From positions 35,056 to 99,055 of IMG/VR virus record IMGVR_UViG_3300021387_000164: 64,000 nt of DNA, one strand, 5' to 3'. The notes under the pieces are model-generated. The model saw only the letters and a program-made list of their open reading frames with translations. It was not told where the DNA came from and searched no databases. The translations under genes and the position numbers were made by a program. How positions within the stretch are numbered: position 1 is the first letter of the stretch; each line of letters opens with the position of its first letter. The stretch comes from a virus (lineage: Duplodnaviria > Caudoviricetes). Below are positions 1 to 64,000 of this stretch, in pieces.

Positions 1-2
1 AT

Positions 3-68
3 GCTTTCTCTATTGCAAATCGTTTTGTGTATGATGGCCTTGAGGAAAACTTAATAATTGTAAAGTAA
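3..68 (+). CDS. 3' end of upstream gene (partial)
   Basis: Open frame AFSIANRFVYDGLEENLIIVK-TAA ending 4 nt before the next ATG. Confidence 0.5.
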   Translation, partial: AFSIANRFVYDGLEENLIIVK

Positions 69-72
69 TACT

Positions 73-3000
73 ATGAGCGATAGAAAATATATTTCAAAAG
101 TAATTTCTAATGGAGAAACTTATCATGTTAAAGATAAGGAAATCCGGGATTCTCTTGGCCAAGTAAACGGTATCGCTACGTTGGGTTCAGATGGCAAGGT
201 TTCGCCGTCACAATTACCAACCGATATAGATACCACATATCAGTTCTCGCAAAGTGGTAACTCTTTGCAAGTTGGTGTTAATGGTGGTACTAAAGATACC
301 GTATATACACCCACTATTACAAAAAGTACAGTGGGTTTAGATAATGTAACAAACGACGCTCAGGTAAAACGCACAGAGATGGGTGCTGCTTTTGGAGTTG
401 CTACTCTTGATGATAATGGCAAGGTTCCAGCATCGCAGTTACCTTCTTATGTTGATGACGTATTAGAATACGCAGATAGGTCGTCGTTTCCACAAACCGG
501 AGAAACCGGAAAGATATACGTAGACAAATCTACGAACATTACATGGAGATGGGGTGGTTCTGATTATGTTGAGATAAGCCCCAGTTTGGCACTCGGAGAA
601 ACATCTTCTACTGCATACGCTGGAGACAAAGGTAAAGCATTGGCCGATAAATTGTCTGGTATCGAGAGTGGTGCACAGGTGCATAGAGCACCAACAACAG
701 CAGAGGTTAAAAGTGCACTCGGAACAGGTAGCGGGACTGTCAAATATCTTAGAGAAGATGGTACGTGGGCCACACCTCCAAACTCACAATATTCGTTTGT
801 TGATAAAGACGCCACACTTGATTGGGGTACAAGAAGTACTATAGCAACTGCAGGTGATGTTGATATTCACGTTACGATGCCTTCTAATCCTAATACAAAT
901 ACTGCAAGATTACAGGTATCTGATACGGCAAACAAACGTATTAACACAAAGGAAAGCACGGGGAACTACTTACAGTTTATAGGTGGTACAAATAAATTTA
1001 GTGTAAGTGATGGAACAAACACGTTCAATGTCGATATTACACCAAGCGTATCATTTCCTGTAACATCTGTTGTAGGCCAAACAGGAGAAGTTACCGTTTC
1101 ACAAATAGCTTCGGCTCTAACTGGGGCTGGGTATAAATTAACAGATACAATATACAGTCTTCCTGCTGCAGCATCCAATACGCTTGGTGGTATTAAGACT
1201 GGATACACGACAGACGCCAGAAATTATAAGGTATCACTTGATTCAAATAGTAACGCATATGTTAATGTACCTTGGTCAGATACTACATATTCAGCTGGAA
1301 CTGGTATATCATTATCTGGTACAACATTTGGTATTAATTCCACATATCAAGATTATATTAGCCATGGTAACACGGCCTACGGCTGGGGTAATCACGCTAA
1401 TGCCGGATATGCTTCGGCAAGTTCATTAGGTAACTACCTGCCACTTAGCGGTGGTACTATGACTGGTCAGTTAACCATAAACGGTCCAGACATTATTTTA
1501 GCAACCTATAGTAGCAGTTCTAACGATTCAGGTGACTTGGTTTTCCAGTATGGAAATGGAAGTGAAAAAGCAAGAATTTGGACGGATGATGAATACACAT
1601 CAGGAATGGGACCTAATTACAGATGTTATGATAATAATGGTTCTGCATTATATAGTGGCAGATTGGCTACTATTGGAGAACTTGGGTATTATCTTCCTTT
1701 GAGTGGCGGCACGATGAGTGGCGGTATTAGTTGGAACGATAGTGGTGCATTACCTGAAAGAGAAACAATAGCGTATTTTCTTGTTATTGACGCGTTCGCT
1801 GATGGTGGTAGAACGAAATGGGCATCTGTTGACAGACTTAAAACATCACAATTAACAAATGATGCTGGGTATATAACAAGTAGCGGTTCTTGTGATTATG
1901 CGTCTTCTGCTGGCAATTCGTCAACTGTTGGGGGTTTGTATGCCACAGACTTTTTGCGCCACTACACCGAAACATCACTTGACGCAAATAGTGCCGCACA
2001 AGGTTGGCATGACGTTCAAAACAACATAGAAAATGCTGCCCATACCAATCATTCCACATTGATATACGTTACAAATGTCGGAACACCTTTCCAGTTACAA
2101 ATTCCAGATAGTTCGGAAGACTGCATATACAAGAGGTATTATCAAAGTGGTTCTTGGTCTTCTTGGTTTAAAATAAGTGCAGGTAACTCAGATACTGTAG
2201 ATAATTTACACGCAACAGACCTTGTACGTTATTATCATGATGCCACAACAAACCCGAATATAGACACATTCGCATATGCAGCATATTTGCTAACACAAGC
2301 TGATTCTGGCTAGTGGGCAGGTGGTACACCACCAAGTGGTGCACATAATGGACTTGGTATCATTAATGTGCACACACACGTTGGCAACTATTATACACAA
2401 CTTGCTTTAGATACCAATCAGAATTTGCTATGGATTCGCAGTGCAAATAATAGTGACTCATTTGGTTCTTGGGTTTATATGATTAACTCAAGTAATATCG
2501 GCTCTCAATCTGTTAGCTACGCAAATAGCGCAGGTAATGCTGACACAGTTAATGGTTATCGTGAATATTATTTTCTTAGATACAGAGGAGCTACAGTAGC
2601 TGACGGAGAAGGTACACTGTGGTCTCAGATAGGTATTAAACAATATGAGAATGCTCTACCTGATGGATTAACCTCTTCTGGTTCTTATACATTTGGTAGT
2701 GTAATTACTTTTGCTGGAGCTGACCATAGATTAGAATTCTGGTCTAATCATCATTCATCTGCTGGTAATTATGGAATTGCGTATAGAACTGGATGGGATG
2801 ACGATAAACGGCCGTGGACTAGATTAATCGATAGTAACAATATAGGTTCACAATCGGTTTCTTATGCTACAAGCGCAGGTAATGCGGATACTGTGGATGG
2901 GTATCATTACGACAATTTGCCTTATTTGTCTAATAGCGGTGGCAGCTTATGGGGAAATATAACTTTTAATGGCGGTCACGCGATTAATCATCTTTATACA

Positions 3001-3981
3001 ATCTATTGCGCTGGCTCTGATACCAACCACGTACTATATCTTGGTTATAATGGAAAAGATTACGTTACTTGGCACGAATATGGTAACGATTGGCGTTTCT
3101 ATTATGGTGGAAGTACAGCAGAACGAGATGGTTACCTTTCTGTTATGCTGGGTTCTACAAACTATTTCGAAAGTAACGTTGGTATAGGTACTACAAGTCC
3201 ATCCTACAAGCTACATGTAGTAGGCGACATCTACGCAACGGGAGATATAATGTCCCAAAGTGCATTAACCGTAACCTCTGGAAATGATAATAAAATTATA
3301 TTGGACAACACCGATAGCGAAACATATTGGTCTTTAATTTCTTTTAGAGACCATGGATCAGAGTACGGCTATCTTGGTACTAGGGGTTCAACAGATTTAG
3401 TCTGGAACGGAAATGTAGTAATCCATAGTGGTAACATAACATCTCAATACGTTAGCCATGCAGATAGTGCCGGTTCCGTTGATTGGAGTAACGTCAGTGG
3501 AAGACCTTCGAGTATGCCGGCTAGCGACGTATATAGCTGGGCTAAAGCTTCATCTAAACCGAGTTACAGCTGGAGCGAAATAACAGATAAGCCAACAATA
3601 CCTGATACCGGTAAGATGAACTATTTAACGTCCAATGCAGACATATATCCTCAGTATGGGGTAAATGTATTGGTTAAAATGTCAACTACCAATGGGTATA
3701 TAAATTTACCATCACTTAGCCAAAGTCAAAGTTACACAGGAACAAGTGGTAGTCAAAAATTTGCATATATCATCCGTCTTGCATGTCACACAAGCGGATC
3801 AGCATTTACTATGTATGGATATAGAGGAACCTCTGCAACAAGTCAATATCCGCACGTTAGATCAGGTAATACAGCTGATAGAACAACAGGTGTCGCTTTT
3901 TCTGCTGGAGATACTGACACATACATGTTAACATACGATGGTAGTGTATACGAAGCTTATAGACTTTGTTATACAGAATAA
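73..3981 (+). CDS. Tail fibre/spike protein, 1302 aa (one TAG read through at 2311)
   Basis: Track ORFs 73..2313 and 2368..3981 share a frame with only a TAG between them; fibre-type motifs ATLDDNGKVPASQLP, YLPLSGGTM x2, SAGNADTVxG repeats, NVGIGTTSPSYKLHV. Confidence 0.85.
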
Positions 3982-3998
3982 TATATCAGATCACATAT

Positions 3999-4457
3999 AT
4001 GATTACAATTAAAACAAAGAATGCACTTGAGGCATATAACGTTCTCAATGGTGCAAAGTACAGCAAACTTGAAGATGCTGACAAGATTAAGTTATGGAAA
4101 ATAGTACGTGCTTTAAAGCCGATCGCAACAAAGTTTCAGGAAGATGTTAAAGATGCACAAGAGAAATTTGCATCTGATATAGAGAACTTCAACGAGAACT
4201 TAAATAAAGCACAGGAGTACGAACGTTGTAAGGCGGAGGGAAAAGAGGACCTGCCTATGACAAACAGTGAATATGAGACTTTCTTAGAAGTCTTTAAAAA
4301 GTATAATAAACTTGTATCGGACGCCATTAACGAGTTTGCTAACGTTGAAGTGAGTCTTGATGTTGAAACTATTTCAGAGGACGCTTTTGGCAAGTTAATG
4401 TCAAGCAACGATTGGTCTATTGACAAAACAACAGCTATTGACTTTATAATCGGTTGA
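3999..4457 (+). CDS. Small helical protein, putative tail fibre assembly chaperone (152 aa)
   Basis: ATG at 3999 directly after the fibre gene; charged helical sequence; function from position only. Confidence 0.6.
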   Translation: MITIKTKNALEAYNVLNGAKYSKLEDADKIKLWKIVRALKPIATKFQEDVKDAQEKFASDIENFNENLNKAQEYERCKAEGKEDLPMTNSEYETFLEVFKKYNKLVSDAINEFANVEVSLDVETISEDAFGKLMSSNDWSIDKTTAIDFIIG

Positions 4458-4489
4458 GGTACAAGTACGTAATTACATACCGTACAATT

Positions 4490-7400
4490 ATGATAAATAC
4501 AATATTTTATTTTACTGATACTGAGCAGGAATATAAAGACAACCTGGTGAATGGTTCAGTAAAACCTCATACCATATGCTTTACTAAAGACACAAAAGCC
4601 CTGTGGAGAGACGGTGTTAGATATAGTGGACAAAATGCACAAGAAGTTTTGGAAGCTATAACTGACATAACCGGGCCATTACGTGAAACGCTTGAGGAGT
4701 CTATAAGATTGGCAGAGGAAACTGCAGAACATCGTTCACAAGAACTGGAGGATTCTTTGCTTGAAACGCGTCAATACCTCAATACAACAAAACAGGAGCT
4801 TGTCGCTGAAGATGCAAGATTAAGTTCTGATTTAGAGAATACCAAGTCTACTGTTACTACTGTAAACAACAGAATAACATCGGAAGTGGCTAATCTTACT
4901 GCAGAGCTTCAGTCACTTGACACAGACATTCAAGGTGTTGCCAGCGACCTCGAAACTACTGCAAGCAATATTCAAGGTAGACTTGATCGCGGTGAGGTTA
5001 CATACAACAATGGTTGGAATGAAAATGTAAAGGCGTATATGCAGACTGTTGGTCTATGGGATTACGGAGAGGGTAGTTCGATAGACACAAAGTGGAGCCA
5101 ATTGCGCCAATCTGTCAGTGGTGTATCTTCTGAAGTAAACAGAGTTGAAAATAAACTTGATGGTAATGTAACAACTCTTCAATCAGCAATTAACCAAGAG
5201 GTTACAGATAGAGGTACTGCAATAACCGAACTAAACAACACATATGCACAAAAAGAAGCCGATTCGGAGAGTGTGTTAAGATGGTTATATTCAGGATTAA
5301 AAACTGGTACTAACCCAGAGCTCACATATGCACAACTTGTTGCTGCTTCAAAAACAGGAGATACGTCTGCTATTTCAAACATCGACGCTCTTGTAGAAGA
5401 GATTAAAGATGCGCAAGGACAACCTACTGGCAAGTATAGAGCTACAAGCAATATGACATCTGCTGTTGATAATGCCATTAGTGGCATTTTAAATAGTACT
5501 ACTGGTGATTATGCAAACAGCACTATGATATCTAGACTTGACGGTAACATTGGTGCATTGGATGTTCGCGTTGGTAAGACCGAATCTGATATTCAAGGTA
5601 TTGCCTCTAACTCAAGCCTTACTGCTAAATTCTTAGCTAAGACCGACTTTAATACAGCTAAAGCAACATTAGAGGCTGCGGACACAGCTAATAGTAATGC
5701 TATTGGTCAAGTGCAGACACAGGTAAATGTTCTCAATGGCGGTCCAGAGGTAACTAACTCGGTTGCAGCTAAGGTAAATAGTTCATTGGCTACGTTTGAG
5801 CAAAATGTAAACAACGGTACTGCTTGTACTACTCTTATAAACAGAGTAACTACTGCGGAAAACAGAGTAACTACTGCAGAAGGAAGCATCAATGATCTTG
5901 ATGGTGATTTGAGTGATTTGCAAGGCGATGTTAACAACAACAGTACTGCAATTGCTGGATTGGATGTTCGCGTTTCTGGTACAGAGCAGTCTATATTGAA
6001 CATTGCGTCTAATGATAATCTTACAGCAAAGTTCTTAGCAAAAACAGATTTCAATACAGCCAAAGCCGCACTTGAGGCAGCAGATACTGCCAATAGTAAT
6101 GCAATCGGTCAAGTACAAACTGAAGTAGAGACGCTTAATGGTGGTCCCGAGGTTACAACGTCTATTGCGTCTAGAATAAATAGTGCAATATCTACATTTG
6201 AACAAAATGTAAATAATGGTACTGCTTGTACAACGCTTGTTAATAAAGTGGATACAGCTGCTAGCGATATTAACGATGTCAAAGGTGATCTTGCAGATAC
6301 AAATACTTCATTAACAGCACTTGTTACATATGTAGACCAAGATCAAGCATATGGCACACTTACTGCAAAGTTAAACGATATGCAGGCCGGTGTTGTAACA
6401 GATGTTAAAGATGACCTTGCTACTGCAGGTATTCTTACTAAGAGCGGTTCTAGTTATCAAGCAAATGTGTTTACTAAGGTTGAAACAAACAGCACCATTG
6501 ACACAAAGGTTAGTACTGCAACTTCTGGGTTGATGGCAGCTAGTGATTTCAATTCTGCAAGCGTTGTTGCTAAGGTAAACGAGGCTGGTAGTTCTGTAAA
6601 TATCAACGCAGATAAGATTAATCTTGTTGGTCAGACATCATTTAACAACGCAATTGGTGAAATGATCAGTGCTAGGACACTTAAGCTTAGCGACGTAGAT
6701 GGACAAGTTAAAGCTGTACTTAGTGGTGGTAATGCAAGTTTTGTTGGTAATGTTACCGCTAAACAATTTTTGGCAGGTGATCCAAATGCGCTCAATATTA
6801 CAATGACAGATAAGGCAATATCGTTCAATTATGGAAACGATACCAGAGCGTGGTTTACTCCATTCGATGAAGATAATCAACTGAAAGATGGTATGTTCTT
6901 GTATATCAAGAATCCAGATTCTTCTGCTGCAAATAGCATAATCACTATTGACTTTGCTAACTTGAAGTTTAAGAATACTAATCCGCCAGCACCAGTACAT
7001 AGTGCAAATTTCACACACATAACTACTACATATGACGGACTTGCAACGCTTGCTCCGGTAATAAAATATTATACTGTTGTAGATGGTGTTACTACATATT
7101 ATAACGATTCTGAGTGTCAGTATCCTGCTACATGGTCTGTTGGAAACTTGTATGAACATGATGAGTCATTTGACGTAGTATTGCACGATACAAGGAACGA
7201 TAAATATAACTATATGACGTTAGCTAGATATCGTCAAGTAACGTTTAATAACGGCGAACTTGTTTATCAGAACAACTATACATCAATTTCATATGATCCG
7301 TTCTATGGACAATCACCAAACTATTATGTTACCACAGAAAGTCGTTCTACCACAATCCAGAATCCTAATACAACCATTTTGTATGGCATAAGTGAATATA

Positions 7401-7570
7401 CACTTAGTGAAACTGGCGAAAATGCATATATGTTTAGATCAGATAGTGCTAAAACAATTAACTGTGTTGTTATTGCTCCAAATGTAAGTGATGTTACTGG
7501 AACAGTAAGTACATTTATACCAGAGGGTGACAACGACGAATACCTGTTACAGGATAATAGACAATTCTGA
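4490..7570 (+). CDS. Long coiled-coil tail/fibre protein (1026 aa)
   Basis: Heptad-rich, internal ~97-aa duplication, VNINADKINL motif common in phage tail proteins; no TAG. Confidence 0.7.
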   Translation: MINTIFYFTDTEQEYKDNLVNGSVKPHTICFTKDTKALWRDGVRYSGQNAQEVLEAITDITGPLRETLEESIRLAEETAEHRSQELEDSLLETRQYLNTTKQELVAEDARLSSDLENTKSTVTTVNNRITSEVANLTAELQSLDTDIQGVASDLETTASNIQGRLDRGEVTYNNGWNENVKAYMQTVGLWDYGEGSSIDTKWSQLRQSVSGVSSEVNRVENKLDGNVTTLQSAINQEVTDRGTAITELNNTYAQKEADSESVLRWLYSGLKTGTNPELTYAQLVAASKTGDTSAISNIDALVEEIKDAQGQPTGKYRATSNMTSAVDNAISGILNSTTGDYANSTMISRLDGNIGALDVRVGKTESDIQGIASNSSLTAKFLAKTDFNTAKATLEAADTANSNAIGQVQTQVNVLNGGPEVTNSVAAKVNSSLATFEQNVNNGTACTTLINRVTTAENRVTTAEGSINDLDGDLSDLQGDVNNNSTAIAGLDVRVSGTEQSILNIASNDNLTAKFLAKTDFNTAKAALEAADTANSNAIGQVQTEVETLNGGPEVTTSIASRINSAISTFEQNVNNGTACTTLVNKVDTAASDINDVKGDLADTNTSLTALVTYVDQDQAYGTLTAKLNDMQAGVVTDVKDDLATAGILTKSGSSYQANVFTKVETNSTIDTKVSTATSGLMAASDFNSASVVAKVNEAGSSVNINADKINLVGQTSFNNAIGEMISARTLKLSDVDGQVKAVLSGGNASFVGNVTAKQFLAGDPNALNITMTDKAISFNYGNDTRAWFTPFDEDNQLKDGMFLYIKNPDSSAANSIITIDFANLKFKNTNPPAPVHSANFTHITTTYDGLATLAPVIKYYTVVDGVTTYYNDSECQYPATWSVGNLYEHDESFDVVLHDTRNDKYNYMTLARYRQVTFNNGELVYQNNYTSISYDPFYGQSPNYYVTTESRSTTIQNPNTTILYGISEYTLSETGENAYMFRSDSAKTINCVVIAPNVSDVTGTVSTFIPEGDNDEYLLQDNRQF
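5558..6250 (+). repeat. Internal direct repeat (~290 nt, 402-nt period) in tail protein
   Basis: LDVRV...LTAKFLAKTDFNTAKA.LEAADTANSNAIGQVQT.V..LNGGPEVT...TFEQNVNNGTACTTL occurs at 5558 and 5960. Confidence 0.9.
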
Positions 7571-7598
7571 ACTACTACTAATTGATACTATATAGAAT

Positions 7599-9662
7599 AT
7601 GGTAGACTTTAATAAGAAACTAAAAAATACAGATAAATTCCGCTAGGCGGCGCTATTTTTTAAAGAACATAATTGTTACACGCTGGCCCCGCGAGGTACT
7701 ACAGATTACATAAAATATTGGGAGCAGGAAGCTGAGCGTTGTATAAACGGATACGTCGCTGATGATGGAGATTCTATTACTGGTTACCATTATTTCTACT
7801 TAAATTACAGCCCAATTATTAAACGTGTCGATGTTCAATATACAGATAGATTCGGCAACGTTAGAATTAGAAGAGATCGTGTATTAGATTTCCCAGACTT
7901 CTGGGATGGTGATTACTATTTCTTTCAAGCTGTAGAAGAGGCCGAGCAGCAAGGTAAACACCTTGCTGTTCTTAAGGCCCGTAAAAAGGGATTTAGTTTT
8001 AAAGGCTCATCAATGCTTGTTAGAAACTATGCCCTTGTAAAAGAATCAAAAAACTTCGCTATTGCATCAGAGTAGAAATTCCTAATTGGTGATGGTTTGT
8101 TGACTAAAGCATGGGAAATCATGGACTTTATTGACAAACACACAGAATGGGCTAAGCGAAGATTAACAGCTACTCGTATGGAGCGTGTGTCCGGATTTAA
8201 AGTTAAAGATGACCTTGGTAGGGAAACTGAACAAGGATATAAATCTGCAATTACTGGCATGACGCTTAAGAACGATCCGGAACGTGTCCGCGGTATTCGT
8301 GGAAAGCTAGTATTATTTGAGGAGAGTGGTAAATTCCCAAACCTCGAAACGGCTTGGCGTGTAAGTCAGCCTTCTATGGAGGATGATAGCGGTACAGCAT
8401 TCGGATTGATGATCGCTTTCGGTACTGGTGGTACGGAAGGCGGACAATTTGACGGACTAAAGACATTGTTTTATAGTCCAGAGGCATATAATGTATTGAG
8501 CTTTCCTAATATATGGGACGACAACGCTGAGGAAACAAGATGTGGTTACTTCTCTCCGTTCTACTTGAATATGGAGGGTTTTGATGATGATGGTAACAGA
8601 ATCTTCATGGACAGTGATGGAAATAGTATGGTCGAGAAAGCCATGAATGATATCATTGCCAAACGTAATGAAGTTAAGGATGGCGGTGCATCACAAACGT
8701 CTATCGATAGATTCATTTCAGAAAGACCAATAAAACCTCAAGAGGCCGTCTTAGAGCTCGGTAAAAATATATTTCCTAGAAAGCTTCTAATGGATCAATT
8801 GACTCGTATTAGAACGAATAAAAAACTATAGCACATGAAACATATAGTAGACTTAAAATGGGGTGCTAATGGTACAGTAGAAGCTGTGGAAAAAAAGGTA
8901 GGAGATATAACTACTTATCATTTAAAGAAAGATGACAAACCAGAAGGATCTGTAGTTATCTGGGAATACCCGGTCCCGGACCCGCCATTGGGATTATACA
9001 TTGGCGGTTGCGACCCGTATGATCATGATGAGTCATTCACTAACTCCTTAGGATCGACGTTCATATTTAAACGCGTTAGAGCTGGAGAAGCGTGGAATGA
9101 TGTAATTGTAGCTGAATATTCAGGTAGACCAGATACAGCAGAAGAATACTACGAAAACGTGCGCAAACTTCTTATGTTTTATAATGCACGTTTGTTGTTT
9201 GAGAATGAACGTAAGGGTATATATCCATACTTCACTAACAAACACTGCGATTACCTTCTAGCAGATCAACCTGATAAAGTTATATCAGAAATATTTAAGG
9301 ACAGCAAAGTATCAAGAAGAAAAGGCTGTCACATGACGAAACAGATTAGGGCGTACGGAGAAGGTTTAATACTCGAATGGTTAATGGAAGAGTATGAAGA
9401 AGGACACCTTAATCTAGAAAGAATATACAGCGAACCTCTAATAGAAGAGCTTATAGAGAACGATGGCGTAAAGAACGTTGACCGACTAATTGCTCTATGT
9501 ATGGTTATGCTATACAGGGAAGAACTATATTAGGTAAAGGTTTCTGCTGCAAAAGAACAAAATAAACAGGTTGAACTCTTCGAACTACCGTTATTTAGTC
9601 AACGATACTGGGATGCTGATAATGACGGCGAGAAAGATAATATACCTTTATTTAGCTTTTAA
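7599..9662 (+). CDS. terL: Terminase large subunit, 687 aa (TAG at 7644, 8073, 8829, 9531)
   Basis: Continuous frame MVDFNKK...; Walker A-like LKARKKGFS, Walker B VLFEESG, FGTGG, nuclease motif YIGGCDPY; ends TAA 3 nt before the portal ATG. Confidence 0.92.
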
Positions 9663-9665
9663 CAT

Positions 9666-12149
9666 ATGGTTAGAGTAGAAGATAATTTATATAACTTAAC
9701 GTTTCCACAACAGAAACTGCCACTTAAAAAGAAAGATGAGCAGTGGCAACACGATTGTGTGAACTTTATTATAGGCGAGGGAAACGTGGTGTCTGGTGGT
9801 GTGACCAAGGCACGTTTCGGAGAGATATAGACCTACTACAACCTTTATAATTCTATATTTGATGAGAAAGATTTTAAGCGCATTACAAATCCGTTTAAAG
9901 TTGAAGATGGATTTCCCGCTACTCCTCAAGATTTCAATATAATAAGGCCTAAGGTAGACCTCCTTATAGGTGAAGAGACAAAGAGGCCTATGAACTTCAG
10001 GGTGGTGAGAACGTCACAAGAAGCCGCATCAGAGTTAATGGATAAAGAGAAGGATCTGTTAATACAATATGTAATGGCGTCCATCACAGCTAGAATGGGA
10101 GAAGAGGAAGCTGCTCAATTTCAACAGCAATTGGAGAATGGCGAAATAATGCCGCCTGAAGCAATTGCTAAATACATGAATAAGGATTATAAAGACCCTG
10201 TAGAAAATACAGCATATCACACTCTCGTACATTTAAGAGAAAGACTCATACTGGATAATGAGTTTATTAAAGGTTGGAAAGACGCACTTATTTCTGGTAT
10301 TGAAGTATACTATGTTGGTGTACTAAACGACGAACCATATCTAGAAAGAGTAAATCCAATGATGTTCTCTTATGATAATTCACCGGACCTTGAGTTTATT
10401 GAAGATGGTTCTTGGTGTTGTCGTAGAATGAGAATGTCCGTAAGTGAGATTTACGATAGATATTATAAAAAGCTGTCAGAGAAAGATTTGAATAAACTGA
10501 CAGAAATGCTTACAGGAAAGTCGGCCAACGATTTGGGCGAGAAAGACCCGGTTGACAATTTTGGCGGCGGCATACAGATGCATATATACGACAATCCATA
10601 TATGGATCAAAAATCAAGGTATGCAATTAATGTATGGCATTGTTGCTGGAAGTCGTTTAAAAAGATATACTATGTAACATACTTCGACGAAGCAGGACAA
10701 GCACAGGTGGAAATAGAAGACGAGTCATATAAAAAGACTGGAATGGAAATTTCCGTTGAACCAGATTGGATTATAGAAGTTTGGGAAGGATATCGTGCCG
10801 GAACCGATCTTTATTTTGGTATTCAACCTATCGAATATCAACACGTATCTATTGATAATCCAAATTCTCAAAAGCTTCCATATTGTGGATGCGTTTATTC
10901 TAATACCAATAGTCGTCCTAGGTCCCTTGTTAGTATCCTTAAACCTTTACAGTATATGTACATTGTACTTTGGTACAGACTGGAGTTAGCAATCGCAAGA
11001 GACAAAGGTAAGGTAATTAATATGGATATTACTCAGATACCTAAATCAATGGGTATCACTCCAGAGAGATGGATGCACTATTTGTCTTCTGTAGGTGTTA
11101 ACTTTGTTAACCCATACGAGGAAGGTGTTCAAGGTCGAGAAGGAGGTCGTTCTGCAACATTCAATCAATTCTCGTCAGTAGATTTGACAATGTCAAATGT
11201 TATTGCTGAGTATATTCAGCTTATGGATAAGATTGAACAGCTTGCGGGCACTATATCTGGTATCACAGAACAGCGTCAAGGAGCTATCAGTTCTTCTGAA
11301 CTTGTGGGCAATGTAGAGCGTTCTGTTGTGCAGTCTTCGCATATCACTGAGCCTTTATTCTGGGTACACAATCAATGTAAACGCCACGCACTAAATATGT
11401 TGCTCAATACAGCTAAAGGTGCTTGGGAGCAATCTGGTAAGAAGAAGCTTAGTTATATATTTGATAACGGCGAGCGTGCTTACATCGACATTCAGGAAGA
11501 CTTCTATTATGAAGATATGGATGTATTTGTAAGTGATACTTCTAAAGACCTAGAAAATATACAAAAGCTTCAACAGCTCATTCAACCAGCTATGCAAAAC
11601 GGTGCTAGCCTATTAGAAGCTGCAGAGGTACTTACAAACGACAACTTCAACATCATTAAGCAGAAACTTAAGGAGATGCAGGAGCGTCAAGAGCAAATGC
11701 AGCAGCAAGCTCAACAAGCAGAACAGCAACAGGCTATTCAGCTGCAGCAGATGCAGAACGAACAGCGTGAACAAGAGCTTATGCTTGAAGAGGCTAAGAT
11801 GGAGCTTGAGCGTTACAAGATTGATGCTGATAACCAGACTAAGATTGCAGTTGCTGAGATTAGTGCATACCGTGGTACAGAAGAGAAGGACGCTAACCAA
11901 AATAACGTACCTGATCCAATCGAGATTGCTAAGGATGCTACACAGCAACGTAAGATTGCATCTGATGAGTATACTAAGCGTTATGAATCTCGTCAGAAGA
12001 AAGAGATAGAAGACAAGAAGATTGATCTTGAGCGTGACCGTATGAAGCACGAGATGGAGCTGTAGAAGGCTAAAGACGATGCGGCTTTAGAGCGTGAGAA
12101 GATTAAAGCAGCCACGGCAAGGGTAAATAAGGTCTCAGGCGAGAAGTAA
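9666..12149 (+). CDS. Portal protein, 827 aa (TAG at 9828, 12063)
   Basis: FPQQKLP N-terminus, FNIIRPKVDLLIGEE, ISGITEQRQGAI, Gln-rich C-terminal coiled coil; follows terL. Confidence 0.88.
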
Positions 12150-12151
12150 TT

Positions 12152-12355
12152 ATGGAACGAATAAAATATTATTTCAACGTTGCATTTATATCTGCTGTAC
12201 GCTGGCTGTATAATCATTATATATTGTTTAATAAATTTCTTAGAGGCAGAGCCAGAAAACAATCACCTATACAAGAAATATTATTAGACATACTTCTTAC
12301 AGACAAGCCGATTGATGTGTACAAAGTATGTAATGATATACGTAATTCGAAATGA
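12152..12355 (+). CDS. Hypothetical protein (67 aa)
   Basis: Fills the gap, starts 2 nt after portal stop, ATGA overlap with next gene. Confidence 0.6.
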   Translation: MERIKYYFNVAFISAVRWLYNHYILFNKFLRGRARKQSPIQEILLDILLTDKPIDVYKVCNDIRNSK

Positions 12356-12522
12356 CACGCGCCGAAGAACAAGAGCTTCTATAGCTTACTAGAGAGAACA
12401 ATCAATTATTAAAACTTATACTAAGATTAGTTTAGCACGACGAAGGGAATGACTTCATGACCAACGTCGTTGCTAATCTACTTAGCAATAGAATAGATGG
12501 TTATGCGCAAAGATCCTACTGA
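12352..12522 (+). CDS. Small hypothetical protein, 56 aa (TAG at 12382, 12433)
   Basis: MTRAEEQELL*LTRENNQLLKLILRLV*HDEGNDFMTNVVANLL...; ATGA-coupled upstream and overlaps next start; invisible in code 11. Confidence 0.65.
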
Positions 12523-14296
12523 ATTTAGAGAACGCTTTAAAGCTTATAAGAACGGCAAAATGCCTTATAAAAATGGTAAGATTATAAAGAGCGACTACTA
12601 GGATTATAATCATACTATAGATTTTCTAGATAAACACGAAGGTTTTGAAGATCATGTTTATCCTGACGGAAAAGGAATTCCTACTATTGGTTACGGATTC
12701 ACTGATCCTGCTTATATAAAGATGAATACAATGTCTAAAGATGTAGCTAGGCAAATACTTCATAAAGAGCTTGTAAACAGAGATCGCTTTCTGAGTAGAT
12801 TAAAGAACTGGGATAAACTTGGAGAAGGAGGTAAAACAGCGTTGCGCGCTTACTATTATAATTATCCCGCAGGTTTTAAAAAAGCTACAAAGTTTATGTA
12901 GGCTTGGAATTCCGGTAATTATGAAGAAGCTATAAGACAAGTGAATGCTGGTTGGAACGATGAAGCTAATCGAGGTTTAAGAAATAGAAGAATAGAGGAG
13001 CAAGAATTGCTTAGAAATGATCCTTTTATAATGTCTGTTCTTAACGACAATTGGAAATTACCAGTCCCAAAATTAACTAAATAGAACGAAGAACTGTAGT
13101 TTAAACCTTGGTCTAATTATCATGGTACAGATTATCCTATAAATAATCCTGCACCATCTAGTATATCTTCTTGGAATAGTCTGCAGAGTCCTGCATATAC
13201 TCCAGTAGAATATAATGCTAGTCAGTCTTACTTAAGACTACCTAACATAAAGAATGTAACGGAATAGTCTATTATGACTCCTAAGTTTAAGAACGGTAAG
13301 CTTCCAGAATATGAAGATGGAAACACGCCTGTTACAACAGGAGGAGCCGGATATATTCCCCCAGTTCCAACGTGGAATTTTCCTACATCTAAAGAAGAGG
13401 CTAGATTGAGATTATATAATCAAGTAAATCCAAGTTGGGGTTTTACAGATGATACTATTGATGCGACAATAAACACTCTACTGTACAATAAAAATAATTG
13501 GTCTCACGATAAAAGATTTGTTACAGTAAAAGATCCATATGTAGACGGTGTTTGGGCTGAATATTTACAGATTCCGCAGGATAAACGCAGAAGTAAATAT
13601 AAACTAGAACCATCTGCATATAGACCTAAGATTGGGGACGAAAAATCTATATAGTATTATAGAGTTCCTATAGATACCCTTACAAAAGCTAAATTAATAC
13701 GAGAAGGTAGTACTCTTCCAATAGGAAAAAATAAATTATCTATTGCTTTAGGAGGTTACAATCACGGGGAGCATACTATAGGAAAAGGAATAGATCCGCA
13801 TAAAGGAGAATATATTTCATACTATGATAGATGGGATTTAAATCCTCTCAGTAGTAGATATTCTTCCGAAACCAAATTAAAAAACAATCGCATAATTAAA
13901 AAGTTAGGATTACTTGATAACAGAAAGCATGGGGATTTGTCTTTTGGTATTGGTAAACCAATAGACTTTTACGATAGAATTTATTTGGATAATTACTACG
14001 GAGTAGATTCTTCTGCTAGCCCTGGTACTTATTACGGCGGATGGCTACCAGAAATATTTGTTGACAGTTTTGGAACAGGACGTACTACAAATACAATGGG
14101 AGACCACACGGAGTTCGGAGTTCCTCAGTATGCTAACGGTAAATCTCCCATATATATTAAACCTGCTAATCGTGGTAAATTCACTGCACTAAAGAAACGC
14201 ACAGGACATTCAGCATCTTGGTTTAAGAAGAATGGAACTCCTGCACAGAAGAAGATGGCTACTTTTGCTTTAAATGCACGAAAGTGGTCGCACTAA
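12503..14296 (+). CDS. Modular protein with GH24 (T4-like) lysozyme domain, 597 aa (TAG at 12599, 12899, 13082, 13097, 13265, 13652)
   Basis: HEGFEDHVYPDGKGIPTIGYG fits E-x8-D-x5-T catalytic motif; GLRNRRIEE C-terminal lysozyme motif; frame continues through track ORFs 13274 and 13937 to TAA. Confidence 0.85.
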
Positions 14297-14338
14297 TATA
14301 ACAGAATAAACTGTACAAATTAACTTACATATTATAAT

Positions 14339-15514
14339 ATGGCAAAGAAAAAGAATACAATTCCGAGCGGATTTGAAGATATTCTCGGTAACGTCTATTC
14401 TAATGCTGAGCAAGGCGAAGGTATTACGAATATTGATGACATCAATGAATTCGATGATCCAATCGTTGAAAACGATAATAATAAGAACGTGCCGCCAGTG
14501 AATAATCCTGAGGACGGCGATAAACAAGGTCTAACTGACATAGACCCAAACGCACATGAGGACGATTCTCCGGAACCTCCTGTAAACAATCCAGAACCAC
14601 CAACAACCGAACAACCTGTAGATGATCCCAATAATACTGAAGACGATAATCAAAACCCTTCAGAAGAGGATATAATAGAGGGTCAGCAGGTAAGCCTTTT
14701 GTTTGAGGCTATCGGTAATTCGCTTGGGTGGAATATGGATGAGATTGATGACAAGGATAAGCCTGTCACTGTGGATGAACTTACTAAATATTTTAGTGAC
14801 GTAGTAGAACAGAACTCCAAGCCTGAGTACGCGGACGATCGTATACAGGCGCTCGACGAGTATGTAAGAAATGGAGGCAAGTTCGAAGATTTCTACCACA
14901 GACAGCAAGAGGCGCTTTCTCTTGATAACATCGATCTCGAAGACGAGAATAATCAAAAAGCAGTAGTTCGTGAGCTTATGCAGCGTAGTGGTTACTCAGA
15001 TGAGCTTATTAATAAGAAAATTGCTCGATATGAAGAGAGTGACATGCTGTATGAGGAATCAGAGGATGCTTTGGATAGATTAAAGCAGCTTCGTCAACAA
15101 GAAGTAGAAGAGACTCAGAGACAACAGGAAGAGTACGCTAGACAGCAAGAAGAGGAGTCTAGAGCATTCTTTAATACGGTTACTAAGGATATTAACGAGC
15201 TTACTAATATCAGAGGTATCGCAATTCCAAAGGAAGACCGTAAAGCATTGTTTGATTATATTTTCAAAGTAGATCAAAACGGAATGTCTCAATATCAAAA
15301 AGATTTTGCTAAGAATCAATCTAAGAACTTAATTGAGTCTGCATACTTCACAATGAAAGCCGATGCTTTAATTGCCAATGCTAAAAACACCGGAGAAACA
15401 TCCGCTACTGAAAAACTTAGGAAAATGTTAAGGCATAGTGCAAAGAATCATAGCACTTACAATGCCGATGATAAACAAAAGTCAGTAACAGACATGGTAA
15501 GTGGTATGTTCTGA
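14339..15514 (+). CDS. Acidic scaffold-like capsid assembly protein
   Basis: 391 aa, D/E/P-rich N-terminus, coiled coil, immediately upstream of MCP. Confidence 0.65.
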   Translation: MAKKKNTIPSGFEDILGNVYSNAEQGEGITNIDDINEFDDPIVENDNNKNVPPVNNPEDGDKQGLTDIDPNAHEDDSPEPPVNNPEPPTTEQPVDDPNNTEDDNQNPSEEDIIEGQQVSLLFEAIGNSLGWNMDEIDDKDKPVTVDELTKYFSDVVEQNSKPEYADDRIQALDEYVRNGGKFEDFYHRQQEALSLDNIDLEDENNQKAVVRELMQRSGYSDELINKKIARYEESDMLYEESEDALDRLKQLRQQEVEETQRQQEEYARQQEEESRAFFNTVTKDINELTNIRGIAIPKEDRKALFDYIFKVDQNGMSQYQKDFAKNQSKNLIESAYFTMKADALIANAKNTGETSATEKLRKMLRHSAKNHSTYNADDKQKSVTDMVSGMF

Positions 15515-15535
15515 CGCACACAATTATAAATATAT

Positions 15536-17059
15536 ATGAATAATAGTTTGCTTAATAATCTCCAGCTGTATCGCGGACGTCGTTTCAGCGACCTGGTAGA
15601 TGAGAATATGATTTCTAATGCGCTGCTGACCAAGCCTCATGAGGTATCTGGTCTGCTTTCACTGGTATTTGGTACAAAAGACGATGGTGTATCAACCGCT
15701 ATCGATTTGATTACTGGTGGTCTTGGCAAGACAATGATTATCGATAACCGTGAGTTTGAGTGGAGCGTTATGATCGACTCTGACCACGCTATCAACATTC
15801 GCTGGGCTAAGTGGAATGGCCAGGAGGTTTCTACTTCTAACTACTCTACAATTACTCCAGGTTTGAATGGTACTCCTATTTATCTTGCTCTTGAAGAGCG
15901 TTGGTTTGGCCCAGGTGCAATTCTCGCATTTGATGATTACAAGTTCCAGGTTCGTGTAACAGGTCTTCCTTATCAAGATGGTAGCTCTTGGGTATATGAG
16001 TGCTATGTAATCGATGGCGCACAGGCTTCTTATATTCCTGGTGAGTTCCTGCTCGCTGGTCGTCAGGTTAACCGTATTGGTTCAGCTTACGAGGAGTACA
16101 GCGATGAGGCTGATATCATCAACTATCAGACTCCATTCAAGATGCGTAGCCACCTGCAGACTCTCCGTCTGACATATGATATCACTGGTGATGCATATAG
16201 CACAGTTTTGGCTATTGCTCTGACAGATCCTGAGACAGGTAAGAAGTCTTATTTGTGGGCTGATTATCAGTATTGGAAGGCTCTGCGTGAGTGGAAGAAG
16301 AGAGAGGAGTATGCTCTCCTGTTCTCTAAGAGCAACCGTCTGAGCGATGGTACATATCTGAATAAGGGTACAAACGGTCGTCCAGCTCCTACAATGAGCG
16401 GTCTGTTTGAGCAGGTTAGTCCAGCTAACGTTCGTTATTACACAACTCTTACAGCTGAATTGCTCGAGGATTATCTGTTCGATCTGTGTTACAACATTCT
16501 TGGTACAAATGAGCGTAAGTTCATTGCCCTGACTGGTGAGATGGGTATCCGTGAGTTCGACCGTATCCTGAAGGAGAAGGTTGCTACATTCAATATGATT
16601 GATACACACTTCGTAACTGGTTCTGGTCAGGATCTGGCTCTTGGTGGTCAGTTCACAACCTATAAGATGACTAACGGCATTGAGTTGACATTGAAGCGTT
16701 GTCCTTTGTTTGATAACATGGAGATGTTCCGTCAGTTGCACCCACTGACAGGTAAACCACTGATGTCTTACACATTCCTGTTTGTTGACCTTGGTTCACG
16801 CGATGGTCAGGCTAACGTAGTAAAGGTTTGTCGTAAGGGTCGTGAGTTTGTACAGTGGTGTACTGCTGGTTCTGTAGCTCCTAATGGTTATAGCAACAAC
16901 ATTAACAATGTTCGTTCTAACAGCCGTGATGGTTATCAGGTACACTTCCTCGGTGAGGAGGGTATTATGTTGCGTAACCCATTGTCTTGCGGTATTCTGT
17001 ACTGCGACGCAGAAGACACAGAGATTGCTAACGACGGTAATGTTGCCGTAGGCGCGTAA
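15536..17059 (+). CDS. Major capsid protein (crAss-like)
   Basis: 507 aa, high-expression codon bias, no TAG, canonical position; motifs REFEW, AYEEYS, NSRDGYQVHFL. Confidence 0.88.
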   Translation: MNNSLLNNLQLYRGRRFSDLVDENMISNALLTKPHEVSGLLSLVFGTKDDGVSTAIDLITGGLGKTMIIDNREFEWSVMIDSDHAINIRWAKWNGQEVSTSNYSTITPGLNGTPIYLALEERWFGPGAILAFDDYKFQVRVTGLPYQDGSSWVYECYVIDGAQASYIPGEFLLAGRQVNRIGSAYEEYSDEADIINYQTPFKMRSHLQTLRLTYDITGDAYSTVLAIALTDPETGKKSYLWADYQYWKALREWKKREEYALLFSKSNRLSDGTYLNKGTNGRPAPTMSGLFEQVSPANVRYYTTLTAELLEDYLFDLCYNILGTNERKFIALTGEMGIREFDRILKEKVATFNMIDTHFVTGSGQDLALGGQFTTYKMTNGIELTLKRCPLFDNMEMFRQLHPLTGKPLMSYTFLFVDLGSRDGQANVVKVCRKGREFVQWCTAGSVAPNGYSNNINNVRSNSRDGYQVHFLGEEGIMLRNPLSCGILYCDAEDTEIANDGNVAVGA

Positions 17060-17076
17060 TCTTATTAATAAAACAT

Positions 17077-17120
17077 TGATGTCTGAGCCCCAGTTATAAT
17101 GGCTGGGGCGTTCAGCATCA
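17077..17120 (+). promoter_or_regulatory. Long intergenic stem-loop after MCP (no U-tract)
   Basis: TGATG..GCCCCAGTT-ATAAT-GGCTGGGGC..CATCA inverted repeat. Confidence 0.6.
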
Positions 17121-17142
17121 CAACATACTAATTATACTAATT

Positions 17143-17895
17143 ATGGTAGTTGAACTTAGAATTAAAAAGAAGAATCCCTGGGCAGGGTTAATTAAGTACA
17201 AGAGTTGTTTTGATTATATTGCTCCTTATTTTACTCGTTCCGGGTCGATTTATACGGGTCTCACCCCAGAAGATGAGAAATATTTTGAGAAAGCTTTAGG
17301 TTATCCTGAAGGACACCTTGCAAAAAGTTCAGATTTTTGGACAACCTTCTGTGTAAAAGTAGGTTCTCGTACACTGCTCCTTGACGATTCAATTCCACGT
17401 CAGGCAATGCTTATTAAGTTTCTTACTGGTCACAAGCGTGTAGCAACATCGCTGGATAGACTTGATGCCGGCAAAGATTATTTGTTGATTAATCGTGAGG
17501 CTGAGGCTGTAGAACAGAACAAACAGAATAAGCTCCGCCGTGACGCAATCCGTGAATTTGATAGTCTGTCACTTGAGCAAATGCGTAAATGTTTACGTTT
17601 GTTTGGTATGAATGCAGATAGAATGTCAAATGAGCTCGTAGAGTCTACGTTGTTTAGCATGGTTGATAAAAATCCGAAGAAGTTCTTTGATAAGTGGGTT
17701 AACAACAAGTCAAAGGATACAGAGTTCTTGCTTGAGAACGCTATTGCAAAAGGTGTTATTCGTAAGGATAAGACTCATTACTTCTATGGAACAGACATGT
17801 TCGCTGATTCATTAGACGATGCTATTGCATATCTTGACAGTAAGAAAAACCAAGATCTGAAGCTTTCTATTATTAACGAAACAAATAATAAGTGA
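17143..17895 (+). CDS. Conserved crAss-like protein downstream of MCP
   Basis: 250-aa ORF, synteny. Confidence 0.75.
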   Translation: MVVELRIKKKNPWAGLIKYKSCFDYIAPYFTRSGSIYTGLTPEDEKYFEKALGYPEGHLAKSSDFWTTFCVKVGSRTLLLDDSIPRQAMLIKFLTGHKRVATSLDRLDAGKDYLLINREAEAVEQNKQNKLRRDAIREFDSLSLEQMRKCLRLFGMNADRMSNELVESTLFSMVDKNPKKFFDKWVNNKSKDTEFLLENAIAKGVIRKDKTHYFYGTDMFADSLDDAIAYLDSKKNQDLKLSIINETNNK

Positions 17896-17915
17896 TCTAA
17901 TCACTAATATAAGAT

Positions 17916-18893
17916 ATGACGCATAACGACGTATATACTAAATTCATGATAGGGTATGACAAGGCTAATGTAACTTCGTCGTATCCAGCGTTAACAAAAT
18001 ATGAAGTTGCTACAATTCTTGATAAAGCGTACGATGCGTTAATTGCGTAGAAAGTTACAGGTAATAATCCAAGACGTGTTCCGTTTGAAGCCGACCAAAA
18101 GCAAATAGCCGACTTGCAAAAACTTATTACATATAAGAAAGTGCAATTTAAACAGGCTATTGACGGACAGTATATGGAAACGCAAAATGTTAGTGAATTC
18201 GATCTTCCAGAAGACTTTAAGTATTATGTTAGATTGTTATTAGAATATAATACGAACGATCCAACGGAAGATCGTGTTTACGAAACAGCTGTATTTTCTC
18301 CCAACTCGATTACATACATTGGGCAAGACGACGATAAGTGGGTGAGCCTTAATGAAGGCTATAAAGCAACCAATCCAGACGAACAGCGTGAAATACAGCA
18401 GCAATTTGGGGACTGGATACAGTGGAGAAATCTTTATTATGCTACTGGTATTGAAGATATAGTAAATACAAATCTCATGATTGCTGAGAATTCTGACGGT
18501 AAGCCTTATGACAGACGACAAGTCAGAATGCTCCCGGTTAAACTTGTATCGCACGACATAGCTGAAAAGTTTATAACAACAGCATATAATATGCCGTGGG
18601 TAAAGAACCCTGTTTGCTATATATACAATGACACAGTTGCAGTTGTATATGACGCGTTAAGAAAACCTAACGTGGAGCCAGAAGATATCGCACATTTTGT
18701 TTATATTCGTGATCCAAAGAAATTTGTTACGAGCGATCCAAATGTGTGTGACTTCTCCAGCGCCACCGAGATGGAAATATCCGATACTGCCTCTGAAGAG
18801 CTTATAAATCTTGCAATATCATTTGCATTAGAAAACACAGAGTCTTCTGCTAGGTTGAGTACTAAACTAAATATGAGAGGGCTTGAGTCATGA
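17916..18893 (+). CDS. Virion ring/neck protein, 325 aa (TAG at 18048)
   Basis: MTHNDVYTKFMIGYDK...ALIA*KVTGNN in frame with track ORF 18114; paralogous features with the next two genes. Confidence 0.7.
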
Positions 18894-19603
18894 CAATAAA
18901 TCAAACACGACAACTTGGAATAGAATTTGAACGCAGAGTTCAAACTATGATTCCCGAAACTGAGTACGCAGAGAAGTTGGATACTGATACAATATATTCA
19001 TACTTGAATCAATATCAAGATATGTTTATACGTGACATATATAAATCCTTGGGGGCAATTGCTCAACAACAACACCCAAGTGAATATATAGAAACGATAC
19101 TGCAAACCTTTCTTTCATACTTTGCTATGAATCTTGAAAATGTGGACAATCAGTATCAAGCAAAACTTCCATCAAACTTTGGTTTATACGTTGACAGTTC
19201 TACTAGAGTTTCTAGTTCTTATAGAATGAAGACTAATGCGGAAGATACATCTGGTGTAGTTTCAAACGTATTTGTTTCTCAGACTATTGCTCAGCAATTC
19301 TTAATGCAGCCATCAGATTCAATGAGGATTATAAGAAACCCTATTGTATATTTAGACACTAATAGTAGAATAAAGCTCATCTGCGATAGATACACTAATC
19401 CTACTACGATAGGGCTTCATTATTATAGAATGCCTAAGTATATGAACTTAATGGAATCTGTTCCGTGTGAATTACCAATGGAGGTTTTTGAGACTCTCGT
19501 ATCTGGCGCTGTAGATCTTTATGTACAATATGTTGCTGGTGCTGAGGCAAGAAAAAGACAAATTGCTGAACAACAGAAACAGAATGCTAAAAACGAACAA
19601 TAA
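18890..19603 (+). CDS. Virion ring/neck protein
   Basis: 237 aa; YLNQYQ, YYRMP, CELP motifs; overlap-coupled. Confidence 0.65.
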   Translation: MTINQTRQLGIEFERRVQTMIPETEYAEKLDTDTIYSYLNQYQDMFIRDIYKSLGAIAQQQHPSEYIETILQTFLSYFAMNLENVDNQYQAKLPSNFGLYVDSSTRVSSSYRMKTNAEDTSGVVSNVFVSQTIAQQFLMQPSDSMRIIRNPIVYLDTNSRIKLICDRYTNPTTIGLHYYRMPKYMNLMESVPCELPMEVFETLVSGAVDLYVQYVAGAEARKRQIAEQQKQNAKNEQ

Positions 19604-20292
19604 TGGTAGGAGTTGATATAATAGGTTCGTTCGAGCTTGAAATAAACAAGCTGGACGACACATTACAGAAACCTCGTACGGATGACTCTATATACTGGGT
19701 GAACCAGGCTGCGGTAAAGTTTACTAAGGATAGATTCAACGGAAACACACCAAAGCGCACATCTTACGAACAGACTGAAAAACGGTCTAGAGATTTGATT
19801 AATTTGCTTAATGAAGATGTTTGGGAAACTCCTGTCATCTCGGCTACTCATGAAAATTATAATGAGTACGAATATACTTATCCCACCGATATGTTGTATG
19901 TTCTAAATGAAGATGTTGTTATATCAGATAACAATGATGAACATGCGATGGATACTTGTGTATTCGAATGTACAGCAGATAGTTTCATGTATCGAATCAA
20001 TAATTCGCTTACAGACTTTCATTATCGTTATCATAGAGCTCGTCCTTTGCGAGTTAGAACAAAAGACGGCTTTCGGTTATTGACCGACAAGAATTATAAA
20101 ATAAAGAAATACGTGGTAGGGTACCTCAAGGTTCCTACTGAAATTGATTCTCAAGATCCGTTTAAAGAGTACACGGATTTTGCAGATAATGTATGGGCAG
20201 AGATTATTAAAATAGCGGCTCAAATGTATGTTGAAAACAAACAAGACCCTCGCTATAAAACTCTAACCCAAGAAGTACTCACACAAGAATAA
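19603..20292 (+). CDS. Virion ring/neck protein
   Basis: 229 aa; SYEQTEKR..DL, YLKVP, EIIKIAAQMY motifs; TAATG coupling. Confidence 0.65.
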   Translation: MVGVDIIGSFELEINKLDDTLQKPRTDDSIYWVNQAAVKFTKDRFNGNTPKRTSYEQTEKRSRDLINLLNEDVWETPVISATHENYNEYEYTYPTDMLYVLNEDVVISDNNDEHAMDTCVFECTADSFMYRINNSLTDFHYRYHRARPLRVRTKDGFRLLTDKNYKIKKYVVGYLKVPTEIDSQDPFKEYTDFADNVWAEIIKIAAQMYVENKQDPRYKTLTQEVLTQE

Positions 20293-20371
20293 TAATTTTA
20301 ACGTGGAAACCCCAGCTAGTTAGGTCTAGCCTTTGTGTATAGGGGGAGTAGAAAAAATTAAATTTTAAATT

Positions 20372-21418
20372 ATGTTAAACTACGTAAATACTGTACTCGT
20401 TAGCAATCTGGCTACTGGTGCAGTGCTGGCAGCTGAGCCTGCTCAGGCCGCTTCGATGAACGCTGCATCTGCTGATGCTGGCAAGTTTATTATCATGAAC
20501 TGCGATGCTAATGTAGCTTCTGGTGATCTTTATAATGTAACAGCTGCTAATGCTGGCAACATCAACACTATTAAGGTTGGTATCGTAACAAAGAAGAACA
20601 CTGTTCTCCGTAAGCAGAATGGTACTGTTGAGTATCGTCCTATTATCAAGTGGTCTAATGAGATCAAGGCCGCTGATATTAAGAGCTTTAATGCCCTGAA
20701 TTATGCAGCTGACACAGAGGACCAGGTTACTATTGATTTCAGTAATCTTGACGCTCAGGTTGCTACTCTGTTTGCTGAGGGTGGCAAGCGTATCATCGTT
20801 CGCCTGACATTCAAGGATCTGCCTACACGCTTCCGCAACTGGACAGAGTCTTATGAGTATGTTACACAGATTGGTGATACCGCAGCAACTATTGCTCAGA
20901 ATATCGCTAATCAGATTAATTCAGAGTGGAAGCGCGCTCGCGTATCTGCAACTGGTAGCAACTCTCAGGTTGTTATTACAGCTCTGCCTTACGATGACGA
21001 CGAGGCTGTTGAAACACTGAACTGGGCCGCTAAGGTTCGCTTCAATGCAAATGTTTATTATACCGATCCTGCTGCTGACGGATGGGAGTCTAAGAATAAG
21101 CATTTCCCTGCAGGTGTTGCTATCAACAAGGTTCCTGGAAAGCAGTATCCAGCTTCTGCTAAGCTTGTTCGTGATCGTGAGTCTTGGGCTATGGGTTATC
21201 AGGGCATCCTGAACCGTGGCGAGGGCACATGGCCAATCATCAAGCCTGCTATGGAGGCTGACATCACAGCTCAGTACGACGCTCTTACTCTCGAGTTTGA
21301 GAATATGTATCGTGCTGCTGACGACATTCAGCGTAAGACAAAGCAGACTCTTGAGGTATATGGTATCACAGGTCAGCTTTCAGATCTTAAGGATATTCTC
21401 GAGGCTTTTGTAGCCTAA
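20372..21418 (+). CDS. Abundant structural protein (capsid auxiliary/decoration-like)
   Basis: 348 aa, same high-expression codon usage as MCP, no TAG, followed by terminator. Confidence 0.6.
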   Translation: MLNYVNTVLVSNLATGAVLAAEPAQAASMNAASADAGKFIIMNCDANVASGDLYNVTAANAGNINTIKVGIVTKKNTVLRKQNGTVEYRPIIKWSNEIKAADIKSFNALNYAADTEDQVTIDFSNLDAQVATLFAEGGKRIIVRLTFKDLPTRFRNWTESYEYVTQIGDTAATIAQNIANQINSEWKRARVSATGSNSQVVITALPYDDDEAVETLNWAAKVRFNANVYYTDPAADGWESKNKHFPAGVAINKVPGKQYPASAKLVRDRESWAMGYQGILNRGEGTWPIIKPAMEADITAQYDALTLEFENMYRAADDIQRKTKQTLEVYGITGQLSDLKDILEAFVA

Positions 21419-21439
21419 TTTTAAACTAAATATAAAATC

Positions 21440-21476
21440 GGCTGGGGGTGGGCTTCGCCCGTCTCTGGCCTTTTTT
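21440..21476 (+). terminator. Rho-independent terminator
   Basis: GGCTGGGGGTGGG-CTTCG-CCCGTCTCTGGCC followed by T6. Confidence 0.8.
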
Positions 21477-21492
21477 ATCAACATATTGCAAT

Positions 21493-22845
21493 ATGAATAA
21501 GATTAGAATTGGAAACGACATTAGGCTGCTCATGACGATTGAGCAAAACGTAGACCCTAATTCAACACACGCTGGCTCATTTAATCAGTCTAGTATTAAA
21601 CAGCTTCGGTGTTACTTAGTGAATACGTCTTTTGCCAAGCGCATTCAACCAGACGATCTGACTAAGTTCAAGAGAGTCGGTTTTCCTCAATTCTATCAAC
21701 CAACTGAACACAATATAAACAACTCGGGATATCCCAGTTATTATATGATGCCTGCGAATGTTCATAATTATGACACATTCTCTCCAGACTTCCATGACTA
21801 TCACTGGTGGCCAGGTTTCCGTGGATTTGGTATCAATCCAGAGCCATTTAATCATTATAGACCACACCGCCACGATCACAAATTTGACAACGTATATCTT
21901 GCTGAATCTCAGGTACTTCCAGAGGAGAACAGGATATCGTGTTTGTTCCCCGCCGTAGATCAACTTATGTGCGGAACATACAAACTTATTGTTGTCTTAA
22001 GTGTATATGAGCAAGGATGGGGTAAGCACAATCTTCGTACATATACTATCGACAAAGGTAATATATTTGAATTAGTCGACGACCATACTGGTAAATCTGG
22101 TAACATCACAATTGATGTAGACGGTACAGGTGATAGAGAAAACTTAATAAAGTCAATATTTGCCGATAAAGATACTGATCCAAGCTCTCAAGATAAGAAT
22201 GTATTCTATCTTCCTGTAAATAGCAGTCTGCGTCTTGGATTGAATGATATAAAGGGTAAGCCATACAATATCTTCTGTATATTGAAAGACGATTGTGAAG
22301 TTGTGTATAATCCTTACGATTGGCATTTTAATCAGCTGGAGTTTAGTATTGAAAACGGAAAAGAAGACATCTTGACAGTAGACAAGCTTGGAGTTCTCAC
22401 TTCTCACGACGTGCTAGGGGTAGAAGATAGAGTTACAGTTACGGTTAGTTGTGTTGATGACCCATCAATAAATTATCAATTTGTTGTAGCTGTACAAAAC
22501 TTAGACACAATTCTTCTCGGATTTGACGATGAGGAAAATGTTCAAAATATGTATCCTACTTCTAGAACGATATATAAATATAGTATTGACAATATCGTAA
22601 TAGATAACACAAGTAGCGAAAATTACTTATGGATATTCTCTCAAAGAAAAGTTGATGGTGTTAGTAGGACTGTGATTGACACGTCTCATAATATTCCCGT
22701 CACATCCGAAGTAAACATCCCGTTGCAAGACTACGGGGTTAGAGATGGTTATTATTGTTATCGTAGCGTCGACAAAGTCGGTGCAGGAGATGTACGATTG
22801 AATGTTGAGTTTAATACAAGCCTTTATAATTACTTTGGCTATTAA
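21493..22845 (+). CDS. Hypothetical structural protein (450 aa)
   Basis: ATG at 21493 (MNKIRIGNDI); track start at 21448 lies inside the terminator; beta-rich C-terminus. Confidence 0.6.
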   Translation: MNKIRIGNDIRLLMTIEQNVDPNSTHAGSFNQSSIKQLRCYLVNTSFAKRIQPDDLTKFKRVGFPQFYQPTEHNINNSGYPSYYMMPANVHNYDTFSPDFHDYHWWPGFRGFGINPEPFNHYRPHRHDHKFDNVYLAESQVLPEENRISCLFPAVDQLMCGTYKLIVVLSVYEQGWGKHNLRTYTIDKGNIFELVDDHTGKSGNITIDVDGTGDRENLIKSIFADKDTDPSSQDKNVFYLPVNSSLRLGLNDIKGKPYNIFCILKDDCEVVYNPYDWHFNQLEFSIENGKEDILTVDKLGVLTSHDVLGVEDRVTVTVSCVDDPSINYQFVVAVQNLDTILLGFDDEENVQNMYPTSRTIYKYSIDNIVIDNTSSENYLWIFSQRKVDGVSRTVIDTSHNIPVTSEVNIPLQDYGVRDGYYCYRSVDKVGAGDVRLNVEFNTSLYNYFGY

Positions 22846-22888
22846 ACTAATACTATTCATTTTTACATAACCGTAATAAACAATAGTG

Positions 22889-23407
22889 ATGCAACATATA
22901 TCCGATACACTACAACGCATGGCAACTACATTAAATACGATTGTTAACGGTAGTATCTTAGGTAAGTTTTTTGTAGGGTTGGGTTCGGCTATAGTAGGGT
23001 ATTATACCCCAATATTGTATTTATTACTTATATGTTTTGCCACTACGTTAGTAGACATGATCTACGGCATTAAAGTGGCCAGGAAATTTCGTAAGAAAAT
23101 AGAGAGCGGTAAGAATTGGACTGGCACAGTTAGAAAGATAAAAGATACGTTTATTATCTTGTCTTTGGTACACGGCTTAGAATGGGCAGTGCTTGGTCAG
23201 TCTGGTGTATTTTTGCTTACCGGGGGTGCGACTGCAATTATAACATTAACAGAATTGTGGTCTATTATAGAGAATTTAAATACGTTGGACCCGAATGGTC
23301 CATGGCGAGCATTAGGTAAATTCCTTAGAAAAAAAGGAGAGGACTATACTGGAATAGAACTTAATCTAAATGATGAACATACTGGCGATAATAAAGTGGG
23401 TGATTAA
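22889..23407 (+). CDS. Holin
   Basis: Several hydrophobic helices, DMIYGI and ELWSIIENL motifs typical of phage holins. Confidence 0.75.
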   Translation: MQHISDTLQRMATTLNTIVNGSILGKFFVGLGSAIVGYYTPILYLLLICFATTLVDMIYGIKVARKFRKKIESGKNWTGTVRKIKDTFIILSLVHGLEWAVLGQSGVFLLTGGATAIITLTELWSIIENLNTLDPNGPWRALGKFLRKKGEDYTGIELNLNDEHTGDNKVGD

Positions 23408-24026
23408 CCACTGGAAAACAGCCGTAAACGCCATTTGCGTGGCTTCTGTTGCGTTTTTATTTATATTTGGGTGTTCTACCCACAGACAGAATAAAAAGCT
23501 GTCACAGGAGCTAGAAATGGCTCAGAACAACATTGAAGCCTATTAGGGGTTGTTAGACAGCTCCTAGTAGGCTAATAATGTTTTATGGCTGGACATAAAA
23601 GAGCTTAAGTCTCAAAATGATAAAACGTTGCACAAATTGGATAGTGTTCGTAACGAACTTAAAATAAAACCAAAATCTGTCAAAGTAGCTGCAACGCAAA
23701 CATAGACTTTAAACGTTAATGATAGTAAGGGGGTAAGGGGGGATGCAATCTCCGTTAAAGACTCCATATACAAAGATAGTATAAACTTTAATGATTATAC
23801 TAAAGTATATTATACTATTACTTAGGATTCTGTTAATATAGCATTAGATATAAGTAATGAACAATATCTATATGTATACGAAACTAAGGAGTATAAGAAT
23901 AAGAAAAGTTTTATTAAACGACTTTTTACGTTAGACTTTAAGAAAGTAAAGAAAACAAAATACGTTATGCATAATACAAACGATATAATAAAACAGGATG
24001 ACGTAAGAGTTGTAGAATCAAAATAA
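23370..24026 (+). CDS. Putative spanin-like membrane protein, 218 aa (TAG at 23544, 23565, 23568, 23703, 23823)
   Basis: N-terminal TM segment ending FIFGC, then coiled coil; overlaps holin; open only if TAG is sense; TAA 4 nt before next ATG. Confidence 0.7.
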
Positions 24027-24030
24027 TAAC

Positions 24031-24762
24031 ATGAGTAAGACTTCACTAAGAGAGATTATAGATGATATACTTCTCTTGGTAAGAAATAACAATATAAGTG
24101 AAAGTGAAGATCTGTCTAGAGCGTAGATAATCGCGTGGGTTAATCATTACCGCAGAGCTCTTTGGAAGAAACATCTCGACGAGATAAAGGAAAAAGAGAA
24201 GCAAGGATTTGATATTCAAGATCTCATTGATGATGAATTTCTTGTTGTCAAAGAAACAGGCCCACATAAGATAGTACACGTTAAGTCTGGCGATCGTGAA
24301 AGAGACACTTTTACTAGAGTTACTGAAGATACTTTCGAGAACATATACAATAACGACTGGAAGAGTATACTTGCCGTACACGATGAAGATGGTGAAGATA
24401 TTCAGTATATGAACCATATGAGAAGGCATTATCAGTACTTTAGAAAATATACATTTGGAGAGTTGACCTCATATTACAAGGATGACAAGCATATATACGT
24501 ACAAGGATTGCAAGATCAGGATAAACTTAAGTACATATATGTGCTTGCTGTTTATGAAGTACCCGACGATGCAGATGATGCAGAAGCCGGTGATGATCCA
24601 GATGAAGAGGATATTAAAGTCCCAACATGGATGGTCCCAGATATTAAAAAGCTTATATTGACAAACGAACTTGCGTTTATGCTTAAGATGCCTAGCGATG
24701 ATGATAACAACGCTACACTCGACGGCATAAAGCCAGACGGACCAAGAGAGGATGAAAAATAA
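24031..24762 (+). CDS. Tail ring protein, 243 aa (TAG at 24124)
   Basis: MSKTSLREIIDDILL...SESEDLSRA*IIAW in frame with track ORF 24409. Confidence 0.7.
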
Positions 24763-25195
24763 AAAATCGTTGACGTTCTTGGATATGTATAAAACGTTGC
24801 CCATAGAGCTTGATTACAGCCTATATAAACGCATATTAAGCGCCATGTGCACAATTATCCTAGAACACGTATTAGAAGGCTCAGAAGGCTTTAAAATGCC
24901 TTATGGACTAGGGTTTATACAGATAGGTAAATATCAACCTAAGACGCTTACTCCAGATTCGTTATCTGTGGATTATAAAGCAAGTAAAGAATACAATAAA
25001 CGAATATATCACTTGAATGAACATTCAGATGGTTATAAATATAGACTATATTGGTCTAAAATACCTCGCACATTCCCAGACAGATACAAGTATTCGTTAA
25101 ACCTAGTACGTAAAAACAAACGTAAATTAGCTCAACTAATATTCAATAAACACGATTATATAAATATAAATGATATACAATTATACAAAGTGTGA
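24752..25195 (+). CDS. IHF/HU-like DNA-binding protein of crAss tail module
   Basis: FKMPYGLGFIQI HU-like strand, basic; synteny. Confidence 0.7.
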   Translation: MKNKKSLTFLDMYKTLPIELDYSLYKRILSAMCTIILEHVLEGSEGFKMPYGLGFIQIGKYQPKTLTPDSLSVDYKASKEYNKRIYHLNEHSDGYKYRLYWSKIPRTFPDRYKYSLNLVRKNKRKLAQLIFNKHDYININDIQLYKV

Positions 25196-26114
25196 ATCAG
25201 TCATAGCTAAAATAATGGCTGATTTAGATTCCACTGAAGTAAAGCAACGTATTACAGATATACGAGAGTGGATTTTTGAAGCCATAGAAAAGATTGGTGC
25301 TCCTATGTAGTATATCACAAAAGAATCTGGTGTGGACGGCGAGCCTATTTTGAAAATAGAAGACAGACAAGTTCCGCTACCACACGATTTGCAACATTTA
25401 GATGCTGTAGCGTACAGTGAAACAATAAATGGACCGTGGATTCCAATGAGCACGATGACGGGTGCTTTCAAAATGAAGCAGAGCAAACCTAAGTTACCGG
25501 CTTATACTATAAATCACGATCCTGCGAACATGGCTATCGAGGAGCCGGCTATTGTTAAAAATCCTGGGTTTGAAGACCATCAACCTGAAATGTACAAGCT
25601 TCCGACATCACAACACCAATTATACACAAATAACCTAAGTAAATATACGAATCGGTTATTGCGTGATGCTGCAAACAAGCCTGAATACTTTATAAAGCCA
25701 GGTTGGATTGTTACAAACAAAGATAAAGGTTTTATAAAACTGGCATATAAATCAATTCCTGTTGATGAAAGAGGCTATCCACTTATACCGGATTTGGCTT
25801 CATATCAAGAAGCTGTATATTGGTACGTTGTAATGAAACTTAGTTTCCCTAAGTTTATGAGTGGTAAGCTAGGTGGCAGCACTTCTAAATATGCTTCTAA
25901 ATACGCGTTTCAGTCATATTCTGAAGTAAAACAACAGTGGTATTTTTATAGAAATCAGGCATACGCAGAAGCAATGATGCCAACTGCTGATGATATGCAG
26001 AATATAAAGAATGATTGGAATAAACTAATTCCAGATTGGGATGGTGATGACACATTCTTTAAACACATAAATAAAGAACAAATAACATATAACGACTACT
26101 ACTATGGTTATTAA
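25170..26114 (+). CDS. Tail tubular protein, 314 aa (TAG at 25308)
   Basis: EWIFEAIEKIG..., IPVDERGYPLIPD motif; between IHF-like and stabilization genes. Confidence 0.72.
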
Positions 26115-29100
26115 TAACAATAATTCGCAAATAAATTCCTTTGTTAAGGGAATGAATTCTGACGCTGCGTACGATCAGATAGAGAATACATAGTACGTAT
26201 TCGGGCAGAATGTCAGAATAACTAAAAATCAGTCTTTGGGTGGTTTTGCGGATTATTCGTCAGTGCATGAAGGAATAGTTGGTCCTGTGTTATCTGGAAC
26301 ATTGGTTGATACTGTTGATTTAAACGCTAATTATAATATACTGTCTATAAAAACAGTAGACAACTTAGGTGTTATTGTACTGAATCAGAAGAATACTAAG
26401 AATATTAAGGTTTATAGATTTGAGGTTAACATTGATGATGACAGCCACATTTCAAAACCATTTGAATTAGTATGGACATATGATAATCTTTGGTCTGGCG
26501 ATGTGCCAGAAAAGATATCGACTGTTTTATACAAAGAGTTGGATAATGTAATAAAGTTTTATATTGCTACTGGAGAGCATCCAATATTAACTCTTAGGGT
26601 CGATGATGATGGTGTAAGCAGATACCCATCAAACAAAAACATGAACCCAGATGACCTTATAAACAATAGAATTGTTCCTAATGAACGTATATACATTAAA
26701 CAGGTTATCACAGGTCGTTTACTTTCATCACAAGTACAATACACATATCGATATTATAACAAATACGGCAATTCAACGCAATTAGCTCCGTTAACAAATA
26801 AGATACAAGTAATCGACCCCTCTAGATCAAAAGAAACAGGTAACGCCGAAAATACTGAAACGTCTATTGGTTTTATGTTGGCAATCAATACCGACGAATA
26901 TAAGGACAAGTTCAATAGAATTCAGATATTTAGATTGCAGTATATTAAGCCAGGTGAGGATGCTGAAGTGTCGTTGATATATGACGATAAATTTTCCAAT
27001 ACAACAGAGTTTGTTCTCAATGATGTTGGAATAGAACCTTTGCAAAAGTATACGATGGAAGAGTTTTCTTCTATGCAAGGTATTATTCTTATTCCTCAGG
27101 TAATCGAGCAAAACCAAGAATACATGTTCTGCGCAAACGTAAAGGATGATACAATCATACAAGACTTTACGGTGGAGCAGAATGATAACAATGTTGCCTT
27201 GGTTAGTACGGATGTAATGTTGGATACGTTTAATTACGATTACGGACATATTCCAGCTGAGACTACACAAAAATATCTCGGTTCGAATATTAACATTAAA
27301 GATTATAAAACCGGTAACGATATTATGCCGGTAAGTGAATATATTGACCGTCGTGGAATAAATCCAAGCAACGTTACTGCATCGTACAACGATATGTTTA
27401 CTTCTAGTTTGTTAAGGTCGTTGAGACGCGGCGAGGACTATAAATACGCAATTATATTCTACGATAAATACGGAAGACGTTCAGACGTACAACCAATAAA
27501 TGATTTTGTACATGTTCCGCGTATTGACGAACAAGATGGTACACCACATTTCATTCAAAACTAGGACTTTAGCGTTAATGCAAACCCAATTGGTGTACAA
27601 ATTACATTACCAAATATAAGTGGTAAATATGTCGATGATGGCAACTTAAAAAATATAGTAGGTTGCTAGATTGTCAGAAGAAGTTCGTCTGAGATATATC
27701 AGAATACACTTCTGCAAGTTGTATTATCTAGACCAGTACAGCAACCGTTACTTGAAACATCGGTAATTGATCCATCCACCATTACAGAGGATTCTACTAA
27801 AAAGTCGCCGTTCTATCCAACGGGGTTGTTAAATACTAAAGACATGTATATAACCCCACACTACTATAATCCAGACATTGCTTATTATGACGTGTTAAAA
27901 ACGCGAACGATGAATAAGCGTCTTTACCAAATATTTTCATCTGAAATAGACTTTAGACGTGACGACGTTCTGTCTAAGTTAGGTCTTTCTGATTTAAAGA
28001 TTACGCCGTTAATATATATAGATGGTGTATATGGTAAATACAAAAATGCAACGTATAGTTTTGATGGTTTGTACGGAGGAGGTTTTAACATATTCACTGA
28101 TGGTATTGGGTTAGGAAGAGATGTTGTGAAAAAGTTAACAACAGATGAAAAGCAATCTACACACTGGGTATTCAACTTTTATAAACAGCTGTACGAACCA
28201 CAACGCGTAGAACATCCCATCAAGCAAGTAAAAGATGTTAAGATGGCAAGCTGGGACTCTGGTTTTTCAGATGTAACTTATCAGGACTTAGATATATACA
28301 CCGCCATTAAAAAGTATAGAAGTCATACTACAAATATTGATTCTTACTTATATAACAACTGGGTATCATTTGGTAAGTATGACCTTAGAGCTGGTTTGGA
28401 GGGGCAACCCAATATGGAAGATTATCCTGGAGAAGAGGCTCAGGAATATCTTGCTGAACAAGCAGACTACTTACAATGGTTGTATAGGGATGGGTCTTAG
28501 AATAATGTTAGACGTGGATATATTGGCCCTGGACCATCTTGCTTCTTAATTGCTACTGATTCAGATGTTACTGACACGATGCAATCTCCGTACGTACAGA
28601 CAGTGTTGTGTAATATAACACATACTCCGAAAATAACAAACGTACAATCGGCACAGACAGAATAGTACTACGGTTTTGGTAATTATTTCCGTCTTGGTTA
28701 TGACGATGATACACAATCTTTATATGTAGTAAACCCAGACAATAGTTCGGATAAAAGTGGTAAAACAATGATTGTGTTTGATGGAGATATTTATATAACT
28801 CCGCACGAAATAACAACACAATTTAAAACATACGACTTCCAGTCTATTGATACATTGCAAAGTACGCAGATTACAAATTATGTTCCATTAGAGTCTAAGG
28901 TAAATACTTACCTTGATTATGGAATGAACTTGCGTAATACAAACAGTGAGAACCTTTTGTATGAACCTGGATCTATTGACGGTGTAACAACGCAGGAAAG
29001 ACCACTTCATCAATACAACATGGTTTATTCTGATAACGATGCATCTAATGATGTATTCACACTTATCAGTACAGATAAAGATGAGACAAACAATTTTAAA

Positions 29101-30123
29101 CAGCGTGCTTATTATTCTGAATTAAAAAGCAACGGAGAGTTCATAGATAACTTCTTGATATTTAAAGCTGCGCAGTTTATTGATGTGGATAGTAGATATG
29201 GTCAGATAACGCAAATATTAACAGACAAAAACACGCTGTATTATTGGCAAGATCAAGCATTCGGTAAGTTTAGTGTGAACGAGCGTTCTCTTATAAACGA
29301 CCAGAATAATAATACTATTATGCTTGGTCAGGCAGGTATCCTTTCGAGATACGATTACATGTCTACTAAATATGGTATGCGTTTACACGACCTATGCGGA
29401 ATGGTTACAAGTAACGGGTTGTTCTGGGTTGATATAAATAATAAAGCGGTTGTTGGTATATATGACGGGCAAGTAGTCAATTATGGCGAACGTATTGGTG
29501 TGCAAAACATAATTAATAACAAGATAACGATAGATGTCCCATATGTTGATTATGATTTACAAAATGACGAATTGTTGTGTAAATGTTTAAGAGACGGAGA
29601 GCAAATCGTATTCAATTTAAAATATAACATTGCTACTTCTATATATACTAGAATATATGATGCTACGTTCTATATTAAAAACCATTTATATAGCATACAC
29701 AACGTTGACAACAGCACAGAATATCATATACACCGCATAAATTACATCAAGCATTCCAACAATCAAACTTATTTGTCTCCAATTAAACTTGAGTTTGTCG
29801 TCAACCCATCTGCATCTATTACTAAAGTATTTGATTCTCAACAAATTGTTCCTATTAAGATGTCCAGCGAAGGGTCTTCTGAATTTATGAATAACATAAA
29901 CATGCAGTTCCAAACAGACATTTATGATAGAAACTCTTACGACGTTGAAGCATATACTGATAGAGAAGGAAATCTTATCTATAATATACCAAGATACGAC
30001 AATCAATATTACGGATCTAGAATGAGAGGCAAGTGGATGAGAGTGGGTATTACTAAAACGCAACCCAATTATTTGTTTACTATATCTCACATCATAACTA
30101 AATTCAGACAATCCTTTAGTTAA
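26104..30123 (+). CDS. Tail stabilization (muzzle) protein, 1339 aa (TAG at 26191, 27562, 27667, 28498, 28663)
   Basis: NSFVKGMNSD start, SLRRGEDYKYAIIFYD, FDGDIY, SRMRGKW end; three track ORFs joined in one frame. Confidence 0.85.
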
Positions 30124-30125
30124 AT

Positions 30126-32123
30126 ATGAAAAACAATAAAAGAAAGAAGTTACCAAGATATTGGCTTGGTACTAGAAAACCTACATCGTTAGGCTATCAA
30201 CCCAACTATGGGATTGGAAATGCATAGTTTACGAGCGTAGAGGGAGAGGATATAACACCAGAGGTAAAAGCTGCAAAACGTAATATTCTTCCAAATACAT
30301 TAAATAAATTAACACAGTCGCTTACACCGACTGTAAGCATCCTACAGAACGCTGCACCAATTACAAGTGCGATTGGGTCAAATGCAGCAAGAGCTGCATT
30401 AAGGCGTGCCGGACAGTCTGCAGCGCAAATCTTACCAGATGTAGAGGTTGCATCCGCTCCTGGAGCTTTAAAAGCTGCTGAAACAGGTGCCGAAACAGGT
30501 GTAAAGAGTGGTACTAGTGCAGTATTAGGTACAGCCGGAACAGCGTTATCCGCATTAGGTGCTGCTTATGGTACTTACGATATTATCAATCAAATTAGAA
30601 ATGCTGGTGATATTCGTAGCGCAAGAGATATGTTCAATACGCGTTCTACTAATACTTATACAACCGACCAAGGCAATCAATATACAGAGCATAGCGGTTT
30701 AAATGAGAAAAGCGAGATGGCGTATGAGAAAGCTCAGCGTTTGGCAAAGCAGTTGAATTTTGGCGTAAGTACAACCAGTACTGGTGCATCTGTTGGAGCT
30801 CTTATCGGAAGTTTAGTTCCTGGAGTTAATTTACTTGGTGGAACTCTTATTGGAGCAGGATTAGGAGCTGCTATTGGAGGCGTCGCAGACCTATTTGGTT
30901 TTGGAGATAACGAAGAAGAGATCAAGGAACAAATGCGGCGAGTAAATGACATCACCGCTTTGCAAAACAGACAGAGTCGTTCTGCTGCAGAAAACCAAGA
31001 CATTAAGGATCAATTCTATAGTGGGTCATCGTCTGCTGCAAAAGGTAAGCGTCCAGTATAGAGTCCGTTCGGATTAATTGATAAGAAAGCCACAGCAAGA
31101 GTTTCTAATGGTGAAGTGATTGGAAACTTCGAAGACGGCTATGTAAGCAGAGTGCCAGGTAAGAAAAACAATAAGGATACTAAACTTGCAAACCTTAAAA
31201 GCGACGATTTTGTTATCAGTAACAAATATGGTTTATCAGATTATGCCGCTGAAACAGGTGATTATGTTGGAGCATTAAATATGCAAGATATACTTATGAA
31301 CTAGAAAAATAAAAACTATAAATGCGGAAAGATGCCAAAGTATGCTCTCGGTACTTTAGGTGAATACGCTCTTGCTACACTTCCGCATGTAACTTCGTAT
31401 TTCTCTAATCTGGCCCAATATAATAGAGCAAAACACGCTGATACGTATGTTCCACATATGGAAATACAAAATCCACAAACTGCTGCAGCAATTAATCAAG
31501 TGATGTCTGATATGATTGACCCAAGAGAATATCTGAATCAATCTAATAGAAATTACAGACAAGCTGCTTGGAACATACGAAGAAATCCTGGTATTGGTCT
31601 TGGAGGCAGAATGGTTATGCTTGATGCTTTGACTAGAGCTAAGCTTGCACAAGATGCCGAGACCAGAATGAAAATAGATGAAGCTAATCGTGGTCAGCGA
31701 AACATCGGTGCTCAGATGAAAGATGTTGCTGGTAGAGACATTCTCGGTAAGAGATACGACCAGTTCTGGCGTAGACATGCCGCAGCTCAACAAGCAAATG
31801 CAGCCAAAGAAAATTGGCTCGCACAATACGGCAAAAACATGAACGATTCGTTTGGTTCTCTTGGTGCCGATGTACTGCGAATGATACAGTATAATCAAGC
31901 TAAAGATATACAAAACAGAGAGCTTGGTATATGGCAACAGAACGCCGATACAGAAAGAATTAAAGCATTGGGGAATACAGTTATTCCTACTGGTAGTACT
32001 TTAACAGGTGGTCAAAAATATCTCAAACTTACAAATCCATTTGTTGCTACTAGTCTTTATCCACAGTATCAAATGTACAAAGCTCCAATGTTAACACAGC
32101 CTTATATTAAACGTATTGGATAA
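30126..32123 (+). CDS. Virion cargo/ejection protein, 665 aa (TAG at 30225, 31059, 31302)
   Basis: Gly/Ala-rich hydrophobic hairpin, ARVSNGEVI motif; joins three track ORFs. Confidence 0.72.
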
Positions 32124-34114
32124 TGACATTTTTAGGACTTGAAAGACCGGTTGAATATGGAAGACAGTAGATATTCGACCCGAGTACGGCTAATATGGTT
32201 CTAAATGCTCAACAGAGTTATATTAATGCCGCAAGAAACGAATACCTCAGAGGACTGCAAGACTTAAAAGAATTTAATCATGAATATGGTGATTTTGTTA
32301 CACCTATAATGGCTGATCAAGACTGGTACAATGAGAATGTAACAGGTAAGGTTAAAAATTTTATTGATGACGCATACAGTCGCGGAATTGATCTTTTAAG
32401 AAGCCCAGAGGGTAGATTGGCTTTAGCGCGATTACAAAACAGTATAGACATCGGGTCTATTGCAAAGCTTAAAACAAGCGCAAGAAATGCTGAAAAGTTT
32501 TTGGAGTCTCGCCGACAGTTAGAAGCAAACGGTTTATATAATCCGGAACTTGCTAAATATGATGGTCCAGATATGACTACTTACCATACATTGGCACAGG
32601 GCGACCAAGCTGGAATGGGGATATGGGATAAGATGAGCGCTACCCCATACCACAATATGGCGGACTTTAGTAAAGCATTCTTTGATAACATTGCTCCGTT
32701 TGAACGTTCTAGAACAAAAAATGGAGTATCGTATACTATATCGGAAATCAATCCTCAAGATTTGTATAGAATCGCAGAGGCTCATTATAATGACCTTGTA
32801 AATACACCACAAGGACAGTTGATGTATAAAATGTACAGAGACCGACTTGGAAGTGATGCTGCAGCTAAACAAGCATTTAATGACGCAGTTGTAGCAGGTA
32901 ATTTAGACAGATTGAGATATTCTGATAATTATGATGAACGTAGAATTCAGCTTGAAAACCTCAATTTAAAAAGACAGTCTTTAGCTTTACGCAGACAAAT
33001 ACAACGGGCTAGGTAGAGAAACGATAATGGCGGTCCTGGCACGCAATTACAAGGTATTTCGTTGGCTAGAAGCTGGTATGATACAGCAATGGCTAAGGCA
33101 TGGAGCGCCAACGGTATCACCAAAGACTGGTGGAATATGGGAAACCAATATGGACAATTTGGTGATGAGGTGTCTAAAGTGTTTGCAGATTTTGGTAGAA
33201 CCTTCAGAGGCAAAAACGGTGACGAATTACAAAGACTGTTGATTACACCTACTGGAAAGAAGTATGGGGATATGATTAAAAATGCTTATGGAAAGCAAGA
33301 TAAATTAAATGCTGACCAAAAAGCACTTTTAAACAAGGCAAGAAAAGAAGCTGCTAATCTTACTTCTCCACAGGCAGTGAATAACATACAGGAGTCATAC
33401 AGAAGGCAATTCTCTATCGCAATGGATGGGCAGGCAGTTGCTAAGATATTTGGCACACCCATGTCTGATAATAATAGAGTAGCGAGATTAGCACCAGGAA
33501 TGGTTGACAGACTGTATGGTACAGACGATATAATTTCTAACACTGCTGGTTATACTAGAACACATACAAACACTGGTACAAAACAAATAAGAAACGCTAT
33601 TAAGAAGTACGGTATCGATCATACTACAGTTTCTGCTTTAGAGGAGGGATATGGCTCACTTAGAAAAAATAGTGGTAGCTTTGAGGTTATGCCTAGAGTA
33701 CGTATTACATGTACTGATGATGACGGTAATGTAGTATTCCAGAAAGATGCATATGGTGATATAAGCCTTGGTAGTGAAAAGACTAAAGGTGGTGCTTACG
33801 TTGGAAACTATAGAGAGCGTGGCGGTGCTATGGACCTCGGTGGTTATACACGAGCCAGCAATCCTACAATTGGTGTTGGCACATATCAAGGACCTGTACA
33901 AATAGGCGCACAGAGAATACCAGGACTAGTGTATACTCCAAAACAATCTACTAAATCATATAATATGTTCCCAGACTACAACAGATGGACAGGATTTGGT
34001 GTATGGGATACTGATTTAACGTCCGAAAGATTACATGCTGGACAATCCGAAAAACTCGGTACATACGGCGATCCTTGGAACTTTGATGACGGGGATTACT
34101 TATTAGATGAATAA
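32123..34114 (+). CDS. Virion cargo protein, 663 aa (TAG at 32168, 33014)
   Basis: TAATG-coupled start; joins track ORFs 32195 and 33062. Confidence 0.72.
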
Positions 34115-34141
34115 TATACATAACAATTAATATCTTGCAAC

Positions 34142-37100
34142 ATGCCAAGAAATAAACAAAGAGTAAATACTTCTTGGGCTGGCAGATATGCACGGGAAGC
34201 TTCAAATCGAAGATTTCTTGATGAAATTGACTATTACGACCGTGGTCTGCAGAAGGAAATACAAGCCTCTGCAGATCGTACGGCTCGTTTACAGTACGAT
34301 ATTGATGAAATGCGTGCAGATCGAGCATGGCGAGAAGCAGATCCAGAGGGATATTTTTACGAAAAAAGACAACGAGAGTTAGAAAGTAAACCTAAGACAG
34401 TTGGTAATTATCTTAAGAACTGGTGGGACACATTAGGTCGTAAGATGAATGATTTCCAAGCACAGGATTTCCAAGGTTATATGGACCGTTCTGACGAGTG
34501 GGAACGCTTAGCTAACTCTACAAAGCATTATTTTGAGATACAGGACGAAATTGACAACCTAAATTCTCAATTAGCTCAATGGCGACTTAATACACAGAAT
34601 GTCGGTAAAGCGCCAGCTGAAGAAATGCAGAAGGCATATGGAATGATTGATATGCTTGAAACGTAGAAAAACGCCCTACAACAGGAATTAATTAATTTAA
34701 AGCCTGATGTGGAGGCGTTTAAATCGTATATACCCAACTCTCTCAAGGCTGGCTATTATAATATTGTAGCTGGTAATGGCGAGAATAGTCTCTTATCTAA
34801 TAATAAATTGTTCGGTAGAACATCACAGGCTCATGACGAACTTGGGGATATTACTAGATTTACTACTTCGATGTTCTCTTCAAAAAGAACTCGTGCCGAA
34901 CAAAAAGCAATGCTTGATAGAGCACTTGCTGCAAAGCAGGAGAAATATAAAGAATGGCAAAAAGGTCTAGAGTATAACCTCAACGATAAGGAGAGTTATA
35001 ATAAAGTAGACAGATGGTTCCAACAAAGAGCTGACAAGGCCGGTACTGATATATTTGACAAGAACACATGGCTGTACGGGATGCCAGGACTTATTGCTGG
35101 TTCTACTTCTGGCATATCCAAAATACTCCCTGCTGCACTTACTGGTATTGCTACCGGTATAGCAACAGGTGGTGCTGGTAGTGCTGCATGGTTAGCTGGT
35201 GCTATTGGCGGTGGCGCTACATTTGGGTTGAACTACGGTGCTGGTGTTTCTGAAAACAACGCCGAAGTAGCCATGGCTTATAGTGAGCGTATTAAAGACT
35301 ACCTCCAGAGCCAAAAAGGCACGAAGGGATCTTTATATGACGATGTTATTGCAGAAGGTAGAAGAAAGCTTGGTTTAAGTCGTAGTGCAGCAGATGATGA
35401 CCAGATATTTGACCATTTCCGTAAAGGCGATTATACTGTAAATAATACAGCAGCAAACAAAAAGATGAGAGAACTTGCTGTTGGTATTGAAAGTCAATTC
35501 CAAGATGACATGGCTGCTACGACTTGGTCTGCTGGATTAGAAACTGCTCTTCAAATTATCCCATTTGGCGCAGCACTCAAGTTGCCCGGTAGAGCCCTTA
35601 GATATCAGGTACTTAAATCAGCTGCTGGTAGAAAAGCTCTCAGAAATGGTGCAGTTGAAACATTAGCCAAAGGTTACGAAATAGGTGCTGCTGCTAGTCC
35701 TATAGCAGGTATGCTGTATGCTCCCGTGCATTACATGATGACTCCAGCAAGAAATAAGGTAGGAAAGGCTGTAGCAGGTATCTTGGATGATTTCGCCAAG
35801 ACATCACACATGGTCGACCAAGTACCTTCAAAATTGCTTAGAAAACATTTTGCATCTTCTACTAGAAATAAATACTTTAGAGACATTGCTGGACGATGGG
35901 CATTAGCTTCTGCTGCAGAAGGTATTGAGGAAGGTAAACAACATATATCTTCTGAGAGATATAAGAATGGTTACTACACCGACGCTAAGATAAAAAGTAT
36001 TGGCGAGACCATACTTGACGACTTCATTGCTGGTTCTAAGAGTGCAGGCCTCCTGTTGGGTATGCCATTTGAAGGTGTAATGTCTGAGAAAGATAGAGAG
36101 GTATTAAAAGAAATCAAAGGTGGCTTTATTTTAGGTGGTTTACAGACAGCAATCGTAAACACAGCACAATCAATAGCACCATTTGTATCAGAACAAAAAG
36201 CAACGTCTGCTATTGTTAATAATGTGCTCAAAGATAAAGCAGCTAAGGTAGATAGATTAAACAAAGCCAGAATCTACGCAGAAGCAGCTAAGAGTCAATC
36301 TTCTTATCAGAATATTCTTAATGGGTTTGATCGCTTAAGACAAACAAACAAGGACGAGTATGATGCTTCTGGTGAGTACGGTATTGCACCAGAGTTGATA
36401 GACGATGAGGAAAATGCATTTAAGCGCATTGCTCAAATGTCAATCGACCCTTATACTATCAAACAGGCCAAATCTCAGGGCATAAGCACGACTGGTAGAG
36501 ATTATAATAACTTCGTAGCAGCTAAAGTTCTTGTAACAGATGAGTTAAATGAAGCTAGGGAGGTATCCGATTTAGCTAGAAAGAACCTTTCTGAGGCTGT
36601 ACAAAACGCTACTAAGCCGTTCCTTGACAACACCGTTAAGCAAATGGCGGCAGCAATGCCCGGCGCTAAAGAAAGCTCTGATGAAAATATTGTACCAGAA
36701 TTTAGCAATGCTGACAACTTCAATCAGCTTAACAACGTTGCGCAATACGTAGCTCTTCTTAAGATAAAAGACCAGCTTGAACTTGGTATTATAAATGCTC
36801 AGTCTGGTAGTCATAGAAAGACAGAAAGTATTCTCAATAAGCAGCTTACACAGGTAAACGATAGAATAAATAATCTAAAGCCTGTTATCAATAAGTATGC
36901 CAATGAAGATGAAACCGTAGATATCAATAATATTGAAAGCGTTGAGGTAAAGCTTGCTCTCCATAAAGATATGCACGATAACCTTGTCGAGGCATACCGA
37001 CAGTCTTTTATGGCTGACATGGACTTAGACCTTGCTATGCAGAATTACTCTCGCGTTGTTGGTGACGCTTATATTGGGGATAAAAAGATAGCAGATACTG

Positions 37101-40100
37101 ATAATATAGATTGGTCTAAGGAGTTCGATAATATTACTTTCAAAGACGGACACGCAGCAGATGTATTTAAAGAAATACAAGATACTATTGATGACGACAA
37201 TGATTTATCTTCTGTAATTGACGAAGACTTTGATGACCGTACTGATGATAATGGGGAAGAGGTAATAACACCAGAGCGTGCAGAGGCCGAGGAACAAAAA
37301 GTTCCAGTCAATGACCCAGAGAAGGAGTTTATTGACGATATAGAATCGGAAACACCAGAAGTTGTAAAACCTGTTCAGCCAGAGCCTACACCGGTACCAG
37401 AAACGCCCGTAGAGCCTATTTAGAAGCCTTCTGAGCCTGTTTCACCCGAGGAGTCTATAACTATACCAGAGCCCGTAGAAACGCCTTCAGAACAGCTTAA
37501 ACACGCTCCTAGAGAACAGCGTAAGCCGACTCCTAAACAGAGTTCTACTATGGTTAAGCTCAATACGATAGCAGAGCAATCTAAGAAGGCTGTAAAAGCG
37601 GTTACGCCCGAATATTATACTATTGAAATAGACGGCAAAGATCAAAATATTCCTCGCGTTCATACGATAATGCCTAAATATTGGGCGGCAGATGGAAGCT
37701 TCAACCCTTCTTTATAGATGGGTAATGCGTTTGATAATCTTGCTCGCGTATTCTTTGGTGATAAGAACAATCTCAATGAATACGAAGCAGATAAGGATGC
37801 TCTTGTAACTAAGCTGTACAATTCGTTTGCTTCTGACGGTAAAGACGAAAGATTGTCCAAGATGACATATGAACAGCTTATGCCGTCTAGAAAGGCGTTT
37901 GAAGAGACGATTGACGACTTATATGCGCTTGCAGACCAATATGATAGAAATGGTTGGGAGTTATCTACTGAACCAATTGTATGGCATGCAGAATTCGCCA
38001 ACGGACCAATTGCTGGTGAGACGGATATGGTTGCAGTAGACCAAGATGGAAACATCCATGTCATAGACTTTAAAACAGCTATGGCAGGTGCTGATACTGC
38101 AATAAATCCATTTGGAAGATTCGAAACGCGTTATACATATAAGATACCAGCAGAATTAGAGAATCGTAGATTGGCATTGAACGCTGGTGATTTTACTGTC
38201 GGGCCAAGACAAAAGGGTTTATCTAAAGAAGCCAGATTATTTATACACGATGTACGTAAGGCACTCAATAATAATAAAATAAAAGTATATTGGGATGCTG
38301 CATCTGAGCAAGCAGCTCTTTCTTATATTGATTCTAATTATTCTAAATCTGGAAATTCATCATACCGAGTAACGCATATGTATAACGATACTGTGAAAGG
38401 TTCTAAAGAGGATGAATATTCTGACCAGCTTACTGCATATAAAGAAATGATACAGCGTCAACTTGGTGATGTAGTTGGTATGGAGGTTGTAGGGTTTAGA
38501 GTTAAATATAGTCACGATGGTACAAATGTCACTTCTATAGAAAGTGTTCGTAATTCGGTTGACGGAAAGCCATTTAGAGTAATGGTTAACGTTAGTGACG
38601 AAATGAATAACATATTGAATGTTGAGGCAAGTGCACCAATGTTTGAAAACCCAGAGCCAGACCCTGTTGTAGAAGCCACTATGACAAACGAGGCCAACGA
38701 ACATGTGCGTACAGAGGAAATCAAAAAGGCTGACAATACTAAATTTGAACAGCCTGAACCAACTCCTACTACACCTGAAGAAATAGCTGCTATAAATGAC
38801 ATGGAGGTTAAGGGCCGCTCTAATCTGAATGATAAAGTTCTAGATAGAGACCATCCTACTCTCGTCAACGGTATCGTGTTCGATAAGAACTTTATTGCAG
38901 ATGCTATACAAGATGGTTCTGTAGAGGTGTTCACAGAAACAGTCAAAGATAGACGCGGCGAAGTACCTTCTGTATATGTAAACGTCACATATAAAGGCAA
39001 AACGTACAAGAGAATATTTGTATATGCAGACCAAACGTTGATTACGAAAGTACAAGCTCTTGAGAAGATTAAGCAGCCCGGACAAAAGATTGTCGCTACT
39101 AATATAAGTAGAACAAAGGGTGAGATTAAGTCTGGTGAAGTTAAGAATGTACTCGAATCTGGTCTCGTTGACCAACCGGTTGAGGAACTTGAGTTTACTC
39201 CACAGAACATGTCATTTGGATTTGTTAAGAATGGCAATATTGTTGCGTTCCCTAACAATGATACCAAGCAGCAGGACATTATAGGAAAGACAAGCGCTAT
39301 AGACGGAACAATGGTTTATATGAAGCGAATTCCTAGAACAGAGAGTGAAGGTGGTGATAAGTTTATCCCAGTTGCTGTTAGCAGACGCTCTCTTGCTGGA
39401 GACGCAGACTTTATCATTGACTGTCTTAAGAGAATAGACTCGATTGGTGTTCCATATACAACAGTTGTCAATGGTAACGATGTTTCTATAGGCGCAACAA
39501 GAAAAGACCTTCTTGACTTACTTATACCATATGTTGATGATATATCAAATTTCACAAAGACATGGTCTATAGTAAGAGACCCGAAGATACCTAGTATTTT
39601 CTATATAATAAATCCGCAAAAGCAAGCTGTAGCAAACGTTGATATTAGAAATCAGCAGTCCATTGATAACTTTAAGGAAGCTTTGAAAAACGTTCAGCTT
39701 GTTGAAAGACACGATGTGCTTGCTTGTCGAATAGGTTCTAACAATGCGACACCTGCGTTTGCTAAGATTAAGAAGTTCTTTGCCAACAATAAATCTGGAA
39801 TTAAGTCTTTAAATATATCAGAGAATCTTAAGTTTGAATTTGATGACTTTAAAGGCGCAGGATTAAGCGGTTTAGGCTGGTATGTTAAGCACGGTGTGTT
39901 CTCTAGTGATTATGCCGGAATAGGCGGTCCTAAGATGAGTGTAAACAATGTTGGTTTTGCAGAAAAGAAAAACAAACCTGTAGAGCCTACTAAGGTTACA
40001 ATAGCAGAAGATAATCTTCCTAAACAGGATGCTAGCATAATGGACTTTATGATTGGTAACTGGGGCGGATTAAGAAAACAAAAGGCTGTTGCTGATAATA

Positions 40101-43100
40101 AGAAGCCACTTCTTACTAGAGATACAATTAAGAAGAATCTTAGACCAATTCTTGGAGACCTTGTTGATGACCAAAGTGTTCTTACTATCATTGACACATT
40201 CGCCAATGACCCACGAGTAACGAATGCGATGGTCGTTGGTAAAGCTACTGCTGATGGTATTACTATTTATAATGAGGCGTTTGAAGGTGTTGAATTCCAC
40301 GAGGCGTTCCATAGAATATTCGAGTTGTTTGTACCAAAAGCTGTTAGAGAGTCAGTATATAATAAGGCTGCTAAGAACATAGGCGTAGATTTGTCTACTA
40401 GTACCAAGGACAATAATTATATTGGTCATAGACAAGTTGCTGAGTGGCTTGCAGACAAGTATATGGATAACCACTATAAGCAATATACTGGTATAGCATG
40501 GCTCGACAAGGTTCTTAATATGATTGCTGATTTTGTTAATGCGTTAGCACATATAAATAATTGGCAGTTATATAGAACATTCCTCGAAATAAACAGTGGT
40601 AAATATCGCAATAAGAAGACAGCATCTAAAGAAAACGTTGATAGATTTAATGAGCTTTTTGGCAACTTGAACTACGAGATTCATGGTACACAGTTTGAGC
40701 ATATTGTAAACGACCCAATGTATGAAGAGCTTAAGAATTCTGCATTCTATTGCTTACTGCTCGGACAAAATGTAGATGTATCTGGTTCGACTGTACAAAA
40801 TACACAAATATCTAGAGAGGCTATTAAACGTGGTGCAGAACGTCTTAAAGCACTTAACTATGATATATTTGGAACAGAAGTAGACCCACAGGATAAAAAT
40901 GCAGCTCAGTTGGCAATGACTGAACTTGTTGTTAAGTTCGAAGCTGTTGCGGACGACTTAGCAGCAATGATGGCAAACATATCTACGGATTATAGAAAGA
41001 TTATGCAGAACGATACTCGTGAAGATGTTGATGGTGGAGATTCTGCATCGTCTTACGATGAAAACTTTATGAAATGGTCGTACGAATTTGATAGATTCGA
41101 TAAGACCACCTCACGTGTAAAGTTCTTCTTTGCTACAATTCCAGATATGCGATACGGAGAAGATGGTAAACCAGAGTTTGCTACGAATAGTCTTGGTATG
41201 CCACAGCTTATTCCTATGAACTATGTATTCAATGAAGTACTTAGTAATCTTTGGGACGTTGATACTGTCGAGGAGGTTATTTCCAGACTTTCTTCTCTTG
41301 CTATTACAGACCCAATGTACTCGGCGATATTGAATAATTTAAATAGCATTGTAGCTGACGCTAAGAATACGAATAGTCCTACAAACGCTGACAGCGAAGC
41401 ATTGTTAGCACAGCTTATGACTACTATACGTTCTAACAGACATACGTTTATGTTACTTAGAACAGTACACAATGCGCAAGGTTCATACGATATTGTATTA
41501 CAGCGTTCAGATGCTGATTATAATGCTCGCGTATTCCCAATTCAGTGGTCGCAAGTGCTCGCTAAGGGTGGTTCTGAAGTATTAAAGTTGAATAAATACG
41601 GAAGCGTTGTAATCAATCCAAACAACGAACAGGCTGCATACATATTCAGTACCATAGCTGACCTATTCAACCAAATTAAAGATGCAACATCTACCGTAAA
41701 TAATGGTAAGGGCTTGATAGGTATTCCTTCTGTATTTGAATACGAAGACTCAATGGGTAACCGCAACACCGGTACTGCTTGGATTGAAGGTAGATATACA
41801 GAAGATATTACAGACCCAGCTGGTTGTAAGATTGTTAAAAACCTGATTGTTGAGAGCTTAAATAGTATAGGTATTAATATACACATTGAAGAGCTCGAAT
41901 ACATGCTTAACCACAAGTATGGCTCTTCTGATTGGGAAGCAATTAAACAAATGGTTCAGTCTACTGATGATACAGACTCTATTTCATCGTTCTTATTCTT
42001 CTTGAATAACATCGTAAAAGACGGCAAATTAAACTTGACTACTGATGGAATGTTTACGAATCATATGGGAAGACAAGTTCCATTTGAGAATGTTTACTCT
42101 GATATGGCATTTGTAAATGAGCTTGGTAATTGGAAGTATGAGTTTAGACACGCACACGACCAATTATCTGTACTTGCTACTGGCGGTAATAGATTCTACG
42201 AAATGTCCGACAACGACTATATGTCCGATGTATTAAGAGACATGAATAAGCGTGGTAAGTTCTTCAGAGACCTTAAAGGTGACCCGTATAATTATTATAC
42301 AGAGACAAATAACTTCGACGAAACTAACGAATATGGTTCTATTACAATCAAACAGCTGTCATTGAACCCAGAAGCAAAACTTGCGTTGAAACATTTTATC
42401 GGGTTTAAAACTGATAAACGAGGTGATGAAGGACAAGACTACTTCGAGATTAGTAGACGTGAGGACTATCTGTCTAAGGTTGGTATTCTCGAACATGACG
42501 GAATGATTTCTCTTACTCTTTCTGATAAGAAAAAGTATGTATATATAACAGGCGTTAAGTTACCAGGTGTTGATTATTCTGCTATAAATAAAAGTAAGAC
42601 ACCTGTGATAGATGTTGCTAATCTTGCGTCACAACAGATATTTGTTCCTAGTGAAGGCATTAGTAATACTTACGACATTCAACAGCTTGAGGATGTTGTA
42701 GAGCAAATGCGTTCATATGCAATTTCAGAATATCAATCCATTCTTGCACAGGCAAACAAGCTGAATGACGGTCATAGAAAAATAGCCAACTTCGATGACA
42801 ATGGCCAGGGATTAAGATTCTCTTCGCTCCTTGGTGTATGGGAACCTACTTACGATAAAGAAGGAAATGTGTCTGGAGAACAGTTCATTTCGTTCAATGA
42901 CGGTAGACATGCATGGCAAGACGATTTGCGCATGGCTGAAATACATTTCTTCGACAAACCAGTAGAGGAACAACAAGCGTTACTTAGACGTATACTTACC
43001 AAACAGGCTGTTAATGAACTTGATACTGCCGAAAAACTTGGTCTTATTAAGAAGGTTGGTGATAATAAAAATCCATTCCTAAACTATAAGAACAGCGGTT

Positions 43101-46100
43101 TAAACAATAAGGTAATCGAGTCAATCAAACTGTCATATCTTGAGAAGTATAAAATGTATCCAAAGTTCACAGAACAGATGGCTGAATCAATGGCTATTAC
43201 TGTTTATATGAACGATATTTCTAACAAGGCTATAATGTCTGGACAGGAAATGGAACGCTTATTCTCAGGTAATCCTTCATTCTATAAGTGGAAGTATGAT
43301 AAGCTTGGGCACTTAATAGACAGAACTGTCGACGAGCTTAAACGTCTTGGCGGTCTTGGTTCTACTGGTAATAATAACTTTACTCAGTTAGAGGGTATTC
43401 CTGCTAAATATTTAGATAAAGACGGGAACTTTACCGGCGAATATGTGTGTGCAGAGGTTGACAACGAAGTGGTTGGTTCTCCGCAGTACAAGGAAATGAG
43501 AGACAAGATGTATGACGGACAACTCAGAAGTCTTGTTATTGATTTTGAATTGTCTGCTCGCGTAAAGGAGGCCGAAGAGCTTTATTCTAGAACAAGAGAA
43601 AATATTAATAAGAATAGGGATCTTGACAGACGTGAGAAAGACCTTGCTATCGCACAGGCGCTGTCTGAACATAATCTTCATTTAATCGAAATTAACGATG
43701 AGGTTTGTGATAAAGTAGATAATGCTGAAATAAGTGACCTTGAAAAAGATTATCCAAACCTTGCAGAACAGGCTAAGACACAGGCTGACGAGGTTTCAGA
43801 CGCATTAAAGCTTACGATAAAAGAGGACGGCTCCAAAGAAGGTATTGATGTAGCAGATGGTGGAGCTTATGTAAGTGATACTATGTGTGAAATGCTTCTT
43901 AGAATGGAAGGTGCTTATAGTAAAGAGATACAAGAGGCTTTCAAGATTTTAAGAGGAGAAACAAAATCAGATTATCTTGGTCAAATAGATGCTTATCAGA
44001 AGGTTCTTACTAGTGTAATAGGCAACCAGAAATATACAGCATTCGGACGTAGGTTACAAAATGGAACGTCTGTTCCATACTATCACAAGATGGCTCTGTT
44101 CCCAATCTTTGACTGTATTGCAACTGGTAAGATGCGTAACATATACGATAAGATGAAAGAGCAAGGTGTTGATATGCTTCTTGTTAACTCTGCGGTTAAG
44201 GTTGGTTCTGAGGGTTCTAAACCGATCGATTGGAATAAATATAGACAGACCGATGACCCAACTGACGAAAACAACTTTAACGGCGACATCGCTTACCAAA
44301 ATTGGAAGCCGATGTTTAAAGATGGGTTCAACTTTAACACATATAAATGTGATTTTGACTATCTTAGAAAGCAGTTAAATACCGACCCTAAAGAGGAACA
44401 TATGCTCCGAATGGGTACTCAGATGCAGAAAGTTGTATATTCCAACCTTGTTCCAGGTCGTGTATATAAAACTCAAGACGGAGAAGAGTTGCGTGGTAGA
44501 GACCTTCTTGCTAGAATCATGGAATCGTCCAACAAGCTTTCTGATATTGGTGTGGATGAAATCAACAAACGGTTCTTTGTAACAAACGAGAACGGTGAGA
44601 TTATTGACGCTAGTGGAAATGTTATCCTCGATAGAAATTCTGACGAGCGCATGCTCGATATAGAGAAATTCTCTAAAGAGGTTAGTAGATTAATGAGCGA
44701 GAGAGGTGCTGACAAGAATGTTATGCATGCATTGGAGCTTGTAACATCTAACAAGGGTTCTAAACAGTTATCTATTCCACTTGGCGCCATATCTAATGCC
44801 GGATGGCTTGAGAGTGTACTTATTTCTATGCTTAATAAAGATATTGTAGATGTAAATACACCGGGAGCATTCTTCATTCAACGTTCTGTATGGGCTATGC
44901 AAGGCATGAAGATGGCAGATGGTAAGAAGAAGATATTAGGAGACCTTAGTTCTAGAAGCCTTTATGATGGCGAGCGCTTGAAGATGGTAAATGAGAACAA
45001 CTCTATGGACGTTGTATTATCATTAGATTTCTTCCAGCACATCTTACCACAAGTACCATCTGGTGAATACGAAACAGACGAAGACGGCAACTACGTATAC
45101 GAAAGGGGTGCAGGTGGTGCATATAAAGTAGATGAACATATGCAGCCTATTCCTAAGAAGAAGATGCGTGATATGACGTTTGATGAGGCTAGAAAGTGGC
45201 TTATTCGAAAAGGTATTATCGGAAAGAACGCCAAGCCTAGCATTGTTTCATATCGTATTCCTACTCAGGCAGAATCTTCTATTCATGCTCTACGTTGTGT
45301 CGACGTGATACCTGTTGTACGAGACACTATCATTTATCCAGAAGAGTATACTAAGGAGACTGGTAGCGATTTTGACATCGATAAAGACGGATTGTCTACT
45401 CTTAATTATCACAACGGTTCGAGTGATTTTAAAGAGGGTACTAAGGAATATTATCAGAATAGACTTATTAAAGATTATATAACACTTCTTACAGATAGTA
45501 GAACACAACATATTCTTCATAGGTCTATCGATAATGATACTAAGCTCCTTAAAGACGTGCTTAAGAAGATCGAAAAGAATACCGACAAGCGTGAAATGCC
45601 TTATGGCTTCTATTCATTGTCAGCACAGACAGAGCGTAAGGATGACTATATTACTGGTAAGATTGGTATCGGACCATTCGCGTTGAATAACAACAACCAC
45701 ATTCTTACTATGCTGTACGGCGTCAAGTTTAAAGACTTTGATGGTAGTATCATGCATGAACTTGGCCTTACAGATTTGTCTGGTCACACTGATAAAGAAG
45801 GTAATTCGATTATGTCTTGGTTGTCCGCTCTTATCAATGCCCACGTGGATATTGCCAAAGACCCGTACATTAGTAGATTGAATGTTGGTCCATTTACTTA
45901 TAATTTGGTTAACACTCTTATCCGTACTGGGCTTGGTGCAAAGACGTTCTACTTTACTACGCAGCCTATAATGAAAGAACTCGCAGAGGCATATAATCGT
46001 GCTGGTAGTTCTTATATGGCTGACCCTTACAAGTCTAAGCATCAACTACAAAAAGACGCAATCGAGACAGTCGGTAAAGATAGATTTAGTGATGTTACTA

Positions 46101-48253
46101 TTGGTGAATGGTCATTTGATGACTTAGTTGAAGGTGTAAATGACCCGAAAGATACGATTATTAAGCCTGTAATAAACAATTATATCCGTCAGATATTTAA
46201 TGAGGGTACACTCGAAAGCAATGCCAATAGAGATTACGATGCATCAATTGGCGCCGATGTTCTTCCTGTAAGGACAACTGTTGACGGAGAGGGTAAGATT
46301 GAGAAAGTTTCTCTTAATGCAGACCAAGTTCAGCTGCTTATGTATCTCGCATATTTACAGTTTGAGCCATACGCATTGTCTGTATCTAATCTCGTTAAAT
46401 ATTCTAAGATTGATACCAAGAAACATGGTAAGAGTTATATTGAACAGCAAGTATATTTGAGAGGATTCAATAGACTGTTTGATAGTAGTACAGGTGGTTT
46501 ATTCGAACAAGAAGGCCTCCAAAGATTGTCTAAACAGTCATATATCGAACTTAAAACTACTAATGCTATTTCAATGACAAAGAATATCCTTAAAGGACAA
46601 TTCTTACAGGCTACAAATGCATTTGATAATGCTATACAGCAAATACTCAATATGATTGGAAAGCCCGACTCTTTAAATGTTGATTTGTGGAATAGTATTT
46701 CTGGTGCAATAAACGCTTCTATTAAGTCAGAGTTTATAAATATCTATGCTGGTAGCTTGAGACCAGGTAACGATACATATATACATGACTTGGTTAGTGA
46801 AAGCGAACAGACATTTGAATATACTCAATCTGCAAATAGTAATGTTATTAAACTTGCTGGTACACCAAAATATAGTCTTACGTCGTATATAAACAAAAAA
46901 GCTTATGCTTCATTTGTTCATAATGGTAAGAAATGGAATTTCACATATACTATTATTGGTTGTGATGACAAGAATAATACATTGATTGTGGATACTCCTC
47001 GTAAAGTGCATAACAACGGAACAATACGTATAACCGGTGGTGAAAACACAATTTACGATAGGTTCAATAGGCTTGCTATAGAATTACGAGACGATGTTCA
47101 ATACGCAGATGTTTTGGATGCTGCTGGAGAGCCTAGAAATATGTTATTGAGAAGCCTTGTAACTGGTAAGACGTTTGATTATAAGCCATTAGCGTTTATA
47201 CCAAACTACCAAGTAAGAGAAGGTTCTGATACGTATGAAACACTTAAGTTTGTTAAGTTGTTTAATGCGCTCGACCAGAATGGAGTTGAATCTAATTTCA
47301 TTATAGACGCTTGGGATGAGTTACTTCACGATGACAAACATCCTAAACTCAAAGAGTTTGCGGAAGACCTTGTCGTATATGCGTTTGTAACGTCTGGTGA
47401 CCAAGGTGGCTTTACAAAATTCTTCAAGCAAGTACCTTTGTCTTGGAGAAAAGAGTCTGGTTACGGTGACTTTATTAATAGAAAGTTAGTAGAATTCCAA
47501 TATGGTGATATTCCAACGGAACAGCTACAAGATGTAATTCTAAATAACTGGCATAACAGTACACTTGTTCCTAAGTACGAGCTGCTTGATAAAAATAAGC
47601 AACCGAACTTTATGGCTTACCGTGGAGAAGCTGCTGCCAATGGATTCATTGACGTATACACATATCCTACTATCATGGCTGCGTTGAAGGATAACAATGG
47701 CAAGCTTGAGGTTTCTATTGACCCAGACAACGCACCTGTGTTTATAAAGATACCTAGACGTATCGATAGAGATGCAAGAGATAGTCAGCGTAGGGTTACA
47801 GTATATAAGCGTGTATCTTACGGTATGCGTAGAAGTTCAGATGGTTCTTGGGTTCACTATCCAATATACGTTAAAGTAGAACCAAAGGGTAACTTACTTA
47901 AGGGTAATTTCCTGATGACTGAATATGGTCGTGAAGACTCTCTGCATAAAGAGTATGGTCCAAGTGAGGATGGTATGAAGAAGATGTTTGCTCTCGGTGA
48001 CTTTATTGAGCGCAGTGTTGTACAAGAGTATAATAAAAAGTGGGGTTCTGTTTTCTCTGGTATGATAGAAGATATGAACTATCAGTACTTGTTCGAAAAT
48101 CGATTTGGTCGTGACGAAGAAAGATTTACAAAGGCGTTAAATAGTAAAAACGACAATGAAAACGCGGAAGAGCAGAACGGTCTTTCTCAAGATCAAATTG
48201 ATCAACTTAAGAAGGAAGCTGAAGAAATTAAGAAACAATGTAAAGGTGAATAA
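34142..48253 (+). CDS. Giant virion RNA polymerase polyprotein, 4703 aa (TAG at 34664, 37421, 37715)
   Basis: Single frame across three track ORFs; RNAP catalytic GSDFDIDK (~45368) with YRIPTQ; zincin HEAFH (~40298); PD-(D/E)xK GETD...IDFKT (~38015-38074). Confidence 0.85.
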
Positions 48254-48255
48254 TT

Positions 48256-51200
48256 ATGCAAGCATTTTGTCCAAATTTAAACAATAAAAATATTAAAGCT
48301 GAGTTTGAAGAGCTCAAGGAAGCGCTAGGAGAAGACCTTGCATATCTTACCTGGCATAAATCAGAAGGCGAAGGTCTGGGGAATCACCCAGGCCAAGCCG
48401 ATTCTGAGGCTTTTAAGGCTGTTTTAGACAGCAAGCTTGGTAATCGTACAGAAGCTATAAAACAAGCCGCCAGAGACCTTATAATAAGCAAAATAACGAC
48501 TTCTACAAACGACAATGCCCAGATTGCTTACGACATCGCTGACCTTATTGATAATGAACGCAAAGTTTATGTTGACAACGTTGTAAATAATTATATAAAG
48601 TCGAATAGCGACGCGTCTCCAGAGCAAATCAATTCTATTAAAAACAAAGCTCGTATCGAGTATAATAAACAATCTATACAGCGTATAGCTCCAGATAATA
48701 GAATACCGAGCGACGTAAAAGATATAATTAAAACGGCTCTTTTATACGAAGACCTGCACAATGCCGAAGGTATTCAGCCAATATTGGACCGTGCTAACGG
48801 TGTATATGATTCTTCTAAACACCTAACAGAGAAGGATAAAGATATATTTAGACAGATTAAGCAGGGTACTAAAACCCGTCTTCGTTCACAGTTTAGTAGA
48901 ACTATTAAGAAGACTAGGTTGATTGATGAAATCAAGAATCAACTTAGCATGATTAATAGTAAAGATGAGGATTCTGTCGATGATGTATTCTACGTTATAG
49001 AAGATTTCCTGCAGCGTGCAGAATTTGAAATAAGTAGAACCACTACGTTTGTAAAGTCAGAGCTTGGTGATGACTTGTCTAAGTGGAATCCACAACAGAT
49101 AAACTATATTAGACAAGACTTGATTGGCTATTATGAAGGTCTATTAAAGTCTATTAAAGGTTTGTTTAATGGCGATTCTGCTATTGCTAAAGCAAATGAA
49201 ATCCGCAGAGAAGACCCGGTTGCGATGGATTTGGAGCACGAGGTAAATCAGCTATATAATGACATCGTAAACCTGCAAGAAGATTATCAGAGTACAGTTG
49301 TAATGCCATACGCAGAAAAGGTGTTGGTAGACTTCGTAAACAATTCAGATGTTATTGAAAACAAAGACCAGTTTATCAAGAACATGAAAACGTGGTTATA
49401 TCAAGATACTGCATACGGTGATTTGGCTGCTGGAGAGGTTGTTATTGGTATGGCGTCTAGGTCAAGAAGTCCTATTGTACGTATCATTGAAAAGATGATG
49501 TCTGACACCGAATTTGAGCGCAACAGACGCGTTTTAAAGAAGGGCAAGGAACTTATTAAGCTCTATAATGAAATACGTCCTGTAGGCTCTCAAATAAGCT
49601 TCTCAAACTTCCAAAAGACGTTTATGGAGCTCGACGGTGAGGATGGTACTACTGGTCAGCCCACGAGTTATTTTGTACGTGATAGAAATTATGGTCGCTT
49701 CTATAAAGAGAAAGACGAGTTTGAACAAAAGCTTAGACAAAAATACGCCGATAAAGGTGTAACGTTTACTATAAATGAATATAGTGGGCTTGTTGAAACT
49801 CATTTCCCAGAAGAAGACTATACTGCCGATAACTCTATATACAATCAATACTATGACGAGCTCGATGAATGGCTGGATAAGCATTGTGAACGTAGATATA
49901 CTTTGGAATACTATAAGAAAAAGCGTAGATTTTTATCTCCAGAAGCTCTTGAAGCCCAATCTATGATACAGCACCAGATTGATATTCTGTGTCAGAAAGC
50001 TATGACTGACGATGGCTGGGTTGATACAAACAAGTTAGACCCACATGAGCGTCAAAAACTTAAGAGCCTTAGAAAGGAGAAAAAGGATTTAGCGTGTCCA
50101 TATATCTTTAGAAACAACACAGACAACATCGTCGTATTAGAGAGAAAGGTTGGTAAGGAGGCTGAAATCGCAGAACAGATTGGCAAATGGAATAAATACA
50201 TAGAAAAGCATATAAAATATAAGCCAAATAAAGAGAAATTTGAGGCAGCTCTTTCTAAGTATCCAAAAGATTCTATTGAATATAGAAGGTTCTTAGCCGA
50301 CAATTATATTCTGCGTATTAATCCAGAGATATTTGATGCAATGCGCCATTGGTGGACTGGTATGTTTACTAGTTATGGAGAAGAGTACGAATCACTCCAA
50401 AACCGCCACAGAGCAATTCTTTCCCACTTGAAAGAAGTAGAGGGTTATGGTGAGCCTAACTTAAATAAACTCGGTACTGGATTAAATCAAGACTCATCTG
50501 TATGGAGAGAACTTCAGTATCTTGAGCAGGAAATGGCTAATATACGTAAAGAATACGAAGCCGAGCATGGTAAGAAGGTTCACGCAAATAATGAAGAAAA
50601 CGAAGAGGTTCCTCAGTTTATAATTTCTAAGTCTATACTATCAGAAGATGGTAGCCAGACGTTATATGATTATATTAGAACATTATATATAAATCATCCT
50701 GGATTGCAGCATAAGAATTTGGAAGAGTTTGCCAAGTTGTTTACTTATACTGACCACAAGGGTACTTTGAGGGTTCTTAAAGCATTTAGTGTTGTAACAC
50801 CTGTTGCTGATACGTTTAAAATAAACCCTCTTGACGAAACCGAGGAGGAAAAACCATCTTTTATTAAGACATATTCTAGCCAATTCTCCGAATTAGATGA
50901 GTCTTCTGACTTTGTTAATAGTAATTGGAAGAAGGAGCTTAAAACTTCATTACAGCCAAAAATCAGAAAGCCTGGTACTCATAGACATCAAGGCGTAATA
51001 GATTATACTAATGACCAGTATAATAAGATTATGTCAAACGAAAAGTATAAGAAGTTCTATGATGCTATAATGTCTACTATGGATGAAGCCAATAGCATGA
51101 TACCAACAAGAGCAACTGAACGTTCATATCTTATGCCACAAATAACAGCGAGAGGTATGCAAATGCTTGGTCGTTCTCGGTCTATTCTCGATTTGCAAAG

Positions 51201-53223
51201 CGGAATTGGTTATATGTTCCAAGATGTGTTTACAGCTAAGTTTGCAGAGAAGGATGGTGATGTATCTACTAACTGGGATTTGCCAAGACGTCCAGATGGA
51301 ACAGTTGTTAATAATATTCCAATTCGATTTATAAAACGACTTGAAAATCCCGCGCTTGTGTCCAGTGATGTTATAGGTTCTGTTATGCTGTATTATGATA
51401 TGGCTACTAATTATAGCCTTAAGTCTGAAAACTTGCCAGCGCTTGAGCTTATGAAAGAAGCTATTAATCCAGAAAGAAGTACTGGTGCACATAAGCTCAA
51501 CAGACAGTATGATAAAGTAAGAAATATGCTTGACTTTAGATACTACGGCAAAGAAGACACAATCGGTGACGATACAAGTAAAGCTCCATCAGAACTCAAT
51601 AAGAAGCTTACTACATTTGGTAAGAAGTTTAGAAGTCTTGCGTCTATGTCTATGCTTGCTGTAAACTTCACCACTATTGAAGTTGGTTATATAGATGCTC
51701 TTATGAGTTCGATTGCAGATGCTGTTGGTGAAAAATACTTTACTAAAGGAGATTTACTATACGGCTATGGATTGGCTCTTAAACATCTTCCATATATCAT
51801 TGCAAACATAGGTAACCCAGCTAATGCTGATTGGATGATTTCCGCTATGCAATATAATCAGTTAAGTAGAAGTAATTCTGAAATATTTGACCGTACAGAC
51901 CAGTCTAGATTTAGAAAGGCGTTGAATCAAGTACGCATGGGTGGTTATACGATGGCTGATTATCTTATAAATACAATGATACTTGGCGCTACGTATAATC
52001 ATTATCGATTAGTACAGCTTCCTGATGGAAAGTCTAAGAAGTTTATGTCGAGAAGTGACGCAATCAGAGAGTATACTAAACTTGGTTATACAGAAAAGCA
52101 AGCAATAAAGAAGTGGAATAGTTCAACTACTACTCTTGAACAGGCTTATTATGTAAAAGATGGTATGTTTACAGTAAAACCTGAATATCAGAAATACGTA
52201 AACAAGAAGCTTGAAAATCAAATAGCAGGTAGACTTAGAGACAGAACAGCTGTTTATAATGGTGTTATCCCAGCAGTAGAAAAAGCTAAAGTTCAACAGA
52301 ATGTATGGGGTTCATATTTAACACTCATGCGTAATTTCTATGTGAACACATATTGGGAGCGCGCGCAAACAGGTTATGATACTGCTTCGAACGAAGAGAT
52401 TTTATCATCTAAACTTGGAATGCGTACAGCAGATAGCGGCGGTTATGTGAACTTCGAAACTGGAGAAACCGGTAACGGTCTTTGGTGGTCTTTCTTAAAG
52501 GGCATGTATAAATATATTTCCAACGTAAAACACCTTATTGATGGTAAGGATATGCGTCAACTTACAACAGACCAGAGATATGCTGTAAAACGTATATTAA
52601 CAGAGGTTATTATGATTGCCGGAGCGGCTAAACTTATGCTTTTATCAATAGCATTCGCTAGAGCTAATGACGATGATGATAAAACCCCAACCTGGACAAT
52701 TAATTTATTTGACCCAGAAGACGAAGATAGAAGTTTCCTGCAATATGATAGTAGAAATCACGACAAGAAATTCTTAAACTGGCTCAGATGGAAGCTAGCA
52801 CTGTTGTCTACACGTACGTTTACTGAGCGTTCTACGTTCTATTGGCCGGGTACTGTAACAGAGTTGCTTACGTCCCCATCTACAGCGAAAGCGTACTTAG
52901 ATGACCTTGGATATAACCTTGAGTTGTTCATGGACTTGTTTGAAATCAACGGTCACGATCGAAACGAGGCTATTAAAACAGGTGGCTATCGCGGAATGAC
53001 AAGAGGTACTCGTGATATTTTAAAGATTACAGGCTTTACTGGTGTCGATAATCTCGTCCGCGGATGGCATACGTCTGGCATTAAATCTACTCTTAACTGG
53101 TACGGAAACGTATCTCCAAACAATTTCTTGGTTCCAAGTAAATCTGCTTGGTTAGAAGAGCAAGGTTTGACAAGAAAAGGCAAGAAGAAAAATAATAGTG
53201 ATAAGAAATCTTACGCATATTAA
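48256..53223 (+). CDS. Large virion cargo protein (1655 aa)
   Basis: Long TAG-free ORF, FCPN N-terminus, follows RNAP as in crAss-like phages. Confidence 0.75.
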   Translation: MQAFCPNLNNKNIKAEFEELKEALGEDLAYLTWHKSEGEGLGNHPGQADSEAFKAVLDSKLGNRTEAIKQAARDLIISKITTSTNDNAQIAYDIADLIDNERKVYVDNVVNNYIKSNSDASPEQINSIKNKARIEYNKQSIQRIAPDNRIPSDVKDIIKTALLYEDLHNAEGIQPILDRANGVYDSSKHLTEKDKDIFRQIKQGTKTRLRSQFSRTIKKTRLIDEIKNQLSMINSKDEDSVDDVFYVIEDFLQRAEFEISRTTTFVKSELGDDLSKWNPQQINYIRQDLIGYYEGLLKSIKGLFNGDSAIAKANEIRREDPVAMDLEHEVNQLYNDIVNLQEDYQSTVVMPYAEKVLVDFVNNSDVIENKDQFIKNMKTWLYQDTAYGDLAAGEVVIGMASRSRSPIVRIIEKMMSDTEFERNRRVLKKGKELIKLYNEIRPVGSQISFSNFQKTFMELDGEDGTTGQPTSYFVRDRNYGRFYKEKDEFEQKLRQKYADKGVTFTINEYSGLVETHFPEEDYTADNSIYNQYYDELDEWLDKHCERRYTLEYYKKKRRFLSPEALEAQSMIQHQIDILCQKAMTDDGWVDTNKLDPHERQKLKSLRKEKKDLACPYIFRNNTDNIVVLERKVGKEAEIAEQIGKWNKYIEKHIKYKPNKEKFEAALSKYPKDSIEYRRFLADNYILRINPEIFDAMRHWWTGMFTSYGEEYESLQNRHRAILSHLKEVEGYGEPNLNKLGTGLNQDSSVWRELQYLEQEMANIRKEYEAEHGKKVHANNEENEEVPQFIISKSILSEDGSQTLYDYIRTLYINHPGLQHKNLEEFAKLFTYTDHKGTLRVLKAFSVVTPVADTFKINPLDETEEEKPSFIKTYSSQFSELDESSDFVNSNWKKELKTSLQPKIRKPGTHRHQGVIDYTNDQYNKIMSNEKYKKFYDAIMSTMDEANSMIPTRATERSYLMPQITARGMQMLGRSRSILDLQSGIGYMFQDVFTAKFAEKDGDVSTNWDLPRRPDGTVVNNIPIRFIKRLENPALVSSDVIGSVMLYYDMATNYSLKSENLPALELMKEAINPERSTGAHKLNRQYDKVRNMLDFRYYGKEDTIGDDTSKAPSELNKKLTTFGKKFRSLASMSMLAVNFTTIEVGYIDALMSSIADAVGEKYFTKGDLLYGYGLALKHLPYIIANIGNPANADWMISAMQYNQLSRSNSEIFDRTDQSRFRKALNQVRMGGYTMADYLINTMILGATYNHYRLVQLPDGKSKKFMSRSDAIREYTKLGYTEKQAIKKWNSSTTTLEQAYYVKDGMFTVKPEYQKYVNKKLENQIAGRLRDRTAVYNGVIPAVEKAKVQQNVWGSYLTLMRNFYVNTYWERAQTGYDTASNEEILSSKLGMRTADSGGYVNFETGETGNGLWWSFLKGMYKYISNVKHLIDGKDMRQLTTDQRYAVKRILTEVIMIAGAAKLMLLSIAFARANDDDDKTPTWTINLFDPEDEDRSFLQYDSRNHDKKFLNWLRWKLALLSTRTFTERSTFYWPGTVTELLTSPSTAKAYLDDLGYNLELFMDLFEINGHDRNEAIKTGGYRGMTRGTRDILKITGFTGVDNLVRGWHTSGIKSTLNWYGNVSPNNFLVPSKSAWLEEQGLTRKGKKKNNSDKKSYAY

Positions 53224-53280
53224 TATAATGATTCGTAAAAGATTCGAGCTATCTAACGGATTGTTGTATTAATAGCTACA

Positions 53281-53330
53281 AACAAAGAAAGGACTGAGGG
53301 TATATTGCATACTCCCAGTCCTTTTTGTTT
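53281..53330. terminator. Bidirectional terminator between convergent late and early modules
   Basis: AACAAAGAAAGGACTG..GTAT-attgc-ATAC..CAGTCCTTTTTGTT with A- and T-tracts on both sides. Confidence 0.85.
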
Positions 53331-53772
53331 ATTCAGGCATATAATCCTCTTCAGGTAAAATATCCCGAGGGGAGTCGTCTGTTACGGTTCCACGCGCAAC
53401 ATTTAATGCGACCCATGCGTCTTTAAACTGCCAAAATTGCAAAATGCGCAGCTTATTGACGTCCCTCAGGATAGCTACCCCCTTCTTAAGCCTATTTATA
53501 AGACTGTTAGAAGTAAAGGTATACACTATATATGGTACACCTTTAAGATATATTATTCTATATCCGTAAAAAGAGGACATATTCTTGAATTTATAGAACA
53601 CCTTTGTAGACATTACGTCATTCCAATTATACATTAGAAAAACATGGTCGTCTAAATACGGTCGATTTATATCTTCCATATATATGCCAACAAATCCAGT
53701 ATCCTCAGCAATATCTTCTAAGGATATGTTATTATCTATCAAAGGTAATATTACTTTAGCAAGATTACTCAT
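53329..53772 (-). CDS. Conserved hypothetical protein
   Basis: 147-aa ORF, ATGA-coupled. Confidence 0.7.
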   Translation of the reverse strand: MSNLAKVILPLIDNNISLEDIAEDTGFVGIYMEDINRPYLDDHVFLMYNWNDVMSTKVFYKFKNMSSFYGYRIIYLKGVPYIVYTFTSNSLINRLKKGVAILRDVNKLRILQFWQFKDAWVALNVARGTVTDDSPRDILPEEDYMPE

Positions 53773-54803
53773 AGGTTCAATGACTCTGAGCCGTCGCCTT
53801 CATAGTACTCTACACTATGATCCCACTGATCTGTAGTCTGATGCCACCATATATCTTGCATAGCTTTCAATATGGTATCTTTTCTAGAATATACATCAAA
53901 CGGATCAATTTTAAATACACGAATCTCGTTACTACCTGTAGTATCTATAGCGATAATATAAAACTCGAAAGACCATTTATTCCAGTCTTCTCCAAGCTCA
54001 TATCGCAAATACCACACAACAGCCTGATAATAATAACAAAGCTGTCGCAAGTAATCATACTGATTCATACTATCCTCAAAGTGCCACAACTTTTGTGTAG
54101 TCTTTAAGTCATAAATGATAGCTTTTTTATTCTTAACGTCAAGAGTAAGACCATCTAGTAATGATTTACACTTAACTCCAGCAGCCATTTTTATATAGTA
54201 TTCCCAGTTTATATGAAATTCGTGGTAAAAAACTTTTTTTACTGTATCAAAGTACATACCTTCTTTGTATCCTTCTTTCGTAGGACCAGGCCACACTATT
54301 TTGTGAGCAATTCTATGGGACATTATATTAAACTTGATTTTTTCAAGCATTTTCATATCCCAAGGACCGATCATAATCCTTCCATCATTTGCTTTTAGGA
54401 AGTCTATATAATCTTTCAACGTAGAGGCTATTTTAAGGCCTTCTGACAGCATTTTGTCTTCTGACTTTCCTGCTGTACTATATGCTGTCTTATAAGCGTC
54501 TAGAATGGCTCTATTTGGCTCTATTTCTAATGAAGATGCAAGCGCCTGACAGAACTTTTCCTGCTGTGCAGAAGAAGGTCTACTTTTGTCCCAGACTACA
54601 TAGTCTTTTCGGAACTCTTCAGGTTGCAGAATGTACTCATGTATCATAGTACCACGTTCCAATACAGGATTTTTCTCCTCTGGAACGTCTTCTGTTAGCA
54701 TCTTATGCAAAAAGGCTGGTCCCTTGTTTAGAAACCAGCCTATATTGGAATTACTTATACGAGTTTTATCCTCGTAATAAGGTATGGAGATATCCATCTT
54801 CAT
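53769..54803 (-). CDS. PD-(D/E)xK exonuclease (RecE/DUF3799-like)
   Basis: GTMIHEYIL, CKSLLD, YDLKTT, RQLCYY motifs. Confidence 0.8.
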   Translation of the reverse strand: MKMDISIPYYEDKTRISNSNIGWFLNKGPAFLHKMLTEDVPEEKNPVLERGTMIHEYILQPEEFRKDYVVWDKSRPSSAQQEKFCQALASSLEIEPNRAILDAYKTAYSTAGKSEDKMLSEGLKIASTLKDYIDFLKANDGRIMIGPWDMKMLEKIKFNIMSHRIAHKIVWPGPTKEGYKEGMYFDTVKKVFYHEFHINWEYYIKMAAGVKCKSLLDGLTLDVKNKKAIIYDLKTTQKLWHFEDSMNQYDYLRQLCYYYQAVVWYLRYELGEDWNKWSFEFYIIAIDTTGSNEIRVFKIDPFDVYSRKDTILKAMQDIWWHQTTDQWDHSVEYYEGDGSESLNL

Positions 54804-55045
54804 TCTTCTTTCTTCGGATTATGTTTATCAACATATTGACGTATACTATCACCATCCTTTAAGACATTCTTAGTGAAGTATCGGAGGAACCCTTTTAGTT
54901 CCTCTAACGCTTCATTAGGAGTGTCATATTTTTTATATCCCAGTATAAACCCAAATGGAGTAAGAGTGTCTATTTTCCACTCCCATCCACTAGGACTATA
55001 CACTAAAGATATGCGAACGATGTAGTTAGCTTCTTCAAGACTCAT
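54800..55045 (-). CDS. Hypothetical protein (81 aa)
   Basis: ATGA overlaps on both sides. Confidence 0.7.
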   Translation of the reverse strand: MSLEEANYIVRISLVYSPSGWEWKIDTLTPFGFILGYKKYDTPNEALEELKGFLRYFTKNVLKDGDSIRQYVDKHNPKKEE

Positions 55046-55815
55046 TTTTTGTAAATATTTAAGTCCTTCATAAGGTCCTCATATGTAGCATTCTGGTCAA
55101 TTTTTATCTCTTCCAAGAATGACAGCACATTATCGAAACTTATAGTTTTGAAATTAGACATGATGAACTTAGAAGCTGCATGAGCCTCACTTTCATCTTC
55201 TAACTCACGCTTACACAAACCGAATACGGCGTCTTCGCTCAATGCATCAAATACACGACAATATCGCACACGTGAACAACGGTCCTTTATAAAGTCGCAT
55301 ATATCATCGTCACTGTTACAAGTAAATATAACGAGCTTGCGACAAGTTGCCGATATACCATCGAGGAATGTAAGTAGTTTGTCCGAATCCCATGTACGCT
55401 GATTCTTCTCCAACTCATCAAACAGAACACATACACTCTGTTTAAATTTATTAAAGAATTCATTAAGCCTACTTGCAGGACAACGTGGATCAACTACTAT
55501 AATTGGAAGTTTAGAGTCCAAAGCGATCTTCTTTGCGGTAATAGACTTACCAGATCCCTTCAGACCTTTGAGCATTACTCCTGTAGTGTTTTTATTAGTT
55601 GTACTGAAATAATCCAATACGCGATTTACAAACTTCTTGTCTGTATCACTATAGAAATAATTGCAAGGTAACTCTAAATTATTCGACATTTCTAAGAACA
55701 TAGTTCCTTCCCAGTCGTCATACTTCAGAGTATACGTTATACCAGATTCAAGCGCATAGTCTACACCGTTTGGACGTGTATAAATTTTGCTGCCTGCCTT
55801 TATGAATTCGTTCAT
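55042..55815 (-). CDS. AAA+ ATPase
   Basis: Walker A GLKGSGKS, Walker B VLFDE, FTCN sensor. Confidence 0.85.
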   Translation of the reverse strand: MNEFIKAGSKIYTRPNGVDYALESGITYTLKYDDWEGTMFLEMSNNLELPCNYFYSDTDKKFVNRVLDYFSTTNKNTTGVMLKGLKGSGKSITAKKIALDSKLPIIVVDPRCPASRLNEFFNKFKQSVCVLFDELEKNQRTWDSDKLLTFLDGISATCRKLVIFTCNSDDDICDFIKDRCSRVRYCRVFDALSEDAVFGLCKRELEDESEAHAASKFIMSNFKTISFDNVLSFLEEIKIDQNATYEDLMKDLNIYKK

Positions 55816-55817
55816 TA

Positions 55818-56204
55818 TTATTGACTCTTTTGGTTCGTAATAATTTCTTGTATCATCTCATCTACTTGCTTGTGATTTCTCACAAGATAACATTTCATCT
55901 TTGCACGATGACGTTTCAAGTAGTATTTGAAGAGTTTAAATCTTAACGGGAAGGAATCTCCCATAAGACCTTTACACTCTACTACAAATCCACGACCTAT
56001 GAAGTCTGGCAGATATGTAATAGGACGTATTTTCTCTCCGAAATATTCGAACTTTGGTAGAAGAGTAAAGTGCTTTGGCTCATACTTAACAGGTATTCCT
56101 GCTTTCATAAAAGCTTCATACGTATAGAGTTCGAGTTTGCTACGAAAATGCAGCCCATACGCATCGACCGCTGTCGCATTCTTAACCCTTCCTTTGTTTT
56201 TCAT
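55818..56204 (-). CDS. PD-(D/E)xK endonuclease (DUF1064/resolvase-like)
   Basis: FRSKLE, YLPDF, VECKG motifs. Confidence 0.8.
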   Translation of the reverse strand: MKNKGRVKNATAVDAYGLHFRSKLELYTYEAFMKAGIPVKYEPKHFTLLPKFEYFGEKIRPITYLPDFIGRGFVVECKGLMGDSFPLRFKLFKYYLKRHRAKMKCYLVRNHKQVDEMIQEIITNQKSQ

Positions 56205-56346
56205 CTTTACATGTTATTGCAAAGACAAGCGTTCCATACTTCTCTTCGAAGTCCTTTATATCTTCATACAGCTTGTAATACAAGCCAAGTCCACCGACGA
56301 TTACGCCTAATGTAAATGTAGATATAAAATCAATTATTTCACACAT
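56182..56346 (-). CDS. Small membrane protein (54 aa), not in track
   Basis: MCEIIDFISTFTLGVIVGGLGLYYKLY...; fills gap between primase and endonuclease with overlaps. Confidence 0.6.
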   Translation of the reverse strand: MCEIIDFISTFTLGVIVGGLGLYYKLYEDIKDFEEKYGTLVFAITCKDEKQRKG

Positions 56347-57322
56347 ATCTTTCTACTGTTTTAGTTAACCAATCCTTTACAGCAAAGAACCCGTTACCTT
56401 TAACAGCATCGGATATGTCCTTTGCCTTAAACTTTTTGTGTACAAATATAGCATCTAGCTTATATTGTCTACTATATGAACGAGTTGTTTTTACACCTGT
56501 TGGGTCTCTATCATATAGTATAATGATATGCTTCCATTTACTACGCAACGACTGCAATATATCATCTGGTATAAATGTAGTCTCACTTGAAGCGGCTATA
56601 GCATTAAATCCCATCTCATATAAACACATCACATCCTTTAAGGACTTTGTTATGATGAGGAGATTACCTCCCTCCTGAGGCAACTCGGCCAGCCCCTGAA
56701 CGTGCCGATTTGTCAAATTGGTACGCCATTTAGTATACTTGGAGGCTAAAGGTCTATAAATTTTAAATCGTTCATAAACCTTATATGCATACATAGGACT
56801 GTCTTCTTTGTAGGTTCCTCTGACGACTCCATTACAAAGAAAGTATTTAATACTAAATACATTGAATTTCTTCAACGTATCAATAGATATATGAAACTGC
56901 TTCCAGTATTGTTTATCTGCAGTGGTAAATGGTTGTCGAACAATCCCTATATCAGTTACACCAGAACTTACTCGTTTAGAGTAATTATTTGTTCTAATCT
57001 CCTTATTAGGATTCATTCGTCTGACAATCGCGAGAAGCTCTCTTTCAAGTTCTTCTCTTGTTTGAACACCTTTGTATAGTTTTATGAATTTGAGAGCATT
57101 ACCTGCTTCTCCTGTTCCGTGGTCTTTAAACAATAAATCTCCAGTCTTACTAGGAAATATAGCAAAACTAGGGATTTTGTCATCAGGCCTCAATGGACTA
57201 TTCATCAGTGTTTTAGGTTTAAAAGAACCTAAATAATAGCTATAAATGTCATAATCGTTCACTTTGTCCAATAAGTCCTTAAGACTCATTGTCATAGTAA
57301 TAGCTGTTTTTGTACTATACAT
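56339..57322 (-). CDS. DNA primase (crAss-type TOPRIM)
   Basis: SPLRPDDKIPSF, FKDHG, IITKSLKDVM, YDRD, KDISD motifs. Confidence 0.85.
   Translation of the reverse strand: MYSTKTAITMTMSLKDLLDKVNDYDIYSYYLGSFKPKTLMNSPLRPDDKIPSFAIFPSKTGDLLFKDHGTGEAGNALKFIKLYKGVQTREELERELLAIVRRMNPNKEIRTNNYSKRVSSGVTDIGIVRQPFTTADKQYWKQFHISIDTLKKFNVFSIKYFLCNGVVRGTYKEDSPMYAYKVYERFKIYRPLASKYTKWRTNLTNRHVQGLAELPQEGGNLLIITKSLKDVMCLYEMGFNAIAASSETTFIPDDILQSLRSKWKHIIILYDRDPTGVKTTRSYSRQYKLDAIFVHKKFKAKDISDAVKGNGFFAVKDWLTKTVERYV
57303..57322 (-). repeat. 20-nt direct repeat copy 1 (ATGTATAGTACAAAAACAGC) at primase start
   Basis: Identical to 60093-60112. Confidence 0.95.
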
Positions 57323-57343
57323 GGCTTATAAGCTCTTTTGTAT

Positions 57344-57395
57344 TGTGGAGATTGCTGGAATCGAACCAGCATTATGAGTATACTACACGATCTCT
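57344..57395 (-). ncRNA. tRNA-like element A (acceptor stem + T-arm only)
   Basis: GAGAT...GCTGG-TTCGATT-CCAGC-AATCTCC-ACA; D and anticodon arms replaced by ~19 nt. Confidence 0.65.
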
Positions 57396-57662
57396 TCTTT
57401 CGATCATTACCTTTCCTGATTTGCGCACAACTGGAGATACACGCTTTCATCAGACACCCTCGAACTAGTATTCCTCCAGTTCCCTCATCCTTGTATACTT
57501 GACTTCCCAACTGTCAAAATCCCCAGGTTGACAGAGATTTGGCGGTATTTTGGCACTCTGTCATTGTAGGTTTCTCCTTTTTGTATTTGCGCCCCTCTAT
57601 AAAATCATAAACGCAAGAGGCCTGAGAATGTATCTGCATGCACTGTCCATTCTCGTTTTATT
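57396..57662 (-). ncRNA. Putative structured ncRNA between tRNA-like elements
   Basis: No convincing ORF; stems GAGAATG/CATTCTC, TTGCG/CGCAA, CTGTCAA/TTGACAG, AACTGGAG/CTCCAGTT, CTGAT/ATCAG. Confidence 0.45.
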
Positions 57663-57710
57663 TGTGGTCTAGTTAAGATTCGGACTCAACTTAAACTACC
57701 ATAGTAGACC
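57663..57710 (-). ncRNA. tRNA-like element B (minihelix, 6+6 bp)
   Basis: GGTCTA...GTTGAG-TCCGAAT-CTTAAC-TAGACC-ACA. Confidence 0.6.
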
Positions 57711-57716
57711 TAAAAA

Positions 57717-58163
57717 TTAAAGGTATTTTTTCATTGTTACAGTTCCATTATCATTGTATTTTACGACCTTATAATTCATTCGTTCGTACCATTTTTGCAT
57801 CCACGAATCTTTGTCGGTTACCAATTCTATAGAACACATTCCCAATTGAACAGCGAGCTGCTCTCCTGCCAAATGCAACATCTTTCCAATACCTTTATTT
57901 CTTTTACTTTCGTGTACAGAAATACTTCCAAAAAAACACTCTTTTGGGTGTTTCTTTTCTATCCCCATATTATGTACACCACAACCGTCGCTTGTTACCG
58001 TTGTATAAGATGTTCCCCAATACCATTGGTTTTTATGAACGATCAACTTTGGTTTACGACAGAATTCAGTTCCGGTTAACCTCGCAAAAGTTGAAGCAAT
58101 ACATTGCCCCAATTCTTGCACTGTTGTCCATAGGTTTTTCAACCCATTCAAATTTAATTTCAT
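57717..58163 (-). CDS. GNAT-family acetyltransferase
   Basis: SVHESKRNKGIGKML acetyl-CoA motif A, WYERMNY; start uncertain. Confidence 0.75.
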   Translation of the reverse strand: MKLNLNGLKNLWTTVQELGQCIASTFARLTGTEFCRKPKLIVHKNQWYWGTSYTTVTSDGCGVHNMGIEKKHPKECFFGSISVHESKRNKGIGKMLHLAGEQLAVQLGMCSIELVTDKDSWMQKWYERMNYKVVKYNDNGTVTMKKYL

Positions 58164-58203
58164 CTGACTTCATAATATTCTCTATGTATTTTTTTGTAAA
58201 CTA

Positions 58204-58611
58204 CTACGAAATTAATCGTTTTAGTTCTCTCAACCATGCTCCTAATTGAGCGTGTTGTTGTCCACATACATCACATTTATGTTCTTCAGAAACATTATCG
58301 CAATGTTTTATAGCTTCGTCTAATGATATTATTTTACTATTTTGGTTACTAACTACATCTTTTTTCTGTATTTTTTTTTCATATACATCCATAGCTAAAT
58401 AACATCCAATAAAATATATAATAGCTGCTACAGAACATGCAAATATGGTATCTAACTTTACAATAAGTTTAGTCAATACTACTGATATTACAGCTGTAAA
58501 CGAACCCATGAGTGACGCATGTAATTTTGATGATTTAATTATCATCAAACTTCTTAAGACTCTCATAAATACTCTTATGAAAGTTGCAATAATGTAAAAT
58601 ATTAATTCCAT
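58204..58611 (-). CDS. Membrane protein fused to small Cys/His domain; ends TAG TAG (extends to TGA at 58066 if read through)
   Basis: Hydrophobic helices then SLDEAIKHC...CDVCGQQHAQLGAWLREL. Confidence 0.6.
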   Translation of the reverse strand: MELIFYIIATFIRVFMRVLRSLMIIKSSKLHASLMGSFTAVISVVLTKLIVKLDTIFACSVAAIIYFIGCYLAMDVYEKKIQKKDVVSNQNSKIISLDEAIKHCDNVSEEHKCDVCGQQHAQLGAWLRELKRLIS

Positions 58612-58637
58612 ATTGATTATGATTAAAATTATTTATT

Positions 58638-58772
58638 TGTACTACTAGCGAGATTCGAACTCACATTAACTGCACCATGTATGGCCGTTCTATCTTTATG
58701 GCGAACACCCTCCTCGCCTTCCATCTGATATTATCTCGTGGCAGTGGTATACCAATTCCCACTCATAGTAGC
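58638..58772 (-). ncRNA. tRNA-like element C with 67-nt insertion replacing the anticodon loop
   Basis: GCTACTA/TAGTAGT acceptor, GGAATTGGTATAC D-loop, ACTGC/GCAGT stem, GTGAG-TTCGAAT-CTCGC T-arm, ACA end. Confidence 0.7.
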
Positions 58773-58780
58773 TTTTAGAA

Positions 58781-58924
58781 TCATATCTCTTCTTTAGATG
58801 ATTCTTTTTTAATTTTGTTTAACACTTGGTTAACCTTTTTAGAAAGATTAACCTTTTCTCTACCTCCTTTGTTCCAGTACCAGTCTTTCCAGTATCCTGG
58901 CTTGTGATAGTCTTTCTTTGCCAT
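58781..58924 (-). CDS. Small basic protein (47 aa) between tRNA-like elements
   Basis: MAKKDYHKPGYWKDWYWNKGGREKV...EEI-TGA; fills the spacer almost exactly. Confidence 0.55.
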   Translation of the reverse strand: MAKKDYHKPGYWKDWYWNKGGREKVNLSKKVNQVLNKIKKESSKEEI

Positions 58925-58926
58925 AT

Positions 58927-58999
58927 TGTGGATGTGGGAGGAATCAAACCCGCCGTTACATGGCTCACAGCCATCATTCTGTCACTGAATTACACACCC
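58927..58999 (-). tRNA. Degenerate tRNA-His(GUG)-like element D
   Basis: Cloverleaf GGGTGTG/CACATCC, anticodon loop CTGTGAG; but T-loop TTTGATT, no D-loop GG, no G-1/C73, ACA end. Confidence 0.6.
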
Positions 59000-59077
59000 T
59001 TAATAAGCCCTGTGTACGCCTCAAGTGTCTTATCGTACTTAACTCCCTCGCAATGGGAGCTCCTAAGCCAGGACTTT

Positions 59078-59156
59078 TGTAATCAGGTGGGGAATCGGAC
59101 CCCACAATCCATCAACTATCTTGTAGTTAATCGTCATAACCTCTAGACTACTGATT
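59078..59156 (-). ncRNA. tRNA-like element E (6+6 bp, elongated anticodon arm)
   Basis: AATCAG/CTGATT, D-arm GTC-TAGAGGTTAT-GAC, ATTAACTA-CAAGA-TAGTTGAT, GTGGGG-TCCGATT-CCCCAC, ACA end. Confidence 0.65.
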
Positions 59157-59364
59157 TCCGTTAGGGGCTGACTGGATTAACCAGTCAGTCCTCCACCACT
59201 GACCTTTTATAAGTTTGTTTCTCACGCAAAATCCATTATCGAAGCAATTAGTAATTTCAACTAACACGGGTGCCATTACGTTCTGTTTCCCAGCTCTGCG
59301 AGCCATGTCTTTTTCCATCATACTTCTAGGATGCTTCTTATTTGGTTGTCAGCACCACTGACCA

Positions 59365-59502
59365 TTAAAACCAGGAAAATGTTTTCCAGAACATACGTTC
59401 TTGCTCTTTTTTCCATTTCCTAAATTCTTTCCAATGATCACGATTTAGATAGACAGATTGTCCACCATTAATCGTAATTTCAAAAGGGCAGGTCGTCAGC
59501 AC
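59365..59502 (-). CDS. Possible small Trp/Lys-rich ORF (GTG start, or +1 frameshift extension of SSB-like gene)
   Basis: ...EITINGGQSVYLNRDHWKEFRKWKKEQERMFWKTFSWF-TAA in +1 frame across the SSB stop. Confidence 0.35.
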   Translation of the reverse strand: MLTTCPFEITINGGQSVYLNRDHWKEFRKWKKEQERMFWKTFSWF

Positions 59503-60112
59503 CTGTTGATACAGCTTTGGTCACTGTATCGATAGTCTCAGTTACCGGAGTACTCTCTACTTCTGGAGTAGGGGCAAGCGGATCGGCAGGCTTCTCAACG
59601 TCAGCCTGTACTGGACGCTCTGTAAGATCACTCTTCCAAAGCTTAATCTGAGACTCTGCAACGGTCATAGGCTCAACGAAAATACCGTTCTTAGATACCT
59701 GAGTATAACCATTCTTGTCGTAAGTTACCTTAAGACGAAGCTTGGTATCCTGCTTGATTACCTCAAGCTGTGCTTTAACCCAGTTAATCATCTCTACGAA
59801 AGATGAACCCTCGAAGTCGGTATGGCTACCGTTTATTGCATCAATAACCTGCAGAATACGACCGAACTGCTGATTGTCTCGACGTTGTAAATCCTCGTCG
59901 GTCTTAATCCACATGTTCTTCTCGTTCTTCCACTCAGTCATAGTTGCTGTCTGGTTGTTCTCATTCTCGAAGACAATCTCCAAGAAGTCACGATCATTTT
60001 GTGTACGGTTAACATTTACCTCTTTCAAGGTAATGTTTTCGTTAATACCCACTGGCATATAGGAGCTGATAAACTCCTGGTTACTCGTTGTTGCTGTTTT
60101 TGTACTATACAT
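59480..60112 (-). CDS. Single-stranded DNA-binding protein-like
   Basis: Acidic flexible tail ending DDLPF; adjacent to Sak4-like ATPase. Confidence 0.7.
   Translation of the reverse strand: MYSTKTATTSNQEFISSYMPVGINENITLKEVNVNRTQNDRDFLEIVFENENNQTATMTEWKNEKNMWIKTDEDLQRRDNQQFGRILQVIDAINGSHTDFEGSSFVEMINWVKAQLEVIKQDTKLRLKVTYDKNGYTQVSKNGIFVEPMTVAESQIKLWKSDLTERPVQADVEKPADPLAPTPEVESTPVTETIDTVTKAVSTGADDLPF
60093..60112 (-). repeat. 20-nt direct repeat copy 2 at SSB-like start
   Basis: Identical to 57303-57322. Confidence 0.95.
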
Positions 60113-60149
60113 AATTTCTTCCTTTTAATTACTGATTCGTGATTCTGAA

Positions 60150-60896
60150 TTATTTGGGCAAATAAATCTTATCCCAATAGGTCGTTATGCTTCCATCCTC
60201 ATTACCTGTTGCAATGACAATGTCCTTGCCTGCAATATGTCGTGCGCGGGCTTCCACAGGTGCTCCATCTCCTCCTGATTTAAAAGAGATGTGAGTCTCG
60301 TTATCTTTACGATATACGTAACCTACTGCATCTGCGAGTCCACAGACAATTCGTCCGAGCTTACCAACAAGGTCAATTTCTTTTGCATTAACCTCTTGGC
60401 CGTCTTTATCGGTGATACTGTCTTTGACATGACCAATAAGAATGAATTCATCACAAAGGTCCTTGAACATATCAATTACCTTCTTAACTGCATCTCTTAG
60501 ATACTTATAACCTGCTCCACGTGCAAGTGTTGTTACATCGTCACCTTTCCAGTTTTTACCTAATTCGGTCTTTCTGTAAAGGGTGCACGCGTAGCTCATA
60601 CAAATATCTTCAAGACGAGTTGCGTTGTCTATTGTGATTCGTTTATAGAAATTATGCCCTACTTCAGTATTCTTAGCTCTAATGGCTTGAGCAATCTCTC
60701 CTAAGTCATTGATGGTACGTGCTTGTACAGCCATAGCATCAATAAACTGTGATCCGCCTTCAAGGTCTATAATGAGATTGTTTTCAAGTTGTGCAACACA
60801 GGATGTCTTTCCTGCTTTGGGCAACCCGTACAAAATCAAATATTTTGGATTGGTTGAGACTGCTGGAATTTTAGATGTAGGTAATGTCAGGCTCAT
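60150..60896 (-). CDS. AAA_24/Sak4-like ATPase
   Basis: YGLPKAGKT, IIDLEGG, ITIDNAT, LIGH motifs. Confidence 0.8.
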   Translation of the reverse strand: MSLTLPTSKIPAVSTNPKYLILYGLPKAGKTSCVAQLENNLIIDLEGGSQFIDAMAVQARTINDLGEIAQAIRAKNTEVGHNFYKRITIDNATRLEDICMSYACTLYRKTELGKNWKGDDVTTLARGAGYKYLRDAVKKVIDMFKDLCDEFILIGHVKDSITDKDGQEVNAKEIDLVGKLGRIVCGLADAVGYVYRKDNETHISFKSGGDGAPVEARARHIAGKDIVIATGNEDGSITTYWDKIYLPK

Positions 60897-60916
60897 AGGC
60901 TCTATTTATTTTTTTA

Positions 60917-61390
60917 TTAAAGAAGATTAATGTTAATATTAGCAGCACCTGTTGTATAGATGTTGATGATAATCTTCTTCGTGTTATCGGTAATACCGTC
61001 CAGGAACGAAAAGTTCAGGAAGTCGTTGTACTTATAAGTATCAAAACCAATCTGAATCTCATCGTCGTAGAAAACGATAGGTGTACCGTCACCAAGCGTA
61101 TACATCTTGCCAAGAATATAAGGCAGCTTATAGCTCTTCTTAATAGTCTTATAGTTAGCAAGGAACTTCATAGCCTTGATGAGTGTATCCTCATCATCCT
61201 TCAGGTGGCTATACTTAGGAGTAGAAGTATAAATGGTGTCGAACAGATAATTGTTCTTCTTCTTTATATCAGCAACAATAATGTCATCAAGAATCTTTGA
61301 ATAATCGGGCAAGAAATGAAGCTTGTCATTACTCGAAAAAATCATGCTATTGTTGTTCTTCTTAGTTCCGAAAGTGAAAGTCTTTGTCAT
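60917..61390 (-). CDS. Hypothetical protein (157 aa)
   Basis: ORF in operon orientation. Confidence 0.7.
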   Translation of the reverse strand: MTKTFTFGTKKNNNSMIFSSNDKLHFLPDYSKILDDIIVADIKKKNNYLFDTIYTSTPKYSHLKDDEDTLIKAMKFLANYKTIKKSYKLPYILGKMYTLGDGTPIVFYDDEIQIGFDTYKYNDFLNFSFLDGITDNTKKIIINIYTTGAANININLL

Positions 61391-61433
61391 AATATTCAGT
61401 CTGTTTGTTATGTTAATACTATCGTCTGAAGCA

Positions 61434-62360
61434 TTAACTCTCGATCAGATTGTTGTACATCAAGTCGTTCTCAAATTCGAGGATACATGGTTTTCCAGCA
61501 TCTCTATTCTTCAAGATGTGCATGTATACTTTGTTTTGTGTAGGTAGATGATTGGGACCGTATTCTTGGATGTTCAATATCTCTGGTCGTTGTAAAACCA
61601 TAACGTAATCGCTGGCTTGAAAAATTGCATCAGACGATGATAAATCACTTCTCATTGGGAAATGTCCCAACGGATTGTTGATTCTTTCTGGCTGCTCAAT
61701 GTTTCTATTCATCTGTGCAATCTGGATTACGGACGTAAGCGGCAGTTTTTTAGTCTGTATTAATACTCTTTCGAGTTCGCTTATTGTGTCCAACGTAGAG
61801 CCGATTGGCTTAGCCAACAGCGTGTGATCCAGAACTACGACAAAATGTTTACCAGTATTTATTACATACTGTTTATAGAAACTTTGAATAATTTCTCCTA
61901 ATTGCGTGGGAGTACACGGGTTATCTACAAAGTAGATTGGATACTCCTTTAGCTGGTTAGAAACAGCGATGACTTTTCTGAAGGTGTCGTCATCGAGGTC
62001 CGTTTCCGCACTATACAAGGTAGAAGTCGTTTTCCTCAGCTTATTGGATAACGTTCTTCCAACTTGCCTAAATCCAACCATCTCAAATGAGAAGTTTAGG
62101 ACAATTATTTCGTCAGAAGGATTCAAATCAACTAAGTCGAAAATCATGGTATTAACCATACTAGATTTACCTGTTCCTGAAATACCAGCTATGGTATAAA
62201 CGGTATTTGGTTCAATACCTCCCATACACTGCTTATTGAACTTGCTCCATCTAGTCTTTAACGACACAACATCATGACTTCTACGGCCTTCGATATAATT
62301 TATAGCTTCTTGGGCTACGACGCGTATTGGTCTGATAATTTTAGATAAGTTCTGTTCCAT
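61434..62360 (-). CDS. SF4 (DnaB-like) replicative helicase
   Basis: AGISGTGKS, FSFEM, VLDH, AQMNR, ILKNRD motifs. Confidence 0.88.
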   Translation of the reverse strand: MEQNLSKIIRPIRVVAQEAINYIEGRRSHDVVSLKTRWSKFNKQCMGGIEPNTVYTIAGISGTGKSSMVNTMIFDLVDLNPSDEIIVLNFSFEMVGFRQVGRTLSNKLRKTTSTLYSAETDLDDDTFRKVIAVSNQLKEYPIYFVDNPCTPTQLGEIIQSFYKQYVINTGKHFVVVLDHTLLAKPIGSTLDTISELERVLIQTKKLPLTSVIQIAQMNRNIEQPERINNPLGHFPMRSDLSSSDAIFQASDYVMVLQRPEILNIQEYGPNHLPTQNKVYMHILKNRDAGKPCILEFENDLMYNNLIES

Positions 62361-62907
62361 AAGAATTTACAGATTGTTTTTCTGTATCCTGCATTTCCTC
62401 CTCAACGGCTTCCCATTGTGAACGAGTTAACCAGTTCCACATGGTCATCATATAACCAATGGAACCTTCTCGCATGCGCTTTGCTATTTCATAGTCCAAA
62501 CACTTTATAAGGTGCTCAGCCATTGCAGAACTCTTGCCACACTTGGTATTAAAGAAGTGACGACATTTGTTCACATTAGCACGCAGGTAGGATTTACTCC
62601 CATCCGAACGCATTACATACACTGGGTACATATCGTAAAACACATCGAAGTAATCCTTCTCAGGCTTAACCGAGGATATTAGCTTATCCGTTGGTTGATA
62701 TGTAATTGACTCACCGCTCTCTATCGCGGTTACTAGCTGTTGATTAATTAAGTATGATATATCATCGTCGCTAATCAGACTGACAATTTTGCGGACGTCT
62801 TGATATTTTGGTTGATTCTTATCCAATATCATACTTAAGAACAATAGTTGATTTGAATTTAACTCCGGGAATTCATCCAGGAGTCTTGTATTTACTTCAA
62901 TAATCAT
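62341..62907 (-). CDS. Hypothetical replication protein upstream of helicase
   Basis: 188 aa, FYDMYP motif, overlaps helicase start. Confidence 0.65.
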   Translation of the reverse strand: MIIEVNTRLLDEFPELNSNQLLFLSMILDKNQPKYQDVRKIVSLISDDDISYLINQQLVTAIESGESITYQPTDKLISSVKPEKDYFDVFYDMYPVYVMRSDGSKSYLRANVNKCRHFFNTKCGKSSAMAEHLIKCLDYEIAKRMREGSIGYMMTMWNWLTRSQWEAVEEEMQDTEKQSVNSYGTELI

Positions 62908-62936
62908 ACTGTTGACTCTAGGTTCTAAGTCGGTTA

Positions 62937-64000
62937 CTAAAATAACTCTAGTTGCTGTTGGGTGAAGCCTGCAACTATTTTCTTTGCTTCGCTAATATAG
63001 TACCTGTAGTTAATCTTGCGACCATCTACAGTAGTATCGTATAACTCATTCAGGATTGTTACTCCCGATTTCGTTAGCATATTCGTTTCTTTATCGGCGT
63101 CCTTCTTAAACAGATATTCGCCGTTTGTGCTCGCGTAGAATCTGTTAATGTGCTGAATCTTCCGTTTTCCGTGATATACTTCAAACTTCTTATCCACCTG
63201 CTGAGACATAAGAAAATCTCTTATATCGGCATCATTCTTAACAAACTTCTCGATTGGTTCTCCTTTCACAAAGTAGTTTATCACCGCCTTCGGTATTACT
63301 ACCGGAGCCAAGCCTTTGCCAAGCTTATTTTTAGTAATAAACATACCCTTTTCTTCTATCTCTCCGCCTTTCAAGACCCCAAAGTAGTCATTGATAGCGT
63401 ATTGATAAAATGCTTCATACTCATCAGATTCAAATTCCAACTTGGTCAGTGTCTCTACTTCTCGTATAGCAGCTGAAATCTTCTCACTAAGGCCTTTTTT
63501 AGCCCTGTAGACGACTCCATCTGTGTTGCACTGAATAATTTCACAGCCAAGCTCTAAAAGCCTGTCTACGAGCAAAAGAAGTATCAATTGACCGTTTATA
63601 CGTATCTTAAATACGTTGAATGGATCGTACATCCAACTAACTTCTTGTTGCATCTTACCCGTTGGTGAGTTAAGCACAATTTTAAGGAACATGTTCTTAA
63701 CTTTCTGACCCGTATGCTTTGCTTCTAGCCTTTCGGCTTTCAGTTGGGCAAACAACTCGCTAAAGAGTTTTCCCAAATGACGAGGACCCCATTGATACTC
63801 AATGAGCAAGGACGGGTACATTGACGCCACATCAGCGTGCCCAATCACCTCATCATCTTTTGGGAGGAATATTTTAGGTGTATGGATAGTATGGATACCA
63901 CCAACACCAATAGAATATACCACATTCGAGAGAACGAACTTCTTCTCGTAGCCTTTTCGCTCCTTAGAGTAAACTACCTGTTCCTTCATTTCCTCTAAGA
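62937..64000 (-). CDS. polB: Family B DNA polymerase (C-terminal part; ends TAG TAA)
   Basis: Motifs DVASMYPS, KIVLNSPTGK, NTDG; frame runs off window end. Confidence 0.9.
   Translation of the reverse strand, partial: LEEMKEQVVYSKERKGYEKKFVLSNVVYSIGVGGIHTIHTPKIFLPKDDEVIGHADVASMYPSLLIEYQWGPRHLGKLFSELFAQLKAERLEAKHTGQKVKNMFLKIVLNSPTGKMQQEVSWMYDPFNVFKIRINGQLILLLLVDRLLELGCEIIQCNTDGVVYRAKKGLSEKISAAIREVETLTKLEFESDEYEAFYQYAINDYFGVLKGGEIEEKGMFITKNKLGKGLAPVVIPKAVINYFVKGEPIEKFVKNDADIRDFLMSQQVDKKFEVYHGKRKIQHINRFYASTNGEYLFKKDADKETNMLTKSGVTILNELYDTTVDGRKINYRYYISEAKKIVAGFTQQQLELF

Follow-up and report, generated by a model that had tools for sequence, protein, structure and literature searches.

Gut phages, crAss-like ones among them, can reassign the TAG stop codon to glutamine (genetic code 15), and this recoding has been described as regulating their late and lysis genes (Borges et al., bioRxiv 10.1101/2021.08.26.457843; Yutin et al., PMC7886860; Peters et al., PMC9523058). 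The role proposed for it is a translation block that persists until the code switches (bioRxiv 10.1101/2021.08.26.457843). The families found to be preferentially recoded are the spanin, the lysozyme/amidase, and a tail tube encoded about 1.1 kb downstream of the spanin (bioRxiv 10.1101/2021.08.26.457843). The phage studied here resembles the published code-15 phages in carrying in-frame TAG codons in late structural and lysis genes and none in early genes, and the same spanin, lysozyme/amidase, and tail-tube families are preferentially recoded. It differs in that a tRNA with a CUA anticodon, frequent but not universal among those phages, is missing from its genome. The published comparisons were made gene by gene, without analysis of where TAG is located inside genes, and we found no intragenic positional analysis of TAG in the published literature. 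What is new relative to the code-15 work is a TAG-specific 5' skew within genes, a depletion of TAG beyond about 100 codons, and the conservation of TAG sites across genera.

A second system for comparison is selection against nonsense (drop-off) errors in yeast, which is weakest at the 5' end, has no effect in the first ~10 codons, rises and then plateaus, and is stronger in highly expressed genes (PMC13271495). The TAG profile described below has the same shape, with an error-prone codon tolerated near the 5' end, but in yeast the choice among sense codons shifts subtly, whereas here a reassigned stop codon in a phage follows a gradient that is ten-fold in this genome. Amber polarity in bacterial operons offers a third parallel: the polar effect on downstream genes is most severe when the nonsense codon is close to the start of its gene. 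By analogy with this classical gradient, 5'-proximal TAGs would be the most effective block at the level of the operon.

The phage and its recoded late genes

The window is a stretch of 64,000 nucleotides (IMGVR_UViG_3300021387_000164:35056-99055, with positions counted from its first letter) that represents the late-gene arm of the 99-kb genome of a Suoliviridae (crAss-like) gut phage. At the nucleotide level it is 74-77% identical to cr272_1, Bohxovirus, cr131_1, and cr7_1 (Oafivirinae), and the portal is 76-88% identical to that of 80 IMG/VR contigs. TAG is read as glutamine, as in-frame TAGs fall in conserved Gln columns and swap with CAA or CAG in the portal, terL, tail-tube, ring-protein, and spanin alignments. 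In total, 35 in-frame TAGs are spread across 12 late genes of the window, which are listed here together with a block of late genes devoid of TAG.

7599-9662, + strand: terL (terminase large subunit; PHROG 6681, E=1.8e-145); TAG at codons 16 (7644-7646), 159, 411, and 645
9666-12149, + strand: portal (PHROG 6547, E=1.7e-165, aligned from residue 9); TAG at codons 55 (9828-9830) and 800
12352-12522, + strand: small ORF of 56 aa; TAG at codons 11 and 28
12503-14296, + strand: lysozyme/endolysin-domain protein (PHROG 7 endolysin, E=1e-18); first TAG at codon 33 (12599-12601)
14339-22845, + strand: late-gene block without TAG, comprising g14339, the major capsid protein (15536-17059), g17143, g18890, g19603, g20372, and g21493
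17916-18893, + strand: g17916, virion (ring-like) protein with a conserved N-terminus; one TAG, at codon 45 (18048-18050)
23370-24026, + strand: spanin-like or lysis-regulator-like protein, 3' of the holin; TAG at codons 59, 66, 67, 112, and 152
24031-24762, + strand: g24031, virion structural (ring) protein (PHROG 9863); one TAG, at codon 32 (24124-24126)
25170-26114, + strand: g25170, tail tubular protein, as its cr53_1 orthologue is annotated; one TAG, at codon 47 (25308-25310)
26104-30123, + strand: large virion/tail stabiliser protein; TAG at codons 30, 487, 522, 799, and 854
30126-32123, + strand: g30126, cargo-like protein; TAG at codons 34, 312, and 393
32123-34114, + strand: g32123, cargo-like protein; TAG at codons 16 and 298
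34142-48253, + strand: giant protein of 4703 aa with 188 Gln codons; TAG at codons 175, 1094, and 1192

The 56-aa ORF is coupled through ATGA to an unrecoded 67-aa ORF at 12152-12355. In the lysozyme gene, 6 of the 16 Gln codons are TAG, and its start agrees with that of the orthologue in the relative G003. The cr53_1 orthologue of the spanin-like gene is annotated as LysB/FtsL-like and adjoins the holin. TAG is absent from ten late genes of the phage, and the presumably abundant proteins, the capsid protein among them, are encoded without any TAG at all; in the capsid protein and g20372, CAG is used almost exclusively over CAA (15:1 and 14:0).

About 5% of the late-gene Gln codons are TAG here, versus 10-42% in relatives, which makes this phage the TAG-poorest of the genomes compared. 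Searching all 99 kb of the genome for tRNAs with ARAGORN and Rfam found none with a CUA anticodon; the tRNAs found were Gln(UUG), Met, Glu, Ile, and a further one, and permissive ARAGORN settings returned only noise. The absence of a CUA tRNA is documented in the literature for some Suoliviridae. Among the relatives, a Gln-like CUA tRNA is present in G002 and G004 and absent from G001, G009, and G013; the latter three are nevertheless TAG-rich, and the missing tRNA was therefore rejected as the cause of TAG poverty. Because cr118_1, cr50_1, and cr10_1 use the standard code, recoding is not universal in the Suoliviridae.

TAG is skewed towards the 5' end of late genes

A sequence-only reading of this DNA had proposed that the recoded genes carry a gate TAG near their start, with the first TAG within 60 codons in 11 of 13 genes. 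Every first-TAG position that it gave was reproduced exactly, including codon 175 in the 4703-aa giant, and the early TAG is indeed the sole TAG of three genes (g17916, g24031, and g25170). The number of early-TAG genes also stood at 11, but we count 12 rather than 13 TAG-bearing genes, and one of these, the 56-aa ORF, is uninformative for the 60-codon criterion since its entire length is below 60 codons. The ATG starts are backed by tight packing, in which no gap to the upstream gene and no overlap with it exceeds 28 nt, and by N-termini that are conserved between genera. When TAGs were shuffled among the Gln codons of each gene, the check proposed together with the original claim, a first TAG within 60 codons was expected in 3.9 genes versus the 11 observed (p<1e-5); counted as codons, 10-11 window TAGs lie within the first 60 codons versus 3.9-4.9 expected (p=0.001 for 11 versus 4.9). 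The 60-codon cut-off was picked after the data had been seen, but threshold-free tests of the window are also significant (van Elteren Z=-2.86; first-TAG Stouffer Z=3.36).

The comparison with relatives was built on their whole late arms, a search of viral contigs anchored on the tail stabiliser having yielded four loci; Bohxovirus PV686213, for which the ORF caller gave 58 short ORFs, was left out of pooled tests. In 17-18 non-redundant Suoliviridae, TAG is likewise skewed towards the 5' end within genes, though less strongly than in the window (stratified van Elteren Z about -6.5; 337 genes in the set of 18), with negative values in 15 of 18 genomes. The skew recurs in four subfamilies, among them Uncouvirinae (cr114_1), Bearivirinae (cr6_1), and Loutivirinae (cr53_1). 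Between genomes, ~0.50 of synonymous codons are identical, the saturation level, and because synonymous sites are saturated the genomes count as independent for the skew.

The ratio of observed to expected TAG is 0.98 at codons 2-10, 1.30-1.32 at codons 21-60, 1.35 at codons 81-100, ~1.0 at codons 101-500, 0.88-0.90 at codons 501-2000, and 1.02 beyond codon 2000. Rather than scaling strictly with position, the profile has the form of a step, with a plateau that reaches about codon 100. It is unchanged in genes that follow closely on the gene upstream, which argues that the skew is not an artefact of start calling, and the skew survives dropping the first 10 codons.

These results bear on the view that the pattern reflects chance and artefacts, with mis-called starts pulling upstream non-coding TAGs into ORFs, a post-hoc threshold, and relatedness inflating the statistics. 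The ORF caller does take the most upstream ATG, the threshold was post hoc as stated, and phAss-1 (OQ749652), a non-crAss code-15 phage with naive, unverified gene calls, is weakly positive (56 TAGs within 60 codons versus 46.4 expected, Z=2.2; van Elteren Z=-1.15), a result that we weigh neither for nor against the skew. Against it stand the conserved protein N-termini upstream of the TAGs, the persistence of the skew in tightly packed genes and without the first 10 codons, the threshold-free tests, synonymous saturation, and the flat controls obtained from identical gene calls. We regard this view as largely refuted and give it hardly any credence.

In those controls, AAA/AAG, GAA/GAG, and TAT/TAC are close to zero, TTA/CTA is likewise flat, and TTG/CTG is shifted in the opposite direction (Z=+3.3). 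The sequence-only reading had offered AT-enrichment or relaxed codon choice near gene starts as an alternative to its own claim; this alternative fails, because CAA versus CAG shows no TAG-like bias in the same genes (Z=-1.2), and 5' AT-richness does not explain the skew. CAA is enriched at codons 2-10 only (observed/expected 1.19) and flat beyond, whereas TAG is enriched at codons 20-100 and not at 2-10, so that the positions of TAG are distinguishable from those of CAA and of AT-rich synonymous codons, the comparison on which the original claim had been staked. Altogether, five possible causes of the skew were tested and rejected: start mis-calling, mixing of gene lengths (a Simpson effect), 5' AT bias, shared ancestry, and a mutation bias from C to T at the first codon position.

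Codon ramps have a reported length that resembles the TAG-enriched stretch of codons ~20-100. According to a ramp explanation, selection for ribosome spacing favours slow codons over the first 30-100 positions of a gene, where TAG would have been recruited as the slowest of them. No other synonymous pair is 5'-shifted in the same genes, however, and the site-conserved double TAG-TAG of the spanin gene (see below) looks like a block and not a ramp. The ramp itself is contested and has been discussed as possibly technical (PMC13271495), and we consider recruitment into a ramp very improbable.

The share of TAG among TAG and CAG codons was set beside a leucine reference pair. At codons 2-20, 21-100, 101-500, and >500, TAG/(TAG+CAG) is 0.63, 0.67, 0.49, and 0.46, with values for the window of 0.50, 0.37, 0.22, and 0.05; the corresponding values of TTG/(TTG+CTG) are 0.56, 0.70, 0.72, and 0.78. 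The TAG share is thus close to the leucine reference in the first ~100 codons and below it further in, the reference pair being itself under selection. That early TAG usage reaches the reference but does not exceed it points to relaxed counter-selection near starts and not to active placement of TAG.

Conservation of early TAG sites gene by gene

The window's TAG columns are shared well beyond this genome: relatives use TAG at a frequency of 0.54 in these columns, compared with 0.14 in columns where the window has CAA or CAG (p=1e-6). Conservation is strongest in the spanin-like gene, in which codons 59, 66, and 67 are TAG in 16/17, 14/15, and 17/17 non-redundant genomes (47/49 in total; Poisson-binomial p=7e-5, 3e-4, and 5e-6), while flanking synonymous sites vary. 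Judged by these alignments, the three codons are positively maintained as TAG, which fits the published gene-level idea of lysis timing. Codon 47 of the tail tube, in the column 'GAPMqY', is TAG in 14/18 genomes (p=2e-5 versus the gene's own TAG rate), and a TAG lies within 60 codons in 17/17 relatives versus 7.7 expected; this codon, too, is probably maintained by positive selection, although the case is weaker than for the spanin.

The codon 32 column of ring protein g24031 is TAG in 11/17 genomes, a marginal case of maintenance, and the codon 45 column of g17916 ('ALIAqK') in 6/20. Portal codon 55 is an invariant Gln column that swaps between TAG, CAA, and CAG in 80 relatives; it is TAG in 5/15, and some portal homologues have no early TAG at all. 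The codon 16 column of terL is TAG in 2/9 of the relatives that have Gln there. For g30126, relatives often carry TAG at a nearby 'GYq' column, and for g32123 their early TAGs occupy varying columns within the first 16 codons. By family, the mean TAG fraction is 0.50 for the spanin, 0.48 for the lysozyme, 0.33 for both the tail tube and the ring protein, and 0.00-0.07 for the capsid protein, g20372, and g14339.

The sequence-only reading had interpreted the early TAGs as a per-gene checkpoint, in which every recoded late gene has one TAG that selection places and keeps inside its first ~60 codons and ribosomes abort early before suppression is established. An extension of this model is that Rho-dependent polarity, strongest for nonsense codons close to the promoter, may in addition stop transcription of downstream genes. 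Several observations speak for it. In the window, 11 of the 12 genes have an early TAG, exactly one apiece in 10 genes, and the evenness (p=0.0016 at K=60, 0.027 at K=100) exceeds what a tolerance gradient alone predicts, which hints at selection for presence. Three genes have no TAG other than the early one, and sites are conserved in the spanin, tail tube, and ring protein. Besides the tail tube, relatives carry a TAG within 60 codons well above expectation in the ring protein (16/17), g21493 (10/11), and the giant gene (7/7), and the shifting columns of g32123 suggest turnover with presence maintained.

As a general rule of one gate per gene, however, the checkpoint was not supported. An early-TAG excess was not found in relatives for terL (5/15 versus 7.5 expected), the tail stabiliser (5/10 versus 6.2), the holin (4/8) and g19603 (7/13), both at or below expectation, or g18890, and portal homologues without an early TAG add to these. 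Ten late genes of the phage carry no TAG; relatives show only weak evenness (Stouffer Z=2.2 at K=60, 1.0 at K=100); early usage is not above the leucine reference ratio; and codons 2-10, the cheapest place to abort, are not enriched in TAG. What survives of the cheap-abort idea is the TAG-specific skew, some kept sites, and a fitting position profile. We thus consider a placed gate in each recoded gene doubtful, and it appears equally unlikely that such a translational, possibly transcription-polarity, checkpoint holds back most virion and lysis genes until read-through, with the TAG-poor genome lacking a suppressor tRNA as its stripped-down core.

Probable position-dependent selection against a leaky stop

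The skew, its specificity for TAG, its generality, and the conservation of sites are observations of this analysis, and the account that we favour, with some reservation, is that they result from position-dependent selection against a leaky stop codon, plus a few positively kept TAG sites. In a host in which release factor 1 is still present, TAG would act as a leaky stop at which part of the ribosomes terminate. The cost of an abort would rise with the length already made, presumably through wasted synthesis and through truncated subunits able to disturb virion assembly. Counter-selection on TAG would then be weakest up to about codon 100 and increase beyond it, so that TAG would build up near gene starts. 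In the TAG-poorest genome, which has no CUA tRNA, this filter would be steepest and would leave mainly 5'-proximal TAGs. The three spanin codons, and probably tail-tube codon 47, may function as translational blocks until read-through becomes available, in the manner of a temporal switch. Most likely, then, TAGs lie near starts as early failed read-through wastes little, and true locks would exist in only a few lysis and tail genes.

For practice, gene callers for mixed-code phages can expect TAG near starts, and engineered amber-gated constructs would impose the least burden with the amber codon inside the first ~100 codons but past the first ~10. For the phages themselves, recoded codons would fall into two separately testable classes, a few conserved locks such as the spanin TAG-TAG and many tolerated codons. 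Gut phages have been proposed to time late and lysis expression by recoding, on evidence that has so far come from comparing entire genes. A positional rule specific to TAG, by which selection would tell cheap, early read-through failures from costly, late ones, would be the first sequence-level sign that TAG still partly acts as a stop during infection.

Identity and coding of the phage late arm

The window covers G000:C1:35056-99055 in a phage record of 99,055 bp (G000) that has terminal repeats. Nucleotide and protein matches place the phage in the Crassvirales, Suoliviridae, near Oafivirinae (cr272_1, Bohxovirus, cr131_1, cr7_1). Relatives of its portal are encoded by 449 viral contigs, with 76-88% identity for the best 80 of these. 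The late-arm genes are long and closely packed once TAG is taken as a sense codon, and alignments with relatives revealed conserved Gln columns in which TAG alternates with CAA and CAG.

Features of the late arm and its surroundings (window coordinates)
7599-53223, + strand: late arm, with terL, portal, lysozyme, capsid, ring proteins, holin, spanin-like protein, tail tube, tail stabiliser, cargo proteins and a 4703-aa giant
12152-12522: a pair of short, ATGA-coupled ORFs separating the portal gene from the lysozyme gene; the 67-aa ORF is unrecoded and the 56-aa ORF contains two TAGs; the equivalent place in cr272_1 holds a gene of 325 aa
73-3981: 1302-aa gene upstream of terL, whose single TAG is codon 747, not early

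Ten late genes, including that of the capsid protein, contain no TAG. In the major capsid gene (15536-17059) Gln is almost always CAG (15:1 over CAA), and g20372 (20372-21418), also free of TAG, has a CAG:CAA ratio of 14:0, unlike most other late genes, which prefer CAA; this appears to be a strong expression-linked codon bias inside one phage arm. In the early arm (G000:C1:1-27000, - strand), several ORFs translated with TAG as Gln contain a single TAG, just a few codons ahead of a TAA or TGA end (codon/ORF length, for example, 224/229, 224/237, 149/149, 153/161, 225/247), which suggests that the near-end TAG is a true stop and therefore that the two arms use two codes.

Early TAG codons in the window

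The sequence-only reading had proposed that selection places a TAG early in recoded genes, as a per-gene checkpoint at which translation aborts cheaply. All of its first-TAG positions were reproduced; we counted 12 TAG-bearing genes instead of 13, and in 11 the first TAG indeed lies within 60 codons, being the sole TAG in three. The gene starts are credible because each lies at most 28 nt from the upstream gene or overlaps it, residues ahead of the TAG are conserved at the protein level across genera, and the portal profile alignment begins at residue 9.

Permutation of TAG among the Gln codons of each window gene gave 3.9 expected genes with a TAG within 60 codons against the 11 observed (p<1e-5), and a label shuffle over all codons had the same outcome. 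The 60-codon cut-off is post hoc; threshold-free tests gave a stratified rank Z=-2.86 and a first-TAG Stouffer Z=3.36. Early TAGs were also more even than random, 10 genes having one apiece (p=0.0016 for 60 codons, 0.027 for 100). An alternative explanation, AT enrichment and relaxed codon selection near starts, predicts that CAA should be early as well, and no early CAA excess was found in the TAG-bearing genes of the window (early Gln codons: 10 CAA, 14 CAG).

Positional skew of TAG among relatives

The analysis was extended to the late arms of 12 near-complete IMG/VR genomes and of GenBank genomes representing four subfamilies, using a simple gene caller (first ATG, stops TAA/TGA) that reproduced the published cr272_1 annotation. 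Synonymous codon identity among genomes was at the saturation level of ~0.50, except in three close pairs, which were thinned; codon choices are therefore nearly independent among genomes. TAG lies earlier in genes than other Gln codons (van Elteren Z=-6.5; 337 genes; 15/18 genomes), with a modest size of about 1.25-fold.

TAG observed/expected in relatives, by codon position
2-10: 0.98
11-20: 1.17
21-60: 1.30-1.32
81-100: 1.35
101-500: about 1.0
501-2000: 0.88-0.90

The skew persists in genes tightly abutting their upstream neighbour and without the first 10 codons. With identical gene calls, CAA/CAG, TTG/CTG, TTA/CTA, AAA/AAG, GAA/GAG and TAT/TAC were flat or of opposite sign, which speaks against the AT-bias alternative here too; the two Leu pairs involve the same first-position C/T change as TAG versus CAG. 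The skew is thus real, TAG-specific and family-wide. The early excess is larger at conserved Gln columns (120 observed, 71 expected). The independent code-15 phage phAss-1 gave only a weak early-TAG signal from naive gene calls.

At gene 3' ends, TAG is depleted in the pooled relatives (observed/expected 0.48 in the last 5 codons, 0.65 in the last 6-10) and likewise in the window; the same terminal codons show an excess of CAA and AAA and no trend for TTG/CTG. Possible causes are A-rich gene ends that overlap the next start, or particular harm from near-full-length truncations. In standard-code Suoliviridae of the Uncouvirinae and Boorivirinae (cr118_1, L163; cr50_1, L164; cr10_1, L167), TAG occurs at gene ends only; as recoded members such as cr114_1 stand beside them, recoding is patchy inside subfamilies.

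Gene by gene, an early TAG is nearly universal among relatives in the tail tube (17/17, 7.7 expected) and in the ring protein g24031 (16/17, 10.0 expected), with a raised frequency also in the portal, g21493, g24752 and the giant gene. No excess was seen in terL (5/15, 7.5 expected) or the tail stabiliser (5/10, 6.2 expected), and g18890, g19603 and the holin were at or under expectation. Evenness over genes is weak in the relatives.

Codon ratios along genes
TAG/(TAG+CAG), relatives: 0.63-0.67 in the first 100 codons, then 0.49 and 0.46
TTG/(TTG+CTG), Leu reference: 0.56-0.70 in the first 100 codons, then rising to 0.72-0.78
TAG/(TAG+CAG), window, 5' to 3' position bins: 0.50, 0.37, 0.22, 0.05

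Because the TAG ratio tracks the Leu ratio over the first 100 codons and then drops while Leu climbs, the profile reads most simply as TAG being near-neutral early and counter-selected further in. It matches that predicted and reported for nonsense-error-prone codons, with early tolerance, a plateau and an absent effect over the first 10 codons (PMC13271495).

Maintained TAG sites and their decoding

Some TAGs appear to be kept well above the near-neutral level. Among genomes, TAG occupies spanin codon 59 in 16/17, codon 66 in 14/15 and codon 67 in 17/17, with adjacent synonymous sites varying; the figures are 14/18 for tail-tube codon 47 and 11/17 for ring-protein codon 32. At the TAG columns of the window, TAG usage in relatives is 0.54, compared with 0.14 at its CAA/CAG columns (p=1e-6), so this TAG-poor genome has retained a core set of sites.

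Despite 35 in-frame TAGs, no tRNA with a CUA anticodon was found in the whole G000 genome, whose tRNAs are Gln(UUG), Met, Glu and Ile. Such a tRNA was likewise missing from the relatives G001, G009 and G013, as documented for some recoded Suoliviridae; G002 and G004 have one resembling tRNA-Gln.

Additional RNA matches
Window 58929-58999, - strand: extra tRNA match, Infernal only (34.8 bits), missed by default ARAGORN
G000:C1:12243-12433, - strand, outside the window: sub-threshold Rfam match to a permuted tmRNA (40 bits, cut-off 47), beside the tRNA-Met/Gln cluster
L138:1518-1900 (G001): permuted tmRNA with tag peptide, ARAGORN prediction
L161:1213-1590 (G013): permuted tmRNA with tag peptide, ARAGORN prediction

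Borges et al. (bioRxiv 10.1101/2021.08.26.457843) reported that TAG is preferred in crAss-like phages in the spanin, an amidase, one unknown family and a tail tube gene lying 1.1 kb downstream of the spanin, and they proposed a stop-codon translation block. The text of that study contains no analysis of within-gene TAG position, and we found none elsewhere in the literature.

By sequence comparison, the early position of TAG is confirmed in this genome, and for the family it holds as a quantitative rule. About half of the proposed mechanism stands. Outside this genome, there is no support for selection of a gate in each recoded gene; that termination is leaky, how its cost arises and when suppression sets in are inferred. 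The 'cheap abort' logic accounts for the positions at which TAG is tolerated, and conserved early TAG locks would be present in a few genes for lysis and the tail.

Follow-up and report, generated by a model that had tools for sequence, protein, structure and literature searches.

tRNA-shaped elements between an SSB-like gene and the primase gene of a TAG-recoded crAss-like phage as putative t-element-like processing signals

The DNA analyzed here comes from a TAG-recoded gut crAss-like phage of the Suoliviridae, near the Oafivirinae, and carries five tRNA-derived structured RNAs in a "tRNA slot" between an SSB-like gene and the primase gene. The shape, position, and conservation of these elements suggest that they serve as processing signals resembling the t-elements of plant mitochondria and that they also yield stable tRNA-like RNAs, a reading drawn from sequence comparison to which we assign a probability of roughly 0.55. 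The window, that is, the whole stretch of DNA that was analyzed, comprises 64,000 nucleotides (positions 35,056 to 99,055 of IMG/VR record IMGVR_UViG_3300021387_000164), and the features discussed are listed in Table 1.

Table 1. Elements, modules, and neighboring genes of the cluster, in window coordinates
Feature	Position	Strand	Description or evidence
210-aa gene, upstream of cluster	59480..60112	-	C-terminal ...GADDLPF*, SSB-type acidic tail
Type II module	59343..59363	-	GGTCAGTGGTGCTGACAACCA; 5-bp hairpin GTCAG/CTGAC
Type I module, abuts E 5' end	59158..59204	-	GGTCAGTGGTGGAGG, then variable hairpin, then CCCCTAACGG
Element E, 80-nt full cloverleaf	59078..59157	-	Rfam tRNA model 23.1 bits; 14 distinct homologues
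Element D, 73-nt cloverleaf	58927..58999	-	Rfam tRNA model 34.8 bits
47-aa ORF	58781..58924	-	Starts 2 nt past D, ends 8 nt before C; ORF list
Element C, 135-nt tRNA-shaped RNA	58638..58772	-	Homologues in L016, L041
135-aa protein gene, between C and B	58204-58611	-	phrog_33451
GNAT acetyltransferase, between C and B	57717-58163	-	Pfam Acetyltransf_1; PHROG acetyltransferase families
Element B, 48-nt true minihelix	57663..57710	-	Homologues in L005/L006, L015, L030
Element A, redefined as 181-nt cloverleaf	57344..57524	-	7/7 acceptor match; unconstrained minimum-energy fold
DNA primase (Toprim), downstream of cluster	56339..57322	-	Pfam Toprim; primase in cr130_1, cr124_1 annotation

Elements A to E lie on the minus strand within 1.8 kb, and each has an acceptor stem stacked on a T-stem, a T-loop, and an ACA tail; the places, T-loops, stacks, and tails reported in the initial annotation were confirmed from the sequence. 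A strict composite motif (a T-stem with at least 4 of 5 pairs and G53-C61, the loop T[TC][CT]GA[AT]T, 7 nt, and ACA) matched six times on both strands of the 99-kb genome, five times in the cluster and once in a genuine tRNA-Ile. Since shuffled sequence gave a mean of 0.005 matches (200 shuffles), the five-element cluster is real and far from chance.

All five elements retain the half of a tRNA that is used by processing enzymes, namely, a 12-bp acceptor/T stack (7 + 5 bp in A, C, and D; 6 + 6 bp in B and E), the T-loop with the G53-C61 pair of canonical tRNAs, a GG or UGG in the D-loop, and A73. The canonical anticodon arm (5-bp stem, 7-nt loop, U33, and purine 37) is absent from A, B, C, and E and ambiguous in D. 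Apart from this ambiguity in the loop of D, the elements are almost certainly unable to read codons, and, like t-elements, they would thus combine a tRNA-like acceptor/T-arm fold with a loss of decoding capacity. The initial annotation had expected tRNA finders to return a pseudogene call or none, and ARAGORN at default settings called 0 of the 5 elements. The Rfam tRNA model (RF00005) placed D above its cut-off of 29 bits and E below it and reported none of A, B, and C; at an E-value of <=10, D and E gave the only tRNA-model matches between 56800 and 60000, and Rfam run on the whole window at the gathering threshold gave no match. The ACA tail had been presented as a contrast to tRNAs, a claim that was not upheld: A73-C-A also ends the genuine tRNAs of relatives and this genome's own tRNA-Ile, and the tail is a lineage-wide trait of tRNA genes and no mark of mimics. 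A loop motif common to A, C, and E (ACRAGR) was weakly enriched (16 versus 8.5 +/- 2.6), the sequences not being independent.

The decoding half had been described as deleted in A and B, hugely expanded in C, and elongated in E, which proved true in part. Only B is a minimal acceptor/T-arm minihelix, in which a 6-bp acceptor and a 6-bp T-stem are accompanied by a 14-nt linker with a UGG (D-loop-like) motif and by no anticodon arm; A, C, D, and E each have a D arm and, on the anticodon side, elaborate domains that are conserved in part. Rather than lacking this half, A has an acceptor (GGGGAUU/AAUCUCC) completed by GGGGATT at 57524, a perfect 7-bp partner; next come a D arm, a 7-bp stem in the anticodon position (AGTATAC/GTATACT) that closes off a branched domain of ~113 nt, and the T-arm. 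Its four stems are perfect over 181 nt, and folding 57344-57524 without constraints gave this cloverleaf as the minimum-energy structure (z = -2.1). C does contain extra RNA, which forms two hairpins in the variable region; its other parts are the D arm, the T-arm, a 7-bp acceptor, and, in the anticodon position, a stem of 3 bp with a variable-length loop. The elongation of E corresponds to a conserved 7-bp anticodon-position stem with a 7-nt loop, ACAAGAU, that has no U33, within a full cloverleaf comprising a 6-bp acceptor, a 6-bp T-stem, a D arm with GG, A73, and the ACA tail. In D, the T-stem has a C:C mismatch, and the anticodon arm, AUGGC-UGUGA-GCCAU, can be read as closing a 5-nt loop or as a stem of 4 bp with CUGUGAG (GUG) as its loop; ARAGORN called D at a relaxed threshold only, as His-GUG. 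G3:U70 and A73, the determinants of alanine identity, are present in both A and D. Relaxed ARAGORN alone proposed A, B, and C as intron-bearing tRNAs, with inconsistent anticodons, and this was rejected. Group I introns were likewise rejected for the inserts of A and C, which are too short (~113 nt and ~56 nt) and have no flanking anticodon-loop halves, and Rfam gave no intron match. By contrast, the CUA suppressor of one relative has an intron of ~1 kb with an HNH ORF.

Conservation support covered three of the five families, E, B, and C. In the alignment of 14 E sequences, 98% of cells were paired and 8 compensatory pairs were spread across all four helices, a level of covariation reached by 0 of 500 shuffles; the D stem and anticodon stem covaried in addition to the acceptor and T stems. 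All E homologues share an invariant CUA...UAG, the base before CUA being A, U, or C. Five compensatory pairs were observed in C (3 sequences), in the acceptor, anticodon-position stem, inner hairpin, and T-stem, and three in the T-stem of B (4 sequences). Covariation had been proposed in the initial annotation as the evidence against pseudogene decay, and compensatory changes were found as anticipated for these three families, although they extended beyond the acceptor and T stems. Because E, B, and C are 86 to 96% identical to their own homologues, and because the flanks of E and C are unalignable and their copies occupy different positions in different genomes, these elements behave as selected modules; since their helices are kept by compensatory changes, they are not decaying pseudogenes. 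The B and E copies in the window have C at T-loop position 55, where most homologues have U. No homologues were found for A by blastn in 80 related loci and nine further complete genomes or for D in the 80 loci, IMG/VR, and nine further complete relatives. Two IMG/VR pattern scans for homologues of A and D returned a single match (L084), a chance match in coding sequence.

The distances to neighboring genes given in the initial annotation were correct: B begins 6 nt past the GNAT stop, A ends 21 nt before the primase ATG, C ends 26 nt before a gene, and D ends 2 nt before a small ORF, and a start codon lies 2 to 26 nt downstream of each element in the window. The DNA of this small 47-aa ORF is conserved in four related loci (L057, L039, L034, and L015), the 210-aa SSB-like gene had no Pfam or PHROG match, and no intrinsic terminator was found between the cluster units on the coding strand. 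Across 80 related Suoliviridae loci, ~190 tRNA-shaped elements were found versus 28 ARAGORN tRNA calls, and ~85% of the tRNA-shaped elements in the lineage were missed by tRNA finders. In the 80 loci, T-arm motifs on the coding strand were ~30-fold enriched in the 1 kb preceding primase, and in 62 of the 80 a T-arm-bearing element ends 14 to 27 nt before the primase ATG. The occupants of this slot are interchangeable, being genuine tRNAs (Leu, Trp, Lys, and others), tRNA-like elements, or a type I module. An ATG-ORF started within 30 nt downstream of 47% of the 190 elements versus 9% of random positions (81 loci), a difference to which the primase slot contributed much. This agrees with the earlier description of tRNA-shaped elements that keep the acceptor/T-arm half and lie at gene boundaries, and it is consistent with a position at mRNA boundaries like that of t-elements.

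Two related modules lie 5' of E. The exact GGTCAGTGGTG core occurs only twice in the genome, once in the type I module and once in the type II module, and types I and II together have 57 distinct copies in related loci, typically placed 0 to 10 nt 5' of an ATG or a tRNA(-like) element. Alignment of 29 type I copies showed no change in the first 13 nt, whereas the hairpin varied; RNAalifold gave no supported structure for these copies, in which the variable hairpin aligns poorly. The UGGU loop of the type II module could pair with an ACCA just downstream. A role as a genome-wide promoter was rejected for the GGTCAGTGGTG module because both of its exact copies are in the cluster, and a theta/HDV-like ribozyme was rejected because its parts would be in the wrong order and the supplementary sequences gave no match.

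As processing signals, the elements would act on a transcript of the replication module that extends across the cluster. Cuts by host RNase P would fall at the 5' end of each element, and RNase Z, or trimming, would cut after A73, giving separate mRNAs with very short leaders and releasing stable tRNA-like RNAs that the host CCA-adding enzyme could complete. A minihelix of acceptor and T-arm suffices as a substrate for RNase P, RNase Z, the CCA-adding enzyme, and AlaRS. AlaRS might charge A and D, since both carry its determinants. A pure cutting signal leaves unexplained the conservation of the D and anticodon arms of E and of the inner hairpins of C; because these anticodon-side domains are conserved, the released E and C RNAs, at least, probably have a further job. 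The initial annotation had proposed tRNA punctuation by elements that do not function in translation. The shape of the elements, their rejection by tRNA finders, and their place at gene boundaries speak for this proposal, but a bare cutting signal is insufficient for E because its D stem and anticodon stem covary too. If the elements are cut by host tRNA-processing enzymes, crAss-like phages would order the expression of replication genes by mitochondrion-style tRNA punctuation, and phages among the most abundant human gut viruses would produce diverse, unannotated stable tRNA-shaped RNAs.

Other explanations were weighed against processing. Decay of tRNA genes into pseudogenes, remnants of a once larger tRNA array with no present function, would fit the genuine tRNAs found in the same slots in relatives, the mismatched T-stem of D, the lack of homologues of A and D, and the C at T-loop position 55 in B and E. 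It is nevertheless very unlikely for the cluster as a whole, given that compensatory changes maintain all the helices of E as well as helices in B and C, that E and C are kept while their flanks cannot be aligned, that the four stems of A are perfect, and that the spacing before the primase ATG is fixed in 62 of 80 loci. Judged from the covariation in their alignments, decay is refuted for E, B, and C; it could hold for D alone. About equally improbable is a role mainly at the DNA level, with the elements and GGTCAGTGGTG modules serving as junctions for gene-cassette swaps or as origin repeats in the SSB-primase gap. The same element does occur at different positions across genomes, accessory genes (GNAT and small ORFs) are interleaved, and the type II motif GGTGCTGAC(A/G)ACC is similar to the 3'-terminal sequence of the SSB-like gene; yet all copies are in the orientation of transcription, compensatory change keeps the helices in tRNA-specific geometry, and a recombinase gene was not seen in the vicinity. 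The turn in GC skew falls near 53-54 kb, where the gene strand switches, and not at the cluster, and a replication origin at the cluster was rejected for want of skew support. The elements might instead be decoys or sponges for host tRNA-binding factors (tRNA-targeting defense nucleases, AlaRS, modification enzymes, or EF-Tu) with no part in message processing, which we consider quite unlikely. The conserved full cloverleaf of E, with its invariant loop region, suggests recognition of a released RNA, the alanine identity of A and D would suit AlaRS, and a GNAT acetyltransferase gene lies within the cluster; some GNAT toxins acetylate aminoacyl-tRNA. However, none of the anticodon loops looks like a known nuclease target, the five differ wholly on the anticodon side, no defense or counterdefense gene was identified nearby, and the tight spacing before start codons would be left unexplained.

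The recoding of TAG raises a further alternative. In this genome TAG must be read as sense in late genes, and no CUA suppressor tRNA was found by ARAGORN (default, relaxed, and intron modes), by a stem-loop scan, or with a profile of relatives' suppressors. Suppressors of relatives can evade detection, as seen in G006, where the gene is split by an intron, and in G002, where the T-loop is unusual, and TAG-recoded Suoliviridae without a suppressor have been noted (bioRxiv 10.64898/2026.08.21.746148). All of this would favor one or more of the elements being working noncanonical tRNAs missed by the finders, for example, D with GUG as its anticodon and alanine as its amino acid, or a TAG decoder, as would the score of D above the Rfam cut-off, its potential loop with U33, GUG, and A37, and the CUA...UAG of E. 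Such a role is unlikely. An anticodon loop of 7 nt is missing from A, B, and C; D, a singleton, lacks the His identity elements G-1 and C73, and a 32-38 pair would shrink its loop to 5 nt. The CUA of E falls at positions 32 to 34 in tRNA numbering and is paired with the invariant UAG, the preceding base is variable, and the loop has no U33; in 10 complete genomes, moreover, the presence of E was not complementary to the absence of a suppressor (G005 has both, and G006 and G007 have no E). E was therefore rejected as a TAG suppressor on loop geometry and lack of complementarity. It is highly improbable that the cluster is part of the missing TAG-reassignment machinery in suppressor-less Suoliviridae, with E or the alanine-identity elements A and D decoding or regulating TAG and the invariant GGUCAGUGGUGGA module 5' of E sensing the processing or charging of A73 tRNAs through UGGU:ACCA pairing with their 3' ends, a pairing that can be likened to the T-box antiterminator bulge. 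In this lineage finders miss some suppressor tRNAs as well as tRNA-shaped elements, which bears directly on the decoding of late genes in TAG-recoded Suoliviridae that have no detectable suppressor.

Returning to processing signals, several known systems invite comparison. The acceptor end of A (GGGG.../...CUCC-A), with G3:U70 and a T-arm, is like that of the tRNA-like domain of tmRNA, and also like that of tRNA-Ala, but A differs from tmRNA in having a normal D stem and an anticodon-position stem. ARAGORN in tmRNA mode found nothing, the sole regional match to Rfam tmRNA (8.6 bits versus a cut-off of 47) fell on the T-arm of C (58648-58664) and not on A, and neither a tag reading frame nor a pseudoknot set was identified in A. 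The mascRNA of MALAT1 and the tRNA-miRNA transcripts of murid herpesvirus 68 also contain tRNA-shaped, nondecoding modules, whose processing by RNase P and RNase Z releases or terminates a further RNA; these are eukaryotic nuclear systems with no sequence or evolutionary relation to the phage elements.

The tRNA/theta-ribozyme pairs (Kienbeck et al. 2024, PMC10879173) likewise come from gut Caudoviricetes on Bacteroidota, often TAG-recoded, and place an RNA device for end formation beside tRNA genes without an encoded CCA, the theta cleavage site falling within 5 nt of the tRNA 3' end. In the cluster, however, there is no HDV-like theta core, and the conserved module lies 5', not 3', of the element and does not follow the theta order P1-P2-P3-L3-P3'-P1'-P1.1-L4-J4/2-P2'. 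A regular expression for the theta core in that order had one match in the genome, outside the window and thus not in the cluster, and Rfam gave no HDV-family match at an E-value of <=10. This phage genome also differs in having neither a CCA-adding enzyme gene nor a DRB0094 RNA ligase gene. The documented precedent is that of plant mitochondrial t-elements (Forner et al. 2007, PMC1920247), which, together with animal mitochondrial tRNA punctuation, share with the phage cluster nondecoding tRNA-like folds at the 5' or 3' boundaries of mRNAs that are thought to direct cuts by RNase P and RNase Z, splitting a long transcript and leaving short leaders. The phage case differs in its genome and bacterial host, in sharing its slots with genuine tRNAs, in that cleavage is predicted only, and in the range of its elements, which has a minihelix of 48 nt at one extreme and, at the other, cloverleaves of 181 nt that hold large conserved inserts.

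All five of the minus-strand, tRNA-shaped elements (A to E) that the initial annotation had described as an acceptor stem stacked on a T-arm with an ACA tail were present as claimed. A stringent composite pattern (a T-stem carrying G53-C61, a loop of the form T[TC][CT]GA[AT]T, a further 7 nt, and ACA) matched six times genome-wide on both strands, namely, at the five cluster elements and at one genuine tRNA-Ile; the mean chance expectation was 0.005 matches (200 shuffles). At default settings, ARAGORN called no tRNA in the window, as had been predicted (pseudo or no call), and the Rfam tRNA model placed D above its cutoff of 29 bits (34.8) and E below it (23.1). The genome comprises 99,055 bp with direct terminal repeats, the window being its right 64 kb, and belongs to a crAss-like phage whose closest named relatives are cr130_1, cr124_1, and cr7_1 (Crassvirales, Suoliviridae, Oafivirinae). 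The cluster is encoded on the minus strand and occupies the part of the replication module between a 210-aa gene and the primase gene. Overall, these tRNA-derived RNAs form an array that is real and conserved and that seems to have escaped annotation.

Features of the tRNA-like cluster (window coordinates)
Feature	Position	Strand	Remark
Primase gene	56339-57322	-	Other flank of cluster
Spacer	57323-57343	-	Separates last tRNA-like element from primase ATG
Element A	57344-57524	-	
Element B	57663-57710	-	
Element C	58638-58772	-	
47-aa ORF (MAKKDYHKPGYWKDWYW...)	58781-58924	-	Between D and C
Element D	58927-58999	-	
Element E	59078-59157	-	
Type I module	59158-59204	-	Abuts E
Type II module, short	59343-59363	-	Module copy
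210-aa gene	59480-60112	-	One flank of cluster; C terminus GADDLPF*

Element A had been regarded as a minihelix, which was not borne out: at 57524 lies a sequence (GGGGATT) that pairs over the full 7 bp with its 3' acceptor strand. After this sequence come a D arm containing GG and a 7-bp stem (AGTATAC/GTATACT) around a 113-nt branched domain, and the resulting cloverleaf is the unconstrained minimum-energy fold of the element. B is a genuine minihelix (48 nt, 6 + 6 bp) with a linker containing UGG. The expansion reported for C was confirmed but was misplaced: two extra hairpins lie in the variable region, the D arm of C is normal, and its 3-bp stem at the anticodon position closes a loop that varies from 5 to 19 nt among homologues. 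D comes close to a normal cloverleaf, its anticodon arm permitting two readings (a 5-nt loop or CUGUGAG), and E forms a full cloverleaf that has a 7-bp stem at the anticodon position and a 7-nt loop without U33. The alanine determinants G3:U70 and A73 are present in A and D. T-loop position 55 is C in the window's B (57683) and E (59098), giving TCCGA; nearly all B and E homologues have TTCGA, and one E homologue (L092) shares the C. The ACA end itself is not a mark of mimicry, since A73-C-A or A73-C-T ends also occur on genuine tRNAs (Leu-UAA, Gln-UUG, Trp-CCA, and Asn in relatives and the phage's own tRNA-Ile). ACA ended 101 of 232 T-arm matches in a first census, and the discriminator was A in 141 of 190 elements in a stricter one. 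Throughout the lineage, tRNA genes that do not encode CCA share this tail.

The possibility that the elements are decaying tRNA pseudogenes was weighed against the conservation of their helices. E had 14 distinct homologues (mean identity, 93%), with flanks that were unalignable in the first nine aligned; 98% of the alignment cells were paired, and compensatory changes affected 8 pairs across the acceptor, D, anticodon, and T helices, a level reached by 0 of 500 shuffles, while slid controls collapsed. Compensatory pairs also numbered three in the T-stem of B (four sequences) and five in C (three sequences). Because of these changes, the pseudogene reading is excluded for E, B, and C. No homologues of A or D were found in 80 related loci, IMG/VR pattern scans, and nine further complete genomes, and decay may apply only to D and, formally, A. 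The anticipated difference in covariation between acceptor/T stems and anticodon arms did not hold, as the D and anticodon helices of E covary as well.

In the 80 loci, retrieved via the primase, coding-strand T-arm motifs were ~30-fold enriched within 1 kb upstream of the primase. The survey yielded ~190 elements versus 28 ARAGORN tRNA calls, ranging from 41 to ~200 nt with many unrelated inner domains. An element ended 14 to 27 nt before the primase ATG in 62 of the 80 loci, the occupant of this slot being a real tRNA, a tRNA-like RNA, or (in at least L013) a GGTCAGTGGTG module. The proposed placement at gene boundaries was upheld, with an ORF starting ≤30 nt downstream of 47% of elements versus 9% of random positions. 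No terminator-like site was found between units on the coding strand of the window. A few bases upstream of the primase ATG, the spacer carries a 10-nt palindrome, GCTTATAAGC in the window and AGCTTAAGCT or ACTTATAAGT in relatives. At least four relatives share the DNA of the 47-aa ORF in conserved form; at one locus (L057), its homologue is preceded by a type I module and not by a tRNA-like element.

The GGTCAGTGGTG module occurred in 57 distinct copies in related loci. Type I consists of GGTCAGTGGTGGAGG, a variable hairpin, and then CCC(C)TAAC or CTGG, and type II is GGTCAGTGGTGCTGACAACCA. An alignment of 29 type I copies showed an invariant stretch over the first 13 nt and a variable hairpin; the usual position is 0 to 10 nt 5' of an ATG or of the 5' end of a tRNA or tRNA-like element. 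The exact 11-nt core occurs genome-wide only in the two tabulated copies. The module had no Rfam match, and its identification as a theta ribozyme was rejected, the order of parts not being that of theta. Its UGGU is complementary to the ACCA end of A73 tRNAs, and one may speculate that this pairing forms a T-box-like device. The type II copy (GGTGCTGACAACC) is very similar to the 3'-terminal part of the SSB-like gene (GGTGCTGACGACCTGCCCTTTTGA, encoding GADDLPF*, 59480-59503), a hint that the end of this gene was where repeated insertion or duplication enlarged the array. GC skew gave no support for a replication origin at the cluster.

In gut phages, tRNAs are known to occur together with HDV-like theta ribozymes on their 3' side (PMC10879173). 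A theta core search of the genome found none in the cluster. One theta-like core (GCC-U-CC-ACGC-GGC), with fitting P1/P1' (GGTGTC/GACACT) and P1.1 (GG) and no adjacent tRNA call, lies outside the window at ~20350-20417 (minus strand) of the phage's own genome, C1, ~14.6 kb before the window start. Genes for a CCA-adding enzyme and a DRB0094 ligase are both absent from this genome. A further tRNA-like minihelix (L081:1663-1715, minus strand, equal to C1:12162-12214; Rfam tRNA, 18.3 bits) lies just upstream of a genuine tRNA-Met. About 170 nt upstream of it, a stem (GAGGG...CCCUCC-AGGUCC) that is conserved in G007, a complete relative, resembles the 3' half of the anticodon arm of relatives' suppressor tRNAs.

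In this genome, as in each of the ten complete relatives tested, the late genes require TAG to be read as sense. In the window, the plus-strand late genes at 12470-48253 need it, positions 34142-48253, for example, then forming a single 4,703-aa frame. The only tRNAs of the complete 99-kb genome are tRNA-Gln(UUG), Met, Glu, and Ile. We considered the possibility that E is the TAG decoder. CUA suppressors were surveyed in this genome (G000) and nine of the ten relatives (G001 to G009). The suppressor was canonical in G005, G008, and G009, and in G002 it was present with an aberrant T-loop and missed by ARAGORN; in G006, it was split in the anticodon loop by a ~1-kb intron with an HNH-type ORF. 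Among these ten genomes, none was found in G000, G001, G003, G004, and G007. Since the presence of E did not complement suppressor absence, E is unlikely to be the decoder. TAG-recoded Suoliviridae without a suppressor have also been remarked on in the literature (bioRxiv 10.64898/2026.08.21.746148), matching the present puzzle. The G006 halves (L158:2468-2501 and L158:3497-3540) are split as CUCU|AAC by ~995 nt encoding the HNH-type endonuclease, with U and G at the splice-site positions, as in a group I intron; Rfam's intron model gave the insert no score. The G002 suppressor (L129:17380-17422, minus strand) has a normal anticodon arm (CGAGG-CUCUAAC-CCUCG) and a nonconsensus 6-nt T-loop and is directly preceded by a tRNA-like minihelix.

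Across the array, the tRNA half recognized by enzymes was kept and the decoding loop was not, and start codons immediately follow the elements. We propose that the elements would be excised from a read-through transcript by host RNase P and RNase Z (or trimming), which would also free stable RNAs. Those released from E and C probably have a further role, because the anticodon-side parts of both are themselves conserved. Plant mitochondrial t-elements provide the precedent for such leader-shortening cuts (PMC1920247); the likeness would lie in mRNAs with short leaders arising in the phage, too, from the excision of tRNA-like structures. The preferred interpretation of the array is a phage counterpart of t-element punctuation that would additionally yield RNA products.
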